Shown: positions 1 through 64,000, counted from the stretch's first letter. The stretch is DNA of 64,000 nucleotides from Flavobacteriales bacterium (GCA_018401695.1 JAGYKD010000001.1:348016-412015), one strand, 5' to 3'. Numbers and translations: made by a program. Notes: a model not told the origin generated them from the letters alone.

Positions 1-116
1 AAAGACCCACTCCCCTACCTGGCGCGCTTTCTGCAACAACGGGGATTCGAAACCGGCATGCTGTTTAAACATTGGAGCGATTGGCAAAGCGAGCTAAACG
101 CCGAAGAAGAGTTATA
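1..116 (+). CDS. 3' end of an unidentified gene, partial (stop TAA at 114-116)
   Basis: Open frame from the window edge ends ...WSDWQSELNAEEEL*. Too short to assign a family. Confidence 0.3.
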
Positions 117-139
117 AGCCCAAGCAATGGATTGAATTT

Positions 140-312
140 TGGGCCCTCCCATCTATAGCATTGTGCGCTCCGTGTCCTCCCTTAGCTCCGGTCGACCCTT
201 GGCCAAGCCGGAGGGGCATGGCCTGTGGTGGCTTGCTGCGCGCCGCCTCCTCGGCTGTGCCCCTCTAAGGCTTGGCATGCGGGCGGCCCTTCGCCTGGTC
301 GGGGGGCCATTC
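140..312 (+). repeat. GC-rich intergenic repeat, copy R1 (subfamily 1, diverged)
   Basis: Shares the 3' end ggggggccattcttt with R9, plus the gcatgcggg and gcctcctc blocks and a tttgggccc start. GC content is far above the flanking DNA. Confidence 0.55.
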
Positions 313-384
313 TTTTAACCGCTTGTATTCTTTAGCCATAAACTTCTATCTTTTATCTTTGTTCTGTATAAGTAACTTGGAATT

Positions 385-897
385 ATGAAACAACTTATTG
401 CATACGCTTTCATCGCAGGATTATTTTTGGCTTGTGGTCCCGGCCCATCCGTAGATATTGCTTTTGATTCCGGACCGCTCGCCATGGGTGTTGATACTCC
501 AATGACGCCCGGAATTACCACCATTCAAAGCGAGGTGGTATTGGATTTGGACGAACAGTTCGAAAAAGCCCAAGCCAAACGCGACGAAGTACAAGGCGTG
601 GACAAAGGAAGTATGGTACTTACTGCTGCTGAAGGCCGCAATTTTGACCTGTTCGAAAACCTTACCATTTCGTTTTATTCCGATGAGAACAATATGACCA
701 CCGTTGCCACCCTTAATCCGGTAGAAAAAGGGCAAAGCACCTTGGAAATCCCACTTTCGGATTTGGCCGAAATTGGTCCTTATTTCGAAGAAAATAAATT
801 CCTTATTGTCCTCGACGCGCAAATTATGGCGCCCGACACGCTTCCCTTTGAACTAAATGCTCAAATCAGCGGAACCCTTAAACCCTCAAAAAAATGA
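385..897 (+). CDS. hypothetical lipoprotein
   Basis: N-terminal signal peptide with lipobox (LFLAC). Its stop overlaps the next start by 4 nt (ATGA). No recognisable catalytic motif. Confidence 0.5.
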   Translation: MKQLIAYAFIAGLFLACGPGPSVDIAFDSGPLAMGVDTPMTPGITTIQSEVVLDLDEQFEKAQAKRDEVQGVDKGSMVLTAAEGRNFDLFENLTISFYSDENNMTTVATLNPVEKGQSTLEIPLSDLAEIGPYFEENKFLIVLDAQIMAPDTLPFELNAQISGTLKPSKK

Positions 898-1343
898 GCC
901 GACTTGCACTGCTTTGTATACTGTTCATCGGTCTTGCTCATTCTGCTGTGGCGCAAAACGATGCCGATAGAATTTTGGGCATTTGGGTTACCGGAAAAGG
1001 TAATGCAAGGGTAAAAATTGAAAAAATTGGCAACCGCTATTTTGGAAAAACCGTGTGGCTCGAAGAACCCAACGATTCGGAAACCGGAAAACCCAAAACC
1101 GATACCGAAAACCCCGACCCTAGTTTGCGCAATATGCCGCGGTTGGGACTTCGTATAATGAAAGACTTCGAATTCTCCGGAGACAACAAATGGAAAGAAG
1201 GCACCGTATACGATCCCGAAAACGGAAAAACTTACTGCGGAGCCATTACTTGGCGCGATAACAATACCATTGAACTCAGAGGCCATATTTGCGGACTTTC
1301 CTTTTTGGGTCGTAGCGATACCTGGAAACGCTATACCCCCTAA
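894..1343 (+). CDS. DUF2147 family secreted protein
   Basis: Signal peptide followed by the DUF2147 motifs GIWVTGKG...VKI...YFGK and DNPDP.LRNMP.LGL.I, then WKEGTVYDPENGKTY...LRGHICGL.FLGRSDTWKRY. Confidence 0.6.
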   Translation: MSRLALLCILFIGLAHSAVAQNDADRILGIWVTGKGNARVKIEKIGNRYFGKTVWLEEPNDSETGKPKTDTENPDPSLRNMPRLGLRIMKDFEFSGDNKWKEGTVYDPENGKTYCGAITWRDNNTIELRGHICGLSFLGRSDTWKRYTP

Positions 1344-1362
1344 AATTTCCCCCTAAGAATCA

Positions 1363-1398
1363 AACAGGACTGACAAGTTGTCAGTCCTGTTTTCGCTT
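1363..1398 (+). terminator. rho-independent terminator
   Basis: Perfect 14-bp stem AACAGGACTGACAA/TTGTCAGTCCTGTT followed by TTTCGCTTT, 20 nt after the stop of the DUF2147 gene. Confidence 0.6.
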
Positions 1399-1415
1399 TG
1401 TACCTTTGCCGGGCT

Positions 1416-2864
1416 ATGAGTAACCATACACAAGAACTACTAGAGGAAAGCCGGCAAGGAGAAGCGACCTTGCTTAATGCAATTACGGCATCCGGAAATC
1501 GAAAGCTTTACTTGGAAAGCTACGGCTGCCAAATGAACTTTTCTGACTCCGAAATTGTGGCCAGCATACTCAGCGAGGCAGGCTATGATACCACCAAAAA
1601 CCTCTACGAATCCGACGTAGTACTACTAAATACCTGCGCCATTCGCGAAAATGCCGAACAAAGAGTGCGGCAAAGACTCAAGGATTTTCAAGGACTCAAA
1701 AAAAGCAATCCGCGCTTGGTGGTTGGTGTGCTCGGCTGCATGGCCGAACGACTCAAAGAAAAATTCTTAGAAGAAGAAAAGCTTGTGGATCTGGTGGCAG
1801 GCCCCGATGCCTATCGTGCCCTCCCTGACCTAATTGCCGAAGTGGAAACCGGGCAAAAAGCCATGAATGTGTTGCTTTCTCTGGAAGAAACCTACGCCGA
1901 TATAAATCCGGTGCGCATGGGTAGCAATGGAGTGAGTGCGTTCATTTCCATTATGCGGGGCTGCGACAATATGTGCTCCTTTTGTGTGGTGCCCTTTACC
2001 CGAGGGCGCGAACGCAGCCGAGACCCTGAAAGTATTGTAAAAGAGGCTCAAGAACTCTTCGACAACGGCTTTAGAGAAGTAACCCTTTTGGGACAAAACG
2101 TAGATTCCTATTTGTTTTATGGCGGAGGTCCCAAAAAAGACTTTAAGCAGTTGTCGGAAGAAGAAAAAGGACGTGCCGTAAATTTTGCAGGATTGCTTGC
2201 CAAGGTGGCTGCGGTTTCTCCTTTACTACGCGTACGCTTTACCACCTCAAATCCGGGGGACATGACCGATGAGGTCTTGGAAACCATGGCAGCATGGCCC
2301 AACATTTGCAAATACATTCATCTTCCGGTACAAAGCGGAAACTCCGATGTGCTCCACCGCATGAACAGAGGCTACGACAGACCCACCTACATGAACCGTA
2401 TAGCAGCCATTCGACGCATCATGCCCGATTGCGCCATCTCTACCGACATCATTACAGGATTCTGTGGCGAAACCGAAGAAGAACACAAGGACACCCTTAG
2501 CCTAATGCAAGAAGTAGGCTACGACTATGCCTACATGTTTCAATACTCCGAACGCCCACGTACCCTAGCTGCCCGAAAATTCAAAGACGATGTGGCCCAG
2601 GAGGAAAAAAACAGAAGGCTTAAAGAAATCATCCAAATTCAGTCCGAATGGTCGCTTAAAAGAAACCAAGAGGTGTTGGGCCAAACCGTTGAAGTCTTAG
2701 TGGAAGGAGTATCCAAAAAATCCGAGGAAGATTTGTTCGGCAGAACCAGCCAATACAAGGTAGTTGTTTTCCCTAAAGAGCAATTCAAACCAGGCGATTA
2801 TGTGCAGGTTAAAGTGCACGATTGCACCTCGGCAACCTTATTAGGTAAGGCCCTAACCTCCTGA
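1416..2864 (+). CDS. miaB: tRNA-2-methylthio-N6-dimethylallyladenosine synthase (radical SAM methylthiotransferase MiaB)
   Basis: N-terminal MTTase domain ([16 protein letters not shown]), radical SAM CxxxCxxC (CDNMCSFC) and C-terminal TRAM domain. The ORF opens at 1398; the start was placed at the internal MSNHTQ. Confidence 0.9.
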
Positions 2865-2866
2865 GG

Positions 2867-4099
2867 ATGAATTTTCAGGAAATCAAAAACCGCTTTGGCA
2901 TTATTGGAAGCTCTCCCCTATTGGAGAGGGCTTTAGATATTGCCCAGCAAGTGGCACCCACCAATCTATCGGTGCTTATTACCGGCGAAAGCGGAGTGGG
3001 CAAAGAAGTGTTCTCCAAAATCATTCACCAGCTTAGTACCCGAAAGCATGGCCCATTTATTGCCGTTAACTGTGGGGCAATACCCGAAGGTACCATAGAT
3101 AGTGAATTGTTTGGCCACGAAAAAGGAAGCTTTACCGGTGCAAGCGATAGCCGCAAAGGCTATTTTGAAGTGGTAAACGGAGGTACCATATTTTTGGATG
3201 AGGTAGCCGACCTCCCGCTTCAAACCCAGGTACGCCTGCTTCGTGTTCTGGAAACCGGCGAATTCATTCGCGTAGGCTCTTCCAAAGTGCAAAAAACTGA
3301 AGTTCGCGTTGTGGCTGCCACCAATGTGACCATGCTCAAAGCGATTGAAAAGGGTAAGTTTCGAGAAGATTTATATTACCGCCTCAATACTGTACCCATC
3401 AAGATTCCGGCCCTAAGAGAACGACGCGACGACATACCGCTTTTGTTTCGCAAATTTGCTTCGGACTTTGCCGAGAGCTACCGTATGCCTGTCATACGCC
3501 TGGACCAGGAGGCTGTGGAATTAATAAAGCACTATTCTTGGCCGGGAAACATTCGGCAACTTAAAAATCTGGCCGAACAAATTTCAGTACTGGAACACGA
3601 TCGCCACATTTCTGCCCGCCGCTTAGCCCAATACTTACCTCCCGAAACAGGCAACCGAAACCTCCCTGCCATTTATTATGGACCCGAAAAAGAGGAACAA
3701 CCTTTCTTTGCAAATCAAGAAACGCTTGTAAAGTTTCTGCTAGAAATGCAAAGAGAGTTGAATCAGCTCAAAAAAATGGTGCACGATAGGGTTCAACATC
3801 CGGGAAGCGAGGCTACCGAGCACCGGGCTATGGAGCGCATCCGCCAATTGGCGCCTGTAGAAGATTACTCTGAACAGGAAGCCATTCAAGTGTGGCCTGA
3901 CCAAGAGCATGAGCTAAATTTCCCGAGTGTTCAAGAAAGCGAAACCGAAGAAAGCCTTAGGCTCGAAGATCAAGAAATGGAACTTATAAAACGAGCCTTA
4001 GAAAAACACCGGGGCAAAAGAAAAAGCGCAGCTAAAGAACTGGGCATTTCTGAACGTACCCTGTATCGAAAAATTAAAGAATACGGAATTAAAGAATGA
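2867..4099 (+). CDS. sigma-54-dependent Fis-family transcriptional activator (AAA+ domain plus C-terminal HTH, no receiver domain)
   Basis: Walker A GESGVGKE, the sigma-54 contact motif GSFTGA, Walker B and arginine finger, and a C-terminal Fis-type HTH (ELGISERTLYRKIKEYGI). The protein starts directly in the AAA+ domain. Confidence 0.85.
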   Translation: MNFQEIKNRFGIIGSSPLLERALDIAQQVAPTNLSVLITGESGVGKEVFSKIIHQLSTRKHGPFIAVNCGAIPEGTIDSELFGHEKGSFTGASDSRKGYFEVVNGGTIFLDEVADLPLQTQVRLLRVLETGEFIRVGSSKVQKTEVRVVAATNVTMLKAIEKGKFREDLYYRLNTVPIKIPALRERRDDIPLLFRKFASDFAESYRMPVIRLDQEAVELIKHYSWPGNIRQLKNLAEQISVLEHDRHISARRLAQYLPPETGNRNLPAIYYGPEKEEQPFFANQETLVKFLLEMQRELNQLKKMVHDRVQHPGSEATEHRAMERIRQLAPVEDYSEQEAIQVWPDQEHELNFPSVQESETEESLRLEDQEMELIKRALEKHRGKRKSAAKELGISERTLYRKIKEYGIKE

Positions 4100-4179
4100 T
4101 GCAGGCAGGCAACCCTAAAACCACGCCCACTTTTTTGCAACTTGCCATACTTAGGACAGGCATCCTTCGTTATGCCCAC

Positions 4180-5646
4180 ATGCTTTTGGTCCCTCAACGC
4201 CTACTTGTTCTGCTGCCCCTCTTAGCACTATTTGGACTTAATGCATGCCTCGACGAACCCGGACAGGGCAGCTTAAAGGACCTCCGCTTTAGCCGAGATA
4301 CCGTATTTTTTGATACCGTGTTTACCCAAATCGGCACATCAACTCAAGTTCTTAAGCTCTACAACAGGGGGCAAGGACGCATAAACATTGACGAAATAAG
4401 CCTCCATCCCAATTCTGTATTTCGCTTTAATGCTAACGGAAACTCAGGGCCTATGGCAGAAAACTTGTTTATTGACCCCGGAGATTCCCTCTATGTTTTT
4501 CTGGAAGCTACCTTAGATCCCCACGGAGGAAACGCCGTCTTAATTCACGAAGACTCCTTAATGGTTTTGGCTCAAGGAGATTATAAACGGGCCATTTTAG
4601 CAGCTCCCGGACAAGACGCACGCTATTATTTACCCACAGACACACTCCAAACCGCAGGTGGTAGCCTCCCCTACTCCATTCTGGACTGCCAAACTACTTG
4701 GGATGCCTCCAAACCGGTGGTTATTGTAGGCTATTTGGTTGTGGACTCCCTCTGCAACCTGGAAATTCTGGCCGGAACCAAGGTGCACTTTTTTAACAAC
4801 GGTGCTTTATGGGTTTTTAGAGGAGGCAGCCTTCAAGTACTAGGAGAGTTAGGAAATCCGGTGACTTTTGAAGGCACCCGACTCAACGCTACCTGGCGTG
4901 AAACCCCGGGCCAATGGGACCGAATTCTTATCAACGAAGGAAGCACCAACAACATCATACGCCACGCCATTATCAAAAATGGATTTATAGGCATCCAAGC
5001 CGACCACCTGGGTAAAGTTGCAGGAACCGCTTCCGGCCCGGGTAAAGTCACCTTGGAATCCGTAGAAATACGCAACATGAGCGGCTTAGGATTGTACACC
5101 CGCGGCTTAGACATAGATGCCTACAATACCTTGGTGCATAATAGTGGGCAATATAGCGGAGCCTTTACGCTTGGTGGCACCATTCGCCTTGACCATTGCA
5201 CCTTTGGCAATCATTGGAACAGAAGCAATCGAAGCACTCCTGCTTTTTTCTTTAGCAACTATTTCCTCGGCGGAAATACGGCCTTTATCGCTGACTTAAA
5301 TCTTAGGATGCGCAACAGCATTATCTATGGCAGTCAACAAGGCGAGTTTGAGTACGACAGTCTGGGTGGGGCTGATTTCAATTACCTTTTTGAGCAATGC
5401 CTCATAAAAGCAGAAGAAGAAATAGCCACCGGCCCAAATAGCCGATTTGTAAACATCCTTCGCAACGAGGATCCATTATTTAGAAGTCCAAGCGCGGGAG
5501 ATTACCGCTTAGATGCCGAATCCCCTGCCCTGGATGCAGGCAGTCTCTCAATAGTTCAAGAAAATCCCTTTTTGCTGCGCTTCGATTTAAAAGGATGGAA
5601 CAGAACCTATACTTTGCCTGATTTGGGAGCTATAGAAAAGCAATAG
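4180..5646 (+). CDS. secreted lipoprotein, probable right-handed beta-helix protein with a C-terminal D.G..R...PD.GA.E motif
   Basis: Lipoprotein signal LLALFGLNAC. The C-terminus FDLKGWNRTYTLPDLGAIE matches the DIGADE-type cap seen in the three large T9SS proteins of this window. The ORF actually opens at 4096 (ATGATG overlapping the upstream stop), so the true start is ambiguous. Confidence 0.55.
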   Translation: MLLVPQRLLVLLPLLALFGLNACLDEPGQGSLKDLRFSRDTVFFDTVFTQIGTSTQVLKLYNRGQGRINIDEISLHPNSVFRFNANGNSGPMAENLFIDPGDSLYVFLEATLDPHGGNAVLIHEDSLMVLAQGDYKRAILAAPGQDARYYLPTDTLQTAGGSLPYSILDCQTTWDASKPVVIVGYLVVDSLCNLEILAGTKVHFFNNGALWVFRGGSLQVLGELGNPVTFEGTRLNATWRETPGQWDRILINEGSTNNIIRHAIIKNGFIGIQADHLGKVAGTASGPGKVTLESVEIRNMSGLGLYTRGLDIDAYNTLVHNSGQYSGAFTLGGTIRLDHCTFGNHWNRSNRSTPAFFFSNYFLGGNTAFIADLNLRMRNSIIYGSQQGEFEYDSLGGADFNYLFEQCLIKAEEEIATGPNSRFVNILRNEDPLFRSPSAGDYRLDAESPALDAGSLSIVQENPFLLRFDLKGWNRTYTLPDLGAIEKQ

Positions 5647-5672
5647 AGCAGAGCCGCAGTTTCTCCGCTGGT

Positions 5673-5993
5673 CTATTTAAAGTAAGCGTAAGCAAGCGTG
5701 GCGGCCACTACCATTACCGTTCCCAACAACACCCAACCAAACCATTTTTTTGAGCCCGAAGACTCCAAAGGAGCAGCCGAATGCACTTCCGGATGCAGTT
5801 TTTTGGCAAATTCCGGATCCTCCTTGGCTGCATCCACCAAACGCCGCCATCGGTCGGGCGGTAATCGGTCACGCACCACCGCCACCAAAATTTCTTGTTG
5901 GTCTGCATTCAAATGACGTTTGCGCCTTAGGGCAAAGCGCACCAATTCCTGGTCCGAAAGACTGTATAGCTTTTTCTCAAAACCTGCTGACAT
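5673..5993 (-). CDS. hypothetical small protein with a C-terminal transmembrane helix
   Basis: 106-aa ORF. The charged N-terminal part is followed by a hydrophobic C-terminus WFGWVLLGTVMVVAATLAYAYF. Confidence 0.35.
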   Translation of the reverse strand: MSAGFEKKLYSLSDQELVRFALRRKRHLNADQQEILVAVVRDRLPPDRWRRLVDAAKEDPEFAKKLHPEVHSAAPLESSGSKKWFGWVLLGTVMVVAATLAYAYFK

Positions 5994-6016
5994 AAATCAA
6001 AAATAGGGCTTTCTGT

Positions 6017-7294
6017 TCAACGTTTGGCCAGCCAAACTTGGGGATTTTCTGCGGCTTGCCCATTCATTACCCGAAAATGCACCATAGCTTTGCCCTGTTC
6101 TGCGTCGTAATACGCTGAACCCAAAACAGCTCCGGTATTAACTTTTTGTCCTTTACCCACCTTTACTTCCGAAAGGTTGGCATACACGGTAAGGTAACTG
6201 CCGTGGCGCACAATGACCACTTGCTCATAACCATCCAATCGGAATACGGCGGAGACTTCTCCTCCAAAAACGGCTAAAACAGCTTCGGCCGCTTGGGTAT
6301 GAATATCAATCCCGTCTCTTTGAATACTTACATGTTCAAATACGGGATGCGCGTGCTTACCAAACTTTCCGGCTACTACTCCCCGCTTTACAGGCCAAGG
6401 CAATTTGCCCTTATTGGACACAAAGTCTCTAGATAAAGCCACGGATTCCGGGGTTTCGGGGAGTGCGGCCGGTTTGCCGGCTGCTTTTGCCGCTGCCTCT
6501 CGTTTCTTCCGGGCTTCTTCTTCTCGCTTTCGGGCAGCTTCCAGCTCCTTTCTTATGATTTCTTCAATGCGGGCAGCCAATTTTGCGGCCTCTCGCTCGC
6601 TTTGCTTTAGCTTTTCCATTAAGGTCCGCTCCTTCCCTTTTAAGGAAGCTACTAAACGTGCTTTCTCTTGCTCATCGGCAGCCAGTTGCGCGCTTTGACT
6701 TGCTTGCTGGTCAAGGGCTGCCTTTTTTTGCCAGCGAATGGAGTCCAGTTGCTGCACTTGTAACGCGAGCCCTTCTCTTGTTTGCCTAATATTCTGCACT
6801 TGCCAATTGCGCAGCTCCTCTACCCGCTGAAAATATCGGCTTCTGCGCAGGGCCTCGCCCATATCCCGGGCACCCAATACATACAACCAACGGTTATAAG
6901 ACCTTCGGTGTAGATAGGCCTGACGCACCATTCCTGCATAAGCAGTAAGCATGGTATCCAATCGGCCTTGAAGCCGCTCCAACTCCTTGCGGCCATTGTC
7001 CAGCTCGGTATCCAACAAACCCAATTCCGAAGACAGGGTTTGTATCAATTCCTGCCTTTGCTGCATGTTGGCCCGAATTTGCTGCAACTGCCCAACCGAG
7101 GCCTCTTGTTTTGCTTTGGTTTGCTGCAAAAGTCGATTGGTATAGGCGATATCCTGCTCCAACTTCTTCTTTTTGCGCTCCAAACTCTTGCGCGACTGCC
7201 CCGAGACCGTGCCGCTGCATACCACCAGCAGAACAAGGACAAAAAGCCTTACCCGGAAGATGGAAGCCAAAGAAATGCGCAGTTTTTGGAACAT
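6017..7294 (-). CDS. M23 family metallopeptidase with a long coiled-coil region (EnvC-like murein hydrolase activator)
   Basis: Signal or anchor segment, about 250 aa of Q/E/K/R-rich coiled coil, then a C-terminal M23/LytM domain (GIDIHTQAAEAVLAVFGGEV...VIVRHGSYLTVYANL). Confidence 0.75.
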   Translation of the reverse strand: MFQKLRISLASIFRVRLFVLVLLVVCSGTVSGQSRKSLERKKKKLEQDIAYTNRLLQQTKAKQEASVGQLQQIRANMQQRQELIQTLSSELGLLDTELDNGRKELERLQGRLDTMLTAYAGMVRQAYLHRRSYNRWLYVLGARDMGEALRRSRYFQRVEELRNWQVQNIRQTREGLALQVQQLDSIRWQKKAALDQQASQSAQLAADEQEKARLVASLKGKERTLMEKLKQSEREAAKLAARIEEIIRKELEAARKREEEARKKREAAAKAAGKPAALPETPESVALSRDFVSNKGKLPWPVKRGVVAGKFGKHAHPVFEHVSIQRDGIDIHTQAAEAVLAVFGGEVSAVFRLDGYEQVVIVRHGSYLTVYANLSEVKVGKGQKVNTGAVLGSAYYDAEQGKAMVHFRVMNGQAAENPQVWLAKR

Positions 7295-7365
7295 AGCACA
7301 AAGATACCCCATGCCCTTGGGCAAAAAGCTAAAAACCAAACAGGTAATTAACCTACGACCGTTAA

Positions 7366-7391
7366 TAAAAAAGCCCCGAAAATTCGGGGCT
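7366..7391 (-). terminator. rho-independent terminator of groEL
   Basis: Stem GCCCCGAA/TTCGGGGC with a T-run on the minus strand, 24 nt after the groEL stop. Confidence 0.6.
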
Positions 7392-7414
7392 TTCCAATGG
7401 GTCGAAAAAACGGA

Positions 7415-9348
<1,934 letters not shown>

Positions 9349-9441
9349 AGTTTTAAATTTATTCAATAGTATACTACAGCATTGCGAATTACATGCCAAA
9401 TCTTTGTGCCCCTATCCACCAATTGCTTGTCTAGCCTCCCA

Positions 9442-9466
9442 AAAACAGGACTCAAATTCCTGTTTT
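9442..9466. promoter_or_regulatory. perfect hairpin in the groES upstream region
   Basis: AAAACAGGA-CTCAAAT-TCCTGTTTT, about 95 nt upstream of the groES start. It shares the AACAGGACT arm with the terminator at 1363. Confidence 0.35.
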
Positions 9467-9597
9467 TCAATTATTTAAACGCATAAACCCGTGACTTTTT
9501 GACGCTTTTGTCAAAACTCATTTCTCCCTTCCACAGATAGACTTAGCGACAATTTTACAGGGCATGGGACAAAATTGTCATAGGCAACCGCAGCTCA

Positions 9598-9614
9598 ACT
9601 GACAGCTTGTCAGT
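9598..9614. promoter_or_regulatory. hairpin ACTGACA-GCT-TGTCAGT
   Basis: Imperfect palindrome related to the GACAAGTTGTC centre of the 1363 hairpin. It abuts the end of repeat R2. It does not match CIRCE. Confidence 0.3.
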
Positions 9615-9775
9615 GAAGCATGTATTTGGGCGCCCGGGCGCGCTCTCGCCTTATAGCTGCCCATTGGAATCTTGGCTTTGCTTATGCCGGCGGCCGGGTC
9701 CCTGCGGGCCAGGCCGGCGGCAGCAAAGCACAAGATTCCAAAAGGCAGGCTGCCGGCTCCATCGCTGGCGCAAAA
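9613..9775 (+). repeat. GC-rich intergenic repeat, copy R2 (subfamily 2, diverged)
   Basis: Begins tatttgggcgcc and carries the ctctcgcctt, gggtccc and caggctgccggctcc blocks that align with R7. Confidence 0.5.
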
Positions 9776-9805
9776 AAAACACCGAACTTAGGTAGCTCGG
9801 TGTTT
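9772..9805 (-). terminator. rho-independent terminator of the lipoprotein gene 9829..10452
   Basis: Stem AACACCGA/TCGGTGTT preceded by an 8-A run (a T-run on the minus strand), 25 nt after the stop. Confidence 0.55.
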
Positions 9806-9828
9806 CCAAATATCTTTTAACGCTTCTT

Positions 9829-10452
9829 TTAGGAGTTCTCCTTAAACGAAGCCACCATCTGTTCCAAATCAACTCCGTACCGACCTATTCTCGATTCAAG
9901 CGTCCAACCCATAATGGTATACATGGTCGATGCACCCTCTACATATCCTAACACATAATATATGCTCAAGTCGGGCACATCAGCAATGGTTCCCGTAACG
10001 GTAAAGGAAGCTCGCCTACTGCCATTACTCTCCCTATATTCCAAATCGCTGCGGTCTGCTACTGTGCTCATCATTTCCAGTAAACTTTCGGACTGGAACT
10101 GGGCGTAGTTTTCGAGTGGAGAAAGAGACGCATCGTACAAGCCTAATTCGGAAAACACTTGCATGAACTCATCTTTAGGCTCATCAATTACCACCACGTA
10201 AGTTTCTTTAACTATGTTTTGGTATTGAAGCGATGCCTCAGCGTTTAAGTCTGTAGCCTCAGACATGTATTCGGGTACATCTAAGCTGTAGTCTTTTACA
10301 CTTACTGTTTGGGTAGGAGCGGGTTCGGCGGACTCCGCTTCAAAAGTTTCTGAAAGGACATTGGACTCTTCTCCTTGCTCGGATTTAGAAGCATTGCTAC
10401 CACAAGCAAAGAACAAGGCAGCTAAGGAAACAGATAGAAAAGCAGTTTTCAT
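9829..10452 (-). CDS. hypothetical lipoprotein
   Basis: MKTAFLSVSLAALFFACGSN lipobox. The start was moved to this Met; the ORF upstream of it is open but has no signal peptide. Acidic, no known motif. Confidence 0.5.
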   Translation of the reverse strand: MKTAFLSVSLAALFFACGSNASKSEQGEESNVLSETFEAESAEPAPTQTVSVKDYSLDVPEYMSEATDLNAEASLQYQNIVKETYVVVIDEPKDEFMQVFSELGLYDASLSPLENYAQFQSESLLEMMSTVADRSDLEYRESNGSRRASFTVTGTIADVPDLSIYYVLGYVEGASTMYTIMGWTLESRIGRYGVDLEQMVASFKENS

Positions 10453-10478
10453 GCAATAGTAAAAAATGGGTAATTCAT

Positions 10479-10805
10479 TTAGGGAGCGATTGGCTGCTGG
10501 CCCATGCCTGTTTGAGACATATCCAGGTTTTCTACCGGCAATTCTTTGCCCGTTTGCTGTGCTACCGGAGCTTGGTATTGAAAAAAGAAACCACTGGCAA
10601 TGCACAATACCGCAAGGAGACCCATAAGTTGCCAAGTTCGCTTTTCTACAATTTCGGTTTCCTTGCGCGCCCCAAACATTTGGTTAGAGACCCCAACATT
10701 GGAAGCAATACCTCCGCCTTTGGCGTTTTGAATAAGCACAATGAGGATAAGCAAAATAGCAACCAACATAATGGCAGCCATGAGTAGGATTTGAGAAATG
10801 TCCAT
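10479..10805 (-). CDS. secG: preprotein translocase subunit SecG
   Basis: Two TM helices and the SecG motif LLILIVLIQNAKGGG...FG. The size and its position next to groES are typical. Confidence 0.75.
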   Translation of the reverse strand: MDISQILLMAAIMLVAILLILIVLIQNAKGGGIASNVGVSNQMFGARKETEIVEKRTWQLMGLLAVLCIASGFFFQYQAPVAQQTGKELPVENLDMSQTGMGQQPIAP

Positions 10806-10820
10806 AAGGTATGTGTATAA

Positions 10821-11303
10821 TTAGACGCGCTCGGCTTTTACTTCTTTAATTAGGCGCGCAAAATACGCGCTTTTTTCGGGATATTCCAAACGGAGGTAGC
10901 GATAGGCTTCTAGCGCCAGGTGATATTTTTTTTGTTGCCGGTATACCTTGGCCAACGTTTCCGTTACCAAAGGAGCCTCTGAATTTTGCTTAGAAGCCGC
11001 CGATTCGGTTGAAATTTCCTTTTCGGAACCTTGGGCGGCATGCGTAGGAGCCTTTGGAGCTAAAGCAGCGCGTGAGGGCCTTAAATCCGGCGATTCCTCC
11101 ACAAATTTAGTTAATGTTTCTTGCTGACGAAGCGCACGCAAGAGCTTCTGCAACTTGCCTTGTCGGCAAATCTGCAGCCATTCCAAAAAGCTGCATTGGA
11201 GCTGTGGGTTGGCTCCGGCACCAAAAATCTCCTCAATATCGTAATGCATGGGCCGGCAAAAATAAGCAAGCCAAACGAATCGGCTTGCTTGAGATACATA
11301 CAA
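10821..11303 (-). CDS. hypothetical protein with a TPR-like C-terminus
   Basis: C-terminal LAKVYRQQKKYHLALEAYRYLRLEYPEKSAYFARL is TPR-like. The start is uncertain (11303 or the internal MHYDIEE at 11249). It abuts the upstream ORF. Confidence 0.4.
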   Translation of the reverse strand: MYVSQASRFVWLAYFCRPMHYDIEEIFGAGANPQLQCSFLEWLQICRQGKLQKLLRALRQQETLTKFVEESPDLRPSRAALAPKAPTHAAQGSEKEISTESAASKQNSEAPLVTETLAKVYRQQKKYHLALEAYRYLRLEYPEKSAYFARLIKEVKAERV

Positions 11304-11594
11304 TCAGTCTTTGGGCGCTGCGGCAGGTGCTTCTTCCCTGTTCTTACGGCCCTTTTCTTTGCGGGTTGCAGAAGAAATATTTTGGTGGCCATGCCCATCA
11401 GCTTCATTGGCATTGGCTTGATGACAAGCGGGCTTTTCGGCCGCCTGCTGGCATGAGGCTCCTTCCGCTTTACCTTTAGAACAACAAGCTTTTTTAACCG
11501 CAGGGGTTTCGGTACGAGGAGCGCGTCCTTCTTGCTGTGCATACAAACCAAGGCTCATACCCAAAAAGCAAACGCAGGCAATAATGCTTTTCAT
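11304..11594 (-). CDS. small secreted Cys/His-rich protein
   Basis: Signal peptide MKSIIACVCFLGMSLGLYAQ. The mature part has a CC.....C, C..H, HGH pattern. Low complexity. Confidence 0.35.
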   Translation of the reverse strand: MKSIIACVCFLGMSLGLYAQQEGRAPRTETPAVKKACCSKGKAEGASCQQAAEKPACHQANANEADGHGHQNISSATRKEKGRKNREEAPAAAPKD

Positions 11595-11710
11595 AGAATC
11601 ATTTATTTAGTAATTCAAATATACACAATCAAAGAACATGCCGAAATAGAAAAACAATTTTGCCATATTTACGTACAACAAACAAACAGATATTATTTAA
11701 AAGAAAATAT

Positions 11711-12064
11711 ATGCGATTCTTTCTTTTTCTTTTTGTCTCCTGTCTTTTGATTTTGCCACCGAAATTGCAAGCCCAAGAAAAAACACCTAAGGTGGACACC
11801 TTGCACATTGAAACATCGGCTGTTTGCGGCATGTGTAAAGATCGGCTGGAAAGCGAGCTTGGCTATGTAAAAGGAGTAAAGTCGGTAGCATTGGATTTAG
11901 GCACCAAGCGATTAACTATAGTATATCGAGCCCGTAAGGTGAGCGAAGAGGCCTTGCGGCAAAAAGTAGCAGATACAGGTTACCGTGCGGACCACCTTCC
12001 GGCCAATCCGGAAGCGTTTATGGCACTTCCCGCCTGTTGTCAGGCCGAAGGCTGCTCTCACTAA
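11711..12064 (+). CDS. secreted heavy-metal-associated (HMA) domain protein
   Basis: Signal peptide then the HMA fold with metal-binding motif SAVCGMCKDRLE (GMxCxxC-like), plus a C-terminal Cys cluster PACCQAEGCSH. The ORF opens at 11660; the start was placed at MRFF. Confidence 0.6.
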   Translation: MRFFLFLFVSCLLILPPKLQAQEKTPKVDTLHIETSAVCGMCKDRLESELGYVKGVKSVALDLGTKRLTIVYRARKVSEEALRQKVADTGYRADHLPANPEAFMALPACCQAEGCSH

Positions 12065-12084
12065 GGTGTTATTTTCCATTTTTC

Positions 12085-12250
12085 AGACCGGAGCCACCTG
12101 TTGGAAGACGGCGCAGGGATGGCGTGAAAAGCCCGCAAGCAGGCAAAGCTTAGGGCTACGGCAATGAGGAGGCGACCCTAGGAGCCCCCGGAATGCCTGA
12201 AGCCCTGCTTTGGCGGCAGAGGACTTGCAACAACAGCCCGGTTGCGCCCC
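12085..12250 (-). repeat. GC-rich intergenic repeat, copy R3 (subfamily 2)
   Basis: Aligns with R8 through the ctgttggaag, agcaggc, ggagg(g/c)gacccc, caacaaca and gcgcccccaaaa blocks. Lies between convergent genes. Confidence 0.65.
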
Positions 12251-12260
12251 CAAAAACAAT

Positions 12261-13283
12261 TCATCCTTTTCTTTCTGTGGCCAAGGTTTGCTCCCAGCGC
12301 CAGGCATCGCGCATGGCATCTTCCATGCTGTGTTTGGGTTTCCAACCTAGCGTGCTCATTATTTTGGCGGGGTCTGCCCAAATTTTTTCTACGTCGCCGG
12401 AGCGCCTGGGGGCAAAACGGTAGGGAAGCTTAACTCCGGTGGCGCGCTCAAAGGCACTTATGGCCTCTAATACGCTCATTCCCTTACCTGTACCCACATT
12501 AAACACAGATAAAGGCTCGGAGCTTTGGCTAAGGTATTCGAGGGCAGCCACGTGGGCATCGGCTAGGTCGCAGACATGGATGTAGTCGCGGATGCAGGTG
12601 CCATCGGGTGTATCGTAGTCGTTGCCAAAGACTTTGAGCTCTTGGCGAAGGCCAATGGCTGTTTGGGTTATAAAAGGCACCAGGTTGTTGGGGACACCTT
12701 TGGCCAATTCGCCGATTCGTCCCCCGGGTTGTGCTCCAATCGGGTTAAAGTAGCGCAAGAGGCACACTTTTAAACCATTATTGGCACCCACTGCATCTTT
12801 AAGCATTTGCTCCCCCATGCGTTTGGTCCATCCATAGGGCGACTCTGCCTCTTGCAGGGGAGCGAGTTCGTTTACCGGAAGCTGCTTGGGTGTACCGTAT
12901 ACCGTGCAGGAAGAGGAGAATACCAGGTTTGGGATTTGGTATTCCTGCATGGCACGCTGTACTTCGAGCAGGCTCACCAAGTTGTTGTGGTAATATTGAA
13001 GGGGCTGTGCTACGGATTCGCCCACGGCTTTGAGGGCGGCAAAGTGAATGATTCCATCGACCTTCCCCCATTGCTTCACCACGGCATCCAAGGCTCCCCA
13101 AGTGCTTACGTCGGTTTCAAAAACGGGGAAACTCGATTGGGCAAGCTCCATGACCCGCTGAGGAATAAAACGCTCTGCATTGGAGAAATTATCGACACAG
13201 GCGACCTCATGTCCCTGTTCGATAAGGGCGAGCAAGGTATGGGAACCGATAAATCCGGCACCTCCGGTAACTAAAATCCGCAT
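12261..13283 (-). CDS. galE: UDP-glucose 4-epimerase
   Basis: Rossmann motif MRILVTGGAGFIGSH, the YxxxK catalytic region (SSSCTVYG...) and a GalE-like length. The ORF extends to 13346. Confidence 0.85.
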   Translation of the reverse strand: MRILVTGGAGFIGSHTLLALIEQGHEVACVDNFSNAERFIPQRVMELAQSSFPVFETDVSTWGALDAVVKQWGKVDGIIHFAALKAVGESVAQPLQYYHNNLVSLLEVQRAMQEYQIPNLVFSSSCTVYGTPKQLPVNELAPLQEAESPYGWTKRMGEQMLKDAVGANNGLKVCLLRYFNPIGAQPGGRIGELAKGVPNNLVPFITQTAIGLRQELKVFGNDYDTPDGTCIRDYIHVCDLADAHVAALEYLSQSSEPLSVFNVGTGKGMSVLEAISAFERATGVKLPYRFAPRRSGDVEKIWADPAKIMSTLGWKPKHSMEDAMRDAWRWEQTLATERKG

Positions 13284-13342
13284 GGGCTTTTGATGCAAAG
13301 ATAAGCAGCTTGACTTAGGGTGCATTAAGGGCCTGTATAGCT

Positions 13343-14536
13343 TCAAGCGTCTTCGTGTAAAAACAAGTTGGGGCCTTTTCGTCCCATATCCACAGAGGAA
13401 GCACGCAGCACACTACCTTCTCCAAACCTTTGATTTACCGAATCCATGGCCTGTATGAGTCGAATCTTGGACTGGGTATCTTCGAACAAGTGGAGCTGAG
13501 GTGCGCCATAAATGAGGTCAGCAAAACGAATGCCAATAAGGCGCACGCGGAGTCGGCGGTCGTAGAGTCTAGAAAATAGAGCGGTGGTATGTGGGATGAG
13601 TTGATGATCGAATGCGCTGTAAGGAATTTTTTGCTGCATGCTGCGGGTATCGAAGTCGGCATAACGAATGCGCAGTCCGATGGATGCGGTGAGTCTTCGA
13701 CGCTTTCTTAGTCGAAAAGCCAGCTTTTCGGTAAGGGCTATGACCATACGTTTGAGCCAAAGCGGGTCGGTTTGGTCATGTTCAAAAGTGAGCTCGGTGC
13801 TGAGGGATTTTTGTTCGCGGTAGGGCATTACCGGACTAAGGTCTTGCGCATTGGCTTTTTCCCAAAGGCTACGTCCGTGATTTCCGAGCACTTGCGCTAG
13901 TAGGTCGGGAGAAGTCTCCTGCAAGGTAGCTATGCGAACCACGCCCAGTTGACGGAGCAGCTGCACGGTTTTGGGGCCAGCCATGGGCAAGCGTTCTACA
14001 GGAAGCGGTGCCAAAAAAGGGCGTTCGGCTCCCTGAGGCACCTGATGCTGCCCGTTGGGCTTGGCTTCTCCGGTGGCCACCTTAGATACCGTTTTGCAAT
14101 TGGCCAAGCCAAAGGAGAGAGGCAAATGGGTTTCGCTGATGATGCGCTGACGCAGTTCGGAGGCCCATCGGTAGCATCCGAAATAGCGATCCATGCCGGA
14201 GAGATCGGCATAAAACTCGTCAATAGAAGCCTTTTCAAAAGAAGGCACTTGGTCGGCAATAATGCCGGTAACTTCCTGAGAACATCGGGTATACAAGTCC
14301 ATATCTCCATGGAGCACCAAGGCCTCCGGGCAAAGACGTTTTGCCAAAGCCATAGGCATGGCAGAGCGAACGCCAAAGCGCCGAGCTTCGTAACTGCAGG
14401 AGGCTACTACGGCACGGCCGGATGAGCCTCCAATGATAATGGGTCGGTTGTTCAATCGAGCATCGCGGCGACGTTCGGCCGACACAAAAAAGGCATCTAA
14501 ATCCAGATGCAGGACGATGCGCTTGCTTTCTGCCAT
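13343..14536 (-). CDS. dinB: DNA polymerase IV (Y-family translesion polymerase)
   Basis: IVLHLDLDAFFVSAERRRD..., the SIDEFY/ADL motif region, and the thumb and little-finger domains. Confidence 0.85.
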   Translation of the reverse strand: MAESKRIVLHLDLDAFFVSAERRRDARLNNRPIIIGGSSGRAVVASCSYEARRFGVRSAMPMALAKRLCPEALVLHGDMDLYTRCSQEVTGIIADQVPSFEKASIDEFYADLSGMDRYFGCYRWASELRQRIISETHLPLSFGLANCKTVSKVATGEAKPNGQHQVPQGAERPFLAPLPVERLPMAGPKTVQLLRQLGVVRIATLQETSPDLLAQVLGNHGRSLWEKANAQDLSPVMPYREQKSLSTELTFEHDQTDPLWLKRMVIALTEKLAFRLRKRRRLTASIGLRIRYADFDTRSMQQKIPYSAFDHQLIPHTTALFSRLYDRRLRVRLIGIRFADLIYGAPQLHLFEDTQSKIRLIQAMDSVNQRFGEGSVLRASSVDMGRKGPNLFLHEDA

Positions 14537-14603
14537 TTTTTTCGTCTAGTTTTCGTCATTAATTTACGCATTTTTGTATATTTGAAAACAAATCACCGGA
14601 GAT

Positions 14604-15440
14604 ATGTCAAAAAAAATGGAGCATGGCGAAGGAATTGCGCATTTTTCGACCAACCTAAAATTTTTGCGCAAGCGCAAGGGTCGTTCTCAGGAGGATGTAG
14701 CTGGCTTGTTGGGCATTCGTCGCACCACCTACAGTGCATATGAGCTGGGCAAGTCGGAACCGAATTTAGAGACGCTGCTGAAGCTATCGGCTTGGTACCG
14801 CCTAAGCATAGACCATCTGTTGGCTACGGACCTGAGCAGCACCGGGGAATCTGTATTGTCGGAATGGGAACGCAGCTACGACACAGATTTAAAGGGTCGA
14901 CATTTGCGCATATTGGCTACTACCATAGGAGAAGACAATGAAGACAATATTGAGGTGGTTCCATTAAAGGCGCGTGCAGGTTATACGGCAGGGCACGCCG
15001 ACCCTGATTTCATTCGGGTTTTACCCACGTTTCGTTTGCCCTTTTTGAGTCGGGAAAAAAAATACCGCACCTTTCAAATTCAGGGAGATTCGATGCCGCC
15101 GGTGCCGGAAGGCGCTTGGGTAACGGGGGCTTTTGTGCAGGACTGGCATCAAATCAAAGATGGGCAACCATATTTGGTAGTGACCAAAGAGGAGGGCGTT
15201 GTGTTTAAATTACTGTACAATCGCATAAACAGTAATCAAAGTTTTTTACTGTGCTCTACCAACCCCCAATACAAGGCCTATGAGGTTGCAGTAAAAGATA
15301 TGTTGGAGGTTTGGGAATTTGTACATTTTATTAGCGGAAGCTTGGAGAAAGAAATCCCCCAAGAGGAGCAGGTGGCTCAGGCAGTTAGGGAACTGCAGCG
15401 TGAGGTGGCAAATTTAAAATCAAGATTTTCAGGGGCATAA
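14604..15440 (+). CDS. XRE-family HTH regulator fused to an S24 (LexA/UmuD-type) peptidase domain
   Basis: N-terminal HTH (LKFLRKRKGRSQEDVAGLLGIRRTTYSAYELGKSEP). C-terminal S24 domain with the catalytic Ser in QIQGDSMPP and a downstream Lys. Divergent from dinB. Confidence 0.75.
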   Translation: MSKKMEHGEGIAHFSTNLKFLRKRKGRSQEDVAGLLGIRRTTYSAYELGKSEPNLETLLKLSAWYRLSIDHLLATDLSSTGESVLSEWERSYDTDLKGRHLRILATTIGEDNEDNIEVVPLKARAGYTAGHADPDFIRVLPTFRLPFLSREKKYRTFQIQGDSMPPVPEGAWVTGAFVQDWHQIKDGQPYLVVTKEEGVVFKLLYNRINSNQSFLLCSTNPQYKAYEVAVKDMLEVWEFVHFISGSLEKEIPQEEQVAQAVRELQREVANLKSRFSGA

Positions 15441-15643
15441 AGAAAAGGCCTCAACAAAAGTTGCACATTTAACATATAAGATTAGGAGGGTATTGGTTAA
15501 AAATTCCTAACTTTAACTTAATCTGAAACGAAGTTTTGGTTTTGTTTTCTCAGGGCAAAGAAATTGCTGTCCAATGGCAGCTATCCTTATTGAAGGGAAA
15601 ATCGGCTATATTTCAGACAAAACATACATATTTAACACATCTT

Positions 15644-18600
15644 ATGTTGCGTACACTTTACCCTAGACTAAAAGCATCGAATCGTTTACGCACCGGGGCA
15701 TTTCTCGGCATAATGGCGGTATCAGGTGCTGTTTCTGCGCAGTATTGCATTCCGACTACCGATTGCAGCATTGGCGACCAAATTTCGCTTATGCAATTGT
15801 CCAATATTACCAATCCATCGGGTTGCGGTGTAGGCGGATACCAGGATTTTACATCACAGACCATCAACTTAAATGCCAACCAAGCGTATACCATGAACCT
15901 AAGCTTTGGGTTTAGTGATCAAGCGGTTGGGGTGTATGCCGATTTTAACAACGATTTTGACTTTGACGATCCCGGCGAGTTTTTGGCTGGGTTTCCACCC
16001 AACGGCACGTCCAACTTAAGTGGGTCCATTACGGTTCCTTCCACCGTACCCTCCGGAACTTACCGTATGAGGGTTCGTTGTGAGTATTTTGGGGCATTTT
16101 CTGCGGGTGGGGCATGCCTAGGATCTACGTTTACTTATGGGGAAACGGAAGACTATACCATTAGCGTGTCCAACAACCCCTGTACCTCTCCACCAACAGC
16201 AGGCACTGCAAACGGTCCTTCCCTAGCCTGTGCCAATACCAATTTTACAGTCAATGTACAGGGAAATACCTCTGGAAATGGCCAAACCTACCAATGGCAA
16301 TCCTCTCCTAACGGTACCGCTTGGAACGATATCGTAGGCCAAACCTCCCTTAATTTGACCACCAGCTTGACTGCTGCTACCCATTACCGCTGTGTGGTTA
16401 CTTGTTCCGGGCAAAGCGATACCACCAACGGCCATTTTGTGGGTCTGACTCCCAGCAATATTTGTACTATCTGCCAAACCTCTACCGCAACCAGCTCAGC
16501 CTACGGGTATATCCAAAGCTTTAACTTTAATGGGGTTATTTTCAACAGCCAAATTGGATGCCAACAATACACCAACAATACAGGTACACCAATTAATATT
16601 ATTCGAGGCCAATCGGCGAACATAATTGTTAATGTGCAGGGTTGCTCCGGAGGCAATTTTGGTCATCAGACCAAAGTATTTGTTGACCTCAACGCCAATG
16701 GTCAATTTGACCTTCCAACCGAAGAGTTTTTATTGACCCCACCCAATCCAACCGGCTATGGGTTGTATACCGGCACCGTTAGTATTCCCACTACAGCGGT
16801 TGTAGGCCCTACCATGATGCGCGTGGTAACTGTTGAGACCACTAGCCCAGCTGCCGTTACTCCATGTGGTTCTTATACCTGGGGGGAAACCGAAGACTAT
16901 ATCCTTAATATTTTGCCTTTACCCGCCAACGATGCCGGTGTGGAAACCTTTATATCGCCTTCACAAGGAGCTTGCCAAATTAGCCCCGCCGTTATTGTCC
17001 GCGTTCAAAACTTGGGCACCACCACCCTGAACTCCGTGGATGTTTCCTTATCTATAAATGGGGGCCCGGCAGCAGTGACCAACTGGACAGGAGCCATAGG
17101 AGCAGGAGGAATAGGAAACGTAAACTTGGGGCAACATACCATAAACGACGGGGATGTGTTGAAAGTATGGACTTCCAACCCCAATGGAGTGCAAGACTCG
17201 GTTTCCTTTAACGATACATTGCAAACTACCATATATGCTGCCATGCAAGGTGCCTATACGGTGGGTGGAACCACCCCGGATTTTGCTACCGTAAGCGATG
17301 CCGCACAGGCCGTAATTTCAAGAGGAGCCTGTGCCGATGTATTCCTAAACATTCGCTCGGGAACCTATACAGAATCCATTGCATTGCTGCCCTACACCGG
17401 TGCCTCAAACTCAGCCAGGGTTCATTTTCAATCTGAAGCAGGACATCCGGATTCGGTGCGCATTGAATCTCCGGGAAGCAGCCTAAGCAATTATACCTTC
17501 TGGTTCAATGGTGGCGATTATTATGTGTTAGATCAAATTACTTTGGCACATACGGTTCCCAACTTTTCTATTCTTGCAGAATTCTCCGGAGAGGCAAGCT
17601 ATAATATCATCCGCAACTCCAAACTGTTGGGTGACTCTGCCGCCTTTTCCGATGACTTCAACCGCATAGCCATTCGCAGCACCACCGACAAAGACCAGTC
17701 CAATCAACTTTTAAACAACGAAATCATCGGAGGTAGCCGGGCCATAAGTGTAGGTGGACCTAGCGACACAGACCCTGAAATGGGTTGGACCATTAGAGGA
17801 AACCACCTGCGCGGCTTCTATTTCTTAGGTATTGGTTCTTTTTACCAAATCAATCCCATAATAGAAGGAAACACCATCGAGGCCACCAGCAGCAATACCA
17901 ACACCTTTCGCATGTATGTAAATACTGCCTATAACGGTGGAAGCGTTCGCTACAATAATATTTACGGAAACTCGGCCGGCTTTGGTATAAACATCGACAA
18001 TGTTAAAGGAACCCAAAACAGTCCTTTTGTTGTTGCCAGTAACTTTGTATTTATGGGCGACTCCTCTACAGCTACCAATAATTTTGGTTTGTACGTACAA
18101 AACGGAAGCAATTTGGTGCATGTGTTGCACAACAGCCTAAGCGTGCATGGAGCAACCGCCAATACCGCTGCCATTAACGTGCAAAATGGGCCAAACGTAG
18201 ACATCGTACTGCATAACAACAATGTAGCACACTATGGAGGGGGGCGTGCCTTAAGTATAGAGTCAGGATTTAGCGTGCTGCAATCAGATGCCAACAATTT
18301 CTATGCAGCCAACAACGATGCGGTGCGTTTTGCAGGAACAGGCTATGCCAATGCGGCCGCGCTCAACAGTGCAACAGGATTAGACGCCAATTCCATGACC
18401 GTTGACCCGATGTTCCTGACCGAAGACATGCATACGTGTATGGCTGATTTTGATAACAAAGGGATGGCCATGGGCGAAACTATGGATATTGATGGCGATA
18501 CACGCAACGCAAACACTCCGGATATTGGAGCCGATGAGTTTATTCGCGAAGAAACTTTTAGCCTTGGCCCGGACACAACCATTTGCCCAGGCAATACGGT

Positions 18601-19273
18601 AGTTTTAGGAAACGAAAATATTGTGGACGGTACTTGGTTATGGAACCCAACCTTTGATACCACCGCACATATTTCTGTAAGTGCTGCAGGGGAATACAAT
18701 GTAGTTGCCGTAACCTCTTGCGGAACAGCACAAGATACCCTTGAGATTTTCCATATACCGGCTCCAACTGCCAGCTTTGATACCACCGCTAGTTTCCTTA
18801 CTTATGTATTTACCAATACTAGTGGAAACACCGGCTTGAATGGCATTAGTTATCATTGGGATTTTGGAGACGGAGACACCTCTGTATTGGAAAATCCGGT
18901 GCATATTTACAATCAGGCCGGTAGCTACACGGTAACCCTTACAGTAACCAATGCCTGTGGTACAAGCACTACCGCAACCATGACCCTCGATGTTATGCTT
19001 ACCGGATTGGATGGACTTGACCAAAACAGTTGGAATGTCTATCCTAACCCCACGGAAGGACAAACACGCGTGGACGGCTACTCAGAATTACCCGCAAACC
19101 TTCAATTGAAGCTTACCGATTTATCCGGAAGAGTAGTTTGGGAAGCCAATGTTGGCCAGGTTAAGGGAGCCTTTAGCTACGCACTTAATGTTTCTGACCT
19201 GGCTGTAGGTAGCTATATTTTGCACATGCATTTAGGTGAGAAATTGGGCGCCAAAAAACTAATCAAACAATAA
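15644..19273 (+). CDS. T9SS cargo protein: GEVED domains, Ig-like module, right-handed beta-helix repeats, PKD domain and T9SS C-terminal sorting domain
   Basis: Signal peptide. Two GETEDY (GEVED) motifs, a YQWQSSPNGTAWNDI...YRCVVTCSGQSDTT module, Asn/Gly-rich beta-helix repeats, DIDGDTRNANTPDIGADEF, a PKD domain (YHWDFGDGDTS...YTVTLTVTNACG) and a CTD ending LKLTDLSGRVVWE...GSYILHMHLGEKLGAKKLIKQ. The ORF opens at 15536. Confidence 0.8.
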   Translation: MLRTLYPRLKASNRLRTGAFLGIMAVSGAVSAQYCIPTTDCSIGDQISLMQLSNITNPSGCGVGGYQDFTSQTINLNANQAYTMNLSFGFSDQAVGVYADFNNDFDFDDPGEFLAGFPPNGTSNLSGSITVPSTVPSGTYRMRVRCEYFGAFSAGGACLGSTFTYGETEDYTISVSNNPCTSPPTAGTANGPSLACANTNFTVNVQGNTSGNGQTYQWQSSPNGTAWNDIVGQTSLNLTTSLTAATHYRCVVTCSGQSDTTNGHFVGLTPSNICTICQTSTATSSAYGYIQSFNFNGVIFNSQIGCQQYTNNTGTPINIIRGQSANIIVNVQGCSGGNFGHQTKVFVDLNANGQFDLPTEEFLLTPPNPTGYGLYTGTVSIPTTAVVGPTMMRVVTVETTSPAAVTPCGSYTWGETEDYILNILPLPANDAGVETFISPSQGACQISPAVIVRVQNLGTTTLNSVDVSLSINGGPAAVTNWTGAIGAGGIGNVNLGQHTINDGDVLKVWTSNPNGVQDSVSFNDTLQTTIYAAMQGAYTVGGTTPDFATVSDAAQAVISRGACADVFLNIRSGTYTESIALLPYTGASNSARVHFQSEAGHPDSVRIESPGSSLSNYTFWFNGGDYYVLDQITLAHTVPNFSILAEFSGEASYNIIRNSKLLGDSAAFSDDFNRIAIRSTTDKDQSNQLLNNEIIGGSRAISVGGPSDTDPEMGWTIRGNHLRGFYFLGIGSFYQINPIIEGNTIEATSSNTNTFRMYVNTAYNGGSVRYNNIYGNSAGFGINIDNVKGTQNSPFVVASNFVFMGDSSTATNNFGLYVQNGSNLVHVLHNSLSVHGATANTAAINVQNGPNVDIVLHNNNVAHYGGGRALSIESGFSVLQSDANNFYAANNDAVRFAGTGYANAAALNSATGLDANSMTVDPMFLTEDMHTCMADFDNKGMAMGETMDIDGDTRNANTPDIGADEFIREETFSLGPDTTICPGNTVVLGNENIVDGTWLWNPTFDTTAHISVSAAGEYNVVAVTSCGTAQDTLEIFHIPAPTASFDTTASFLTYVFTNTSGNTGLNGISYHWDFGDGDTSVLENPVHIYNQAGSYTVTLTVTNACGTSTTATMTLDVMLTGLDGLDQNSWNVYPNPTEGQTRVDGYSELPANLQLKLTDLSGRVVWEANVGQVKGAFSYALNVSDLAVGSYILHMHLGEKLGAKKLIKQ

Positions 19274-19295
19274 CAATTACAAACCGTAGAGGAGA

Positions 19296-19321
19296 AGGGG
19301 GCCAGTGGCCCCCTTTTTTTA
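19296..19321 (+). terminator. rho-independent terminator
   Basis: GGGGGCCAGTGGCCCCC stem followed by a 7-T run, 23 nt after the stop. Confidence 0.7.
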
Positions 19322-19353
19322 TCCCATAAAAGCATATTGAAAATCCTTAAAGG

Positions 19354-19368
19354 CTACAAATTTTGTAG
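19354..19368. promoter_or_regulatory. perfect palindrome CTACAAATTTTGTAG upstream of the second T9SS gene
   Basis: Shares the CAAA(A)TTTTG core with the two 23.3-kb palindromes. Lies about 125 nt upstream of the 19494 start. Confidence 0.3.
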
Positions 19369-19493
19369 ACAATTCCATTTTTGATAATTTTAGTAGCTAT
19401 TTGATAGCCTTAGCTTAACACTAAAAAAGCTGAGCAATACACCTAAACACTAGTTATACTATGGTATTCAAACGTTACCCATGCAACCTCACT

Positions 19494-22400
19494 ATGAAAG
19501 CAGTGTTGTTTGGCGCTTGTTTAATGGCAGGCCTGGAATCCAATGCCCAAACAACCATTCAAATTGGCAGCGGTGCTGTAAATATTGTGGGCACCGGACC
19601 TTCTCCTTTTGGAAGTGTGTACGAGGACGGGCGCAACCAATTTTTGATTCTAGGTTCAGAACTCAACACGGCAGGTATTACGCAAGGACAGTTGACGGAC
19701 TTAGCATTTGATGTGATTTCACCGCCCTCACCAACCTATACCAACTTTACGGTAACTATTGGTACTACTACCCTAGGAAACATTTCGCCCTTCATACCAC
19801 TTACCGGCGCACAAATATGCTATACAGGTGTATACAACCCAACTACGGGATGGAGCACCATCACCTTCCAAAACCCTTATCTATGGACAGGCAACGACAA
19901 CTTAGTCGTTGAGGTATGTTTTGACAATGGGTCCTGGAGCTCCACCGGATCTGTGGTAGGAACCACCACAGGCTTTACTTCCAATGCATATGAATTTGAT
20001 GACGGAGTAAACGGCTGCACCATGACAGGGGCTTTTGGGTCTTCAGGATTGGATCGCCCAAACATGCAAATGACTTGGAATACGAACATTTGTACAGCAC
20101 CTCCCACGGCCGGAACAGCTACAGGTCCTGCAAACGTTTGTTCCGGAGCCAATTTTAGTGTCGGCATTAACGGCGGTACTTCAGGAATTGGGCAAAGCTA
20201 TCAGTGGCAAGAATCTGCCAATAATTCCACCTGGAACGACATCACCGGGGCTATAAATGCCTCCTATAGCGGCTCGCAAACCCAAGCAAGTTATTACCGT
20301 TGTGTAGTAACCTGCACCGGACAAAACGATACCACCACTTCTCATTTTGTAGACCTTACCCCTTCGAATATTTGCAACCTTTGCGCCTCAGGTGCAAGCT
20401 TTGGTGGAGACACCTATTTGAACGGCTTAAGTTTAGGAAGCATCAATTTTGCAGATGCCACTTGCGCCAACTACACCAACAATACCAACCTCTCCACGGT
20501 GGTATTCCAAGGCGGCAACTACAGCGGTACCATAAACCATGGCGATTGCGATGGTGGATCAAGCTATGCAAGAGGGGTTTTGGCTTTTGCCGACTGGAAC
20601 CGCGATGGAGACTTTTCTGACCCAGGCGAACAATTGCTATCCGTAGATTTGCCGGGAACCTCACTGGCCGGTGAGCCATTAAACTTCACCGTTCCTCAAA
20701 ATGCTGTTCCCGGAACGACCGTATTGCGGATTATTGCCAGCGAAGATGGTACCAGTGGCACAAGTGCTTGCGGCAACTTTGGTTTTGGCGAAACCGAAGA
20801 CTACACCTTAATTATAGCTTCGCCTCCAGCCAATGATGCAGGGGTTACCGCCTTGGCCCAGCCAAGCATCCCTGCTTGTGCATTAAACGACACCATAATA
20901 ATTGACATTGAAAACCTTGGCACATTACCCCTTACTTCTGCCGATGTAAGTCTGCAAATTAATGGAGGCACACCCATAACTTCTACCTTTAGCGGAACCA
21001 TCGCCTCCGGGGCAACAGGTACACACCAAGCAGCCATTACTCCCCTCAACGACGGCGACGTAATTAAGGTTTGGACTTCCAATCCCAACGGGGTGGCCGA
21101 TTCTTTGGCCATGAACGATACCTTAGAATTAACCGTATACACTTCTTTGTCAGGCGTGTATACTATAAGTGGAACAAACCCCGATTACCCGGATTTGGAT
21201 TCCGCACTTACCGACCTTGCCTTGCGCGGCGTATGCGGCAACGTTACCTTTAACGTGCGCGCCGGAAGCTACAACAGCAACCACGTGTTGAACGACTTCC
21301 AAAAAAATGCGCCTACCGATCGGGTAATTATTCAGTCTGAGGATTTGGAAGCAGATTCAGTAGAATTCTTCTATGCCCCTTTGAGCGCCGCCGACAACTA
21401 CGTTTTCAAAATTCAAGGCGACAACTATACCGTACATGCCCTTAGCCTACGCACCGAAGGCACCAGCTTCAGCGTAGTTGTAGACGGAGTAGATGCCAAT
21501 GACCTTGAATTTACACACAACCAAGTAATTGCAGATACTACGGCTACCAATTTCAACTTTGCCCGTACCGCCCTTCGATTTAATGGTACCCGAGTAGGTG
21601 ATAACGTGCATATTGCACACAACCACATCGATGGAGGGTCTATTGGTATCGCTACCTTCCCCTCCTCCGCGCAAAACGTAACCACCGGAACCATCATTGA
21701 GCACAACACCATAGAACGCTACGGCAACTTTGGTATTGCGGCTATTTATGAAAACGGAGCTACTATTCGAAACAACATGCTCAGCACCCAAAGTACCATA
21801 CTTACCGTTGGCATTACCATGGAAATATCCGAAGGCAATGGCCTTATGGAAAACAACCATGTACACTTTGTAAACGATGGATACGGCTTGCAAATGACCG
21901 ATGTAGATGCAGGTATTGGCAACAATATGCGTATCATCAACAACTTTGTAACCGGTGGTGATGGAAACAGCAGCCCCGAAGCTCGAGGCATTAATATTTC
22001 CGGAACTTCCAATAACCTAGATGTTGTAAACAACTCCGTGCACATTATCAATGGAGTTGCTGCCAGCCGAGGTATTTATGCCGCAGATGACAATATTTTC
22101 CAATACCATATTGTAAACAACAACATTGCCATGGATGGCCCAGGCATTCCTTTGTATGTTGCCGATGGTGGCGGAGCCTTGCTCATCGATTACAACAACT
22201 TGTATCAAAGCGACTCTACCGAAGTGGCCGAATTTGGCAGCACTACCTACAGCAGCCTAGCCGATTTGCAAAATGCAGGACTTGGCCTGAACTCCGCGTT
22301 TGTTGATCCCGGATTTAATCTGAACGACTTGCACACCTGCGAGCCGGGACTAAATATGGCCGGACTTTCCTTGCCTTTTATTACCGCAGATTTTGACGGC

Positions 22401-23165
22401 GACAGCCGCAGCAGCATGCCAGACATTGGTGCCGATGAGTTCTTCCTCGCTGCAGACATCAACCTGGGTGCAGACATCAACAAATGTCCCGGAACATCCG
22501 TAACGCTTGACCCCGGTTTCTACAATGGAGCTACCTATTTCTGGAGCACCTTCGATACTACGGCCAGCATTTCGGTTACCACACCCGACGAGTATGTAGT
22601 TCAGGTGGTAGGCAATTGCGCCTCTTCCGAAGACACCATTCAGGTAACAGACATTCCTGCACCGGTGGCTTCCTTTACCGAAACCACCAGCTTCCTAACG
22701 GTAATCTTTAGCAACACCAGCCAGGGCGGCAACAGCAACCTCTGGGACTTTGGCGACGGCAACACCTCTACGCAAATGAGCCCCACCCATGTATACGCTG
22801 CCGAAGGACAGTACACCGTGCAGCTTACCGTAACCGACAGCTGTGGAAGCACTTCTACCTTCGACTTAACGGTAAATCCGGACGACCCCAATACGGGAAT
22901 TGCATCTATCGAAGGTTTGCAAATCACGGCCTTCCCCAATCCAAGCAACGACTGGGTAACCCTTGAATTGAACTCAGATCAGCTCCAAGAGCTGCACATG
23001 AGCCTCAAGGACCTCTCCGGCCGCGAGCTGTGGACCAAAACTACAGGCCAGGTACAAGGCAAGGTGAGCCAGCAAATCCCAATGGGACAGCTAGCTACCG
23101 GAACCTATGTATTGGAAGTACGCTTAGGCGAAAACTCCGCTTCCATGAAGCTGATGAAGCACTAA
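19494..23165 (+). CDS. T9SS cargo protein, a paralog of 15644..19273 (GEVED, beta-helix, PKD, CTD)
   Basis: Same architecture as the upstream gene: PPTAGTATGP...YQWQESANNSTWNDI...YRCVVTCTGQNDTT, GETEDY, beta-helix repeats, DFDGDSRSSMPDIGADEF, a PKD domain (LWDFGDGNTS...YTVQLTVTDSCG) and the CTD LKDLSGRELW...GTYVLEVRLGENSASMKLMKH. Confidence 0.8.
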   Translation: MKAVLFGACLMAGLESNAQTTIQIGSGAVNIVGTGPSPFGSVYEDGRNQFLILGSELNTAGITQGQLTDLAFDVISPPSPTYTNFTVTIGTTTLGNISPFIPLTGAQICYTGVYNPTTGWSTITFQNPYLWTGNDNLVVEVCFDNGSWSSTGSVVGTTTGFTSNAYEFDDGVNGCTMTGAFGSSGLDRPNMQMTWNTNICTAPPTAGTATGPANVCSGANFSVGINGGTSGIGQSYQWQESANNSTWNDITGAINASYSGSQTQASYYRCVVTCTGQNDTTTSHFVDLTPSNICNLCASGASFGGDTYLNGLSLGSINFADATCANYTNNTNLSTVVFQGGNYSGTINHGDCDGGSSYARGVLAFADWNRDGDFSDPGEQLLSVDLPGTSLAGEPLNFTVPQNAVPGTTVLRIIASEDGTSGTSACGNFGFGETEDYTLIIASPPANDAGVTALAQPSIPACALNDTIIIDIENLGTLPLTSADVSLQINGGTPITSTFSGTIASGATGTHQAAITPLNDGDVIKVWTSNPNGVADSLAMNDTLELTVYTSLSGVYTISGTNPDYPDLDSALTDLALRGVCGNVTFNVRAGSYNSNHVLNDFQKNAPTDRVIIQSEDLEADSVEFFYAPLSAADNYVFKIQGDNYTVHALSLRTEGTSFSVVVDGVDANDLEFTHNQVIADTTATNFNFARTALRFNGTRVGDNVHIAHNHIDGGSIGIATFPSSAQNVTTGTIIEHNTIERYGNFGIAAIYENGATIRNNMLSTQSTILTVGITMEISEGNGLMENNHVHFVNDGYGLQMTDVDAGIGNNMRIINNFVTGGDGNSSPEARGINISGTSNNLDVVNNSVHIINGVAASRGIYAADDNIFQYHIVNNNIAMDGPGIPLYVADGGGALLIDYNNLYQSDSTEVAEFGSTTYSSLADLQNAGLGLNSAFVDPGFNLNDLHTCEPGLNMAGLSLPFITADFDGDSRSSMPDIGADEFFLAADINLGADINKCPGTSVTLDPGFYNGATYFWSTFDTTASISVTTPDEYVVQVVGNCASSEDTIQVTDIPAPVASFTETTSFLTVIFSNTSQGGNSNLWDFGDGNTSTQMSPTHVYAAEGQYTVQLTVTDSCGSTSTFDLTVNPDDPNTGIASIEGLQITAFPNPSNDWVTLELNSDQLQELHMSLKDLSGRELWTKTTGQVQGKVSQQIPMGQLATGTYVLEVRLGENSASMKLMKH

Positions 23166-23185
23166 GCATCATAAACACCTGGAAA

Positions 23186-23216
23186 AAAGCTCCGCCTCGG
23201 CGGGGCTTTTTTTTTG
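23186..23216 (+). terminator. rho-independent terminator
   Basis: AGCTCCGCC-TCG-GCGGGGCT stem followed by a 9-T run, 20 nt after the stop. Confidence 0.7.
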
Positions 23217-23263
23217 CCTTGGGGGCAATCTTTTTGGAAAATACGTTTTGAATGGGAAAGGTT

Positions 23264-23287
23264 AGAGACGCAAAATTTTGCGTCTCT
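23264..23287. promoter_or_regulatory. 24-nt perfect palindrome AGAGACGCAAAATTTTGCGTCTCT (copy 1)
   Basis: Perfect dyad. A second copy lies 76 nt downstream. Confidence 0.4.
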
Positions 23288-23337
23288 TCTAGAAATTACA
23301 AATCACAGGCAAAAAAGATGTTCTTCTATTTTTTTAC

Positions 23338-23361
23338 CGAGACGCAAAATTTTGCGTCTCT
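23338..23361. promoter_or_regulatory. palindrome GAGACGCAAAATTTTGCGTCTC (copy 2)
   Basis: 22 of 24 nt identical to copy 1. Sits immediately 5' of repeat R4. Confidence 0.4.
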
Positions 23362-23384
23362 ATTTCAATAAACCCCAAAGCATG

Positions 23385-23575
23385 GCCCCCCGGCCGGGCA
23401 AAGGGCCGGCCGCAGGCTTAGGCTACGGGTGGCGAGGCTGAGGATGCGTAGCTTTGCGGAGCAACCGGAAGCCCGCCAACCGAGCCTAAGCCAAGGCCGA
23501 CCGGAGCCGGGGCCGGCTAGAATACGGAATTGCTTATCGGAGCCGGGGCCCGCCTTCCATGCCTTGGCACAGGCC
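23385..23575 (-). repeat. GC-rich intergenic repeat, copy R4 (subfamily 1)
   Basis: Aligns with R10 through the atggcccccc..gccggc, ggctgaggatg, ccggagc.ggggc and tacgga...ccggggccc blocks. Confidence 0.7.
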
Positions 23576-23622
23576 GGAAATATCCCTAACTTCGCAGCTT
23601 AAGCAATAGGCACAATAGTTTT

Positions 23623-24981
23623 ATGTGGGCAAAAGATATTCTGGAAACCATTGGTAACACCCCTTTGGTTCAATTAAATAAAGTAGTAGAAGGCGTTCCG
23701 GCCACGGTGTTGGCCAAGGTAGAAACCTTTAATCCGGGCAACTCCATTAAAGACCGCATGGCCCTGAAAATGATTGAGGACGCCGAAGCCAACGGCAGGC
23801 TAAAACCGGGCGGAACCATTATTGAGGGAACCTCGGGCAATACCGGCATGGGTTTGGCTATTGCAGCTATCATTAAAGGATACCGCTGCATTTTTACCAC
23901 CACCGACAAACAGTCGCAGGAAAAAATTGATGCGCTTCGGGCGCTGGGTGCCGAAGTGATTGTGTGCCCAACCAACGTAGATCCGGAAGACCCTCGGTCT
24001 TACTATTCGGTGTCCTCTCGTTTGGAAAAAGAAGTTCCTAACTCTTGGAAACCAAACCAGTACGATAACTTAAGCAACAGTCAAGCGCATTACCAATCCA
24101 CCGGCCCCGAAATTTGGGAGCAAAGCGAAGGAAAAATCACCCATTTGGTGGTGGGCGTTGGCACGGGTGGCACCATTTCGGGCACCGCCAAATACCTTAA
24201 AGAGAAAAACCCAAACATTAAAGTTTGGGGTGTTGACTCTTACGGCTCCATTTTCAAAAAATACCATGAAACCGGCATTTTCGATAAGGAGGAGATATAT
24301 CCCTACATTACCGAGGGCATTGGGGAGGATTTTTTGCCAAAGAACGTAGACTTTACCCTGATTGACCATTTTGAAAAGGTCACGGATCGGGATGCTGCCA
24401 TTTGGACCCGTGAAATTGCGCGCAAAGACGGCATATTTGTGGGCAACTCAGCCGGCGCTGCCTTAGGAGCCATCCATCAACTCAAAAAAGAGCTCAAACC
24501 GGAAGACGTTGTTGTGGTTATTTTTCACGACCATGGCATTCGCTATTTGGGTAAAATGTTCAACGATGCCTGGATGCGCGACCGCGGCTTTTTGGACCGA
24601 AAACAAACGACCTTACGGGAGCTTATTTTGAATAAAACCATTCAAAAAGCCATATCGGTGGAAGCCGGCACCAGCGCTTCAGAGGTGTTTAATCTGCTCA
24701 GCGAAAATGGCTTGTCTCAAGTACCGGTGATGGAAGGAAGTCGGCAGGTCGGTTCCATTACCGACAGCTTGCTGTATGCCGCATTGGTAAAAGACCCAAG
24801 CCTTTGCGACAAACCGGTCAGCACCATAATGGGCCAGCCATTCCCTTTTATGGAAGAAGACGATGAAATCCAGGAAGTCGCCGCCAAAATAAACCGTGAA
24901 ACCCATGCCGTGTTGGTAAAAGATGCCATGGGCACCACCTATATTATGACCCGTACCGATATTCTGAATGCTTTGATTTAA
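23623..24981 (+). CDS. cystathionine beta-synthase family protein (PLP-dependent cysteine-synthase fold plus tandem CBS domains)
   Basis: PLP lysine motif NPGNSIKDRMA, the glycine loop GTSGNTGMGLA, and about 130 aa of CBS-pair domain at the C-terminus. Confidence 0.8.
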   Translation: MWAKDILETIGNTPLVQLNKVVEGVPATVLAKVETFNPGNSIKDRMALKMIEDAEANGRLKPGGTIIEGTSGNTGMGLAIAAIIKGYRCIFTTTDKQSQEKIDALRALGAEVIVCPTNVDPEDPRSYYSVSSRLEKEVPNSWKPNQYDNLSNSQAHYQSTGPEIWEQSEGKITHLVVGVGTGGTISGTAKYLKEKNPNIKVWGVDSYGSIFKKYHETGIFDKEEIYPYITEGIGEDFLPKNVDFTLIDHFEKVTDRDAAIWTREIARKDGIFVGNSAGAALGAIHQLKKELKPEDVVVVIFHDHGIRYLGKMFNDAWMRDRGFLDRKQTTLRELILNKTIQKAISVEAGTSASEVFNLLSENGLSQVPVMEGSRQVGSITDSLLYAALVKDPSLCDKPVSTIMGQPFPFMEEDDEIQEVAAKINRETHAVLVKDAMGTTYIMTRTDILNALI

Positions 24982-25784
24982 TGGCTTGGGTGAGCGACCA
25001 AATGGGCTTTGAGCTGGAGGTTTCTTCTCCTCCAAAGCGTATCGTGTCCTTGGTACCCTCCCAAACCGAGCTTTTGGCCTATTTAGGCTTAGAAAAACAG
25101 GTGGTGGGCATTACCCGTTTTTGCATAGAACCGGAGTCCTGGTTCAAGCAAAAAGCCAGGATTGGAGGAACCAAAGACCTGCAAATTGAAAAAATATTGG
25201 CACTTGCCCCGGATTTAGTCCTAGGAAATAAAGAGGAAAACGAGAAAGCTGCCATTGAGGCATTAAAAAAGGAAGTGCCCGTTTGGCTCAGCGATGTGCA
25301 CGACTTGGACTCGGCCCTTAGCATGATTGGACACGTGTCTAAGATATGTGGCAAAGAGGAAGAAGGCTTGGTTTTACAAAAGGCAATCCAAACAGCCTTT
25401 GCCAAGTTGAAACCGCTAAGCCGGCCCAAAAAAGTAGCCTATTTTATTTGGCGCAAGCCTTGGATGTTGGTAGGAAGCAACACCTTTATTGATGCCATGC
25501 TTCAGGGCTTAGGCTTTGAAAATGTAGGGAGGCAATTTTCGGGGCGCTACCCCAGCCTTTCGGACGCCCAACTAAGCGCCTTGGATGCCGACTGGTATTT
25601 ATTGTCTTCGGAACCTTACCCCTTTGGCACAAAACACCAAGAGGAGCTGGAAGCTTTGGTGCAGCCGGGAGGAAAAAGTTGGCTGGTAGACGGTGCTTTG
25701 TTTAGTTGGTATGGCAGTCGGTTGTTGCAAAGTCCCGGCTATTTTTCGCGTCTATTGGCCCAAATAGAGCAAGCTGAGGCATGA
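24981..25784 (+). CDS. helical-backbone periplasmic-binding-protein fold protein (BtuF/TroA-like), no signal peptide
   Basis: IVSLVPSQTELLAYLGL..VVGIT... and DLVLGNKEEN are typical of class III substrate-binding proteins. Its start overlaps the CBS gene stop by 1 nt. Confidence 0.55.
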   Translation: MAWVSDQMGFELEVSSPPKRIVSLVPSQTELLAYLGLEKQVVGITRFCIEPESWFKQKARIGGTKDLQIEKILALAPDLVLGNKEENEKAAIEALKKEVPVWLSDVHDLDSALSMIGHVSKICGKEEEGLVLQKAIQTAFAKLKPLSRPKKVAYFIWRKPWMLVGSNTFIDAMLQGLGFENVGRQFSGRYPSLSDAQLSALDADWYLLSSEPYPFGTKHQEELEALVQPGGKSWLVDGALFSWYGSRLLQSPGYFSRLLAQIEQAEA

Positions 25785-25806
25785 ATTTTGTATCTATCTT
25801 TATGCT

Positions 25807-26298
25807 ATGAGGGTTGTATTGCTTGTGGGCGTGTTAAGCATTTGGATGAGCTGTAAGGTGAGTTTGTCGGGCATTGCCATACCCGAGGAGGCAAAAACAG
25901 TATCGGTGGAGAACTTTGGAAATACTGCCGCCCTTACCAATCCTTCCTTTCCGCAACAAATCACCGAAGATTTGCGAACGCGTTTCATTAGTCAGACCAG
26001 GCTTCTATTGGTGCAAGGGGGTGGTGATTTGCAATTTAAAGGCACCATTAGCAGCTATGCCACCAGTCCGGTGGCGGTTTCGGGCAGCGAAACGGCAGCA
26101 TTGACCCGTCTCACGGTGGGGATTCAAGTAGATTATATCAATACCCTTCAGCCGGAAAAAAGCTTTAAAAAGGGCTTTTCGCGCTTTGCAGATTTTGAAG
26201 CCAGCCAAGCCTTATCGAGTGTTGAGAATGCTTTATTGCAAGAAATTTCGGAGCAATTGATTCAAGACGTATTTAACGAGGCGTTTTTAGATTGGTAA
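25807..26298 (+). CDS. small lipoprotein, candidate LptE-family (LPS assembly) protein
   Basis: Signal peptide with a Cys, then the pattern AKTVSVENF.N.A......FPQQITEDLRTRFISQTRL.LV..GGDLQFKGTI..Y, which resembles Bacteroidota LptE-family proteins. Assigned by recall only. Confidence 0.4.
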   Translation: MRVVLLVGVLSIWMSCKVSLSGIAIPEEAKTVSVENFGNTAALTNPSFPQQITEDLRTRFISQTRLLLVQGGGDLQFKGTISSYATSPVAVSGSETAALTRLTVGIQVDYINTLQPEKSFKKGFSRFADFEASQALSSVENALLQEISEQLIQDVFNEAFLDW

Positions 26299-26299
26299 A

Positions 26300-28744
26300 T
26301 TACGCCCTTAAGCTCACGCCGAGTGCTTCCTGGAGTGCTGTCAACAGGCGGTCGGTTGCCTTTTCGGTTTCCTCGTCGCGAAGGGTACGTTGGGCATCTC
26401 TAAACACCAATCCTATGGCCATAGAAACAAAACCTTCGGGAAGGCCTTTTCCTTGATACACATCAAAGAGCTGCCAAGATTCCAGTTGCTTTCCACCATG
26501 CTTTTTGATTACTGCTTCCATTTTTTCGAAGGGCATATCTTGTGGCACCAAAAGGGCCAAATCTCTTCGCATGGCCGGAAACTTGGGCAGAGGTTTGAGC
26601 TTGGCTTTGGCGTGTGGGGCCAAACTTTTTAGCAACTGCCAACGTATTTCGGCATAATAAACCATTTGCTTAATTCCACACATTTTAGTCAAATCTGGAC
26701 TAACCCAACCCATTGAAGCAAGCAGCTTACCGTCTTTACGGGTGCGCACCGCCAAGCCATGTCCGGGCCAAGGAAGGACATCGGTAGTTTCCCACGTAAT
26801 ATCTTGAATACCTGCCAGGTCCAGCAAGCTTTGCACCCAACCTTTCATTTCATAGATATCGGCAGAAAAGCTTCCTTTTAACCAATGCTCTGGGCCGGAC
26901 TCTCCGGAAGCAACCAGAGCAAGGTGTTCTTCTTCCTGAAAGTGGTCGGTTTGGCGGCTCAAATAACTTCTGCCAAACTCAAACAAACGCAGGTTGAGGT
27001 TGCGGTGATGTACATTTCGAGCCACCGATTGCAGCATGCCGGGTAATAGGCCGGGGCGCATAACAGCCAGCTCTCTGCTTAAAGGATTTTTAAGCGTAAC
27101 CAAAAATTTGGCTTGGTCGGGGTAAGCCGCTTCTGCCAAGTCTTGGGGCAACATGGACAAATGCACCGCCTCAGAAAAGCCTCGCGCGGAAAGCCAAGCT
27201 GTGGTTTTTTCTTTTAAGCGATCCCGCTCAGAAACCATGCTTCTATTGATGCGTATGTCCAAATGTCCTTCCAAGGGGATACGGTCAAAGCCGTAAATTC
27301 TAAGAATCTCCTCGGCAACATCGGCGGGTCGGTGCACGTCGGGACGGAAACCGGGCACCTTAAGACGCCAAGAGCTATGCCGTTCCATTTCACCTTCAAA
27401 GCCTAGCAAACGCAAAATTTCGGAGGCTTCGGTATTGGGTATTTCTACACCTGCCAGGCGATGCAAATAAGGCATTTCAAAAGGCACAAACTTAGGAGCC
27501 GGCATGCCTTTGGTGCTTTGGTCCAGCTCATCACCCTCGGGTTCGCCCTGCAAAATTTCCATAATCATGCGGGCTGCTATGCGCAGTGCTAAAGGAGTTA
27601 TTGCAGGGTCGCAGCCCCTTTCGAATCGGAAGGAAGCATCGGTATGCAAGCCATGCCGCTTGGCCGTCTTTCGGATACTGGCCGGGTTGAACCAAGCAGA
27701 TTCAATAAAAACACGGGTGGTTTGCTCAGAGACCCCGCTGTGTTTTCCACCAAAAACCCCTGCAAGACACATGGCCTTTTGGGCATCGGCAATTACCAAA
27801 TCTTCCTCGCTCAATGCGCGGTCTAGGTCGTCTAGGGTGCGTAAATGTTCGCCCTTTTTTGCTTTCCTTACCACAATTTTACCCCCCTCAATCTTATCGG
27901 CATCAAAGGCATGCAAGGGATGACCCAACAAGAACATAAGGTAATTGGTAACGTCTACCACCGCATTTTGAGGTTTAAGACCAATGGCTTTTAAACGCTG
28001 AGCCAACCATTTTGGGGAGGGCCCCATGCGCAAACCGGTCAAGGTAATGCCGGTGTACCGTCCGCAATCTTGTTCGGCAACAATTTCAAAGCCAATTCCG
28101 GTGCCGGTGCCGGTTAAGGGATGAAAAGCGCGTGGGAAATCCGGCATTTCATAGCTTTTTCCTTGAGTAAAGGCCTTGGCAACAATGTCTCTACAAGCCC
28201 CTAAATGCGAAGCCCCATCAGGGCGGTTCGGGGTTATATTAACGGTGAGAATGTAATCTGTTTCCAACGAGAAATATTGGGCCGCAGGACTTCCGGGAGC
28301 AAGGTCTGTATCCAATACCATAATACCGTCATGACTGCTTCCCAGACCAAGCTCGTCTTCGGCACAAATCATTCCTAGGGATACTTCTCCCCTGATTTTG
28401 CTCTTTTTAATGGCAAGGGGATCGCCCTGACTAGGATACAGGGTAGCACCGGGCAAGGCAACTACCACGGTTTGGCCTTTGGCCACGTTTGGAGCTCCAC
28501 ACACAATTTGCCGAGGGGCTTCCTCGCCGACATCTACCGCACAAAGTTTTAGTTTGTCTGCATTGGGATGCGGAATTGCCTCCAATACCCTCCCCAGAAC
28601 CACCTGCTGCAAACCACCTGGAATTAAATCAAATGGCTCTATTTCTTCTACTTCCAAACCGGAAGAAGTAAGGTAATCGGCAATTTCTTCCGGACTCAAA
28701 TGAGACCTTAACAGTTCGTTTATCCAAGATACTGAAATCTTCAT
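26300..28744 (-). CDS. pheT: phenylalanine--tRNA ligase beta subunit
   Basis: N-terminal tRNA-binding domain (MKISVSWINELL), B3/B4, B5 and FDX-ACB domains over about 814 aa. The ORF extends to 28834. Confidence 0.92.
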   Translation of the reverse strand: MKISVSWINELLRSHLSPEEIADYLTSSGLEVEEIEPFDLIPGGLQQVVLGRVLEAIPHPNADKLKLCAVDVGEEAPRQIVCGAPNVAKGQTVVVALPGATLYPSQGDPLAIKKSKIRGEVSLGMICAEDELGLGSSHDGIMVLDTDLAPGSPAAQYFSLETDYILTVNITPNRPDGASHLGACRDIVAKAFTQGKSYEMPDFPRAFHPLTGTGTGIGFEIVAEQDCGRYTGITLTGLRMGPSPKWLAQRLKAIGLKPQNAVVDVTNYLMFLLGHPLHAFDADKIEGGKIVVRKAKKGEHLRTLDDLDRALSEEDLVIADAQKAMCLAGVFGGKHSGVSEQTTRVFIESAWFNPASIRKTAKRHGLHTDASFRFERGCDPAITPLALRIAARMIMEILQGEPEGDELDQSTKGMPAPKFVPFEMPYLHRLAGVEIPNTEASEILRLLGFEGEMERHSSWRLKVPGFRPDVHRPADVAEEILRIYGFDRIPLEGHLDIRINRSMVSERDRLKEKTTAWLSARGFSEAVHLSMLPQDLAEAAYPDQAKFLVTLKNPLSRELAVMRPGLLPGMLQSVARNVHHRNLNLRLFEFGRSYLSRQTDHFQEEEHLALVASGESGPEHWLKGSFSADIYEMKGWVQSLLDLAGIQDITWETTDVLPWPGHGLAVRTRKDGKLLASMGWVSPDLTKMCGIKQMVYYAEIRWQLLKSLAPHAKAKLKPLPKFPAMRRDLALLVPQDMPFEKMEAVIKKHGGKQLESWQLFDVYQGKGLPEGFVSMAIGLVFRDAQRTLRDEETEKATDRLLTALQEALGVSLRA

Positions 28745-28913
28745 GCGTACAATTGCTACAACTAAGCCACAAAGGTAACCATAAGAATAAACCAGCAGAG
28801 CCCTCTGTGGATGGAAGGGGCATTCGGAATCCAAACAGCAGGCAACATAGGTAGTGGCTTAAAATTCGATGGCAGGAATCTAAAACAGCCTCCGAAGCAT
28901 ATATCTTTGCAGC

Positions 28914-29873
28914 ATGTTGTGCGGTAATGATATAGCTAAAGCCAAAGCCTTATTGGAGGCCGGAGATGTAGTAGCAGTACCCACAGAAACGGTATATGGA
29001 TTGGCCGCCAATGCTCTTAACCCTAAAGCAATAAGCAAAATTTTTAGCGTAAAAGGCCGGCCGGATTTTGACCCCTTAATCGTGCACGCTGCTACAAAAG
29101 AAGCCGCCTTTGCCTGGGCAAAGGACATTCCCGACGAAGCCTTGGCCTTAGCCGAAGCCTTTTGGCCCGGCCCTTTGACTTTGGTATTGCCCAAAATAAA
29201 AGCCATTCCGGCAGAAGTCACCTCTGGCTTGGAGACCGTAGGGCTTCGAGTGCCCAACCATACGATACTGAAACGTTTGCTTGAAACCCTTGACTTCCCC
29301 TTGGCCGCGCCGTCGGCCAACCCCTTTGGCTATATTAGCCCAACCACAGCCGAACATGTGGCCGACCAATTGAGAGATCGCATTCCTTACATTTTAGATG
29401 GAGGCAGCTGCACCATAGGTTTAGAGTCTACAATTGTAGGTTTTGTATCCGGGAGTGCAGTAATTCTGCGCCCCGGACACATAAAAAAAGAGGATATTGG
29501 GCAAGTGCTTGGCTACATACCGGAACGCAGCGAGAGTCCCGGGGAAAGGCCGGCGGCTCCCGGCATGTTGAGCAGTCATTATTCCCCAAAAACACCTATG
29601 GAATGGATGGAGGGAAAACACTTACCCAAAAGGAAGGAAGGAGCCTTGTATTTTTCGAACCGCCCCCAAGGAATGTATGGTTCCTATGAAATTTTGAGCG
29701 AACAAGGTAGCTTAATGGAGGCTGCACGAAGGCTGTATGGCTGCCTAAGAAACCTGGATAAACTAGGTCTACAGAAAATATGGGTGGAAATTATTCCAGA
29801 AGGTATAGGAAATGCAGAGGCACTCAAAGACCGGTTGAACAGAGCAGTAGGCAAGGCACCCTTCACCCCTTAG
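28914..29873 (+). CDS. tsaC: L-threonylcarbamoyladenylate synthase (Sua5/YrdC/TsaC family with C-terminal Sua5 domain)
   Basis: YrdC motif VVAVPTETVYGLAANAL...KGRP, and a C-terminal extension of about 120 aa. Confidence 0.85.
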   Translation: MLCGNDIAKAKALLEAGDVVAVPTETVYGLAANALNPKAISKIFSVKGRPDFDPLIVHAATKEAAFAWAKDIPDEALALAEAFWPGPLTLVLPKIKAIPAEVTSGLETVGLRVPNHTILKRLLETLDFPLAAPSANPFGYISPTTAEHVADQLRDRIPYILDGGSCTIGLESTIVGFVSGSAVILRPGHIKKEDIGQVLGYIPERSESPGERPAAPGMLSSHYSPKTPMEWMEGKHLPKRKEGALYFSNRPQGMYGSYEILSEQGSLMEAARRLYGCLRNLDKLGLQKIWVEIIPEGIGNAEALKDRLNRAVGKAPFTP

Positions 29874-30357
29874 AACCGGAACTAAGCGAACAACTCAACA
29901 ATTGTCCATCGCTGGCAAAACCCAAGCCTTGGAGCAAGTCTTGCCAACCACCTGTATAGGCATTTGGGTCGGTAGATACTTTTATCACTTTAAGCGTTTT
30001 AAAGCAAAAATATAAGATTTCACGAAACGCTTCTTCCCAGGCCGGAGCTACAAAAGGTTCTTGGTAAACAAGCACATTAAGCGTACAACGGCCCTGCTTA
30101 AAATCGCCTTCCAAGGCCAACACGCCCTGAACGCTTCGGGTTTCGTTGTCAATGGCCATCCAATACACCCCTTGCCCTTCGTGGTAGGCGCGCATAAGTT
30201 GGTGAATCAGTTGTCGAAAGCTCTTTTCTTCTTTGGCGCGGTTGAGAAAAACGGCCTGATCGTTTTGCCAAAACTGCGCATCCATAATGGCCGGCTGCCT
30301 TAGTAAAAAGGCTTGGGTTTGAACCCTTGGAAAATATGGAAATGGGGGCTCATACAT
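29863..30357 (-). CDS. putative GNAT-family N-acetyltransferase
   Basis: 164 aa with an acyl-CoA N-acyltransferase-like beta-alpha pattern. A weak call. Confidence 0.35.
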   Translation of the reverse strand: MYEPPFPYFPRVQTQAFLLRQPAIMDAQFWQNDQAVFLNRAKEEKSFRQLIHQLMRAYHEGQGVYWMAIDNETRSVQGVLALEGDFKQGRCTLNVLVYQEPFVAPAWEEAFREILYFCFKTLKVIKVSTDPNAYTGGWQDLLQGLGFASDGQLLSCSLSSGSKG

Positions 30358-30672
30358 AAGCCATTTCCTTATGGGTTTTTTGCCTTATCGAGGGAACACT
30401 CAAAGAAAAATTGACACTACCTTTCCTAAATACAAAAAAGGAATTCCAAAATTTGTAAACGAGGGCTTCTAAAAAAATCATGCCGGTGTTCGAAAGGGAA
30501 TAGTGCTTATTTTTCAATGTATGAAATTAGTAAACTAAAAACCAAATCAAAAGCCTAGATTGTCAATAAATTGTTGTGCATTTCTGCTTTTTGGCTCATA
30601 CACTATCCCTAATAGGTAATTTCTAGAAATAAGCCTAAGCCAATAAGCTTTGTATCTTCGAAAAAAAAAGCC

Positions 30673-31452
30673 ATGAACTTCAATAATCTCCTTTTAGAAA
30701 AAAGTGAAGGCATAGCCCTGCTTACCATTTCTCGCCCGGAAAAACTAAATGCCCTGAACAAACAAACCATTGAAGAGCTGAGTGCGGCTTTGGACATGTT
30801 AAGAGAAGACCCTTCTGTGCGCCTTTTGGTAATAACGGGCAGTGGCGAAAAAGCCTTTGTAGCCGGAGCTGATATTTCAGAATTTGCCGATTTTAATCCA
30901 TCGCAAGGCAAAGCACTCGCTGCCGAAGGCCAACAAAAGCTTTTTGACAAGGTAGCGCGCTTTTCTAAACCCGTAATTGCAGCTATCAATGGCTTTGCCT
31001 TGGGAGGAGGTCTTGAACTGGCCATGGCCGCACATGTGAGGGTAGCCTCGGAAAATGCGAAAATGGGATTGCCGGAGCTAAGTTTGGGACTCATTCCCGG
31101 CTATGGGGGCACCCAACGCCTGGCCGAGCTCATTGGCAAAGGACGGGCCTTTGAATGGCTGTTTTCTGCAGGCATGTGGTCGGCCCAAGATGCTCTTTCC
31201 TATGGTTTGGTAAATCATGTGGTTCCTCAAAATGAGCTCATAGATACCGCCAGGTCTTTGGCTAAAAAGTTTATGAAAAACTCCTCCATGGCCATGTCCG
31301 CTACCATCCAAGCTGTGAATGCCGGTTACGAAGATGGTGTAAATGGGTATACCATCGAAGTAAACTTATTTGGCCAACTGTTTGGCACACCGGAATTCAA
31401 GGAGGGCACAGAAGCTTTTTTGCAAAAACGAAAACCCGATTTCAATCGCTAA
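30673..31452 (+). CDS. enoyl-CoA hydratase/isomerase (crotonase family)
   Basis: FVAGADISEF and GFALGGGLELAMAAHVRVASENAKMGLPELSLGLIPGYGGTQRL. Confidence 0.85.
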   Translation: MNFNNLLLEKSEGIALLTISRPEKLNALNKQTIEELSAALDMLREDPSVRLLVITGSGEKAFVAGADISEFADFNPSQGKALAAEGQQKLFDKVARFSKPVIAAINGFALGGGLELAMAAHVRVASENAKMGLPELSLGLIPGYGGTQRLAELIGKGRAFEWLFSAGMWSAQDALSYGLVNHVVPQNELIDTARSLAKKFMKNSSMAMSATIQAVNAGYEDGVNGYTIEVNLFGQLFGTPEFKEGTEAFLQKRKPDFNR

Positions 31453-32720
31453 GCGCGCCGGGATTCTACTTTTTGAAGCACCTCTTGGTAAGCGGCGAAG
31501 TAAGCCTCCACCCCTCTTGTTAGGGCAAAGTACGCTTCGGCACCCGCACGCAAATGATGCATTTGGGTGCCCAAAAGTGCCAGGGCCTGGTCTATAGCTT
31601 TAGCATAGGACTCATCGCTCAATTGGTCCACCAGGATACCGCTTTTAAAATGCTCAACTATATAATCCGAGTCCCCTACTCCACGATTGCAAATAACCGG
31701 CACATTCATGGCCATTAGCTCTCCTTGTTTGGTTGGACTGCTGGCTTGTTTACTGTAGGCGGCTTTTATAAAAAACAGCGCAAAATCTGCCAAAGAAATC
31801 ACAGAAGGGAGGTCTTGCCGACTGAACCCCTGCACCCGGATGCTATCCGAAGGAATCCCAAGCTCCTTTGCCCTTTTCCATAATCCACTGGCATCGTCAC
31901 GGGTTGCTACCAACCATACCGCATCCGGCTCCTGTTTTAGCCATTGGGCAAAAAAAGCCACCATTTCGTCCACCAAATACCAGGTACCGAGAGACCCTAC
32001 ATAAATAATTACCGTTCCGGCTTTTACCAAACGCAATTCTTTGCGCCACATTTCTGCTTTTTCTCTTGAAACCGCTTCGGGATCGAAATGCGCTAAGTCG
32101 GTGCAGCAAGGTATTACGCTGCATGTCCAATTGCTTTTGTTGGTGAGGTAAGGGAAAGCCTCCATTATTTCCTTTCCCTTGTGGGTAAGGCTAATGACTC
32201 TGTCGGCAGCCAAAAGCAATTCCTTTTCGCGGCGCTTAAAATGGGTATAAATGGCTTTGTATAAAGGATTTTTTAGGTTCCAAACCCCTCCATCTACCCG
32301 CTCATCCGGAAAAAAACCACGCATGTCGAACAAAAACCCCGTGCCATGAGATTTTTTCCAGCGCAGGCCCTCCTCGGCAGTGATATAGCTTCTGCAATGC
32401 AAGATATGGAAGGGCTTATCTCGATAAAGTGCCCGCAGTTTTTGCTTTAATTTCCACCCATCGTATAAAGTAGACAGTACAGGAGGCGACTTATGGTATA
32501 CCAAAGGATGCCATTCTATACTCTGGGTTGTGCAAAAAGCCTGAATACGCGCTCCATCTTTGGTCATTCGGTCGGGCTTTTCGAAAGAGACCAAGCGCAT
32601 AGAAACTCCCCTCTCCACAAGTCCTTTTAGATAAGGCAACACTTGAGACTCCCCTAAGGGGTCCGTCATACCATCGTAAGACAAAAAAACAGCTTCAGTG
32701 GGATGTGAATTGTTGGGCAT
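31449..32720 (-). CDS. glycosyltransferase (GT4-like)
   Basis: N-terminal FLSYDGMTDPLGESQVLPYLKGL and a C-terminal Glycos_transf_1-like region. Overlaps asnB by 26 nt. Confidence 0.6.
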   Translation of the reverse strand: MPNNSHPTEAVFLSYDGMTDPLGESQVLPYLKGLVERGVSMRLVSFEKPDRMTKDGARIQAFCTTQSIEWHPLVYHKSPPVLSTLYDGWKLKQKLRALYRDKPFHILHCRSYITAEEGLRWKKSHGTGFLFDMRGFFPDERVDGGVWNLKNPLYKAIYTHFKRREKELLLAADRVISLTHKGKEIMEAFPYLTNKSNWTCSVIPCCTDLAHFDPEAVSREKAEMWRKELRLVKAGTVIIYVGSLGTWYLVDEMVAFFAQWLKQEPDAVWLVATRDDASGLWKRAKELGIPSDSIRVQGFSRQDLPSVISLADFALFFIKAAYSKQASSPTKQGELMAMNVPVICNRGVGDSDYIVEHFKSGILVDQLSDESYAKAIDQALALLGTQMHHLRAGAEAYFALTRGVEAYFAAYQEVLQKVESRRA

Positions 32721-34557
32721 GCCAAAGATTTAATTGCAACAGCAGCCACACCTGCTGATAATGAATTTGAGAACCACGTTTAAAAAAGGGTTGTACCAGG
32801 TTTAAGGCCGCTTGCTTGTCTACCAAGCCATGACTATACGCCGACTCAGAAAGCACCATATCCCCCACGAGTTCTTTAAGCCCTCCCCTAAGCCAATGGT
32901 TAAGAGGGATAGAAAAGCCCCATTTGGGCCGCTCAAAAAGTTCCCTGGGCAGGTGGCGGTACAATACCTCCTTAAGCAAATATTTATCCACTCCATCCCT
33001 GCGCTTTAGCTTTGAATCTAAGGCAGCGGCAAACTCCACGATGCGGAAGTCCAGCAAAGGAACCCGGGCTTCTAAGCTATGCTGCATGGAAGCGCGGTCC
33101 ATTTTTACCAACAAATCGTCGGGCAAATAGGCTTCCTGGTCAAACATAGCCTGACGCGTTGCCGGATCGGCAGAGCTAAGCCAAGCAGGAGGCTGCCAAG
33201 TGCTTACTCGATCAGAAGGCAGGCTTCCTGTGAGGCGAGCTACTTCCGAAGCTAGAAAAAAGTATTGTTCTTGACCAAACAAGTGCGCTTGAGGACTTAT
33301 TCCTTGGGCAGGCATACGGAGCAGACGCCCTATCCTACGGTAACGGTCAGGCCCCGTAGCAAAAATCTTAGAGGCCAAGCCACGGGCAAGCCCCCAAGAC
33401 CAAGGGAACTGCTGCAAGCGTTCCGCCCAGCGATAGGCACCATAGCCATGGAAAAGCTCATCGCCGCCATCCCCGGTAAGCACCATAGTAACATGCTTGC
33501 GGGCAAGCTCAGAAACCACCAAAGAAGGAACCGCGGATGCATCGCCATAAGGTTCGTCGTAAATTTGGGGCAGGCGCTCCACCCAATGGAAGCAATCCTT
33601 AGCTTGAATTCTAAAGGTGGTATGGTTGGTGTTTAGGGCCTTGGCCACTTGCTCGGCATAGGGCGACTCATCGTGCGAGTCGGTATCCATGGCAATGGAA
33701 AAGGTACGCAAACCCGGCCCATAATGTTTACTAGCCAAGGCAGTAACCAAACTTGAATCCACTCCTCCGCTCAAAAAGGTTCCAAAAGGGACGTCCGATA
33801 CCAGGCGCTGGCCCACCGCGTCTTGCAAAAGCGCATCCAGCGTATCTATGGCTTCGGGCGCTTTACTTAAGCCGGGGCCTGCAAAAGCTGTTTCTACGCT
33901 CCACCAAGGCGCTATGTGCACTGAGCCACCGGCACTACGGGCGAGGCAATGGCCGGGCGCTAACTTGTGCACACCCTTCCAAATAGAATCTGGACCGGGA
34001 ATATAACCTAAGTGTAAATAGGCGTTGAGTGCCCCTCCATATACTTCGTCCTCAGGCAAACGCAAGGCCTTGAGCTCTGAAGCACAAGCAAAGCCTTGTC
34101 CGGGTAGGCTACGGTAATACAAAGGCTTAATGCCCATGCGATCGCGCCAGATATTCAAAGAGCCTGTTTCTTTATCAAAAATGGCTATAACAAACATGCC
34201 ATTGAGTGCTTGTACAAAATCCGGCCCCCAAGCCACAAAGGCTTCCAAAATCACCTCGGTATCCCCTTGGGTCTTAAAAGGACCATGGCCTTGCTGCTGA
34301 AGCTTGTTTCGAAGTTCTTTAAAGTTATAGACTTCGCCATTGTACACCATTACGTAGCGCCCATTATGGCTATGCGCCGGCTGATGGGCCGCTTCGGACA
34401 AGTCCAATATACTTAAGCGGCGGTGGCCTAATGCCACTCCATGCTTGGCGTCAAAAAAAGTGCCTTGATGGTCAGGGCCTCTATGCGCCAAGCGCGCCGT
34501 TGCTTGCTCTATTTGCTGTTTGGCGCCTTTAGCAATCCAAGCTGTTATACCGCACAT
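32695..34557 (-). CDS. asnB: asparagine synthase (glutamine-hydrolysing)
   Basis: N-terminal MCGI Ntn-amidotransferase domain, the PP-loop SGGVDSS and a C-terminal synthetase domain. Confidence 0.9.
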   Translation of the reverse strand: MCGITAWIAKGAKQQIEQATARLAHRGPDHQGTFFDAKHGVALGHRRLSILDLSEAAHQPAHSHNGRYVMVYNGEVYNFKELRNKLQQQGHGPFKTQGDTEVILEAFVAWGPDFVQALNGMFVIAIFDKETGSLNIWRDRMGIKPLYYRSLPGQGFACASELKALRLPEDEVYGGALNAYLHLGYIPGPDSIWKGVHKLAPGHCLARSAGGSVHIAPWWSVETAFAGPGLSKAPEAIDTLDALLQDAVGQRLVSDVPFGTFLSGGVDSSLVTALASKHYGPGLRTFSIAMDTDSHDESPYAEQVAKALNTNHTTFRIQAKDCFHWVERLPQIYDEPYGDASAVPSLVVSELARKHVTMVLTGDGGDELFHGYGAYRWAERLQQFPWSWGLARGLASKIFATGPDRYRRIGRLLRMPAQGISPQAHLFGQEQYFFLASEVARLTGSLPSDRVSTWQPPAWLSSADPATRQAMFDQEAYLPDDLLVKMDRASMQHSLEARVPLLDFRIVEFAAALDSKLKRRDGVDKYLLKEVLYRHLPRELFERPKWGFSIPLNHWLRGGLKELVGDMVLSESAYSHGLVDKQAALNLVQPFFKRGSQIHYQQVWLLLQLNLWHAQQFTSH

Positions 34558-34699
34558 AAAGAATTTGTTTAGCCATATGGAGCAAAAGTACGAAGCATTT
34601 TAGCGGCAGGCTCGACAAATGTTTCATCGAAAGGAGGCTGGAACAAAACAAGAGAAATAGTGGAAGAGAAAAGCGAAGCTAGGTAAAACTCCACAAAAC

Positions 34700-34877
34700 C
34701 AAGGCACAAAACGCATGCGCCAGGGACCGGCACGGATGCCCCGGACGCCTCTAAACCCGGACGGGCCGGCTGGCGGAGGCGGTCCCGAATCATCGGGAAA
34801 GCCCACGCACAGCCCTGCCCGTCCGTGGTTTGGAGGCGCCGGAGCAGGAGGGAGGGCCCGGTTCAGGCGCCCAAAAC
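34700..34877 (-). repeat. GC-rich intergenic repeat, copy R5 (subfamily 2)
   Basis: Aligns with R8 through ggaggc.gtcccgaatcatcggga, ggagggagggcccggtt and a terminal caggcgcccaaaac. It abuts the tatC stop codon. Confidence 0.65.
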
Positions 34878-34878
34878 T

Positions 34879-35673
34879 TTAGACTTCTTTGTACTGCCGT
34901 GCGGCAATTCCGATGCTGATTTCGTAGAGAAAAATTAGAGGAAAGGTGATGAGTATCTGGGAAGTAATATCGGGTGGGGTGACCACTGCTGCCAGGATTA
35001 GGATGCCTACATAGGCGTGGCGGCGGTATTTTTTGAGCATGGCGGGACCAACCATGCCCACACGAGCCAGGAAAAAGATAAATACCGGCAATTCAAACAC
35101 CAATCCGGTGCCAAGCGTGAGGTGCAAAATGGTGGATAAATAACTCACAAAGGTGGGACGGTTTTCGATGAGTTCGGATACCTGATAATTACCCAAAAAA
35201 TGTATGGTCATGGGCGACAAAACGAAGTAGCCAAAGAGTGCACCGGTAAAAAATAACATGCTGGAATAAAAAACTATACCACGCACTTTGCCTTTCTCTT
35301 CTTTGCGCAAAGCGGGGCGAATAAAGCGCCAAATTTCGTACAAAATATAAGGAAAAGCCAACACCACACCAGCCAAAAAACAGGCCCAAATATGCCAGGT
35401 AAACTGACCGGCAAAAACAATGTTTTGGAGTTTTTCAATCTTGAGCTCGCCAAGACATAAATTGGGGGTATCGAGGCTTTCGGCCAGATTACACAACAAG
35501 ACTTTGGTAGGGAAATTTTCTTGAAAGGGACCAAACAGCACCACATCGAACAACACAGAGGTGAAGGCAAAGGCCAATATGGCGCCCACCAATACTGCCA
35601 AAACACTGCGAATCAAATGGCTACGCAGCTCTTCGACATGCTGCAAAAAGGACATTTCTTTCTCTTGAGCCAT
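34879..35673 (-). CDS. tatC: twin-arginine translocase subunit TatC
   Basis: Six TM segments and TatC motifs (FLQHVEELRSHLIRS; PxxxxF..). Confidence 0.85.
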   Translation of the reverse strand: MAQEKEMSFLQHVEELRSHLIRSVLAVLVGAILAFAFTSVLFDVVLFGPFQENFPTKVLLCNLAESLDTPNLCLGELKIEKLQNIVFAGQFTWHIWACFLAGVVLAFPYILYEIWRFIRPALRKEEKGKVRGIVFYSSMLFFTGALFGYFVLSPMTIHFLGNYQVSELIENRPTFVSYLSTILHLTLGTGLVFELPVFIFFLARVGMVGPAMLKKYRRHAYVGILILAAVVTPPDITSQILITFPLIFLYEISIGIAARQYKEV

Positions 35674-35699
35674 CGCTTGCGAAGTTAGTGATTCGGCGG

Positions 35700-36065
35700 C
35701 TACCTAAACCCATCCTCCCTGCGCCGTTTTTTGTAAGCACGACGACTTTCGACCAATGCAAAGTATTCGGTGAATTCGTATTCGCTGATTCCAATAGTTA
35801 TATCATTTACTATCAAATAGGTAGATGTGTTTCCCGTCATAACTTTTCTAAAACGGTAGGCAATTCCGGCATGAAAATTTTTATAGTCCTGCAAGCAATA
35901 GGCCTTGGGCAAACGCGGAAACAGCAGCACCAAAGGCACGCCCAGCAGCGGCGTCAAAAAAAGCATCAGCACATAAGCCCCTGTGGTTCCAATGGTTCTG
36001 AAGGCCCCAAAATAATCGGCAACAATGCCTAAAGCCACCAAATACAGAATGGGAAACAACTCCAT
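35700..36065 (-). CDS. hypothetical membrane protein
   Basis: 2-3 predicted TM helices. The start was moved to MELFPIL because the upstream part of the ORF runs into a GC-rich repeat. Confidence 0.35.
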   Translation of the reverse strand: MELFPILYLVALGIVADYFGAFRTIGTTGAYVLMLFLTPLLGVPLVLLFPRLPKAYCLQDYKNFHAGIAYRFRKVMTGNTSTYLIVNDITIGISEYEFTEYFALVESRRAYKKRRREDGFR

Positions 36066-36099
36066 AGCTATATAACCAGCTTGTGCCCGGAATGGTTGT

Positions 36100-36310
36100 T
36101 TTGCTATGAAATTTGGGGGTTCCCCCTCGGGCCTAAGGGCACCGAGGGGGCGGGCTGTCCGTTCCAAGCCGCATGGGCAAGCCTTGCTTTTGTAAGCTTT
36201 TTGGGGGTTTTGCTAAAGCGCCAACCCCAAAAAGCAACAAAAGCAAAGCCTTGCCTGCGCGGGCTTTCCTCTGCCATCCCTAACCCAAGATCCCTATACT
36301 CTTTGAGCTT
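36100..36310. repeat. GC-rich intergenic element, a possible degenerate repeat copy (R6)
   Basis: High GC. Internal inverted repeat CCCCCTCGG...CCGAGGGGG. Only a weak match to the family end (taaagcgccaaccccaaaaag). Confidence 0.25.
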
Positions 36311-36320
36311 GGTGCTCCCC

Positions 36321-37889
36321 TTAGGGATGCTGAACGATTAGAGAATAGGTGTTCCCGGACTCGGTGGAAACTAAAAAATAAAGGCCGGCGGGCAAACCTT
36401 GAGGTAGGCCCAAACGGTCGGTAGGCGTTTGGGTATGCATGAGGCTTTGCCCTTGCATATTCTTGAGTTCCCAAAGTCCGCTTTGCGGCAATTGAATGTT
36501 TTGGCCGGAAACTCCGGGGTTTGGATAAATGAGCTTTGAATGCTGGTTTTCCTGGTCTTGTAAAGACAAATCAGACTCCGGAATCGTGTACCGGGCAGCG
36601 GCCCATTGAAGGATGCCACAGACTCCGTTGCTGCATGTGCGGGTATAACCGCTAAGCACCACCTTACCAAGGGGAGTCAACACTGCGCCGCTAGAAGAGC
36701 TATTGTTGTTCTCGTTGAATATGTTTTTAAAGTACCCACCATTATAGAAGCTTTGGTCTATTTGTCCATTTGGGGTGAGCATGGCCAAAGAAAAATAAAC
36801 GGTATCTCCCGAGCCGTGGTTACCGGTCAACAGCAACCTTCCATCCGAAAGTAGAATGCTGTTGTAGCACCCTTCGGTAACCCCTTGGCCGTTCAAATCC
36901 CATTTGATTTTTCCTTGTTGGCCAAAGGAAGGATCCGGGTTTCCGGTAGCATCCAAGCCGATGGCCAAATAATCGTAATCCAGCCCGGTCCAGGTCATGG
37001 CCGAAACCACGATTCGGCCGTCGTTCCGTGCATGCACTCGGGTTACCAAATCCATGGACGTACTGTCGTAATTGTAAAAGCCTATGCCATTGTACGCAAA
37101 AGCCGGGTTTAATAGTCCATTGGGGCTTATTTTGGCAACAGCAATTCGGTTAAAGTTGGGGTCGTTGCTTCCGGAGGTAGCCCTCATGTATTTAAAAGCA
37201 AAGAGCAGGTCGCCATCGGGATGCCAATCTAAGGTAGCATCGGTACCATCGTACCAATGACCGGTTTGGCTTGGCGAAAACTCCGCAAGTCCATTGTTTC
37301 CAAAACCGGCATCGAGCTGTCCTTGATTGGTCAATTTGGCTACCACTACTTTGCCTATGGATTTGGTTCCTCCTAAATAAAAATCGCCCTGACTGTCTTG
37401 CAACAATGCCCGGAAGTACCATACTTTAGGCGCCTGAAATTTTTTAATTCCGTCGTCGGCAAAATCGGTTTTAAGTCCTGAGCCATCGGGCAAAAGCGCT
37501 GCCATGTATCCAAAAGTCGTGGTTCCGCCTACGTCGGTCGAAGTAGAGCCGCAGAGGTAAATGGCCTCCGGTCGGATCAATACATCGTAGATTCGGGTAG
37601 CCCGCTCCATAATTTGAAAGGTAAAACTGCCGTTGCTGCCAAAGGAGGCGTCGGTAGAGCCATCGGGTTTAAGCTTCATTAAGCGAGCTGTTCCATTAGA
37701 CATGGGATTACCAATCATTAGCAAGGACTCATCGGGAAAAGCGGCGACCAAGTCTCCGGTTCGGCTTTGGGGAAGCACTAGTTTGCCTTGAGTGGCAAAA
37801 GAAGGGTCTAGCGCGGCCTGGTTTTGGCCTGAAAGCAAGCTTAAGGAACCAAGCGCAGATGCACACATAAGGGTAAAGAACAATTTCAT
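36321..37889 (-). CDS. T9SS cargo protein with delta-60 (beta-propeller-like) repeats
   Basis: Signal peptide, repeated D(A/P)SFG.NG and DGRIVV/DGRLLL motifs, and a C-terminal T9SS sorting domain (LPAGLYFLVSTESGNTYSLIVQHP). Confidence 0.65.
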   Translation of the reverse strand: MKLFFTLMCASALGSLSLLSGQNQAALDPSFATQGKLVLPQSRTGDLVAAFPDESLLMIGNPMSNGTARLMKLKPDGSTDASFGSNGSFTFQIMERATRIYDVLIRPEAIYLCGSTSTDVGGTTTFGYMAALLPDGSGLKTDFADDGIKKFQAPKVWYFRALLQDSQGDFYLGGTKSIGKVVVAKLTNQGQLDAGFGNNGLAEFSPSQTGHWYDGTDATLDWHPDGDLLFAFKYMRATSGSNDPNFNRIAVAKISPNGLLNPAFAYNGIGFYNYDSTSMDLVTRVHARNDGRIVVSAMTWTGLDYDYLAIGLDATGNPDPSFGQQGKIKWDLNGQGVTEGCYNSILLSDGRLLLTGNHGSGDTVYFSLAMLTPNGQIDQSFYNGGYFKNIFNENNNSSSSGAVLTPLGKVVLSGYTRTCSNGVCGILQWAAARYTIPESDLSLQDQENQHSKLIYPNPGVSGQNIQLPQSGLWELKNMQGQSLMHTQTPTDRLGLPQGLPAGLYFLVSTESGNTYSLIVQHP

Positions 37890-37931
37890 AGAGCTAAATT
37901 TATATACACTTAAGATACAACAAATTGTGGA

Positions 37932-37961
37932 CAAAAAAAAGACCCGCCGAAGCGGGTCTTT
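37932..37961 (-). terminator. bidirectional rho-independent terminator after the giant T9SS gene
   Basis: AAGACCCGC-CGAA-GCGGGTCTT flanked by A and T runs. Confidence 0.65.
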
Positions 37962-37983
37962 TATAGCCGAGGCTATATAGGTT

Positions 37984-40900
37984 TTACATCTTAACGATGC
38001 GGGTCTGCGATTTAATTTCCCCGAATTGAATTTCTATTAGATACACGCCTTTGGCTTGTCCTGTAAGATTCAAGGAGGTTTGTTGCACACCTGCTTTTCC
38101 TTTTACGGAGCGGCTCAGGATTTCGCGGCCGGTAAGGTCAAGCAAACGTAGCTTAACTTCCTCTCCAGAGGTATTTAGGAACGAAACCTGCACCAAATCA
38201 ACGGTGGGATTGGGGTAAACCACCAAGCTTTGTTGAACGGTTTCCTCAAATCCGGTAGTGCTTATAACCACTGTCTTGGTTACACTTGACGCATTTCCAC
38301 AGCTGTCGGTTACAGTAAGCGTTACGGTATAGTTTCCGTCTGCTCCATAGATGTGGATTGGGTCTTGATCGGTGGAGCTGTTGCCATCGCCGAAGTCCCA
38401 AGCATAGCTTAGACCCGTTCCTGTGGAGCCATTGGTAAATGCGCTGGTAAGGAAGCTCTCTACAGAAGTAAAGGCTGCGGTGGGTGGGGGGTAGTCAAAC
38501 ACTTCCACGGTATCGGTTCCGGTGCTGCAAGTTCCAACAAGGAACAGCGAGTATTCGCCGGGTTGCACCACTTGAATGGTATTGGTGTTTTCGAAAGTGC
38601 TCCAGAAATACGAGCCTGGGGCAATGGCAAAGTCACTGAGGGTAACGGTATCTCCTGCACACTTCCAGATGTCTGGTCCTAAGGTAAAGTTGACCCCTTC
38701 GAACATTTCGTCTGCGCCGATATCAGGCACTACAGAGCTTCTGGCATCACCATCCCAGTCCTTCGTTAAGTTGGCCAAAGGTAAAGCAGCACCATCCAAA
38801 ATAGGTGAACAATGGTGGTGATCGTCCCATGCCAAGAAACCCGGGTCAACAGAAACTGCATTGGCATCCCAACCGGTTTGGTTCTGCCAAATGGCCAAGT
38901 TGGGATAACCTAAGTTGTTCACAGCTGCAAGGAATGGGCCCGAAGTAAAGTAGTTGTTGTAATCGGGAGCTGCGACAAACAAGGAGGAATTGAAAATAAC
39001 CGGAATGGCATTTCCGCGAGCCACCAAGTTATTGTTGAAGGATTCAATGTTGGTGCCTGAAGTAACCGCCATGGCAGCGGACAAGTCGTCGCTTTCCCGG
39101 ATGATGGAGGTATTATTGGCCATACGCAGGTTCACCATATCGTCTACCAATACACCGTAGGTCAAATCGGTCACCCCTGAGTCGCCCACAATAGCTACGT
39201 TATTGTAGAAAGCATTGGGTCCACTGTTGGTGCCTGCCCCGGAGGTCATATAGAACCCATAGTTGGGCCATTCGCCATTGCCCACCACTCGGTTGGCTTC
39301 GAGGTGTAAACCGGGACCGGTGCTTGAGGTATAATAACCAAAAGAGGTACTGGTGTAGCCGCTTTCCGACATCAAATCATTTCCTTGAAGCACTAAAGAA
39401 TCCTGATTCTCGAATCTCCCCCCGTAGAAGTAGGAATCCTCTATTTTATTGTTGATAAAGCTATTCCCTACTTCATTTCCACCTGCTGCTGAGGAGCCGT
39501 ACCAATAAATACCGTAGGAGCCGCCGCGGATACGGTTTTGCTCAAAGGTATTATAATTGTCTCCTCCGCTTCCGCTTTGCGACCAAATCACCGTTCTTAG
39601 AGTAGAGGTAGTAGTGATGGAAGTATCTCCAATAAGCTCGGTATTGGCAATTCGGTTGTGTTCAGAGCCCCCAATAAACTCGAGTACTCGATAGTTGGAA
39701 GGCCCTTCGGACTTCATGGTCAAATGTTCGAAGTTAAGGTGGTTGGCACCATTCAGGCGAACCACATAGTTCAGGGTAGAAACGGTGGGGCCAAAGGAAA
39801 TCGCCACGTCGGTAGAGTCTCCGGATTGAGAACGGTAGGTTACCGTGTTCACCGCGGAGCTGTTGGGTACTTCAAAGAACTCTACTTGTTCATTGTACAC
39901 TCCGCTTACAGCTTCCACAACAATAGGACCGCAAATACCACGAGCCTCAAGAGTGTCCGCGGCTTCGTTAAAGCTCACAAAGTTGGTACCTCCCGATGCT
40001 AGGTTGGGATCAATGGTAAAATTACCGCTCAGACCTTCGTTCACAACTACTACGGAGGTATCGTTGCTAAACTCTTCGTCCACTACATTGTTGGGCTGGC
40101 TGGTGTAGGCTTCTACGATATAGGTTTGTCCTGTGGCAAAGTTAAAGGAGCCCAACACTACGTTGGTGTCCTGTCCTTGGGCCAAATTCATTCCCGAGAG
40201 GGCTACTTGTGGCTGCGCTGCACCGTTGATTTCCCAATCAACCAGTACATCGGTCAAGTTCAATAGACCATAGTTGCGCAGGTTCACCTCTACAGTTCCT
40301 GAACCGGGGCAATAGTTCTTGCCGGGATTGAGGATAGCAAACACGCCGGCATCGTTGTTGGGAACAATAAACTCAATGGCACCTGGATCCGGGGTAGATG
40401 TTCTAGCTACGCCAAAGTGGTCGGTGGGTACAAGAGTCAACAAATCGGCTCCGATATTGTCCACTCCAAGGGCTGTAGGACGAAGATTTCCTCCGGCTGC
40501 ATTGAAATATAATGGATCTGTAGATACCCCGTTACTTTCCCAACCTGGAGTATTGGTCTGATAATCAAAAAGGGTAGGCTGAATTCCAGAGTAGAAGCCA
40601 TAATATGGCGTACCGGCAAGCGGATTCACAAAAACTACATTATTCTCTGTGCTATCTACCGCCAAGGTGCTGTTGATGTACAAGCCATACTTGGTACCGC
40701 TACCTTCACGGCTTACCGTAACTATGTTGTTTACAAAAGATGAAGCCGTTCCGGTTCCGGTAAAGTAAGCACCGTAGGTGGTACTTCCTGTGGTGGCCGA
40801 TTGGTCGTCCAAACTAATGGTATTGTGCAACAAACGGTTTCCTAAAGCTGAAGAAGCATAGGTTCCATAAAGAATACCGTTGCTATTCATTCCATAAATA

Positions 40901-43900
40901 ATGTTGTTTGAGAAGGTATTCTCCAAACCGGGCTGAGCATCGGCTAAAAGATAAATCCCATAGGTAGTACCCGTGTAGCCGGGCGATCCTCCGTTGGGAT
41001 TGGTAACGATGTTTCCATCGATCAAACTACGCTCCATATCTCCTGTGGAATAAATACCATAAAAGGTTGTAAGCGTAGTACGCGTTGGACGGGCCATTTC
41101 ATTGCCAACGAATACCAAGGAATCTACATTATTGAAATACACTTGATGGGCGTAGGCATCGTAAAACTTATTATGGGCGATTCGGTTATTGACATTACCT
41201 GCACCAAAAGTTAAGCCATTCATGCGCATACCATAGTAAGGACCACCTCCAGGACCACCCAAGAAGCTGGAATGTTCCACGGCACAGTTTGAAGCCACAA
41301 TACCCGTTGAACTGGTAGAGGTAGTTGAACCCGAGAACAACAGTCCGGTGGAGTTAATGGTGCTGGTACTGGTGATGCTGCTTAAGTCTACCGTTAAATA
41401 CCTCAAAGTATCGAACTGGTTATCACCAATAAAATGTACCCCATATCCATAGGTAAGGTCTTCCCCAATTAGGGTAAGACTGTCCACTGAAACATATTTG
41501 GCGCCATCTAAACGAAGCAAATGGCGGTTGGTAACGTTAGGCTGGGCAGATAATACCCCTCCTTGACCATGCACGTACAAGTAGTTTTGCGCACTTGCAT
41601 TGGCATAGTTGCGAATGGTAATTTGCTCGTTGATAGTATCCACAGGATTCACAAATACATCTACTCCACCGCAATGGCCGCCTAAGAAGAGTGCAGTGTC
41701 TAGGGCACCCCAAGTGGCGAAGTTGGTTCCACCTGTTGGCAAAGTGCCATCTAAAGTATACGTTCCTGCTAACCCTCCATACACGGAAATGGTAGTGGTA
41801 TCGTTGCCTGCAAACGCATCCGATGTATTGTTGGGCTGCGTGGTATAGGCCTGGAATGTGAATGGACCCGTTCCTGTCAGGGGAAATAAACCCAAGAAAA
41901 GCACAGAATCGTTATTGGCAGGCAAATTGATTCCGCTTAGGCTAACCGTTGGCTGCCCAGCTCCGTTAACACTCCAAGCAACGTCCACGCTAGTCAAAGG
42001 ATTGGATCCGGGATTGTTTAACCTTACAAAAATGGAATCGTTACCGGGGCAGAAGTTAAGGCCGGGATTAATAAACTGGCTAATTCCCGCATCGTTGGCT
42101 GCTCCATCAAACTCCCAAGCACCGGGGTCCGGAGAACTTAAGCGGGTAAACCCGGTAATATCTTGAGGAACCAAGGCATTCAGGTTTGCTCCAATATTGT
42201 TAAAACCGGGCGATTGTGGCTGAAAATTAGCAGCCGCTGGATTGACAAAGACAGGGTCAAAATCTTGACTTAAGTTCTCATATTGGTTGTTGCTGGCAGC
42301 TGCAAAACTGACACGGGTAAAGTGCGGAGTATTGTAGTAGCCATAGTAGTTTGTACCATTGGCATTCACATACACGTTGTTGTTGTTCATGGCTGCCAAC
42401 ACGGCGTTGGTTGTAGAAAAGTACATGCCATAAGACAAGCCGGTGGAAGTTCTGGTAACCGAAATAAGGTTGTTTAGAATTTCCGTTCCAATCATATTTG
42501 AGGTGCCATACAAGCCATAGGTCGCAGAGGTTCCTGAGAAGGCATTATCGTCCAAAGAGACCGTGTTGTGGTACACCAAGTTGTACTCGGGCGATGACAA
42601 ATAAATACCGTATTGAGTACCATTGCTGCCGAAATTGTACACCACATTATTGGCCATTAACAACTCTTGCCCCTGAAGCACATCGGCTGCGGAGTACAAT
42701 CCATAAGCTACTGCGGTCATGGTGGAGGTGCCTTGAGGGCGGTGAATATAATTACGCTCTATTCGACTGTTGTAACTGTCGCCGGTTATAAATATGCCGT
42801 AGAACGTAGTAGTAGCAGATTTCGTAGGTCTGTGCACTTCATTGTCCCAAATTTTGGCTCCGTCAACATCATTGAAATACACGCCATAAAAATAGGGGTC
42901 CCGAATTTCATTGCCTTGCACCAAAATATTTTGAGCACCGGAGCCACCACCGTTTTGACCAATTACCGAAATTCCATAATACAATCCCCCACTAAGCGTT
43001 CTGCCATTGATGGTATTATTCAAAATGGCACAATCGTCACAATTCGCCCCATTGGTAGTAGGGCTTGTATTCGAACCAGACACTACAATACCAGCAGAAT
43101 TCGTGCTTGTAGTGCTAGAAACAGCGCTAATATCCAAATTACAGTTGCGTATGGTATCGTTGGTACATCCCCCTGTGTAATGCACTCCCCAACCAAAGGT
43201 GGTACTCTGAGTTACAATATTCAAATCTTCTAAGGTTACATAAGAGGCCCCATTAAACCGAATTACTTGACGGTCGGAGGTAGTGCCGCTAAACTGAAGG
43301 GTGGCATTATTGCCGTGAATATTGATTCGATTAACCAAACTGGCTCCCGGAATGGTCGTGAAGGTTACTTGCTCATTAAAAACAGCACTTGAAGCAACAT
43401 TTATATCCACAGGTCCGCATACGCCAAAAGTATTTAAGGCCGTGGCCAAATCGTTCCAGTTATTGAAATTGGTTCCGGCTGTGGGCTGGTTCCCGTCAAG
43501 TGTATAAGTACCTGTCAAACTCGGTGTAATGGTTACCGAAACGGTGTCGTTGCCGTTGATGGTATCGTTGCCGCCATTGGGCGCACTGGTCCAAGCCACA
43601 ATTGTGGTTGGCACCCCGGCCACAAAGTTTACATTACCTAAAGGAATGGTAGCTGTATTGCTTCCGTTGCCTCCAATGGTATCCAACAACTGGTTCACCG
43701 GTACAGGTGCTTGCGGCGTCCCATTTAAGGACCAATTAACGGTAAGGCTATTGATTTGATTGCTGCCAAAATTCGCAACATCTAAAGACATTGCGTTACT
43801 ACCCGGACATACCAAGCTTGGATTAATTCCCAAGGCAGCAGCATTATTGAATCCTTGATTGGCAAGCGAATAAACCACACCACCATTAAATTGGCGGGGA

Positions 43901-44421
43901 TGGTTGGCAGGATTGACACCGCCACCACCATAACCCACATTTGAGCCAGTCTCAATGCCAACATATTGGTCAGAATAGAAAGAAGGACCACTAACATAAG
44001 TGGTATAGGCACAGTTTGGCCCGGAAATCGCAAAACCAACCGTTTGCCCGGGCTGCAATAACAAACCTACCGGCAAAGGAATGGCTTGCGGCTGTGGAGT
44101 ATTAAAATTAGGACTTTGTGCTGTAATGCTCGCCGTACCTAAAGACACCCAACCGTTGGCTGAATTGATAGTTGGCGAGCCATTTATCGGAGTTAAATTG
44201 TACCACATCTCCACCGTTGAGCTTGTATAAAAAGCGCAATAAATAGTGTCCACTATAATGGGTGCAGACAAGGCAGACAAATTGAACGTAATTCCTGCGG
44301 CTCCATTTCCTCCTTGAAGAGGCGGAACATTTGTAAAATAATTGGTCTGACTGTGCAGCCATCCAACACTCGCAGCTAAGAAGCTTATTCCTGCTGCAAA
44401 CAATCGTACCCGTTTCAACAT
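37984..44421 (-). CDS. giant T9SS cargo protein (2145 aa) with three tandem beta-helix modules, a PKD domain and a T9SS CTD
   Basis: Signal peptide. A roughly 450-600 aa module recurs three times (NDAG..INPG.N.CPG...V.L.N.G...LT.V.V.W..NGA.QP.V.LSG.NL). There are PD.GA.EF caps, a final DWDGDARSSVVPDIGADEM, the PKD domain YAWDFGDGNSS...YTVTLTVTDSCG and the CTD LRLLDLTGREIL...GVYLIEIQFGEIKSQTRIVKM. Confidence 0.8.
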   Translation of the reverse strand: MLKRVRLFAAGISFLAASVGWLHSQTNYFTNVPPLQGGNGAAGITFNLSALSAPIIVDTIYCAFYTSSTVEMWYNLTPINGSPTINSANGWVSLGTASITAQSPNFNTPQPQAIPLPVGLLLQPGQTVGFAISGPNCAYTTYVSGPSFYSDQYVGIETGSNVGYGGGGVNPANHPRQFNGGVVYSLANQGFNNAAALGINPSLVCPGSNAMSLDVANFGSNQINSLTVNWSLNGTPQAPVPVNQLLDTIGGNGSNTATIPLGNVNFVAGVPTTIVAWTSAPNGGNDTINGNDTVSVTITPSLTGTYTLDGNQPTAGTNFNNWNDLATALNTFGVCGPVDINVASSAVFNEQVTFTTIPGASLVNRINIHGNNATLQFSGTTSDRQVIRFNGASYVTLEDLNIVTQSTTFGWGVHYTGGCTNDTIRNCNLDISAVSSTTSTNSAGIVVSGSNTSPTTNGANCDDCAILNNTINGRTLSGGLYYGISVIGQNGGGSGAQNILVQGNEIRDPYFYGVYFNDVDGAKIWDNEVHRPTKSATTTFYGIFITGDSYNSRIERNYIHRPQGTSTMTAVAYGLYSAADVLQGQELLMANNVVYNFGSNGTQYGIYLSSPEYNLVYHNTVSLDDNAFSGTSATYGLYGTSNMIGTEILNNLISVTRTSTGLSYGMYFSTTNAVLAAMNNNNVYVNANGTNYYGYYNTPHFTRVSFAAASNNQYENLSQDFDPVFVNPAAANFQPQSPGFNNIGANLNALVPQDITGFTRLSSPDPGAWEFDGAANDAGISQFINPGLNFCPGNDSIFVRLNNPGSNPLTSVDVAWSVNGAGQPTVSLSGINLPANNDSVLFLGLFPLTGTGPFTFQAYTTQPNNTSDAFAGNDTTTISVYGGLAGTYTLDGTLPTGGTNFATWGALDTALFLGGHCGGVDVFVNPVDTINEQITIRNYANASAQNYLYVHGQGGVLSAQPNVTNRHLLRLDGAKYVSVDSLTLIGEDLTYGYGVHFIGDNQFDTLRYLTVDLSSITSTSTINSTGLLFSGSTTSTSSTGIVASNCAVEHSSFLGGPGGGPYYGMRMNGLTFGAGNVNNRIAHNKFYDAYAHQVYFNNVDSLVFVGNEMARPTRTTLTTFYGIYSTGDMERSLIDGNIVTNPNGGSPGYTGTTYGIYLLADAQPGLENTFSNNIIYGMNSNGILYGTYASSALGNRLLHNTISLDDQSATTGSTTYGAYFTGTGTASSFVNNIVTVSREGSGTKYGLYINSTLAVDSTENNVVFVNPLAGTPYYGFYSGIQPTLFDYQTNTPGWESNGVSTDPLYFNAAGGNLRPTALGVDNIGADLLTLVPTDHFGVARTSTPDPGAIEFIVPNNDAGVFAILNPGKNYCPGSGTVEVNLRNYGLLNLTDVLVDWEINGAAQPQVALSGMNLAQGQDTNVVLGSFNFATGQTYIVEAYTSQPNNVVDEEFSNDTSVVVVNEGLSGNFTIDPNLASGGTNFVSFNEAADTLEARGICGPIVVEAVSGVYNEQVEFFEVPNSSAVNTVTYRSQSGDSTDVAISFGPTVSTLNYVVRLNGANHLNFEHLTMKSEGPSNYRVLEFIGGSEHNRIANTELIGDTSITTTSTLRTVIWSQSGSGGDNYNTFEQNRIRGGSYGIYWYGSSAAGGNEVGNSFINNKIEDSYFYGGRFENQDSLVLQGNDLMSESGYTSTSFGYYTSSTGPGLHLEANRVVGNGEWPNYGFYMTSGAGTNSGPNAFYNNVAIVGDSGVTDLTYGVLVDDMVNLRMANNTSIIRESDDLSAAMAVTSGTNIESFNNNLVARGNAIPVIFNSSLFVAAPDYNNYFTSGPFLAAVNNLGYPNLAIWQNQTGWDANAVSVDPGFLAWDDHHHCSPILDGAALPLANLTKDWDGDARSSVVPDIGADEMFEGVNFTLGPDIWKCAGDTVTLSDFAIAPGSYFWSTFENTNTIQVVQPGEYSLFLVGTCSTGTDTVEVFDYPPPTAAFTSVESFLTSAFTNGSTGTGLSYAWDFGDGNSSTDQDPIHIYGADGNYTVTLTVTDSCGNASSVTKTVVISTTGFEETVQQSLVVYPNPTVDLVQVSFLNTSGEEVKLRLLDLTGREILSRSVKGKAGVQQTSLNLTGQAKGVYLIEIQFGEIKSQTRIVKM

Positions 44422-45167
44422 AATTCTTTAAATGATTGACGATTTAAATTTAGTGAAAGAATTGGTTAATATTTGGACCAATATTAGCGGCCAATGTTAA
44501 ACAATCCTTAATCGCCTGCTTATCAGATAAATAAAATACTCTAATTTTAAACTTTAATCTTTTTTAAGGCTTGTTTCCACAATAATAAAAATGCAACACC
44601 CCCCCCACAAATACCTCAAAAACACGCATTTAAAAATAAAACCCAAGCAAATCGTTTGGAATCTGGACACAATCCCCACCTAAACACCTCTCCATACGCT
44701 GATTTCAAACCAAAAAAAAACGGCCACTAAAGCTCATATTATATACAATTGTTTACAGCCGCCCTATGCATCTGTTTTTTTTTTAAAATCTACATGCTAC
44801 TCCATAAAAATCGTCTGGTATTTAGCATATTACAAAAGAAACCTTCTGGAAATATTTGGCTAAGCACTTTTGTGTAAGGTTGGGACAAACTTTTAGTTAA
44901 TTCAAAGCTCACCTACAGTAGATTGAAAGTTTTCAATTTGACTCTTTATGTTCATTGTTCAACTTTAGCAATGGCATACGATAGGACATTCAATACTTAA
45001 GTCGCCCATGCTTCAAAAAAACTTCTTTTATTGGGGAAAAGATGAGCATTGAAACATAAAATAAAACAAGAAAGGCCAAGAAACCTTCCTCCAAACAGGA
45101 AAATCTTTCGGCCAAACTCAGCTTCTAATGCAAAGCACTAGGTGCTCTATCCTAATCTGCTCAGGAA
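44422..45167. other. 746-nt AT-rich non-coding region upstream of the giant T9SS gene
   Basis: No ORF of 60 aa or longer appears in the provided track. Contains A/T tracts and C-runs. It is a candidate long 5' leader or regulatory region. Confidence 0.5.
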
Positions 45168-46415
45168 TTAGAGATCCAAAAGCACCTCTTCGGGCTTTTT
45201 GCCTCCAAAGAGCATACGCTCAGGGTTTTCTAGCAGATCCTTAACCATCACCAAAAAACTTACCGACTCTTTACCATCAATGATTCTATGATCATAGCTT
45301 AAGGCCAAATACATCATAGGCCTCACCTCCACTTTACCATCTATGACCATAGGACGTTCCTGAATTTTGTGCATCCCCAAAATAGCTACCTGAGGAGGAT
45401 TAATAATGGGGGTTGACATTAAAGACCCGAAAACTCCTCCATTAGTTATGGTAAAGGTACCACCGGTCATTTCATCTATAGAAATTTTCCCATCTCTAGC
45501 CTTAATGGCCAAATCTTTAATGCTCTTTTCGATATCGGCTAGACCCAAGGCTTCTGCATTTCGAATTACAGGCACCATCAAACCCTTCGGTGTACTCACA
45601 GCAATCCCTATATCCGCATAGTTATGATATATAACTTCTTCACCGTCAATTTGAGCATTTACTGCAGGGTAAGCTTCTAAGGCTTGGGTTACGGCTTTGG
45701 TGAAGAAGGACATAAAGCCCAAACCTATGTCGTGCTTCTTGCCAAAAGCCTCTTTATATGCCTTCCGCAAATCCATAATTGCGGTCATGTCCACTTCGTT
45801 GAAAGTGGTGAGCATGGCGGTCTCGTTCTTGACAGACACCAAACGCTCCGCCACTTTGCGACGCAGCATGCTCATTTTCTTCCGTTCCGTACCGCGGCTC
45901 AAGCTGTCTTTTTGCGGACTAAACCCTTTGGCCAAGGCTGCTAAAACATCTTGCTTGGTAATGCGTCCACCTGGGCCACTCCCCTCAAGGTCTTTTGCCT
46001 GCAAACCTTTTTCTGCCATCATCTTGGAAGCGGCCGGCGAAGGGTGCCCACTGGCATGGCTTTGGGCCTGGGGTGCAGATTTCTCTGCTTCTTTGGCTGT
46101 AGATTTTTCGGTATTTTCTGGCTTCACTGCCGGAGTTTCTTCCTTAGTGGCTGCCTTGGGTGCTTCTGCTGGCGCTTCCGCGGAGGTATCGATTTTGCAA
46201 ATCTCTTCGCCTACTTGCACGGTTTCACCCTCAGGAACTGTAATAATAAGCCTCCCGGAGGCCTCCGCTGGAATTCCTAAGGTGGCTTTATCGGAGTCTA
46301 CCTCAACAATATCTTCGTCTTGGTATACATAGTCGCCATCGGCCTTTAGCCAGGCCGCAATCTCAACTTCAGAAATGGATTCGCCCGGACTGGGCACTTT
46401 CATGGAAATTTCCAT
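45168..46415 (-). CDS. sucB: dihydrolipoyllysine-residue succinyltransferase (2-oxoglutarate dehydrogenase E2)
   Basis: Lipoyl domain ([12 protein letters not shown]...DKAT), an Ala/Pro-rich linker, E3-binding region, and the catalytic domain with DHRIIDG. Confidence 0.85.
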
Positions 46416-46433
46416 AGGTCTTGTTTATTCGGA

Positions 46434-49181
46434 TCAGGATACCTTTTCGGTTTCAAATACTCGGTCCAATATGTCTTGCTGTCTTTCCGCAGCAACTTTG
46501 GGTGAACCTGTTGCCGGACTGGCCGATGCTCTTTGGCTTATCACCTCCAGCGGCAAAACACGTTCACGGCTCTTTTGGTTTACCCTCAAAATATAACTCC
46601 ATGCCCCCATATTTTCCGGCTCTTCTTGGGCCCAAATAAATTTTGAGGCATGGGGGTAACTGTCAATAATGGCATTTACTTGCTCTACTGGAAAAGGAAA
46701 CAGTTGCTCCAAGCGAACTAGCGCCACATGTTTACTCTCCGATTCCACCTTTCGCTTCTCAAGCTCGAAATAAATCTTACCACTACAAAAAACCAAGGTG
46801 TTTACCTCGCCACGGTTTGCTTTGCCCACATGAGGATCGTCTAGCACTTCCTGGAACTTGGTGCCGGGCCCAAAATCTTCCAAACTACTAACGCAAGATG
46901 GGTGACGAAGCAAGCTCTTGGGACTCATTACCACCAAAGGCTTTAAGAAAGGTCGGTTCAACTGGCGTCTGAGCGCATGAAAGAAATTAGCAGGCGAGGT
47001 ACAGTTAACCACCTGCATATTCATTTCTGCACACAGATTTAAAAAACGCTCCAAACGTGCCGAGGAATGTTCTGCCCCTTGGCCTTCGTAGCCATGAGGC
47101 AACAGCAAAACCAAACCGTTTTGAGAATGCCACTTATCCTCTCCGCTCGAAACATACTGGTCAATAATTATCTGAGCTCCATTATTAAAGTCACCAAACT
47201 GAGCCTCCCACAAGGTTAATCCCTTGGGGCAGCCTAATGCATAGCCATACTCAAAACCCATTACGGCATACTCCGACAGCAAACTATTGTAAACCGTAAA
47301 CTCCGCTTGCCCTTCTTTAAGGTTATTCAAAGGCGTATACTCTTCTTCGGAATCCTCCACACGCAAAATGGCGTGCCTATGAGAAAAGGTGCCCCGCACC
47401 GAATCCTGACCCGATAAACGAACGGGGTGCCCCTCGGCCAACAAACTGGCATAGGCCAACGTCTCGCCCAAAGCCCAATCCAATCGATTCTCGGAAACCA
47501 TGCCCGCACGATCTTTAAAAATCTTGGTAATCTTTCGCAAAAACTTTTTGTCCGTTGGCAAACCATTTAAGCGCCCCAACAGCTCCTTTAAGCTTTCTAT
47601 CGGAACCCCGGTTTCAGGACTACTTACAAAGTCCTCCAGTTCCGAACGCCTAAAGTCCACGTATAAATCCCCCAAAAATGCCCGAACCACATTTCTTTCT
47701 TGCTGTTTGGCCTTTTCCAATTCCTCATCCAAGCGCTCCCGAAATGCTTGCTCCTTTAACGAGGCCTGCGCTTCGTCCAAAACCCCTTCCTCCAACAAAT
47801 GCTGCTTATACAACAAATAGGTGTCCGGATGCTTGTCTATGTTTTTATACAACATGGGCTGGGTAAATCTTGGCTCATCGCCTTCGTTATGCCCATGCTT
47901 CCTATAGCCCAACAAATCTATAAACACATCCTCATGGTAGCGCTGCCTATACTCCATGGCCAAACGCATGGCCCGAACCACCGCTTCGGGATTATCAGCA
48001 TTCACATGAAAAACAGGGGCTTGAACAACCTTCGCCACATCTGTACAATAGGTCGATGTTCTGCCCTCCAAATAGTTGGTGGTAAACCCAACCTGATTAT
48101 TGATGACCAAATGAAGGGTTCCTCCGGTTTTATACCCCTCCAAACCACTCATTTGCACCACTTCGTACACTACCCCTTGCCCCGCTACGGCCGCATCTCC
48201 ATGAATCAACACCGGAACGGTTTCCTTCCATTCTTTTTTATGCCTATGCTCCGCAAATGCACGGGCCAAGCCCTGAGCCACAGGGCCAACAGCCTCTAAA
48301 TGCGAGGGATTAGGCAACAAATTCAGATTGACTTCCTTTCCATTGAATTCAATCTTGGCATCGTAGCCCAAATGGTATTTTACGTCTCCATCAAAATTGG
48401 CCTCATCGTAAGCCAAGCCCTCAAACTCCGAAAAAATCTGAGCCGCCGGCTTTCGAAAAATATTAAACAACACATTTAATCGTCCCCGATGGGCCATTCC
48501 CATAACAAAAGTAGATGCCCCTAAAGAAGCGCCTCGCGTAATAGCAGCGGTTAAGGCTGGAATCAGACTCTCTCCGCCCTCCAATGAAAACCGCTTCTGC
48601 CCCACAAATTTCCGGTGCAAATACTTCTCAAAGCCCACAGAACGATTCAGATTTTCCAATATGTCCAACCGCTCTTCTTTGTCTAAAGGATACCGGTCAG
48701 TGAGGCTGTCAAATTGACCCTTAAGCCAGTTTACCTTCTCAGGATCGCGCAAATAGGTAAATTCTATACCAATATGATGGCAATATACCTGCTCCAAATA
48801 CGCAATAATGTCCTTTAACTTCGCTGGCCCAATACCTAACTCATTGCCCGCCTCAAATACCGTGTTTAAGTCCTTGTCCTCTAGCCCAAAATTCTTATAA
48901 TCTAAGGTGGGACTGTATTTTCTTCGGTCACGTACCGGATTGGTTTGAGTAAACAAATGTCCGCGATCTCGGTAACCCTCAATCAATGCCATTACCTTAA
49001 ACTCCGCAGAAGAAAATTGATCCTTTCCGGGCATTTGCGGGTAAGATTTCCGGGCAAAATCAAACCCTTCAAAAAATGTGCGCCATCCTTGGTCTACGGT
49101 GTCCGGGTCTTTTTGGTAAGCTTCATAGAGCGATTCCACCGACTCCGGGGTCATATTGCTCAGATACGAAAAGTCATCCAT
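46434..49181 (-). CDS. sucA: 2-oxoglutarate dehydrogenase E1 component
   Basis: 915 aa with a ThDP-binding E1o domain (GMAHRGRLNVL, GDAAVAGQGVVYE), immediately upstream of sucB. Confidence 0.92.
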   Translation of the reverse strand: MDDFSYLSNMTPESVESLYEAYQKDPDTVDQGWRTFFEGFDFARKSYPQMPGKDQFSSAEFKVMALIEGYRDRGHLFTQTNPVRDRRKYSPTLDYKNFGLEDKDLNTVFEAGNELGIGPAKLKDIIAYLEQVYCHHIGIEFTYLRDPEKVNWLKGQFDSLTDRYPLDKEERLDILENLNRSVGFEKYLHRKFVGQKRFSLEGGESLIPALTAAITRGASLGASTFVMGMAHRGRLNVLFNIFRKPAAQIFSEFEGLAYDEANFDGDVKYHLGYDAKIEFNGKEVNLNLLPNPSHLEAVGPVAQGLARAFAEHRHKKEWKETVPVLIHGDAAVAGQGVVYEVVQMSGLEGYKTGGTLHLVINNQVGFTTNYLEGRTSTYCTDVAKVVQAPVFHVNADNPEAVVRAMRLAMEYRQRYHEDVFIDLLGYRKHGHNEGDEPRFTQPMLYKNIDKHPDTYLLYKQHLLEEGVLDEAQASLKEQAFRERLDEELEKAKQQERNVVRAFLGDLYVDFRRSELEDFVSSPETGVPIESLKELLGRLNGLPTDKKFLRKITKIFKDRAGMVSENRLDWALGETLAYASLLAEGHPVRLSGQDSVRGTFSHRHAILRVEDSEEEYTPLNNLKEGQAEFTVYNSLLSEYAVMGFEYGYALGCPKGLTLWEAQFGDFNNGAQIIIDQYVSSGEDKWHSQNGLVLLLPHGYEGQGAEHSSARLERFLNLCAEMNMQVVNCTSPANFFHALRRQLNRPFLKPLVVMSPKSLLRHPSCVSSLEDFGPGTKFQEVLDDPHVGKANRGEVNTLVFCSGKIYFELEKRKVESESKHVALVRLEQLFPFPVEQVNAIIDSYPHASKFIWAQEEPENMGAWSYILRVNQKSRERVLPLEVISQRASASPATGSPKVAAERQQDILDRVFETEKVS

Positions 49182-49315
49182 GCTGCTGGGGCGATCGTGA
49201 TGATAAATACTCCCACAAAGGTAAGATTTTTTCTACGCGACAGGTCCTTTACTCTACACCCTAATTCCTTTTAAATACAAGGGTTTTCACTTAAACTGAA
49301 TACCTGTAGAATTAA

Positions 49316-49482
49316 GTGGGCTTTGGGCGCCTTATCCCGCCCTCTCCTTTAGTGTTGTTGCCCAAGCCGGGCAGCCCTAAAGCCTACGGGGTCCCCTCCC
49401 GAAACTTCGGGAGGGGCCTCCGTGGCTCAAGGCCTGCCTGGCTCGGGCTTCCAACAGCTATCGGTTCGGTCGGGGGCGCATG
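49316..49482 (+). repeat. GC-rich intergenic repeat, copy R7 (subfamily 2)
   Basis: About 90% identical to the reverse complement of R8. Contains the perfect hairpin CCCTCCCGAA-AC-TTCGGGAGGG. Confidence 0.85.
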
Positions 49483-49779
49483 GTCTTCCAATGATTTATT
49501 GCAAAAGCTGTTGTGCAGCCCCCCTCAGCACAGAGCCTTTGCTCAAAAACACCTAACCTCTTTGCCTAATCTCCTTTATTTTTCTCCTCCCCAACCTCGC
49601 CATGCCAGGCACAAAAAAGGGAGCCCTAAGACTCCCTTTAGCTTGCCCGCTCCCACTGAAGCATATACTGTTCAAACCACGAATCCTATCTATAGCTTCC
49701 GGACAAACGTTTTACCCAAACGTTGGATTGCACCAAAAATTTTTCAGAACTTACCCCTTTCACCTTTTTTAACTCTGGA

Positions 49780-51912
49780 TTAGGAAGCACTTGGGGAATC
49801 AGGCATCAATAAATCCAGCACTTGAGCTGCGGCTTCAGGAATTTTGGTACCCGGACCAAACACCGCCGCTGCCCCCGCATCAAACAAAAAGCCATAATCC
49901 GCCGAAGGAATTACTCCGCCAACAATCACCAAAACATCTTGGCGCCCATAAGACTTTAAGGCCTCAATCACTTCCGGAACCAAGGTTTTGTGCCCGGCAG
50001 CCAAAGAGCTTACCCCCAAAATATGCACGTCGTTTTCTACTGCCATCCGAGCTACTTCAGCCGGAGTTTGAAATAATGGGCCTACATCCACATCAAACCC
50101 TAAATCGGCAAAAGAAGTCGCAATTACTTTAGCCCCACGGTCATGACCGTCTTGACCCATTTTGGCCACCAAAATCCGAGGCCTGCGACCTGTTTGTTCT
50201 AAAAACTGATCTACTTTAACTCTCGTGGCCTCAAAACCTGCATCTGATTTCATACCCTGGGCATATACTCCTGAAATGGTTTGAATGTGTGCTTGATACC
50301 TACCAAAAACATCTTCCAAAGCTTGAGAAATTTCACCTAAAGTAGCTCTGACCCGAGCCGCCTCCACTGCAAGTGCGAGAAGATTCTCCTTTGCTTTTGC
50401 TCCTCTACGCAAAGCATCAAGAGCTTGTTCCACTTTTTCGGAATCGCGTGCTGCCCTAAGTTGCTCAAGACGCTCTACTTGCTGATGCCGCACTTTCTGG
50501 TTGTCTACTTCAAGCAATTCCAAATCGGTCGCATCTTCTACCCGGTAGGTATTTACCCCAATCAATACTTCTTCACCACTGTCTAGTCTTGCCTGTTTGC
50601 GGGCGGCGGCCTCTTCAATTTTTAACTTGGGCAGGCCGTTCTCTATGGCTTTGGTCATTCCACCCAAGGTTTCAATCTCTTCCAAATGTACCCGGGCTCT
50701 TTCGACCAATTTTCCCGTTAAATACTCCACATGCGCCGACCCAGCCCATGGATCAATATGTTTGGTTACCCCCGACTCTTCAGAGATAATCAACTGAGTA
50801 TTTCTGGCAATGCGGGCAGAAAAATCGGTAGGCAAAGCAATGGCTTCGTCTAAACTATTGGTATGCAAAGACTGTGTCCCACCCAGCACTGCGGCCATAG
50901 CTTCCACAGCAGTTCGGGTAACGTTATTGTAGGGATCCTGTTCGGTTAAGCTGTAGCCGGAGGTCTGACAATGGGTGCGCAACATCAAAGATTTAGCACT
51001 TTTAGGACCAAAGGACTTTACCAAAGAGGCCCACAACAAGCGGGCAGCCCGTAACTTGGCAATTTCCATGTGGTGATGCATACCTATAGCAAAGAAAAAA
51101 CTTAACCTGGGGGCAAAGGCGTCTACATCTAAACCACTGGCAAGTCCGGTGCGAATATATTCCAATCCATCCGCTAAGGTGTAGGCCAATTCAATATCTG
51201 CCGGTGCTCCTGCCTCATGCATGTGGTAACCCGAAATGGAAATGGAATTAAACCGAGGCATATGCGCAGCCGTATACCCAAAAATATCCGCAATCAACCG
51301 CATGGATTCCCGGGGTGGATATATATAGGTGTTCCGAACCATAAACTCCTTCAAAATGTCGTTTTGAATGGTCCCACTTAACTGCTCCGGCTTCACTCCT
51401 TGCTCCTCTGCCGCTACAATATAAAAGGCCAGAATAGGTATAACCGCTCCATTCATGGTCATAGAAACCGACATTTTTTCCAATGGAATCTGGTCAAAAA
51501 GCAACTTCATGTCCTCAACCGAATCTATGGCTACACCGGCCTTTCCAACATCACCCACCACTCTTGGGTGATCGGAATCGTAGCCACGGTGAGTAGCCAA
51601 ATCAAAGGCGACCGAAAGCCCCTTTTGCCCCGCAGCTAAATTTCTTCTGTAAAAGGCATTGGACTCCTCTGCAGTTGAAAAACCGGCATACTGACGAATG
51701 GTCCAAGGCCGCAACACATACATTCCCGGATAAGGCCCCCGCAAAAAGGGAGCAATTCCGGGTACATAATCCAAATGGGGCATACTTTGCCAATCCTCAG
51801 CCTTAAGACCGGAAGGTATGTCTATTCCCTCCGGACTCGAAAAGCTGCGGTTGCCTCTCTTCATTTCTGAAGTTCCCGGCCCGGTAGCAAGTTTTTTATA
51901 CCTTGGTCTCAT
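49780..51912 (-). CDS. scpA: methylmalonyl-CoA mutase large (alpha) subunit with C-terminal B12-binding domain
   Basis: TIM-barrel mutase domain followed by the cobalamin-binding domain ([21 protein letters not shown]...). The start overlaps the mutA stop (ATGA). Confidence 0.9.
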
Positions 51913-53357
51913 TCCTGTTCTCTGCTTTGGGCGGTTTCCTTCTTAAGCCGCTCTATTTCTAAACCTTCACTAAGCCTACTAGGCCTAATTTTCAAAAACT
52001 GCAATGGCTCTTCGGGCTCAGAAGCCAAAATTCGACTAAAATCACCACTCCGCTTCTCTTCCTTGGCAATATATGCATTGCTTCCGACCAATACTATGTC
52101 CCCTTTCAAAAAGGCTTGTTGTTCTTGCGCCGCATTAAAGGATATCATTTGCTGAATGTGGTTTGATTTTAGCGCCTCAATCATGCCCCCTTTTTCCTCA
52201 ATTTCCAAAAACAAGGTCCAAGCTTTTTCCGCTATTTTTTGACTAAGGTTTTCTAGCATATAGGCTCCTGCCCCGGGATCCTGCAAGCCTCCCATCCGGG
52301 CCTCGTCCCGCACCATTAGTGGCACATTTCGTGCCCAGCGGTAAGAAGCTTTATCCGGTGTTCTAAAAAAATGATCGTAAGGCTGCATGGAAACTCGGTC
52401 GGCACCACCGGTAAACGCCGTCATGCATTCCAAAGCAGCTCTAACCAAATTGTTGGGTGAATCAAATAGGGTCTTATTTCGCAATCCGGGCTGTACATGC
52501 ACTTGAGGAGCTTTATACGCCTGGCCTCTTTGTTCCAGCAAATTGGCCCACAATACCCGAAAGGCGCGCAGCTTGGCCATCTCTGAGAAATAGTCGGCAC
52601 TCAACATTTGATGAAACCTGAACTCCATGGTCTCAATCAATCGGGCCTCGTCTAAACCGGCATCCCCTAAATAATGCAAATAGTCCGATGCCAGTGCCAA
52701 AGCAAAAGCCAATTCCTGAACCGGCCCTGCCCCCGCCTCGCGATAAAAGCCCGCTTGAATGTTGAGCCAGCGAAATTTTGGCAATTGCTCCATGCCATGA
52801 AGCAAGGTTTGATGCAACACCTGCATGCTTTGCCGCGCCGAACTTTCAAACTTTCCGGTCCGTGCAGCACGTGTGATGGGGTCCAATACAAAACCTCCTT
52901 CCAACTGCTGTACATCGTACCCTTTGGATGCTAAATAATCGGGAATCAAAAACACCGCAGCCGTGGTAGATTCCCCAAAATCCATATATATGGGCACGCC
53001 CCAATCCAGTCGGATATTTTCAAACAAACGATCTAACTCTGTATCGGAAGGTTGATGGACATGCTCTAACCAAAGCCAGGTGGCTCCACCATTCAACGCT
53101 TCCAAAGCCCTGGCATTTGCCTCGCTGATTTTCTCCAGGGCTATCCATTGGCCAACCGCATTTTGGGAGGGCATATCTACTGCCCTATCCGGCACTCCTG
53201 GCAAGTCTTCGGCCCGATACAAGGCTTTTACCTTCAAGCCGTCTACGGTTTCGTGCACAAACTTTGAGGCCTCCTCAGCGTTCTTTAAGCTGGCCCTAAG
53301 GGCTTCTGCCCAGGCCGCAGTTTCGGGTCTCGGAAAAGAATCGAACTGGTTTTCCAT
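51909..53357 (-). CDS. mutA: methylmalonyl-CoA mutase small (beta) subunit
   Basis: Mutase-fold homolog with no B12-binding domain, translationally coupled to the alpha subunit. Confidence 0.8.
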
Positions 53358-53540
53358 AGGCTAAAGATACAAGACGTCGAGGAATGACTTTCGGTATCCG
53401 AAGCGAACCAATACTAAATGAGACCGTTTCTTATGGTACCTTTATATGGTAAATCACTCCTTTATAGAACAATAGTTATGAAAAACATGACTCATGAGAT
53501 GCGTTGGGCTATTATTTTTTCCGCAGCACTGTTGCTGTGA

Positions 53541-53966
53541 ATGGCTTTGGAACGGCTGGCCGGCCTCCACGATACACGCATTCATCTTCACATGTATCTA
53601 ACGCTTCTTTGGGCTTTTCCGGCCATTGCCATTTACGTGCTTGCCATGCGTAAACGGCGCAAAAACCATTTTCCCTTTTCCTGGAAAGACGGTTTCAAAT
53701 CGGGGCTTTTACTCACTGGTTTTGTTACGCTGTTAAGCCCCTTATGCCAATGGATCACCTCGAGCCTTATAAGCCCCGACTATTTCCAAAACGTTACAGC
53801 ATATGTGGTAAACCACGGAATGATGTCCCCGGAAGAGGCCCAAGCTCAATTCAATTTAAGCGCTTACATGCTGCAATCGGCTTTTGGTGCTTTGGTCATG
53901 GGCATCCTTACTTCTGCCTTGGTGGCTTTATTCCTTAAAAGAAAACCAAAAGTCGAGAAGGTTTAG
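53541..53966 (+). CDS. small membrane protein (DUF4199-like), possibly interrupted at its N-terminus
   Basis: Three TM segments. An in-frame 20-codon ORF (MKNMTHEMRWAIIFSAALLL, 53478-53540) is separated from it only by a TGA at 53538-53540. Confidence 0.4.
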   Translation: MALERLAGLHDTRIHLHMYLTLLWAFPAIAIYVLAMRKRRKNHFPFSWKDGFKSGLLLTGFVTLLSPLCQWITSSLISPDYFQNVTAYVVNHGMMSPEEAQAQFNLSAYMLQSAFGALVMGILTSALVALFLKRKPKVEKV

Positions 53967-55270
53967 GCCTTTCCTAAGGCCTGCTTATAGGTATCTATGG
54001 CACGTTGCCGTGCCATTTTGTGCTCCACCATAGGTTTCGGATAATTCAAGCCGTCTACTTCCGGCACCCACTTCCGTATATACGCTCCTTTGGGGTCAAA
54101 TTTTTGTGCCTGAGTTTCGGGATTAAAGACTCTAAAATAGGGAGAAGCATCACAACCGGTTCCGGCAACCCATTGCCAATTTCCATTGTTGCTGGCCAAT
54201 TCAAAATCAAGCAGCCATCGAGCAAACCAAGCCTCGCCTAAGCGCCAATCCAAAAGCAAATGCTTCACCAAAAAACTCGCCGCAATCATCCGCACGCGGT
54301 TGTGCATAAACCCGGTGGCCTTGAGCTCACGCATCCCTGCATCCACAATAGGATATCCGGTATTTCCCTCGCACCAGCGCTCAAAATCCTCGGCATTGCT
54401 GCGCCAAGGTATGGCATCATATGCGGGACGGTAAGCCCCATCCACTACATGAGGATTGTGCCACAAAATGTGCATAAAAAATTCCCTCCAAGCCAACTCC
54501 TTGGTGAAGGTGAGGCTTAAGGCTTTTGCCCGATTTACCAATTGCCTGGGACTTACGGTCCCAAACCTTAGGTGAATCCCCAAATGCGAAGTCGCATCTA
54601 AAGCCGGAGTATTACGCGTTTCGGCATAATCTCGAATGATTTGGTCCCTCACTTGGGTTGAGGGAAACTCAAAGGCACAGCCTTCAAAACCCATAGAGCT
54701 TAGCCCGGGCATTTGGACTGAACTCATGGTAGCCCATCCCTCAACTTCCCCTGAAGGATACTCCGGAATTCCCTCTCCCTCCAGTTTAGTCAGCCATACT
54801 TTGCTAAAGGGTGTATAAACGGCATAGGGCTTGCCACTGCCGGAAGCAATTTCGTTAGGAGCAAAGAGCACCTGGTCTTTAAAGAAATACGCGGTAGTCC
54901 CCCTGGCTTTAAGAAAGGAGCTTATATGCATATCACGTGTTCTGGCATAGGGCTCATAGTCTTCGTTCGCATAAACGCCCTGAATAGTATACTCGGTGCT
55001 TAAGCTATCCCATACTTCAATGGGTGTACCATAACGTACCTCCATACGGCCTCCCTTGCCTTCTATCTTTTCTTTGATTTGTAAAACTTGACGATGCAAA
55101 AAATTCACCCGGCGATCGTCTGTATCCTCCAACTTTTCGAGAATGTTGCGGTCAAAAATAAACAGGCCAACAACGTTTCCTTCCTTCAAGGCATGGAACA
55201 AACCATGATTATCTTCCAAACGCAAATCGCGACGAAACCAAAAAAAACACACGGGATTATTCATGTGCAT
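53963..55270 (-). CDS. phrB: deoxyribodipyrimidine photolyase / cryptochrome family protein
   Basis: N-terminal FWFRRDLRLEDNHGL and a C-terminal FAD-binding domain (WREFF...GNWQWVAGTG.D). The ORF opens at 55330. Confidence 0.85.
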   Translation of the reverse strand: MHMNNPVCFFWFRRDLRLEDNHGLFHALKEGNVVGLFIFDRNILEKLEDTDDRRVNFLHRQVLQIKEKIEGKGGRMEVRYGTPIEVWDSLSTEYTIQGVYANEDYEPYARTRDMHISSFLKARGTTAYFFKDQVLFAPNEIASGSGKPYAVYTPFSKVWLTKLEGEGIPEYPSGEVEGWATMSSVQMPGLSSMGFEGCAFEFPSTQVRDQIIRDYAETRNTPALDATSHLGIHLRFGTVSPRQLVNRAKALSLTFTKELAWREFFMHILWHNPHVVDGAYRPAYDAIPWRSNAEDFERWCEGNTGYPIVDAGMRELKATGFMHNRVRMIAASFLVKHLLLDWRLGEAWFARWLLDFELASNNGNWQWVAGTGCDASPYFRVFNPETQAQKFDPKGAYIRKWVPEVDGLNYPKPMVEHKMARQRAIDTYKQALGKA

Positions 55271-55756
55271 AGAAGTTCCGAAGTGCCCCGATTGTTCATA
55301 AATAGCAATGAGGCGTCGCCCACTCATCATTCACCGTGCATCAACCGGAGGAAAAACATTTTGGGAGAATCGAAGCAACCCTAAAAAGAGATTTGTATAC
55401 TGGAAGAAGTCGGACTAAGGTAGGCTTATCGCTTAGCAGCCAGTTCCATCAAAAAATTTATCATGCGGAGGGCAATAGTTTCTTCATCTTGTGGCAAGTT
55501 GGGTTGCATAGGGGAAGTATAACTTCTTCTGCTTAGCTGGCTTTGATTGCTGCATGAGTCCCCTTTAAGCAAATATCCGAAAATACCAACATTTAGCCCT
55601 ACCACGACCAAGAGGGCTAAGCCCCAAAAGCACCTAAGAAACAGATTCTTTTTCATGGAAAAAATTAGGATATAAAAGTACGGATTTTTCTAATTGTAGC
55701 AAATTGGGCCTGTTAAACCTCTAAAAAGCTTAAAACAAGATGCCCATATTTGGAAG

Positions 55757-55920
55757 ATAAAGCGCCCCTGACCGAGCCGGTAGCTGTTGGAAGCCCGAGC
55801 CTAGCAGGCCTTAAGCCACGGAGGCCCCAACCTATAATCGGGAGGGGACCCCGTAGGCTTTAGAGCTGCTTGGCTTGGGCAACAACACTAAAGGGGAGGG
55901 CGGGTTAAGGCGCCCAAAAG
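55757..55920 (-). repeat. GC-rich intergenic repeat, copy R8 (subfamily 2)
   Basis: The reverse complement aligns with R7 at about 90% identity over about 165 nt. Confidence 0.85.
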
Positions 55921-55921
55921 T

Positions 55922-55948
55922 CAAAAAAAAACCGCCCTATTGGGCGGC
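55922..55948 (-). terminator. rho-independent terminator of the ppiD-like gene
   Basis: CCGCCC-TATT-GGGCGG stem with an 8-A run (a T-run on the minus strand), directly after the stop. Confidence 0.65.
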
Positions 55949-55953
55949 TCAGT

Positions 55954-58098
55954 TTAAAAAGATGGGAACTTATATCGCTGGTCTTCCACTCGATAAGCAT
56001 TCTCAACGGCAGTAACCGCAGCACGAGGAATGGCCATGCGCAGCTGACCGCTCATTTGCGCGCGCTGTTGCTGATAATCAGGCAAATCCGGGGCAATGTT
56101 TCGTTGATTTGTCACCGCTACAAAAACCCCGGCGTTGCCGCGTATAGGTCCTTGAAGCGCATTGAATGGCGCACCGAACAAATGGCCCACTAAATTTTGT
56201 TCCATGCCCAACTCAGGAATGAAACCATTGGCGGGAATGTTTTCCAAGGTGCTCACCGTAAGGCTTAAAGCTGAGGCTACCTGGTCAATACTTGAAGAAG
56301 AGGCCATAGCTGCTTTCATTTCCTCTTCAAACTTCTCCGCTTTTTTGTTGCGAATGGCGTCTTGGCGAACGCTATAATACACATCTTCAAGGGAAGGCTG
56401 ACGGTTACGGATATTACTCACCAAGCACACCACAAAAGTATTTCCGGCGCTCAGTACGGGCGACACGGCACCTGTTTGGTTTTGCAAAGCCCAACGGGCA
56501 ATTTCGCCGGATTCGTCTAAACCACGTAAGCTTCGGGACGAGGGGTCAATGTCTTCGGGACGAATGGATGCCTTACCTAGGCGCTGTGCTTTCTCAAAGT
56601 AAAGCACGGCGTCGGTATTCTCTATGCCTGCTTCGGAGGCAAACTCAGAGGCCTTTTTGAAGGCTGCGTCGCGGGTTTCTTTGCTGGGTTCAATTTCGCG
56701 CACAATTTGTGCCACCAATACTTTTTTCTTGGCTTCGCTGTAGCGTGTTTGCTTCAGAATATGGAATCCACCGCTGGAATTTGCAGCAATGTAAGGACGT
56801 TCGATAGCCAAATAGGCAGAATCTAAAAACTCAGGAACCTCCGGCATCTTGCGGCTGATCCAACCCAGGTTTCCGGAGTCACGCGCTGCCTCAGGCAATT
56901 CGCTGTATTGCTTGCTTAAAGTCCAAAAGTCGGCACCGGCATCGAGCAAATCCACCAAGCTGTCGCGCAAAGCACGTTTGGCCTCCACTTCTTCCTGACT
57001 GGTGGGCTGTAAAAAGATGTGGTGCATATACATGCTGTCCGGCTCCAAACGCTCAGCCACCTTCTTGGCCAAAACAAACTGTCCACTCTCTACTACCGGT
57101 CCGGCAATGGTGCCGTTTTCGGCGTTAAAGAGCAGAGAATCGAAGGAAGCCGGCAGGGTGTTCTCGGCATAATATTGGGGGTTAGCGTACTTGTCGTCGC
57201 TATTGCTCACAGAAAATAGCGTATCGTTTTCGGTAGTGGCAAACTCAGCTTGAAGTCCCAACAAGTCATTTCGCAAAAGGGCAGAATCGCCGGGAGTAGG
57301 AATGGCCGGGAAAGCTGCATATTGAATGGAACGTCCCGGTTCCATTGTATACTTCCAGGTTTCGTTGCGAAATTGCGCTTTTATGTCTTCATCGGTAACG
57401 GTAACCGCGGTGTCCGGCAGTGAAAAGTAGGAACGAAACACATAAGCTCCGGTCAAATTGTCGCTACCTTCATGATACTGACGCTTGGCCATGCCGGAGG
57501 GCACATAAACGGCTTTTTCGATAAGGTTTAGGTATTTGCCGCTTAAGCGGTCTTCCCGAATGGCTTCTTGGAGTCCGGCCCATTGGCTGCGCGCCTGGTA
57601 AAAGCTACGCTCCTGTTCAGGATCCATTTCGGCAGGAGGATTTGCAAACTGATTATTAAACGAAGCTACCTGATCGGGGTTGAATTGACCGGTAGAAGGA
57701 TCGGTAAAGTATTGAATAATCAAAGGATGCACCGTTTTCCCGGTCAACATATCCTTTAATTCGGCTAAGGTTACCCGCAAACCGGCCTTTTGGTATTCCG
57801 GATGAAAAATGAGGGTGTCTTTTAACTGCTTCCAGGTTTGGTTGGACAATTGCTGTTGCAAATCTTGGTCCATTTCCACCGAGGGGTTAGACATTTGAAA
57901 GTCGTTGACCACCCTATTGTAGAGCATGCTAAAATCGTTGACGTGCACTTCTTGCCCGTCGATGTAAGCTACAGCGGTTTGAGAGCTGTTGCTTGCCAAC
58001 CTGGGGATTAGTTCTCCCAAAATAAAGGCCAGCATAGAAACTCCAATCACCACCAGCAGGAGCGTTCCCCGCTTACGTATGCTACCAATTACTGCCAT
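55954..58098 (-). CDS. periplasmic chaperone / peptidyl-prolyl isomerase (PpiD/SurA-like) with N-terminal membrane anchor
   Basis: N-terminal TM anchor (GTLLLVVIGVSMLAFILG), a SurA-N-like chaperone region and a PpiC-type rotamase domain, over about 714 aa. Confidence 0.75.
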   Translation of the reverse strand: MAVIGSIRKRGTLLLVVIGVSMLAFILGELIPRLASNSSQTAVAYIDGQEVHVNDFSMLYNRVVNDFQMSNPSVEMDQDLQQQLSNQTWKQLKDTLIFHPEYQKAGLRVTLAELKDMLTGKTVHPLIIQYFTDPSTGQFNPDQVASFNNQFANPPAEMDPEQERSFYQARSQWAGLQEAIREDRLSGKYLNLIEKAVYVPSGMAKRQYHEGSDNLTGAYVFRSYFSLPDTAVTVTDEDIKAQFRNETWKYTMEPGRSIQYAAFPAIPTPGDSALLRNDLLGLQAEFATTENDTLFSVSNSDDKYANPQYYAENTLPASFDSLLFNAENGTIAGPVVESGQFVLAKKVAERLEPDSMYMHHIFLQPTSQEEVEAKRALRDSLVDLLDAGADFWTLSKQYSELPEAARDSGNLGWISRKMPEVPEFLDSAYLAIERPYIAANSSGGFHILKQTRYSEAKKKVLVAQIVREIEPSKETRDAAFKKASEFASEAGIENTDAVLYFEKAQRLGKASIRPEDIDPSSRSLRGLDESGEIARWALQNQTGAVSPVLSAGNTFVVCLVSNIRNRQPSLEDVYYSVRQDAIRNKKAEKFEEEMKAAMASSSSIDQVASALSLTVSTLENIPANGFIPELGMEQNLVGHLFGAPFNALQGPIRGNAGVFVAVTNQRNIAPDLPDYQQQRAQMSGQLRMAIPRAAVTAVENAYRVEDQRYKFPSF

Positions 58099-58248
58099 GG
58101 TATCTTGCTTTGCGTCTTTTAGTATAAGGGCACGAATATACAATGAATTTGGCAACCCTCAGCGCCTCCTGCCATTTGCGATGTGCTTTTGTTTGGCTTG
58201 GGTCTACATAGGCTAAGCTAGGGTATATCCTCCGCGGTTTTGAAGAAA

Positions 58249-59577
58249 CTAGTCTTGGCTCATTACCCTCAACTCCACCTCGTCGATTCGGGTGTTGCTC
58301 ACCCGAAGCATGCGCAAAACAAAGCCCGCAGCGTGAATTTCCTGGCCTTGTTGCGGCAAATCCTGATGGTGGTGCAGCACAAAACCGGCCAAGGTCTCAT
58401 ACTCTTCGCTTTCAGGAATGCCTAATTCGTACTTATCGTTTATATAATCTACTTCCAAGCGGCCCGACAAGCGGAACAGCCCTTCTCCCAATTGCACGTC
58501 CACCAGCGCTTCCTTGTCGTGTTCATCCTCAATCTCTCCAAAAATTTCTTCAATGATGTCTTCCAAGGTCAAAATGCCGGCAGTTCCACCATACTCATCA
58601 ACCACCACGGCCACGGAGCGGTGCTGCTGAATAAACAGCGTCATGATGTCTTTAACCAGCATGGTTTCCGGAACAATAAGTACGGGCAACAAAATTTCAC
58701 GAATAGACTGCGGCTTGCGGAACAAGTCGAAACTGTGCACAAAACCAATGATTTCGTCGATGCCCTCCTTGTAAATCATGATTTTGGAATGGCCGGTAGA
58801 GATAAACAAGCGCCTCAGCTCGTCCAATGGGTCTTCTACTTCCAAGGCCGCCAATTCGGTGCGTGGCACCATGCATTCACGGGCTTTAACGCTTGGAAAA
58901 TCCAGGGCATTCTTTAGAATTTTCACTTCATGCTCCACTTCAGCCTGTTCTTCTCGGGCTTCCTCAGTAATTTGGCGCAAATAATACCCCAAATCGGTCT
59001 TCTCTAAGCTTACTGCCTCTTCTTCCGTCTCTACTCTGAGTATGTATTTAAGGATGATTTTACTAACGGCCACCGTAAACGTAACGGGCAAATGGAGCAG
59101 GTAATAAAACAAAGCCATGGGCACCGCCATACTTTTTAGCATGGCGTTGGGGTTGAGGCTAAACACCGATTTGGGCACGTATTCAGCCAAAAACAAAATC
59201 AGCAAAGTAGAAATCAGGGTTTGTGCAATCAACACCGGCAGCTGCACCGAGGTCCCAAAATAACCCATCAGTCCCTGTTCCAGCAGAGGCTCCAGCCATT
59301 TGGCCATAATGAGACTGTAGAGCACCAGCGAAATATTGTTGCCAATAAGCATGGTACCAATAAACCGCGAAGGGCTTTTGGTGACCCGCCCCAGCAATCT
59401 CCCCTGCAAGGAATCGTGAATTTTATCCAACTCCAGCTTGAGCTTATTGCCGCTTACATAGGCAATTTCCACTCCCGAAAAAAAAGCGGACAAGGCAATG
59501 GAAAACAGCAAAATGAACACTTCGACGTAGGTCAACACGGTAGTCAAATAAAAAGTAAAGGTACAAAAGGAATGCAT
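58249..59577 (-). CDS. CNNM/CorC-HlyC family membrane protein (DUF21 plus CBS pair plus CorC_HlyC), possible GldE
   Basis: Four TM helices in DUF21, two CBS domains and a C-terminal transporter-associated domain. In Bacteroidota this architecture corresponds to GldE. The ORF runs upstream into repeat R9. Confidence 0.75.
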   Translation of the reverse strand: MHSFCTFTFYLTTVLTYVEVFILLFSIALSAFFSGVEIAYVSGNKLKLELDKIHDSLQGRLLGRVTKSPSRFIGTMLIGNNISLVLYSLIMAKWLEPLLEQGLMGYFGTSVQLPVLIAQTLISTLLILFLAEYVPKSVFSLNPNAMLKSMAVPMALFYYLLHLPVTFTVAVSKIILKYILRVETEEEAVSLEKTDLGYYLRQITEEAREEQAEVEHEVKILKNALDFPSVKARECMVPRTELAALEVEDPLDELRRLFISTGHSKIMIYKEGIDEIIGFVHSFDLFRKPQSIREILLPVLIVPETMLVKDIMTLFIQQHRSVAVVVDEYGGTAGILTLEDIIEEIFGEIEDEHDKEALVDVQLGEGLFRLSGRLEVDYINDKYELGIPESEEYETLAGFVLHHHQDLPQQGQEIHAAGFVLRMLRVSNTRIDEVELRVMSQD

Positions 59578-59594
59578 GTGGAGGTTAGGGGATG

Positions 59595-59795
59595 TCGGGC
59601 CCCGGCTCCGTAGAATCATGGTCTATTCTATCCGCCCCTGCGGCGGTGCGGCTTCCCCTTGCCCACGCCTGCGCAAGTCTTCCGGGGTCCCCCGTACCTT
59701 CAGGGGCCTCCTCATCCTGCGCATGCGGGGCTCGGGTTTGCCGGCCCCTCTGCCGGGCGGGGGGCCATTCTTTATGGAATTGCTAACCTACAGGC
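59595..59795 (+). repeat. GC-rich intergenic repeat, copy R9 (subfamily 1)
   Basis: Aligns block by block with the reverse complement of R10 (gggccccgg.tcc.tag; ggggtcccccg....tc.ggggcctcctca.cc; gccggcccctc..ccgggc.ggggggccat.ct.tat). Confidence 0.85.
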
Positions 59796-59826
59796 GCGGC
59801 AGTCAGAGACGGGAGGCATCCCGTCT

Positions 59827-60312
59827 CTACCTCATCATCCGCAACACCATGTCGGCCACCGCCGGACAGCAGGCGGCATTTTTGCGGGTTAAATCCAAGA
59901 CTTCTTTCATTTGAGGGTGGTCTGTGTGGGGATACTGCCTGCAAGCTTTTGGTCTGTAATCGTAAACGCTGCAATGCTTGTCTTCGCCCAAAAAGGGACA
60001 GGGAACGCTTTGCAGCACCCAATCACCCTCATCATCTACTCGCAAATACCGGGCTTCGAACTCAGCGGCTTTAAGCCCTAAATGCTTAGCCAACCGTTGA
60101 ATGTCTCGGTCGGTAAACAAAGGACCCACCTCCGAACAACATCGAGCACAGGTCAAACAGTCCATGGCTTCGAAAGTTTGGCGGTGGGCCTCGTGAAATT
60201 GCTTATTCAAGGCACCGGAAGGCTGCTTTTTGAGCGCACGAAACCAAGCGTTTACCAGCTTTTGCTGCGACTTAATGAGTTGGAGTTTGGCTTCTTGCGC
60301 GGCAGCATCCAT
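59827..60312 (-). CDS. YkgJ-family (CxxCxxCC) putative Fe-S/zinc-binding protein
   Basis: CLTCARCCSEVGP and a later CPFLGEDKHCSVYDYRPKACRQYP. The start overlaps the upstream stop (TGATG). Confidence 0.6.
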   Translation of the reverse strand: MDAAAQEAKLQLIKSQQKLVNAWFRALKKQPSGALNKQFHEAHRQTFEAMDCLTCARCCSEVGPLFTDRDIQRLAKHLGLKAAEFEARYLRVDDEGDWVLQSVPCPFLGEDKHCSVYDYRPKACRQYPHTDHPQMKEVLDLTRKNAACCPAVADMVLRMMR

Positions 60313-61169
60313 CAATCCAATATCAGCACCAAATAGTCGCCGGAAGACCAAAAGGCCTTGCTGTCTTTAATCACCAGCTTTTCGACGCCTTTGTCGTTCT
60401 CCACCAATTGATACGAACTTGCCGGGTGCGTGGTAGCTAAACGCACTTTTTTAGCATTTATAGCCAATTCGGTGAAGTTACGCTTGTCCACTTGCGTAAA
60501 GTGGCTCTTGTTGAAATCGTCTTTTAGGCGTGCGCCCGATTTTGCAGTAAACAAACCTCCGGCGGTAATTACCTGCTTATCTTTTAACTCTTTAAATTCA
60601 CCCAAGGTGTAAAACGCCTTGTTCATTTCGTTTTCTTGTTCCTCAATTTTTTGGCCACGGTTGGCGTTCACTACGGCCAGGCTGTCGTAGGATTGAGTAA
60701 CTTCTTGGATTCTAATATTGAGTTGTGCCAATCGGGTTTTGAGGTCTTCAATTTCTACATCTTTGGCCAAGATGGAAGCTTGAAGGCTGGCAATGAGCTC
60801 GTTTAGATTTTTCATTTCGCGAGCATTTCCACGTACTCTTCGGTTGAGCGCTTCGATTTTTGCCTTATTCTCTTCCAACATGGTTTCGAGTTGAAAGAGG
60901 CCATCGGTAATTTGTTCACGGGCATTGTCGCCCAGCTCCGGATTGCTGGCTTCTTGTTCAATGAGGCCTTGGCGCTTTTTCACCTCGTTCATGGCATTTT
61001 GAATGGAGGTAAGGTCTCCGATATAGGAGTCCATTTCTTCTTTGCTGGTTAAGTTGGCCTGTTCCAGACTATCGATTTGGGCTTGCAGCCTTTCTTTTTC
61101 GGGATCTGCTCCACCGCCACAGGCAGCCAGAAGCGATACAGCAAAGAGGGCGATGATGAACTGTTTCAT
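60312..61169 (-). CDS. coiled-coil lipoprotein
   Basis: Lipobox LLAACGGG, about 150 aa of coiled coil, and a conserved C-terminal domain (FYTLGEFKELKDKQVI...). Confidence 0.5.
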   Translation of the reverse strand: MKQFIIALFAVSLLAACGGGADPEKERLQAQIDSLEQANLTSKEEMDSYIGDLTSIQNAMNEVKKRQGLIEQEASNPELGDNAREQITDGLFQLETMLEENKAKIEALNRRVRGNAREMKNLNELIASLQASILAKDVEIEDLKTRLAQLNIRIQEVTQSYDSLAVVNANRGQKIEEQENEMNKAFYTLGEFKELKDKQVITAGGLFTAKSGARLKDDFNKSHFTQVDKRNFTELAINAKKVRLATTHPASSYQLVENDKGVEKLVIKDSKAFWSSGDYLVLILD

Positions 61170-61305
61170 AACTAAGAAATAGGATGTTTATTTAAACAAA
61201 ATTAGTGGCAATTTTACTCATTACCCAATCTGGTCTTATTTTCGTAAATTCCTATAAATCTTGGGGTTTAGGGCACAAGAAACAAAGCCTTACCTTTATA
61301 CATGC

Positions 61306-61758
61306 ATGCATTGGCTAAAAACACAAGCAGAAAAATCAAACCATAAAGCAGCTCAGGACCACTGTCCTTTAGTGGTGTACGATGGCGTTTGTCGATTTTG
61401 CAACGGCTCCGTGCAATGGCTATTAAAGCGTTCCGGAGGAAAAACACTTCGGTTTATGGCTTGGCAAAGTAGCCACAGGTTAAGCTATATGCCCTTTAGC
61501 AAAAAGGAAGAAAGTCCGGAGAGCTTATGGGTTTTGAGTTCCGGGGGACAAAGCTACCGAGGCTCGGAAGCGGCACTCAAACTTGCTGAAATTTTAGGAT
61601 TTCCCTGGCATGTGCTGGCCTTTCCTGCCCGGCTTCTTCCGGTTCCTGCCAGGCAGTGGTTGTATCATCAGTTGGCAGCAAGGCGCTACCGCTTGTTTGG
61701 GAAGCATGCATCCTGTCCCATGCCTTCTCCTGAAGTACGCAAAAAATTCATCTTATGA
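61306..61758 (+). CDS. thiol-disulfide oxidoreductase DCC family protein (DUF393)
   Basis: The signature VVYDGVCRFCNGSVQWLLKR (DGxCxxC). The ORF opens at 61261. Confidence 0.7.
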   Translation: MHWLKTQAEKSNHKAAQDHCPLVVYDGVCRFCNGSVQWLLKRSGGKTLRFMAWQSSHRLSYMPFSKKEESPESLWVLSSGGQSYRGSEAALKLAEILGFPWHVLAFPARLLPVPARQWLYHQLAARRYRLFGKHASCPMPSPEVRKKFIL

Positions 61759-62369
61759 GCAAAAAAGCAGCTTGGATCCTAGCCGCCCTTTTGATTTTTG
61801 CGGCAGGTTTTGGAACCGCCTGGTGGCTAAAACCGGGACCCAAAGTATACCTGGCTCCACCCGAAGGCATGCCTCAGTATTCCCATGATTTAATTTTAGG
61901 CAACCCAAAGGCTCCCAGGCTTGGCTTATACCTAAGTTATCGGTGCCCTTATTGCGAAGCGTTTTACCAGGAGTGTTGGGAGGAATTGTTAAGCGATTAT
62001 GTAGAACGGCAAAAACTTTGCTTGGTATTGCGCTTGATTCCGGGAGCGGGTAGTCCCCATGAACTGCAAGCGGCGCGCTATCTTCAATGCCTTTCCCCGG
62101 AGCATTTGCCCCAAGCCCATACCGCTTTGCAGGAATGGAAGAGCCGCGACAGCCTATGGCCGGAGGAAGCCCTGGCGAACTTTCAAAGTCCGGAGCTAAA
62201 GGCATGCATAGAAAAAGATGCGGTGCGTCGTTCGGTTTTAGCGGCCCAAATTCAAGCCGAAGAAGACGGCATACACCTCACGCCCGCCTTTTGGTTTCCG
62301 AATAAAGTGGTGATGGGCTACGAAGGCAAAAAGGCCTTTTTTGAGCGGGTGAGGGAAATGGTGGAATAG
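61755..62369 (+). CDS. membrane-anchored thioredoxin-fold (DsbA-like) protein
   Basis: N-terminal TM helix, then the thioredoxin-like active site YRCPYCEAF. Translationally coupled to the DCC gene by a 4-nt overlap. Confidence 0.55.
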   Translation: MSKKAAWILAALLIFAAGFGTAWWLKPGPKVYLAPPEGMPQYSHDLILGNPKAPRLGLYLSYRCPYCEAFYQECWEELLSDYVERQKLCLVLRLIPGAGSPHELQAARYLQCLSPEHLPQAHTALQEWKSRDSLWPEEALANFQSPELKACIEKDAVRRSVLAAQIQAEEDGIHLTPAFWFPNKVVMGYEGKKAFFERVREMVE

Positions 62370-63275
62370 TTACTCCATCCCAAACCCCACCCGAAAAGCG
62401 CCACGCACTTGATTGACCTCATAGCCGGTGGCTTGGTCCCCCGGATATAGCTCGGCAATCCTAGCCGACACCTCCGGGCCGGGAATTCCATGGCAGGCCA
62501 TGCACTTTTCTTCGGTAAGTATGGGATAGTAACCCAACACCCGGTTTCCGCGCACCTGCAATTCGGCCGATATTTCTTTTCCCTCGGCGTGGCGGGCTTT
62601 CCAGGCCTCCAAAAGCATGCGCTCTCTTTCGTCGGCTGCATTTAAAGGATTTCGGGGTTTATCGCTTATGCGCCGCACTTCTACTCCTTCGGCTTGGGCT
62701 ACGCTATCGGTAATGGGAAGGGCATGCAGGGTACAAAATTCAATGGCATGCAAGGGGCCACCTTCCTTCATTTTGGCCATCAAGCGTTTGCCTAGAGCGG
62801 CCTTTGTGGCTAAGGCAATGCGTCGGCCTTCTTCCAATCGATCGGTTTTGGAAGCCGTCGCCTCAGACAAAGCCAAAGCTTCGTTTGCCGAATGCTCAAA
62901 CAGCCACTCCGCCACCTCCACTTGTTGTTGCTTGCTGTATCCCATGGCAGGCATAAGGCCGTAAGCCTCTACGGCCTCCGGCATTTTGCTTTTTTCTGCA
63001 CTAGGCTTGGCTAAAAAGTCGGCCATATGCTGCACAAAAGCTTCCTGGTCCGAATAAGCGGTTAACCAAGCCCGGCGCACTTCCTCCAATCGGGGAGCCA
63101 CGCCGGTCGACTCTTCTTCCAAACCATGGCAGGTGGCACAGTTGCTTTGCACCAAAAGCCCACCGGAAGAAGGAGTTGCAGCATCTACCGGGTTAGGCTT
63201 AGAGGAAGTACCCGATGAGCAGGCCCCTAAGCTAAGCGCAAAAACAGAGACAAAAAATAGCTTCATGTGGTTCAT
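62370..63275 (-). CDS. c-type cytochrome lipoprotein with two CxxCH heme-binding motifs (DUF3365-like)
   Basis: Lipobox LSLGACSSG. Heme motifs CATCHG and CMACHG. Confidence 0.7.
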   Translation of the reverse strand: MNHMKLFFVSVFALSLGACSSGTSSKPNPVDAATPSSGGLLVQSNCATCHGLEEESTGVAPRLEEVRRAWLTAYSDQEAFVQHMADFLAKPSAEKSKMPEAVEAYGLMPAMGYSKQQQVEVAEWLFEHSANEALALSEATASKTDRLEEGRRIALATKAALGKRLMAKMKEGGPLHAIEFCTLHALPITDSVAQAEGVEVRRISDKPRNPLNAADERERMLLEAWKARHAEGKEISAELQVRGNRVLGYYPILTEEKCMACHGIPGPEVSARIAELYPGDQATGYEVNQVRGAFRVGFGME

Positions 63276-63309
63276 AGTTCAAAGCTAGGCATCTCTCCGT
63301 TTTGGGACT

Positions 63310-63508
63310 ATGACTTTTGTCACTGATGCTATAGAGGATGGCCCCCCTGCCCGGTGGAGGGGCCGGCGCAGCCAAAGGCCGCGGAGGCCGGCTGAGGAGG
63401 CCCCCGAGCATTCGGGGGACCCCGCAAGCCATGCCTTCCGCGTGCCTTAGGGGGCGACGCACCGGAGCAGGGGCAGGATACGGAGGAACAAACACCCTAT
63501 GGAACCGG
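63310..63508 (-). repeat. GC-rich intergenic repeat, copy R10 (subfamily 1)
   Basis: The reverse complement aligns with R9. Contains the hairpin CCCCCGAA-TGC-TCGGGGG at the position of the R7 hairpin. Confidence 0.85.
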
Positions 63509-63571
63509 GGCCCAAAAACCTTAACTAAACCTTGTATGATTTTTGTTAATTTTGAGTAGAATCTTCGGTTT

Positions 63572-64000
63572 ATGAAACGCATTGTTTTTGCTTTGTTGGC
63601 TAGCTTATGTGTAGGTCTTTTGCAAGCACAAAATCCTGTACAGGAGGACCCGCTTTTTAAAAAAGCCCAAAAACTTCAAGAAAAAGGCCGTTATGCAAAA
63701 AGTTCGGAGACGCTGCAATGGCTTTTTGACCAAGGCAAGGTAGAACCGGAATATCTGATGCTGCACATAACCAACCTCATCGCCTTGGATAATTTTAAGG
63801 AAGCTTTTGGTTTGTTGAATACAAGCATTCAGCGTTTCCCAAAATCTGTGAAACTCCTACAATTGAAGGCTTTAATCCTTTCGGAAATGAGGCGTTTTGA
63901 GGAAGAAGCGGAGGTTTGGACGCAATCGCTCGGCGTGGTTTCCAACGACACGCTTTTTCACCATTTCTTAGGGAATCGGGGCATGGCCTATTTTCGATCG
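63572..64000 (+). CDS. TPR-repeat protein with signal peptide (5' part; continues beyond the window)
   Basis: MKRIVFALLASLCVGLLQAQ signal, then TPR-like helices. Truncated by the window edge. Confidence 0.5.
   Translation, partial: MKRIVFALLASLCVGLLQAQNPVQEDPLFKKAQKLQEKGRYAKSSETLQWLFDQGKVEPEYLMLHITNLIALDNFKEAFGLLNTSIQRFPKSVKLLQLKALILSEMRRFEEEAEVWTQSLGVVSNDTLFHHFLGNRGMAYFRS

Follow-up and report, generated by a model that had tools for sequence, protein, structure and literature searches.

What maintains the GC-rich sequence that recurs in the spacers between the genes of this locus, and to what kind of element does it belong? Across the window, the whole stretch of 64,000 nucleotides that was analyzed, we identified ten copies of a GC-rich element of 155-200 bases, about one per 6 kb. 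The element appears to represent a new type of hairpin repeat between bacterial genes, one that selection maintains, in an uncultured lineage of Bacteroidia, because it matches no catalogued RNA family and because its sites and shape are kept across related genomes.

Identification of the repeat family

Model searches confirmed the original prediction that the spacers hold a dense family of repeats in two subfamilies, here types A and B. We used a covariance model of 160 positions and 61 pairs, seeded with 14 type-A copies (R7, R8, and 12 from other genomes), and a type-B nhmmer profile that was seeded with type-B copies including R9 and R10 but excluding R1 and R4. The ten copies are listed below with covariance-model scores in bits, profile E-values, and z-scores of folding.

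135..318, plus strand: R1, type B with a degenerate apex; profile E 3e-7, full length; z -2.7; between the stop of a recX-like gene (about 116) and a gene starting at 385; orthologue in JAUHWY, L171:18733-18891
9623..9778, plus strand: R2, type A without the apex box; 47.7 bits, E 3e-10; z -5.6; flanked by the start of groES and by the terminator of the gene 9829..10635; orthologue L171:9267-9422
12103..12255, minus strand: R3, type A; 73.5 bits; z -2.0; between convergent genes (HMA-domain gene, stop 12064; epimerase, stop 12261); orthologue L171:6675-6837 (78.6 bits)
23368..23560, minus strand: R4, type B with a degenerate apex; profile E 1.3e-13, full length; z -3.4; 3' of both the gene for the second large T9SS protein and the small hairpins of that gene, with the next gene starting 60-odd nt further on, at 23623
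34710..34877, minus strand: R5, type A; 68 bits, E 1e-15; z -7.6; begins 1-2 nt past the tatC stop codon (34879; Pfam TatC for 34879-35673)
36141..36293, plus strand: R6, degenerate type A; 36.9 bits, E 2e-7; z -3.8
49320..49503, plus strand: R7, canonical type A with its 3' tail ...TCTTCCAAT included; 127 bits; MFE -107 kcal/mol, z -8.5; orthologues L119:18771-18937 and L121:18352-18518, whose apical stems differ by compensatory changes
55738..55920, minus strand: R8, type A; 120 bits; inverted repeats I1/I2 with R7; straight after the canonical terminator (55950-55929) of a ppiD-like gene; orthologues L119:12179-12344 and L121:12179-12345
59591..59788, plus strand: R9, type B; profile E 1e-49 (seed member), 34.7 bits; additional 5' side hairpin TAGAAT..ATTCTA; terminates in GGGGGGCCATTCTTT; orthologues L119:8333-8475 and L121:8328-8484
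63321..63519, minus strand: R10, type B; profile E 3e-48 (seed member), 46.8 bits, with only the upper part matched; some 45 nt 5' of the cytochrome-c-like gene 62370..63275; orthologues L119:3941-4100 and L121:4417-4502, which keep the same cytochrome-c-like neighbor and differ in the neighbor on the other side

Covariance-model scores were highest for R7 and R8, followed by R3 and R5, and lower for R2, R10 (a partial match), R6, and R9. The nine elements listed originally form one family, with covariance-model E-values of 1e-31 to 1e-6 and recovery of R4 and R1 by the profile; R6, which had been regarded as doubtful, is a true member that matches over the whole length of the model. The type-B profile also weakly matches the type-A copies R7, R8, and R5 and thereby joins the two subfamilies, and R4 is 75% complementary to R1 over 72 nt (inverted repeat I4). 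Neither model detected an eleventh copy in the window.

The GC content of the window is 48.1%, against 60-70% in the nine elements listed originally and 54.5% in the tenth as first delimited (56% in R6 at 36141..36293). When 120-nt windows were scanned with a threshold of 63% (mean 48%, sd 5.7%), the GC islands were precisely these nine sites and one intragenic stretch (13934-14083). The end motifs of both subfamilies are as first described. The proposed central core holds in part: its exact form, GGGGTCCCC...GGGGCCTCC, occurs in R7-R10 (four matches versus none expected) and is degenerate elsewhere, and the motif ctcggg is not general among the copies.

Full-length matches were found in other genomes and in metagenomes, with E-values down to 1e-31 to 1e-37. 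The analysis covered 63 copies, drawn from metagenomes and from the MAGs of several Bacteroidia, and about 0.4 Mb of relatives' loci was available. The element is no known Rfam family: the whole window gave no match at the gathering score (Rfam 15), and permissive thresholds returned only chance matches to microRNA hairpins (best 31 bits versus a gathering score of 200).

Structure and covariation

Each copy folds into a single long imperfect hairpin, a simple rod. A T-rich leader is followed by a basal G/C helix that begins right at the T-run, by a second helix, and then by AGUCC/GGGCU, a conserved helix in which a U:G wobble is fixed (present in 45 of the 63 copies). The main stem of 21-23 bp has a sequence that is private to each copy and a pairing that is always kept. 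The apex box, with its two single-U bulges, is almost invariant: GGGG-U-CCCC[loop]GGGG-CC-U-CC. Loops are C/U-rich, CCUCC among them, and the tail 3' of the hairpin is G-poor and pyrimidine-rich. Type B presents a small extra side hairpin on the 5' arm and a conserved end, GGGGGGCC-AUUCUUU, which is terminator-like by a simple scan. The consensus of the 63 copies runs from tttttgGGcGcc to cggGgCgC.

In the window, each of the ten copies is more stably folded than its dinucleotide-shuffled versions (z -2.0 to -7.6). The two strands fold alike (mean -90.4 versus -91.4 kcal/mol), and covariance-model scores are strand-specific (134.7 bits forward versus 29.4 reverse).

The central hairpin had been described as being kept by different sequences in different copies, which hinted at selection on structure. 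Indeed, the apical stems of R7 and R10 differ in sequence as described, and pairing, double changes, and compensatory changes all reveal a selection on structure far stronger than could be seen from that comparison. Across the 63 copies, 83.5% of pair cells are paired versus 55.6% in shuffled and 38-53% in slid controls, and 60 of the 61 pairs show double changes; these counts derive from alignments fitted to the model, and a set of 34 copies was also analyzed. Among orthologues of R7, the apical stem changes from CCUCCCG/CGGGAGG to CCACCCG/UGGGUGG and CCAUCCG/CGGAUGG. Bulges, internal loops, and the wobble are held at fixed positions across copies. With the conserved U:G left out, G:U and A:C cells number 85 and 95, which we take as equal overall. 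Wobbles lean to the transcribed strand (11:8 in sense and 16:25 in antisense copies), a weak and nonsignificant trend in counts that include non-independent orthologues.

Conservation across genomes

Comparison of genomes shows old copies, fixed at their orthologous sites, on which selection is both purifying and compensatory. All seven testable sites of the window carry an orthologous copy in the sister genome JAUHWY, as do four of four in L121. Orthologous copies are 85-95% identical, compared with 61-83% for the same spacers outside the element in eight of nine comparisons; in the ninth (the R9 spacer, L119 versus L121), the 85-nt remainder is at 0.99 and the element at 0.945. Identity at four-fold sites is 54-78% between the window and its relatives and 76-92% between the two relatives. 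No conservation was observed 5' of the orthologous elements, right up to the TTTGGG boundary.

Paralogues have a median pairwise identity of 0.37-0.48, with one pair per genome above 0.63. R7 and R8 are an old paralogue pair (85-90% identical), and their orthologues form the only pair above 0.63 among the 190 pairs of JAUHWY.

Genomic setting

Intergenic placement was correctly predicted, since all ten copies lie in spacers, where any overlap is with mechanical ORFs or, in the case of R9, with a single doubtful start codon (58249..59619). The orientation of the copies does not strictly alternate as claimed: the series from R1 to R10 is + + - - - + + - + -, with five plus and five minus copies in 64 kb. 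Close pairs are tail-to-tail, plus then minus, in five of five cases. Orientation relative to the flanking genes is random; R2, R4, R7, and R9 are antisense to the genes on both sides. Housekeeping genes (groEL, ppiD-like, tatC, 2-oxoglutarate dehydrogenase) are among the neighbors, stop codons or canonical terminators often adjoin the copies on either side, and some copies are located in divergent (promoter) spacers by crude ORF calls.

This random orientation does not favor the suggestion that the element is a terminator. The 5' side points towards a gene stop in 15 of 34 scored copies, and several copies come after a canonical terminator. R2, R4, and R8 adjoin good canonical terminators, so a terminator role would be at best redundant. 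The 3' flank is G-poor and pyrimidine-rich at positions 5-8, and in reverse orientation an A-run, not a U-run, follows the hairpin.

Possible roles of the element

We tentatively favor an ancient interspersed family of non-coding hairpins that would be formed in read-through RNA and bound by one putative dedicated protein. The copies would have been seeded long ago, when a hairpin element was copied without duplicating its target. The hairpin would act on single-stranded nucleic acid, most likely in RNA reading through from neighboring genes in either direction, where, at -67 to -111 kcal/mol, it would serve to mark transcript ends, protect them, or insulate them. The asymmetric conserved boxes may be the docking site of the dedicated protein, which might be a nuclease, a binding protein, or an enzyme by which the element was formerly mobilized. 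Both strands fold equally and orientation relative to genes is random, which argues for a hairpin that works independently of orientation. Were a stable hairpin all that was required, there would be no reason for so invariant and asymmetric an apex, or for the U:G wobble, unless a partner protein recognizes them; no such protein was found. It is possible, if doubtful, that each genome carries the elements as several hundred binding modules, strand-specific and serving one dedicated putative protein or ribonucleoprotein, rather than as relics or generic hairpins. If true, they would amount to a genome-wide system of cis-elements, or a massively multi-copy class of structured RNA, that is new in either case; the private stems of 21-23 bp would be constrained solely in length and pairing between the invariant apex box and the conserved base.

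Alternatively, and somewhat improbably in our view, the element might act as DNA: a REP/BIME- or REPIN-like unit, kept for chromosome organization, whose forward-strand hairpin or cruciform would be bound or cleaved by a domesticated single-strand-DNA enzyme (a RAYT-like HUH transposase) or by a nucleoid or topology protein. Orientation independent of transcription, equal folding of both strands, and the lack of an upstream promoter motif all favor such a role, and protein recognition of one strand fits the strand-specific boxes and the fixed T:G wobble. The tail-to-tail pairs recall the alternating REPs of BIMEs, the lack of target-site duplication is like HUH-type mobility, and the elements are GC-rich, extragenic, and dense, as REPs are. 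However, the unit is 4-8 times as long as a REP, bears no conserved GTAG/CGTC tag, and does not cluster around a master sequence, as the median identity indicates; no RAYT-like gene was seen in the ~0.4 Mb of related DNA available. Of the window's ~45 genes, none of the ten scanned against Pfam, and none of the others with precomputed Pfam hits, is a transposase. The balance of plus and minus copies also speaks against a role in lagging-strand-specific single-stranded DNA, and long GC-rich imperfect palindromes are poor cruciform extruders.

It is unlikely that the copies are small structured RNAs of ~160-200 nt, each transcribed on its own and together making up a very large family, with the forward strand as the gene and the tail as its terminator. 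The U:G wobble, the two bulged U of the apex, and the C/U-rich loops are forward-strand features that agree with such genes, as do the terminator-like end of type B, covariation of a kind typical for functional RNAs, and the conservation of each copy in place. A small RNA gene with its own promoter is nevertheless not supported by the upstream sequences, which present no conserved motif (TAnnTTTG lies 5' of 4 of 60 copies) and are unconserved between orthologues, and the basal helix stands directly at the T-run. Moreover, RNA genes with hundreds of paralogues in one genome would be without precedent, the variable stems do not prefer G:U over A:C, and there is no Rfam relative.

The reading as a selfish MITE, or another non-autonomous transposon, that is active at present and has no host function, with the hairpin as long terminal inverted repeats, is largely refuted and very improbable. 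It would account for an interspersed multi-copy palindrome restricted to spacers, for the old duplicate pair R7/R8, and for the seemingly decaying R6 (56% GC, 36.9 bits). Against it, target-site duplications are absent: the longest word common to the flanks of a copy averages 5.4 nt versus 5.29 +/- 0.11 for mismatched flanks (60 copies). None of the seven orthologous sites compared is empty, no recent copies were found among the diverged paralogues, and the fixed copies change more slowly than four-fold sites, with compensatory changes. No full-length copy was detected in phage contigs, plasmids, or IMG/VR, and covariance-model matches included no half-elements around a gene. Occupied sites, diverged paralogues, the lack of target-site duplication, random orientation, and the lack of a full-length match in Rfam 15, plasmids, or IMG/VR argue that the element is neither an active MITE nor a classical REP.

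Finally, chance GC-rich low-complexity similarity, or palindromes kept without selection by arm-to-arm templated repair, has next to no probability and is refuted by the controls: high GC raises random pairing and quasi-palindrome correction could give unselected double changes, but the shuffled and slid controls fall short of the observed pairing, full-length matches reach E-values of 1e-31 to 1e-37 in other genomes and metagenomes, conservation exceeds the neutral level, and templated correction would erase the fixed bulges, internal loops, and wobble.

Comparison with known systems

Multi-copy Rfam motifs such as HEARO/omega RNA and IS605-associated motifs share with this family many copies per genome and strong covariation, but ours has no Rfam 15 match or adjoining nuclease or transposase and is a rod, not a multi-helix scaffold. 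Integron attC sites are likewise kept in structure but free in stem sequence; their extra-helical bases are fixed, and the folded single strand is recognized in a strand-specific way. In contrast to attC, our consensus contains no R/L box (GTTRRRY), the copies form no cassette arrays and have housekeeping neighbors, and no integrase was seen in the DNA analyzed. The MITEs Correia (Neisseria), Nezha (cyanobacteria), and RPE (Rickettsia) resemble the element in size range, inverted repeats, intergenic location, and ability to form RNA hairpins, but the copies described here lack target-site duplication, insertion polymorphism, and recent members, and evolve in place under compensatory and purifying change.

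REP units are 20-40 nt long with a GTAG or CGTC tag (PMC3733652). The element is not a classical REP, with its unit of 155-200 nt, no master sequence, and no tag conserved at either foot of the 63-copy consensus (the internal nUAGUCC gives GTAG in a minority). As in REP/BIME and REPIN-RAYT systems, the copies are GC-rich extragenic palindromes, dense and of mixed orientation, with close pairs inverted. As in these systems, they persist vertically without target duplication, and irregularities of the hairpin could serve protein recognition. REPINs form tight sequence populations, unlike the paralogues found here.

ERIC (or IRU), the enterobacterial repetitive intergenic consensus, consists of imperfect palindromes of ~127 bp with the related RU-2/YPAL units, and RNA-level hairpin roles have been proposed for it. 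The present element belongs to a different phylum and has a consensus without evident relation to ERIC. It is also longer, much denser, and strongly GC-enriched relative to its genome, with two architectures; whereas ERIC has one common consensus, each copy here has a main stem of its own and shares just the boxes with the others. Like ERIC, it is a long imperfect palindrome that forms one hairpin, intergenic, in either orientation, without a known transposase, and fixed at orthologous sites where the element (0.85-0.95) is more conserved than the rest of the spacer (0.61-0.83, eight of nine comparisons). In behavior, the family is closest to ERIC and REP/BIME.

Members of the element family in the window

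The window has a GC content of 48.1%, and the nine listed elements have 60-70% GC, with 54.5% for the doubtful tenth (R6). A sliding scan (120 nt; mean 48%, sd 5.7%, threshold 63%) yielded as GC islands exactly the nine listed sites and one intragenic stretch at 13934-14083. Gapless repeat detection linked R7 and R8 (81 and 79 nt at 94% and 89%), R9 and R10 (92 nt, 74%), R1 and R4 (72 nt, 75%), and the 3' ends of R1 and R9. Once placed in a common orientation (R1+, R9+, R4-, R10-, R7+, R8-, R2+, R3-, R5-), all nine listed elements align, as the original prediction had claimed. The central core that it attributed to every copy stood in part: the nine are alignable, but the exact core is confined to four copies. 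Four matches to the pattern GGGGTCCCC-N4-24-GGGGCCTCC lie in the window, where none is expected. The sequence ctcggg is not general among copies, and orientation does not strictly alternate along the window (+ + - - - + + - + -).

RNAalifold gave no useful consensus on plain MAFFT alignments because the variable stems misalign in them. A covariance model of 160 positions and 61 pairs was built from 14 type-A copies (R7, R8, and 12 copies of other genomes) by projecting base-pair probabilities onto the alignment and refining with Infernal. A sequence profile of type B was built without R1 and R4, and it matches both at full length.

Copies of the element in the window, by subfamily and strand
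R1, type B (+), 135..318: type-B profile, E 3e-7
R2, type A (+): covariance model, 47.7 bits
R3, type A (-): covariance model, 73.5 bits
R4, type B (-): type-B profile, E 1.3e-13
R5, type A (-): covariance model, 68 bits
R6, type A (+), 36141-36293: covariance model, 36.9 bits, E 2e-7
R7, type A (+), 49320-49503: covariance model, 127 bits
R8, type A (-), 55738-55920: covariance model, 120 bits
R9, type B (+): covariance model, 34.7 bits
R10, type B (-): covariance model, 46.8 bits

The doubtful element is a member of the family. The type-B profile also matches R7, R8, and R5 weakly, which ties together the two subfamilies, proposed earlier to have a core in common. Neither model has any further match in the window, so the family comprises ten copies in 64 kb; the observed density is one copy per 5.5-8.6 kb. 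Each of the ten folds more stably than its dinucleotide shuffles (z -2.0 to -7.6). The family is real, and the statistical case for it is overwhelming.

Relatives and anatomy of the hairpin

A loose pattern matched at least 116 stretches in species-representative genomes, and those listed were mostly high-GC chance matches (Streptomyces and others). Among the matches listed, JAUHWY01 ('Bacteroidia bacterium 2_bin.4') and CAZJFM01 contributed many loci, and other Bacteroidota MAGs one locus each. With a stricter pattern, metagenome contigs gave 21 stretches, in which the model finds 19 element copies. CAZJFM01 (GCA_964545365.1; loci L122/L031, L075, L084, L089, and L107) is labelled 'Candidatus Competibacteraceae', a gammaproteobacterial name. 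Since its contigs have ~48-50% GC and are syntenic with the window, and its PpiD-like protein is 96% identical to that of the window, this bin looks mislabelled or mixed.

Every copy is a single long imperfect hairpin. In the consensus of 63 copies, the 5' arm reads tttttg GGcGcc .. tCcgGC .. T .. nU-AGUCC-UC and leads into a variable stem; the apex reads cUA .. CGG-GG-U-CC-CC, a loop beginning AA, then GG-GG-CC-U-CC; and the 3' arm after the variable stem reads gGCU-an-CCn .. uC..uC-cggGgCgC. Type-A copies are 153-168 nt long. Type B (R1, R4, R9, R10, and relatives) has a GGGCCCC base, the end GGGGGGCCAU(U/C)CU, and about 28 extra nt on the 5' arm, which fold into a small side hairpin; this hairpin covaries too (TAGAAT/ATTCTA in R9, AGGG/CCU in R10). 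The 13 nt ahead of the basal helix are T-rich (45-78% T), and positions 5-8 past it are pyrimidine-rich (G 1-9%), often TCTTCCAA. The element exceeds its host genome in GC everywhere it was found (e.g., 0.75 in a 0.61-GC locus and 0.79 in a 0.58-GC locus). The 3' arm of type B can alternatively form a local hairpin by itself, GGCCCC-N10-12-GGGGCC followed by AUUCUUU (59743-59766 (+), with equivalents in R1, R4, and R10), which a simple scan scores as terminator-like.

Each of the four Watson-Crick pair types occurs at almost all positions of the middle stem (21-23 pairs), the G:C pairs of the apex are almost invariant across the 63 copies, and the U:G wobble of the AGUCC/GGGCU helix is retained in 45 of them. 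The distinctive trait of the family is that its copies have structure and two small boxes in common, not sequence. The 63 copies were aligned by fitting them to the model, and such an alignment leans towards it. Standard pairs fill 83.5% of the pair cells; shuffling lowers this share to 55.6 +/- 0.6%, and sliding partners by 1-3 columns lowers it to 38-53%. Both sides have changed at 60 of the 61 pairs, and the covariation score is 0.585 vs 0.157. The selection on structure that the original prediction had hinted at is borne out by these figures. Three independent results agree with them: the folding z-scores, the gap between forward and reverse model scores (134.7 vs 29.4 bits), and compensatory changes visible in plain MAFFT alignments of orthologues.

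Fixed sites and selection

Using the PpiD-like and GroEL proteins of the window, we found syntenic loci in the sister genome JAUHWY (L119 and L171) and in a second relative (L121 and L122), whose scaffold is identical in content to CAZJFM. JAUHWY presents an orthologous element at all seven testable window sites (R1, R2, R3, R7, R8, R9, and R10) and L121 at four of four. R10 keeps its cytochrome-like neighbor though the gene on its other side differs. Across the three genomes, identity is 0.85-0.95 inside the elements and 0.61-0.83 in the rest of the same spacers (0.99 in one 85-nt stretch); four-fold degenerate sites of eight flanking genes are 0.54-0.78 identical between the window and its relatives. 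On the 5' side, conservation begins sharply at TTTGGG. The apical stem of R7 is CCUCCCG/CGGGAGG, CCACCCG/UGGGUGG, and CCAUCCG/CGGAUGG in the three genomes.

Paralogues within a genome have a median identity of 0.37-0.48. The sole pair above 0.63 is R7/R8 (0.85-0.90), which already exists in all three genomes. These inverted near-copies flank a 6.3-kb block with two methylmalonyl-CoA mutase subunit genes, a DUF4199 gene, a photolyase gene, and a small ORF, an arrangement common to the three genomes. No target-site duplication was detected (5.4 nt vs 5.29 +/- 0.11 in controls). None of the 26 stretches of IMG/VR contigs matching the core pattern holds a full-length copy, and PLSDB plasmids gave no match to R7 in a distant blastn search. 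The element also occurs in more distant relatives (GroEL 89-90%), where 2-3 copies per 21.6 kb occupy different sites. The occupied sites, the identities, the old paralogues, and the lack of target-site duplication indicate that the family is old, vertically inherited, fixed, and under purifying and compensatory selection. Structure, selection, and fixation are what the data show.

Genomic context and possible function

Based on crude ORF calls, orientation relative to flanking genes is random (6 sense-tandem, 10 antisense-tandem, 9 convergent, and 8 divergent), and no gene context is preferred. Many copies have a stop codon less than about 10 nt away, on one side or the other, or come after a canonical terminator. 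Both strands fold equally well. An MFE-based wobble count favored the forward strand (94 vs 44); on a fixed pair set, leaving aside the conserved U:G, the cells were 85 G:U vs 95 A:C. The forward excess stems from this conserved U:G alone, so we rejected wobble pairs as a sign of a single transcribed strand. In small and non-independent numbers, G:U is ahead in sense copies (11:8) and A:C in antisense copies (16:25), the direction expected if the strand transcribed from neighbors is selected. Three features are specific to one strand and hardly vary: the apex box with its two U bulges, the U:G wobble, and the pyrimidine-rich loops.

We infer the strand, the molecule acted on, and the partner as follows. 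Our tentative preference is for a fixed hairpin module that would act on single-stranded nucleic acid, most likely RNA reading through from neighboring genes in either direction, where the hairpin might be an end-marking, protecting, or insulating structure and the conserved boxes might dock one protein.

The main rival, to which we give a somewhat lower probability, is a REP/BIME-like site acting at the DNA level and bound by an HUH-type or nucleoid protein. The five close pairs (<1.5 kb apart) are all plus then minus, that is tail-to-tail, with gaps of 28-643 nt, and recall the alternating REPs of BIMEs; the stem sequences within a pair are dissimilar.

Close pairs of copies, plus then minus
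L089:1270-1731
L016:392-847
L168:437-780
L174:17239-17592
L158:421-1380

Independent small RNA genes are an unlikely explanation, since the copies lack a promoter: no conserved one was found upstream, the Bacteroidetes motif TAnnTTTG precedes 4 of 60 copies, and orthologues show no conservation upstream. A selfish MITE that is still active is very improbable; fixed orthologous sites, divergent paralogues, and missing target-site duplications essentially exclude it, and with it the earlier suggestion of a non-autonomous mobile element as a currently active one. Chance similarity is barely credible and essentially excluded.

If the module acts at the RNA level, it would show how these Bacteroidia delimit transcripts; a protein partner, if it exists, would represent an unexplored nucleic-acid recognition system.

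Other features and consequences for annotation

The window also has three copies, where 0.2 are expected, of another small hairpin repeat, (T)AGAGACG-N6-10-CGTCTCT(A), which is unrelated to the main family. At the JAUHWY site orthologous to its R9-adjacent copy (L119:7640-8300) stands a tandem array of ~16 units of ~41 nt (cagtaaagacggaatgccttccgtctctaataacg), absent from the window and L121. Three very large secreted proteins carry PKD domains and C-terminal sorting domains for type-IX secretion. Two of them, both with GEVED domains, are tandem paralogues that match each other at 73% identity over 82 nt.

Other features of the window
23263-23301: small hairpin repeat beside R4
23324-23362: small hairpin repeat beside R4
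59796-59835: small hairpin repeat beside R9
15536-19273 (+): large secreted protein, tandem paralogue
19461-23165 (+): large secreted protein, tandem paralogue
37984-44421 (-): large secreted protein

The elements give spurious ORFs and false N-terminal extensions. A mechanical list has spurious ORFs of 112-155 aa at 49316-49783 (+), 59576-59914 (+), and 63232-63582 (-), and a called 258-aa 'gene' (L121:3809-4585) spans the R10 orthologue in the relative. In its 456-aa version, the CNNM gene (58249..59619) overlaps R9; its L121 orthologue was called at 429 aa. The hairpin repeats also appear to break assemblies of short reads: Logan contigs of this organism and its relatives stop in elements or right beside them, with cut model matches, at the 3' ends of L118 (window ~55.9 kb) and L123 and the 5' end of L120. 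Given these breaks, spurious ORFs, and extensions, a covariance model would make the annotation of these MAGs better. Extrapolated to a genome assumed to have several Mb, the density would give hundreds of hairpins and a few percent of the genome, in a freshwater-type lineage of Bacteroidia known from metagenomes alone.

Comparison with known elements

No Rfam 15 family matches the window at gathering score, and at E<=10 R7 and R10 gave only chance microRNA-hairpin matches, which answers the Rfam check proposed in the original prediction. We found no such element of Bacteroidota in the literature; a preprint on genome-language-model mining of non-coding elements (10.64898/2026.09.22.753630) might pre-empt this. 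As far as these tools can tell, the family is undescribed.

The family lacks the defining traits of three known classes. It differs from REP/REPIN in size and has neither their tag nor a master sequence; unlike MITEs, it shows no target duplication, insertion polymorphism, or recent copies; and it has neither the R/L boxes nor the cassette context of attC sites. Like REP/BIME, it consists of extragenic, GC-rich palindromes that are densely spaced and include inverted pairs. Nearest in behavior is ERIC/IRU, whose long imperfect palindromes likewise stay at orthologous sites and are more conserved than their spacers. REP, REPIN, and MITE families are recognized by sequence identity, whereas the present family is recognizable mainly by structure and two small boxes and therefore escapes ordinary repeat finders. 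It is best filed under interspersed intergenic hairpin repeats; the evidence for selection on it is unusually strong, and selection on both the place and the shape of every examined copy is an unusual combination among bacterial repeats.
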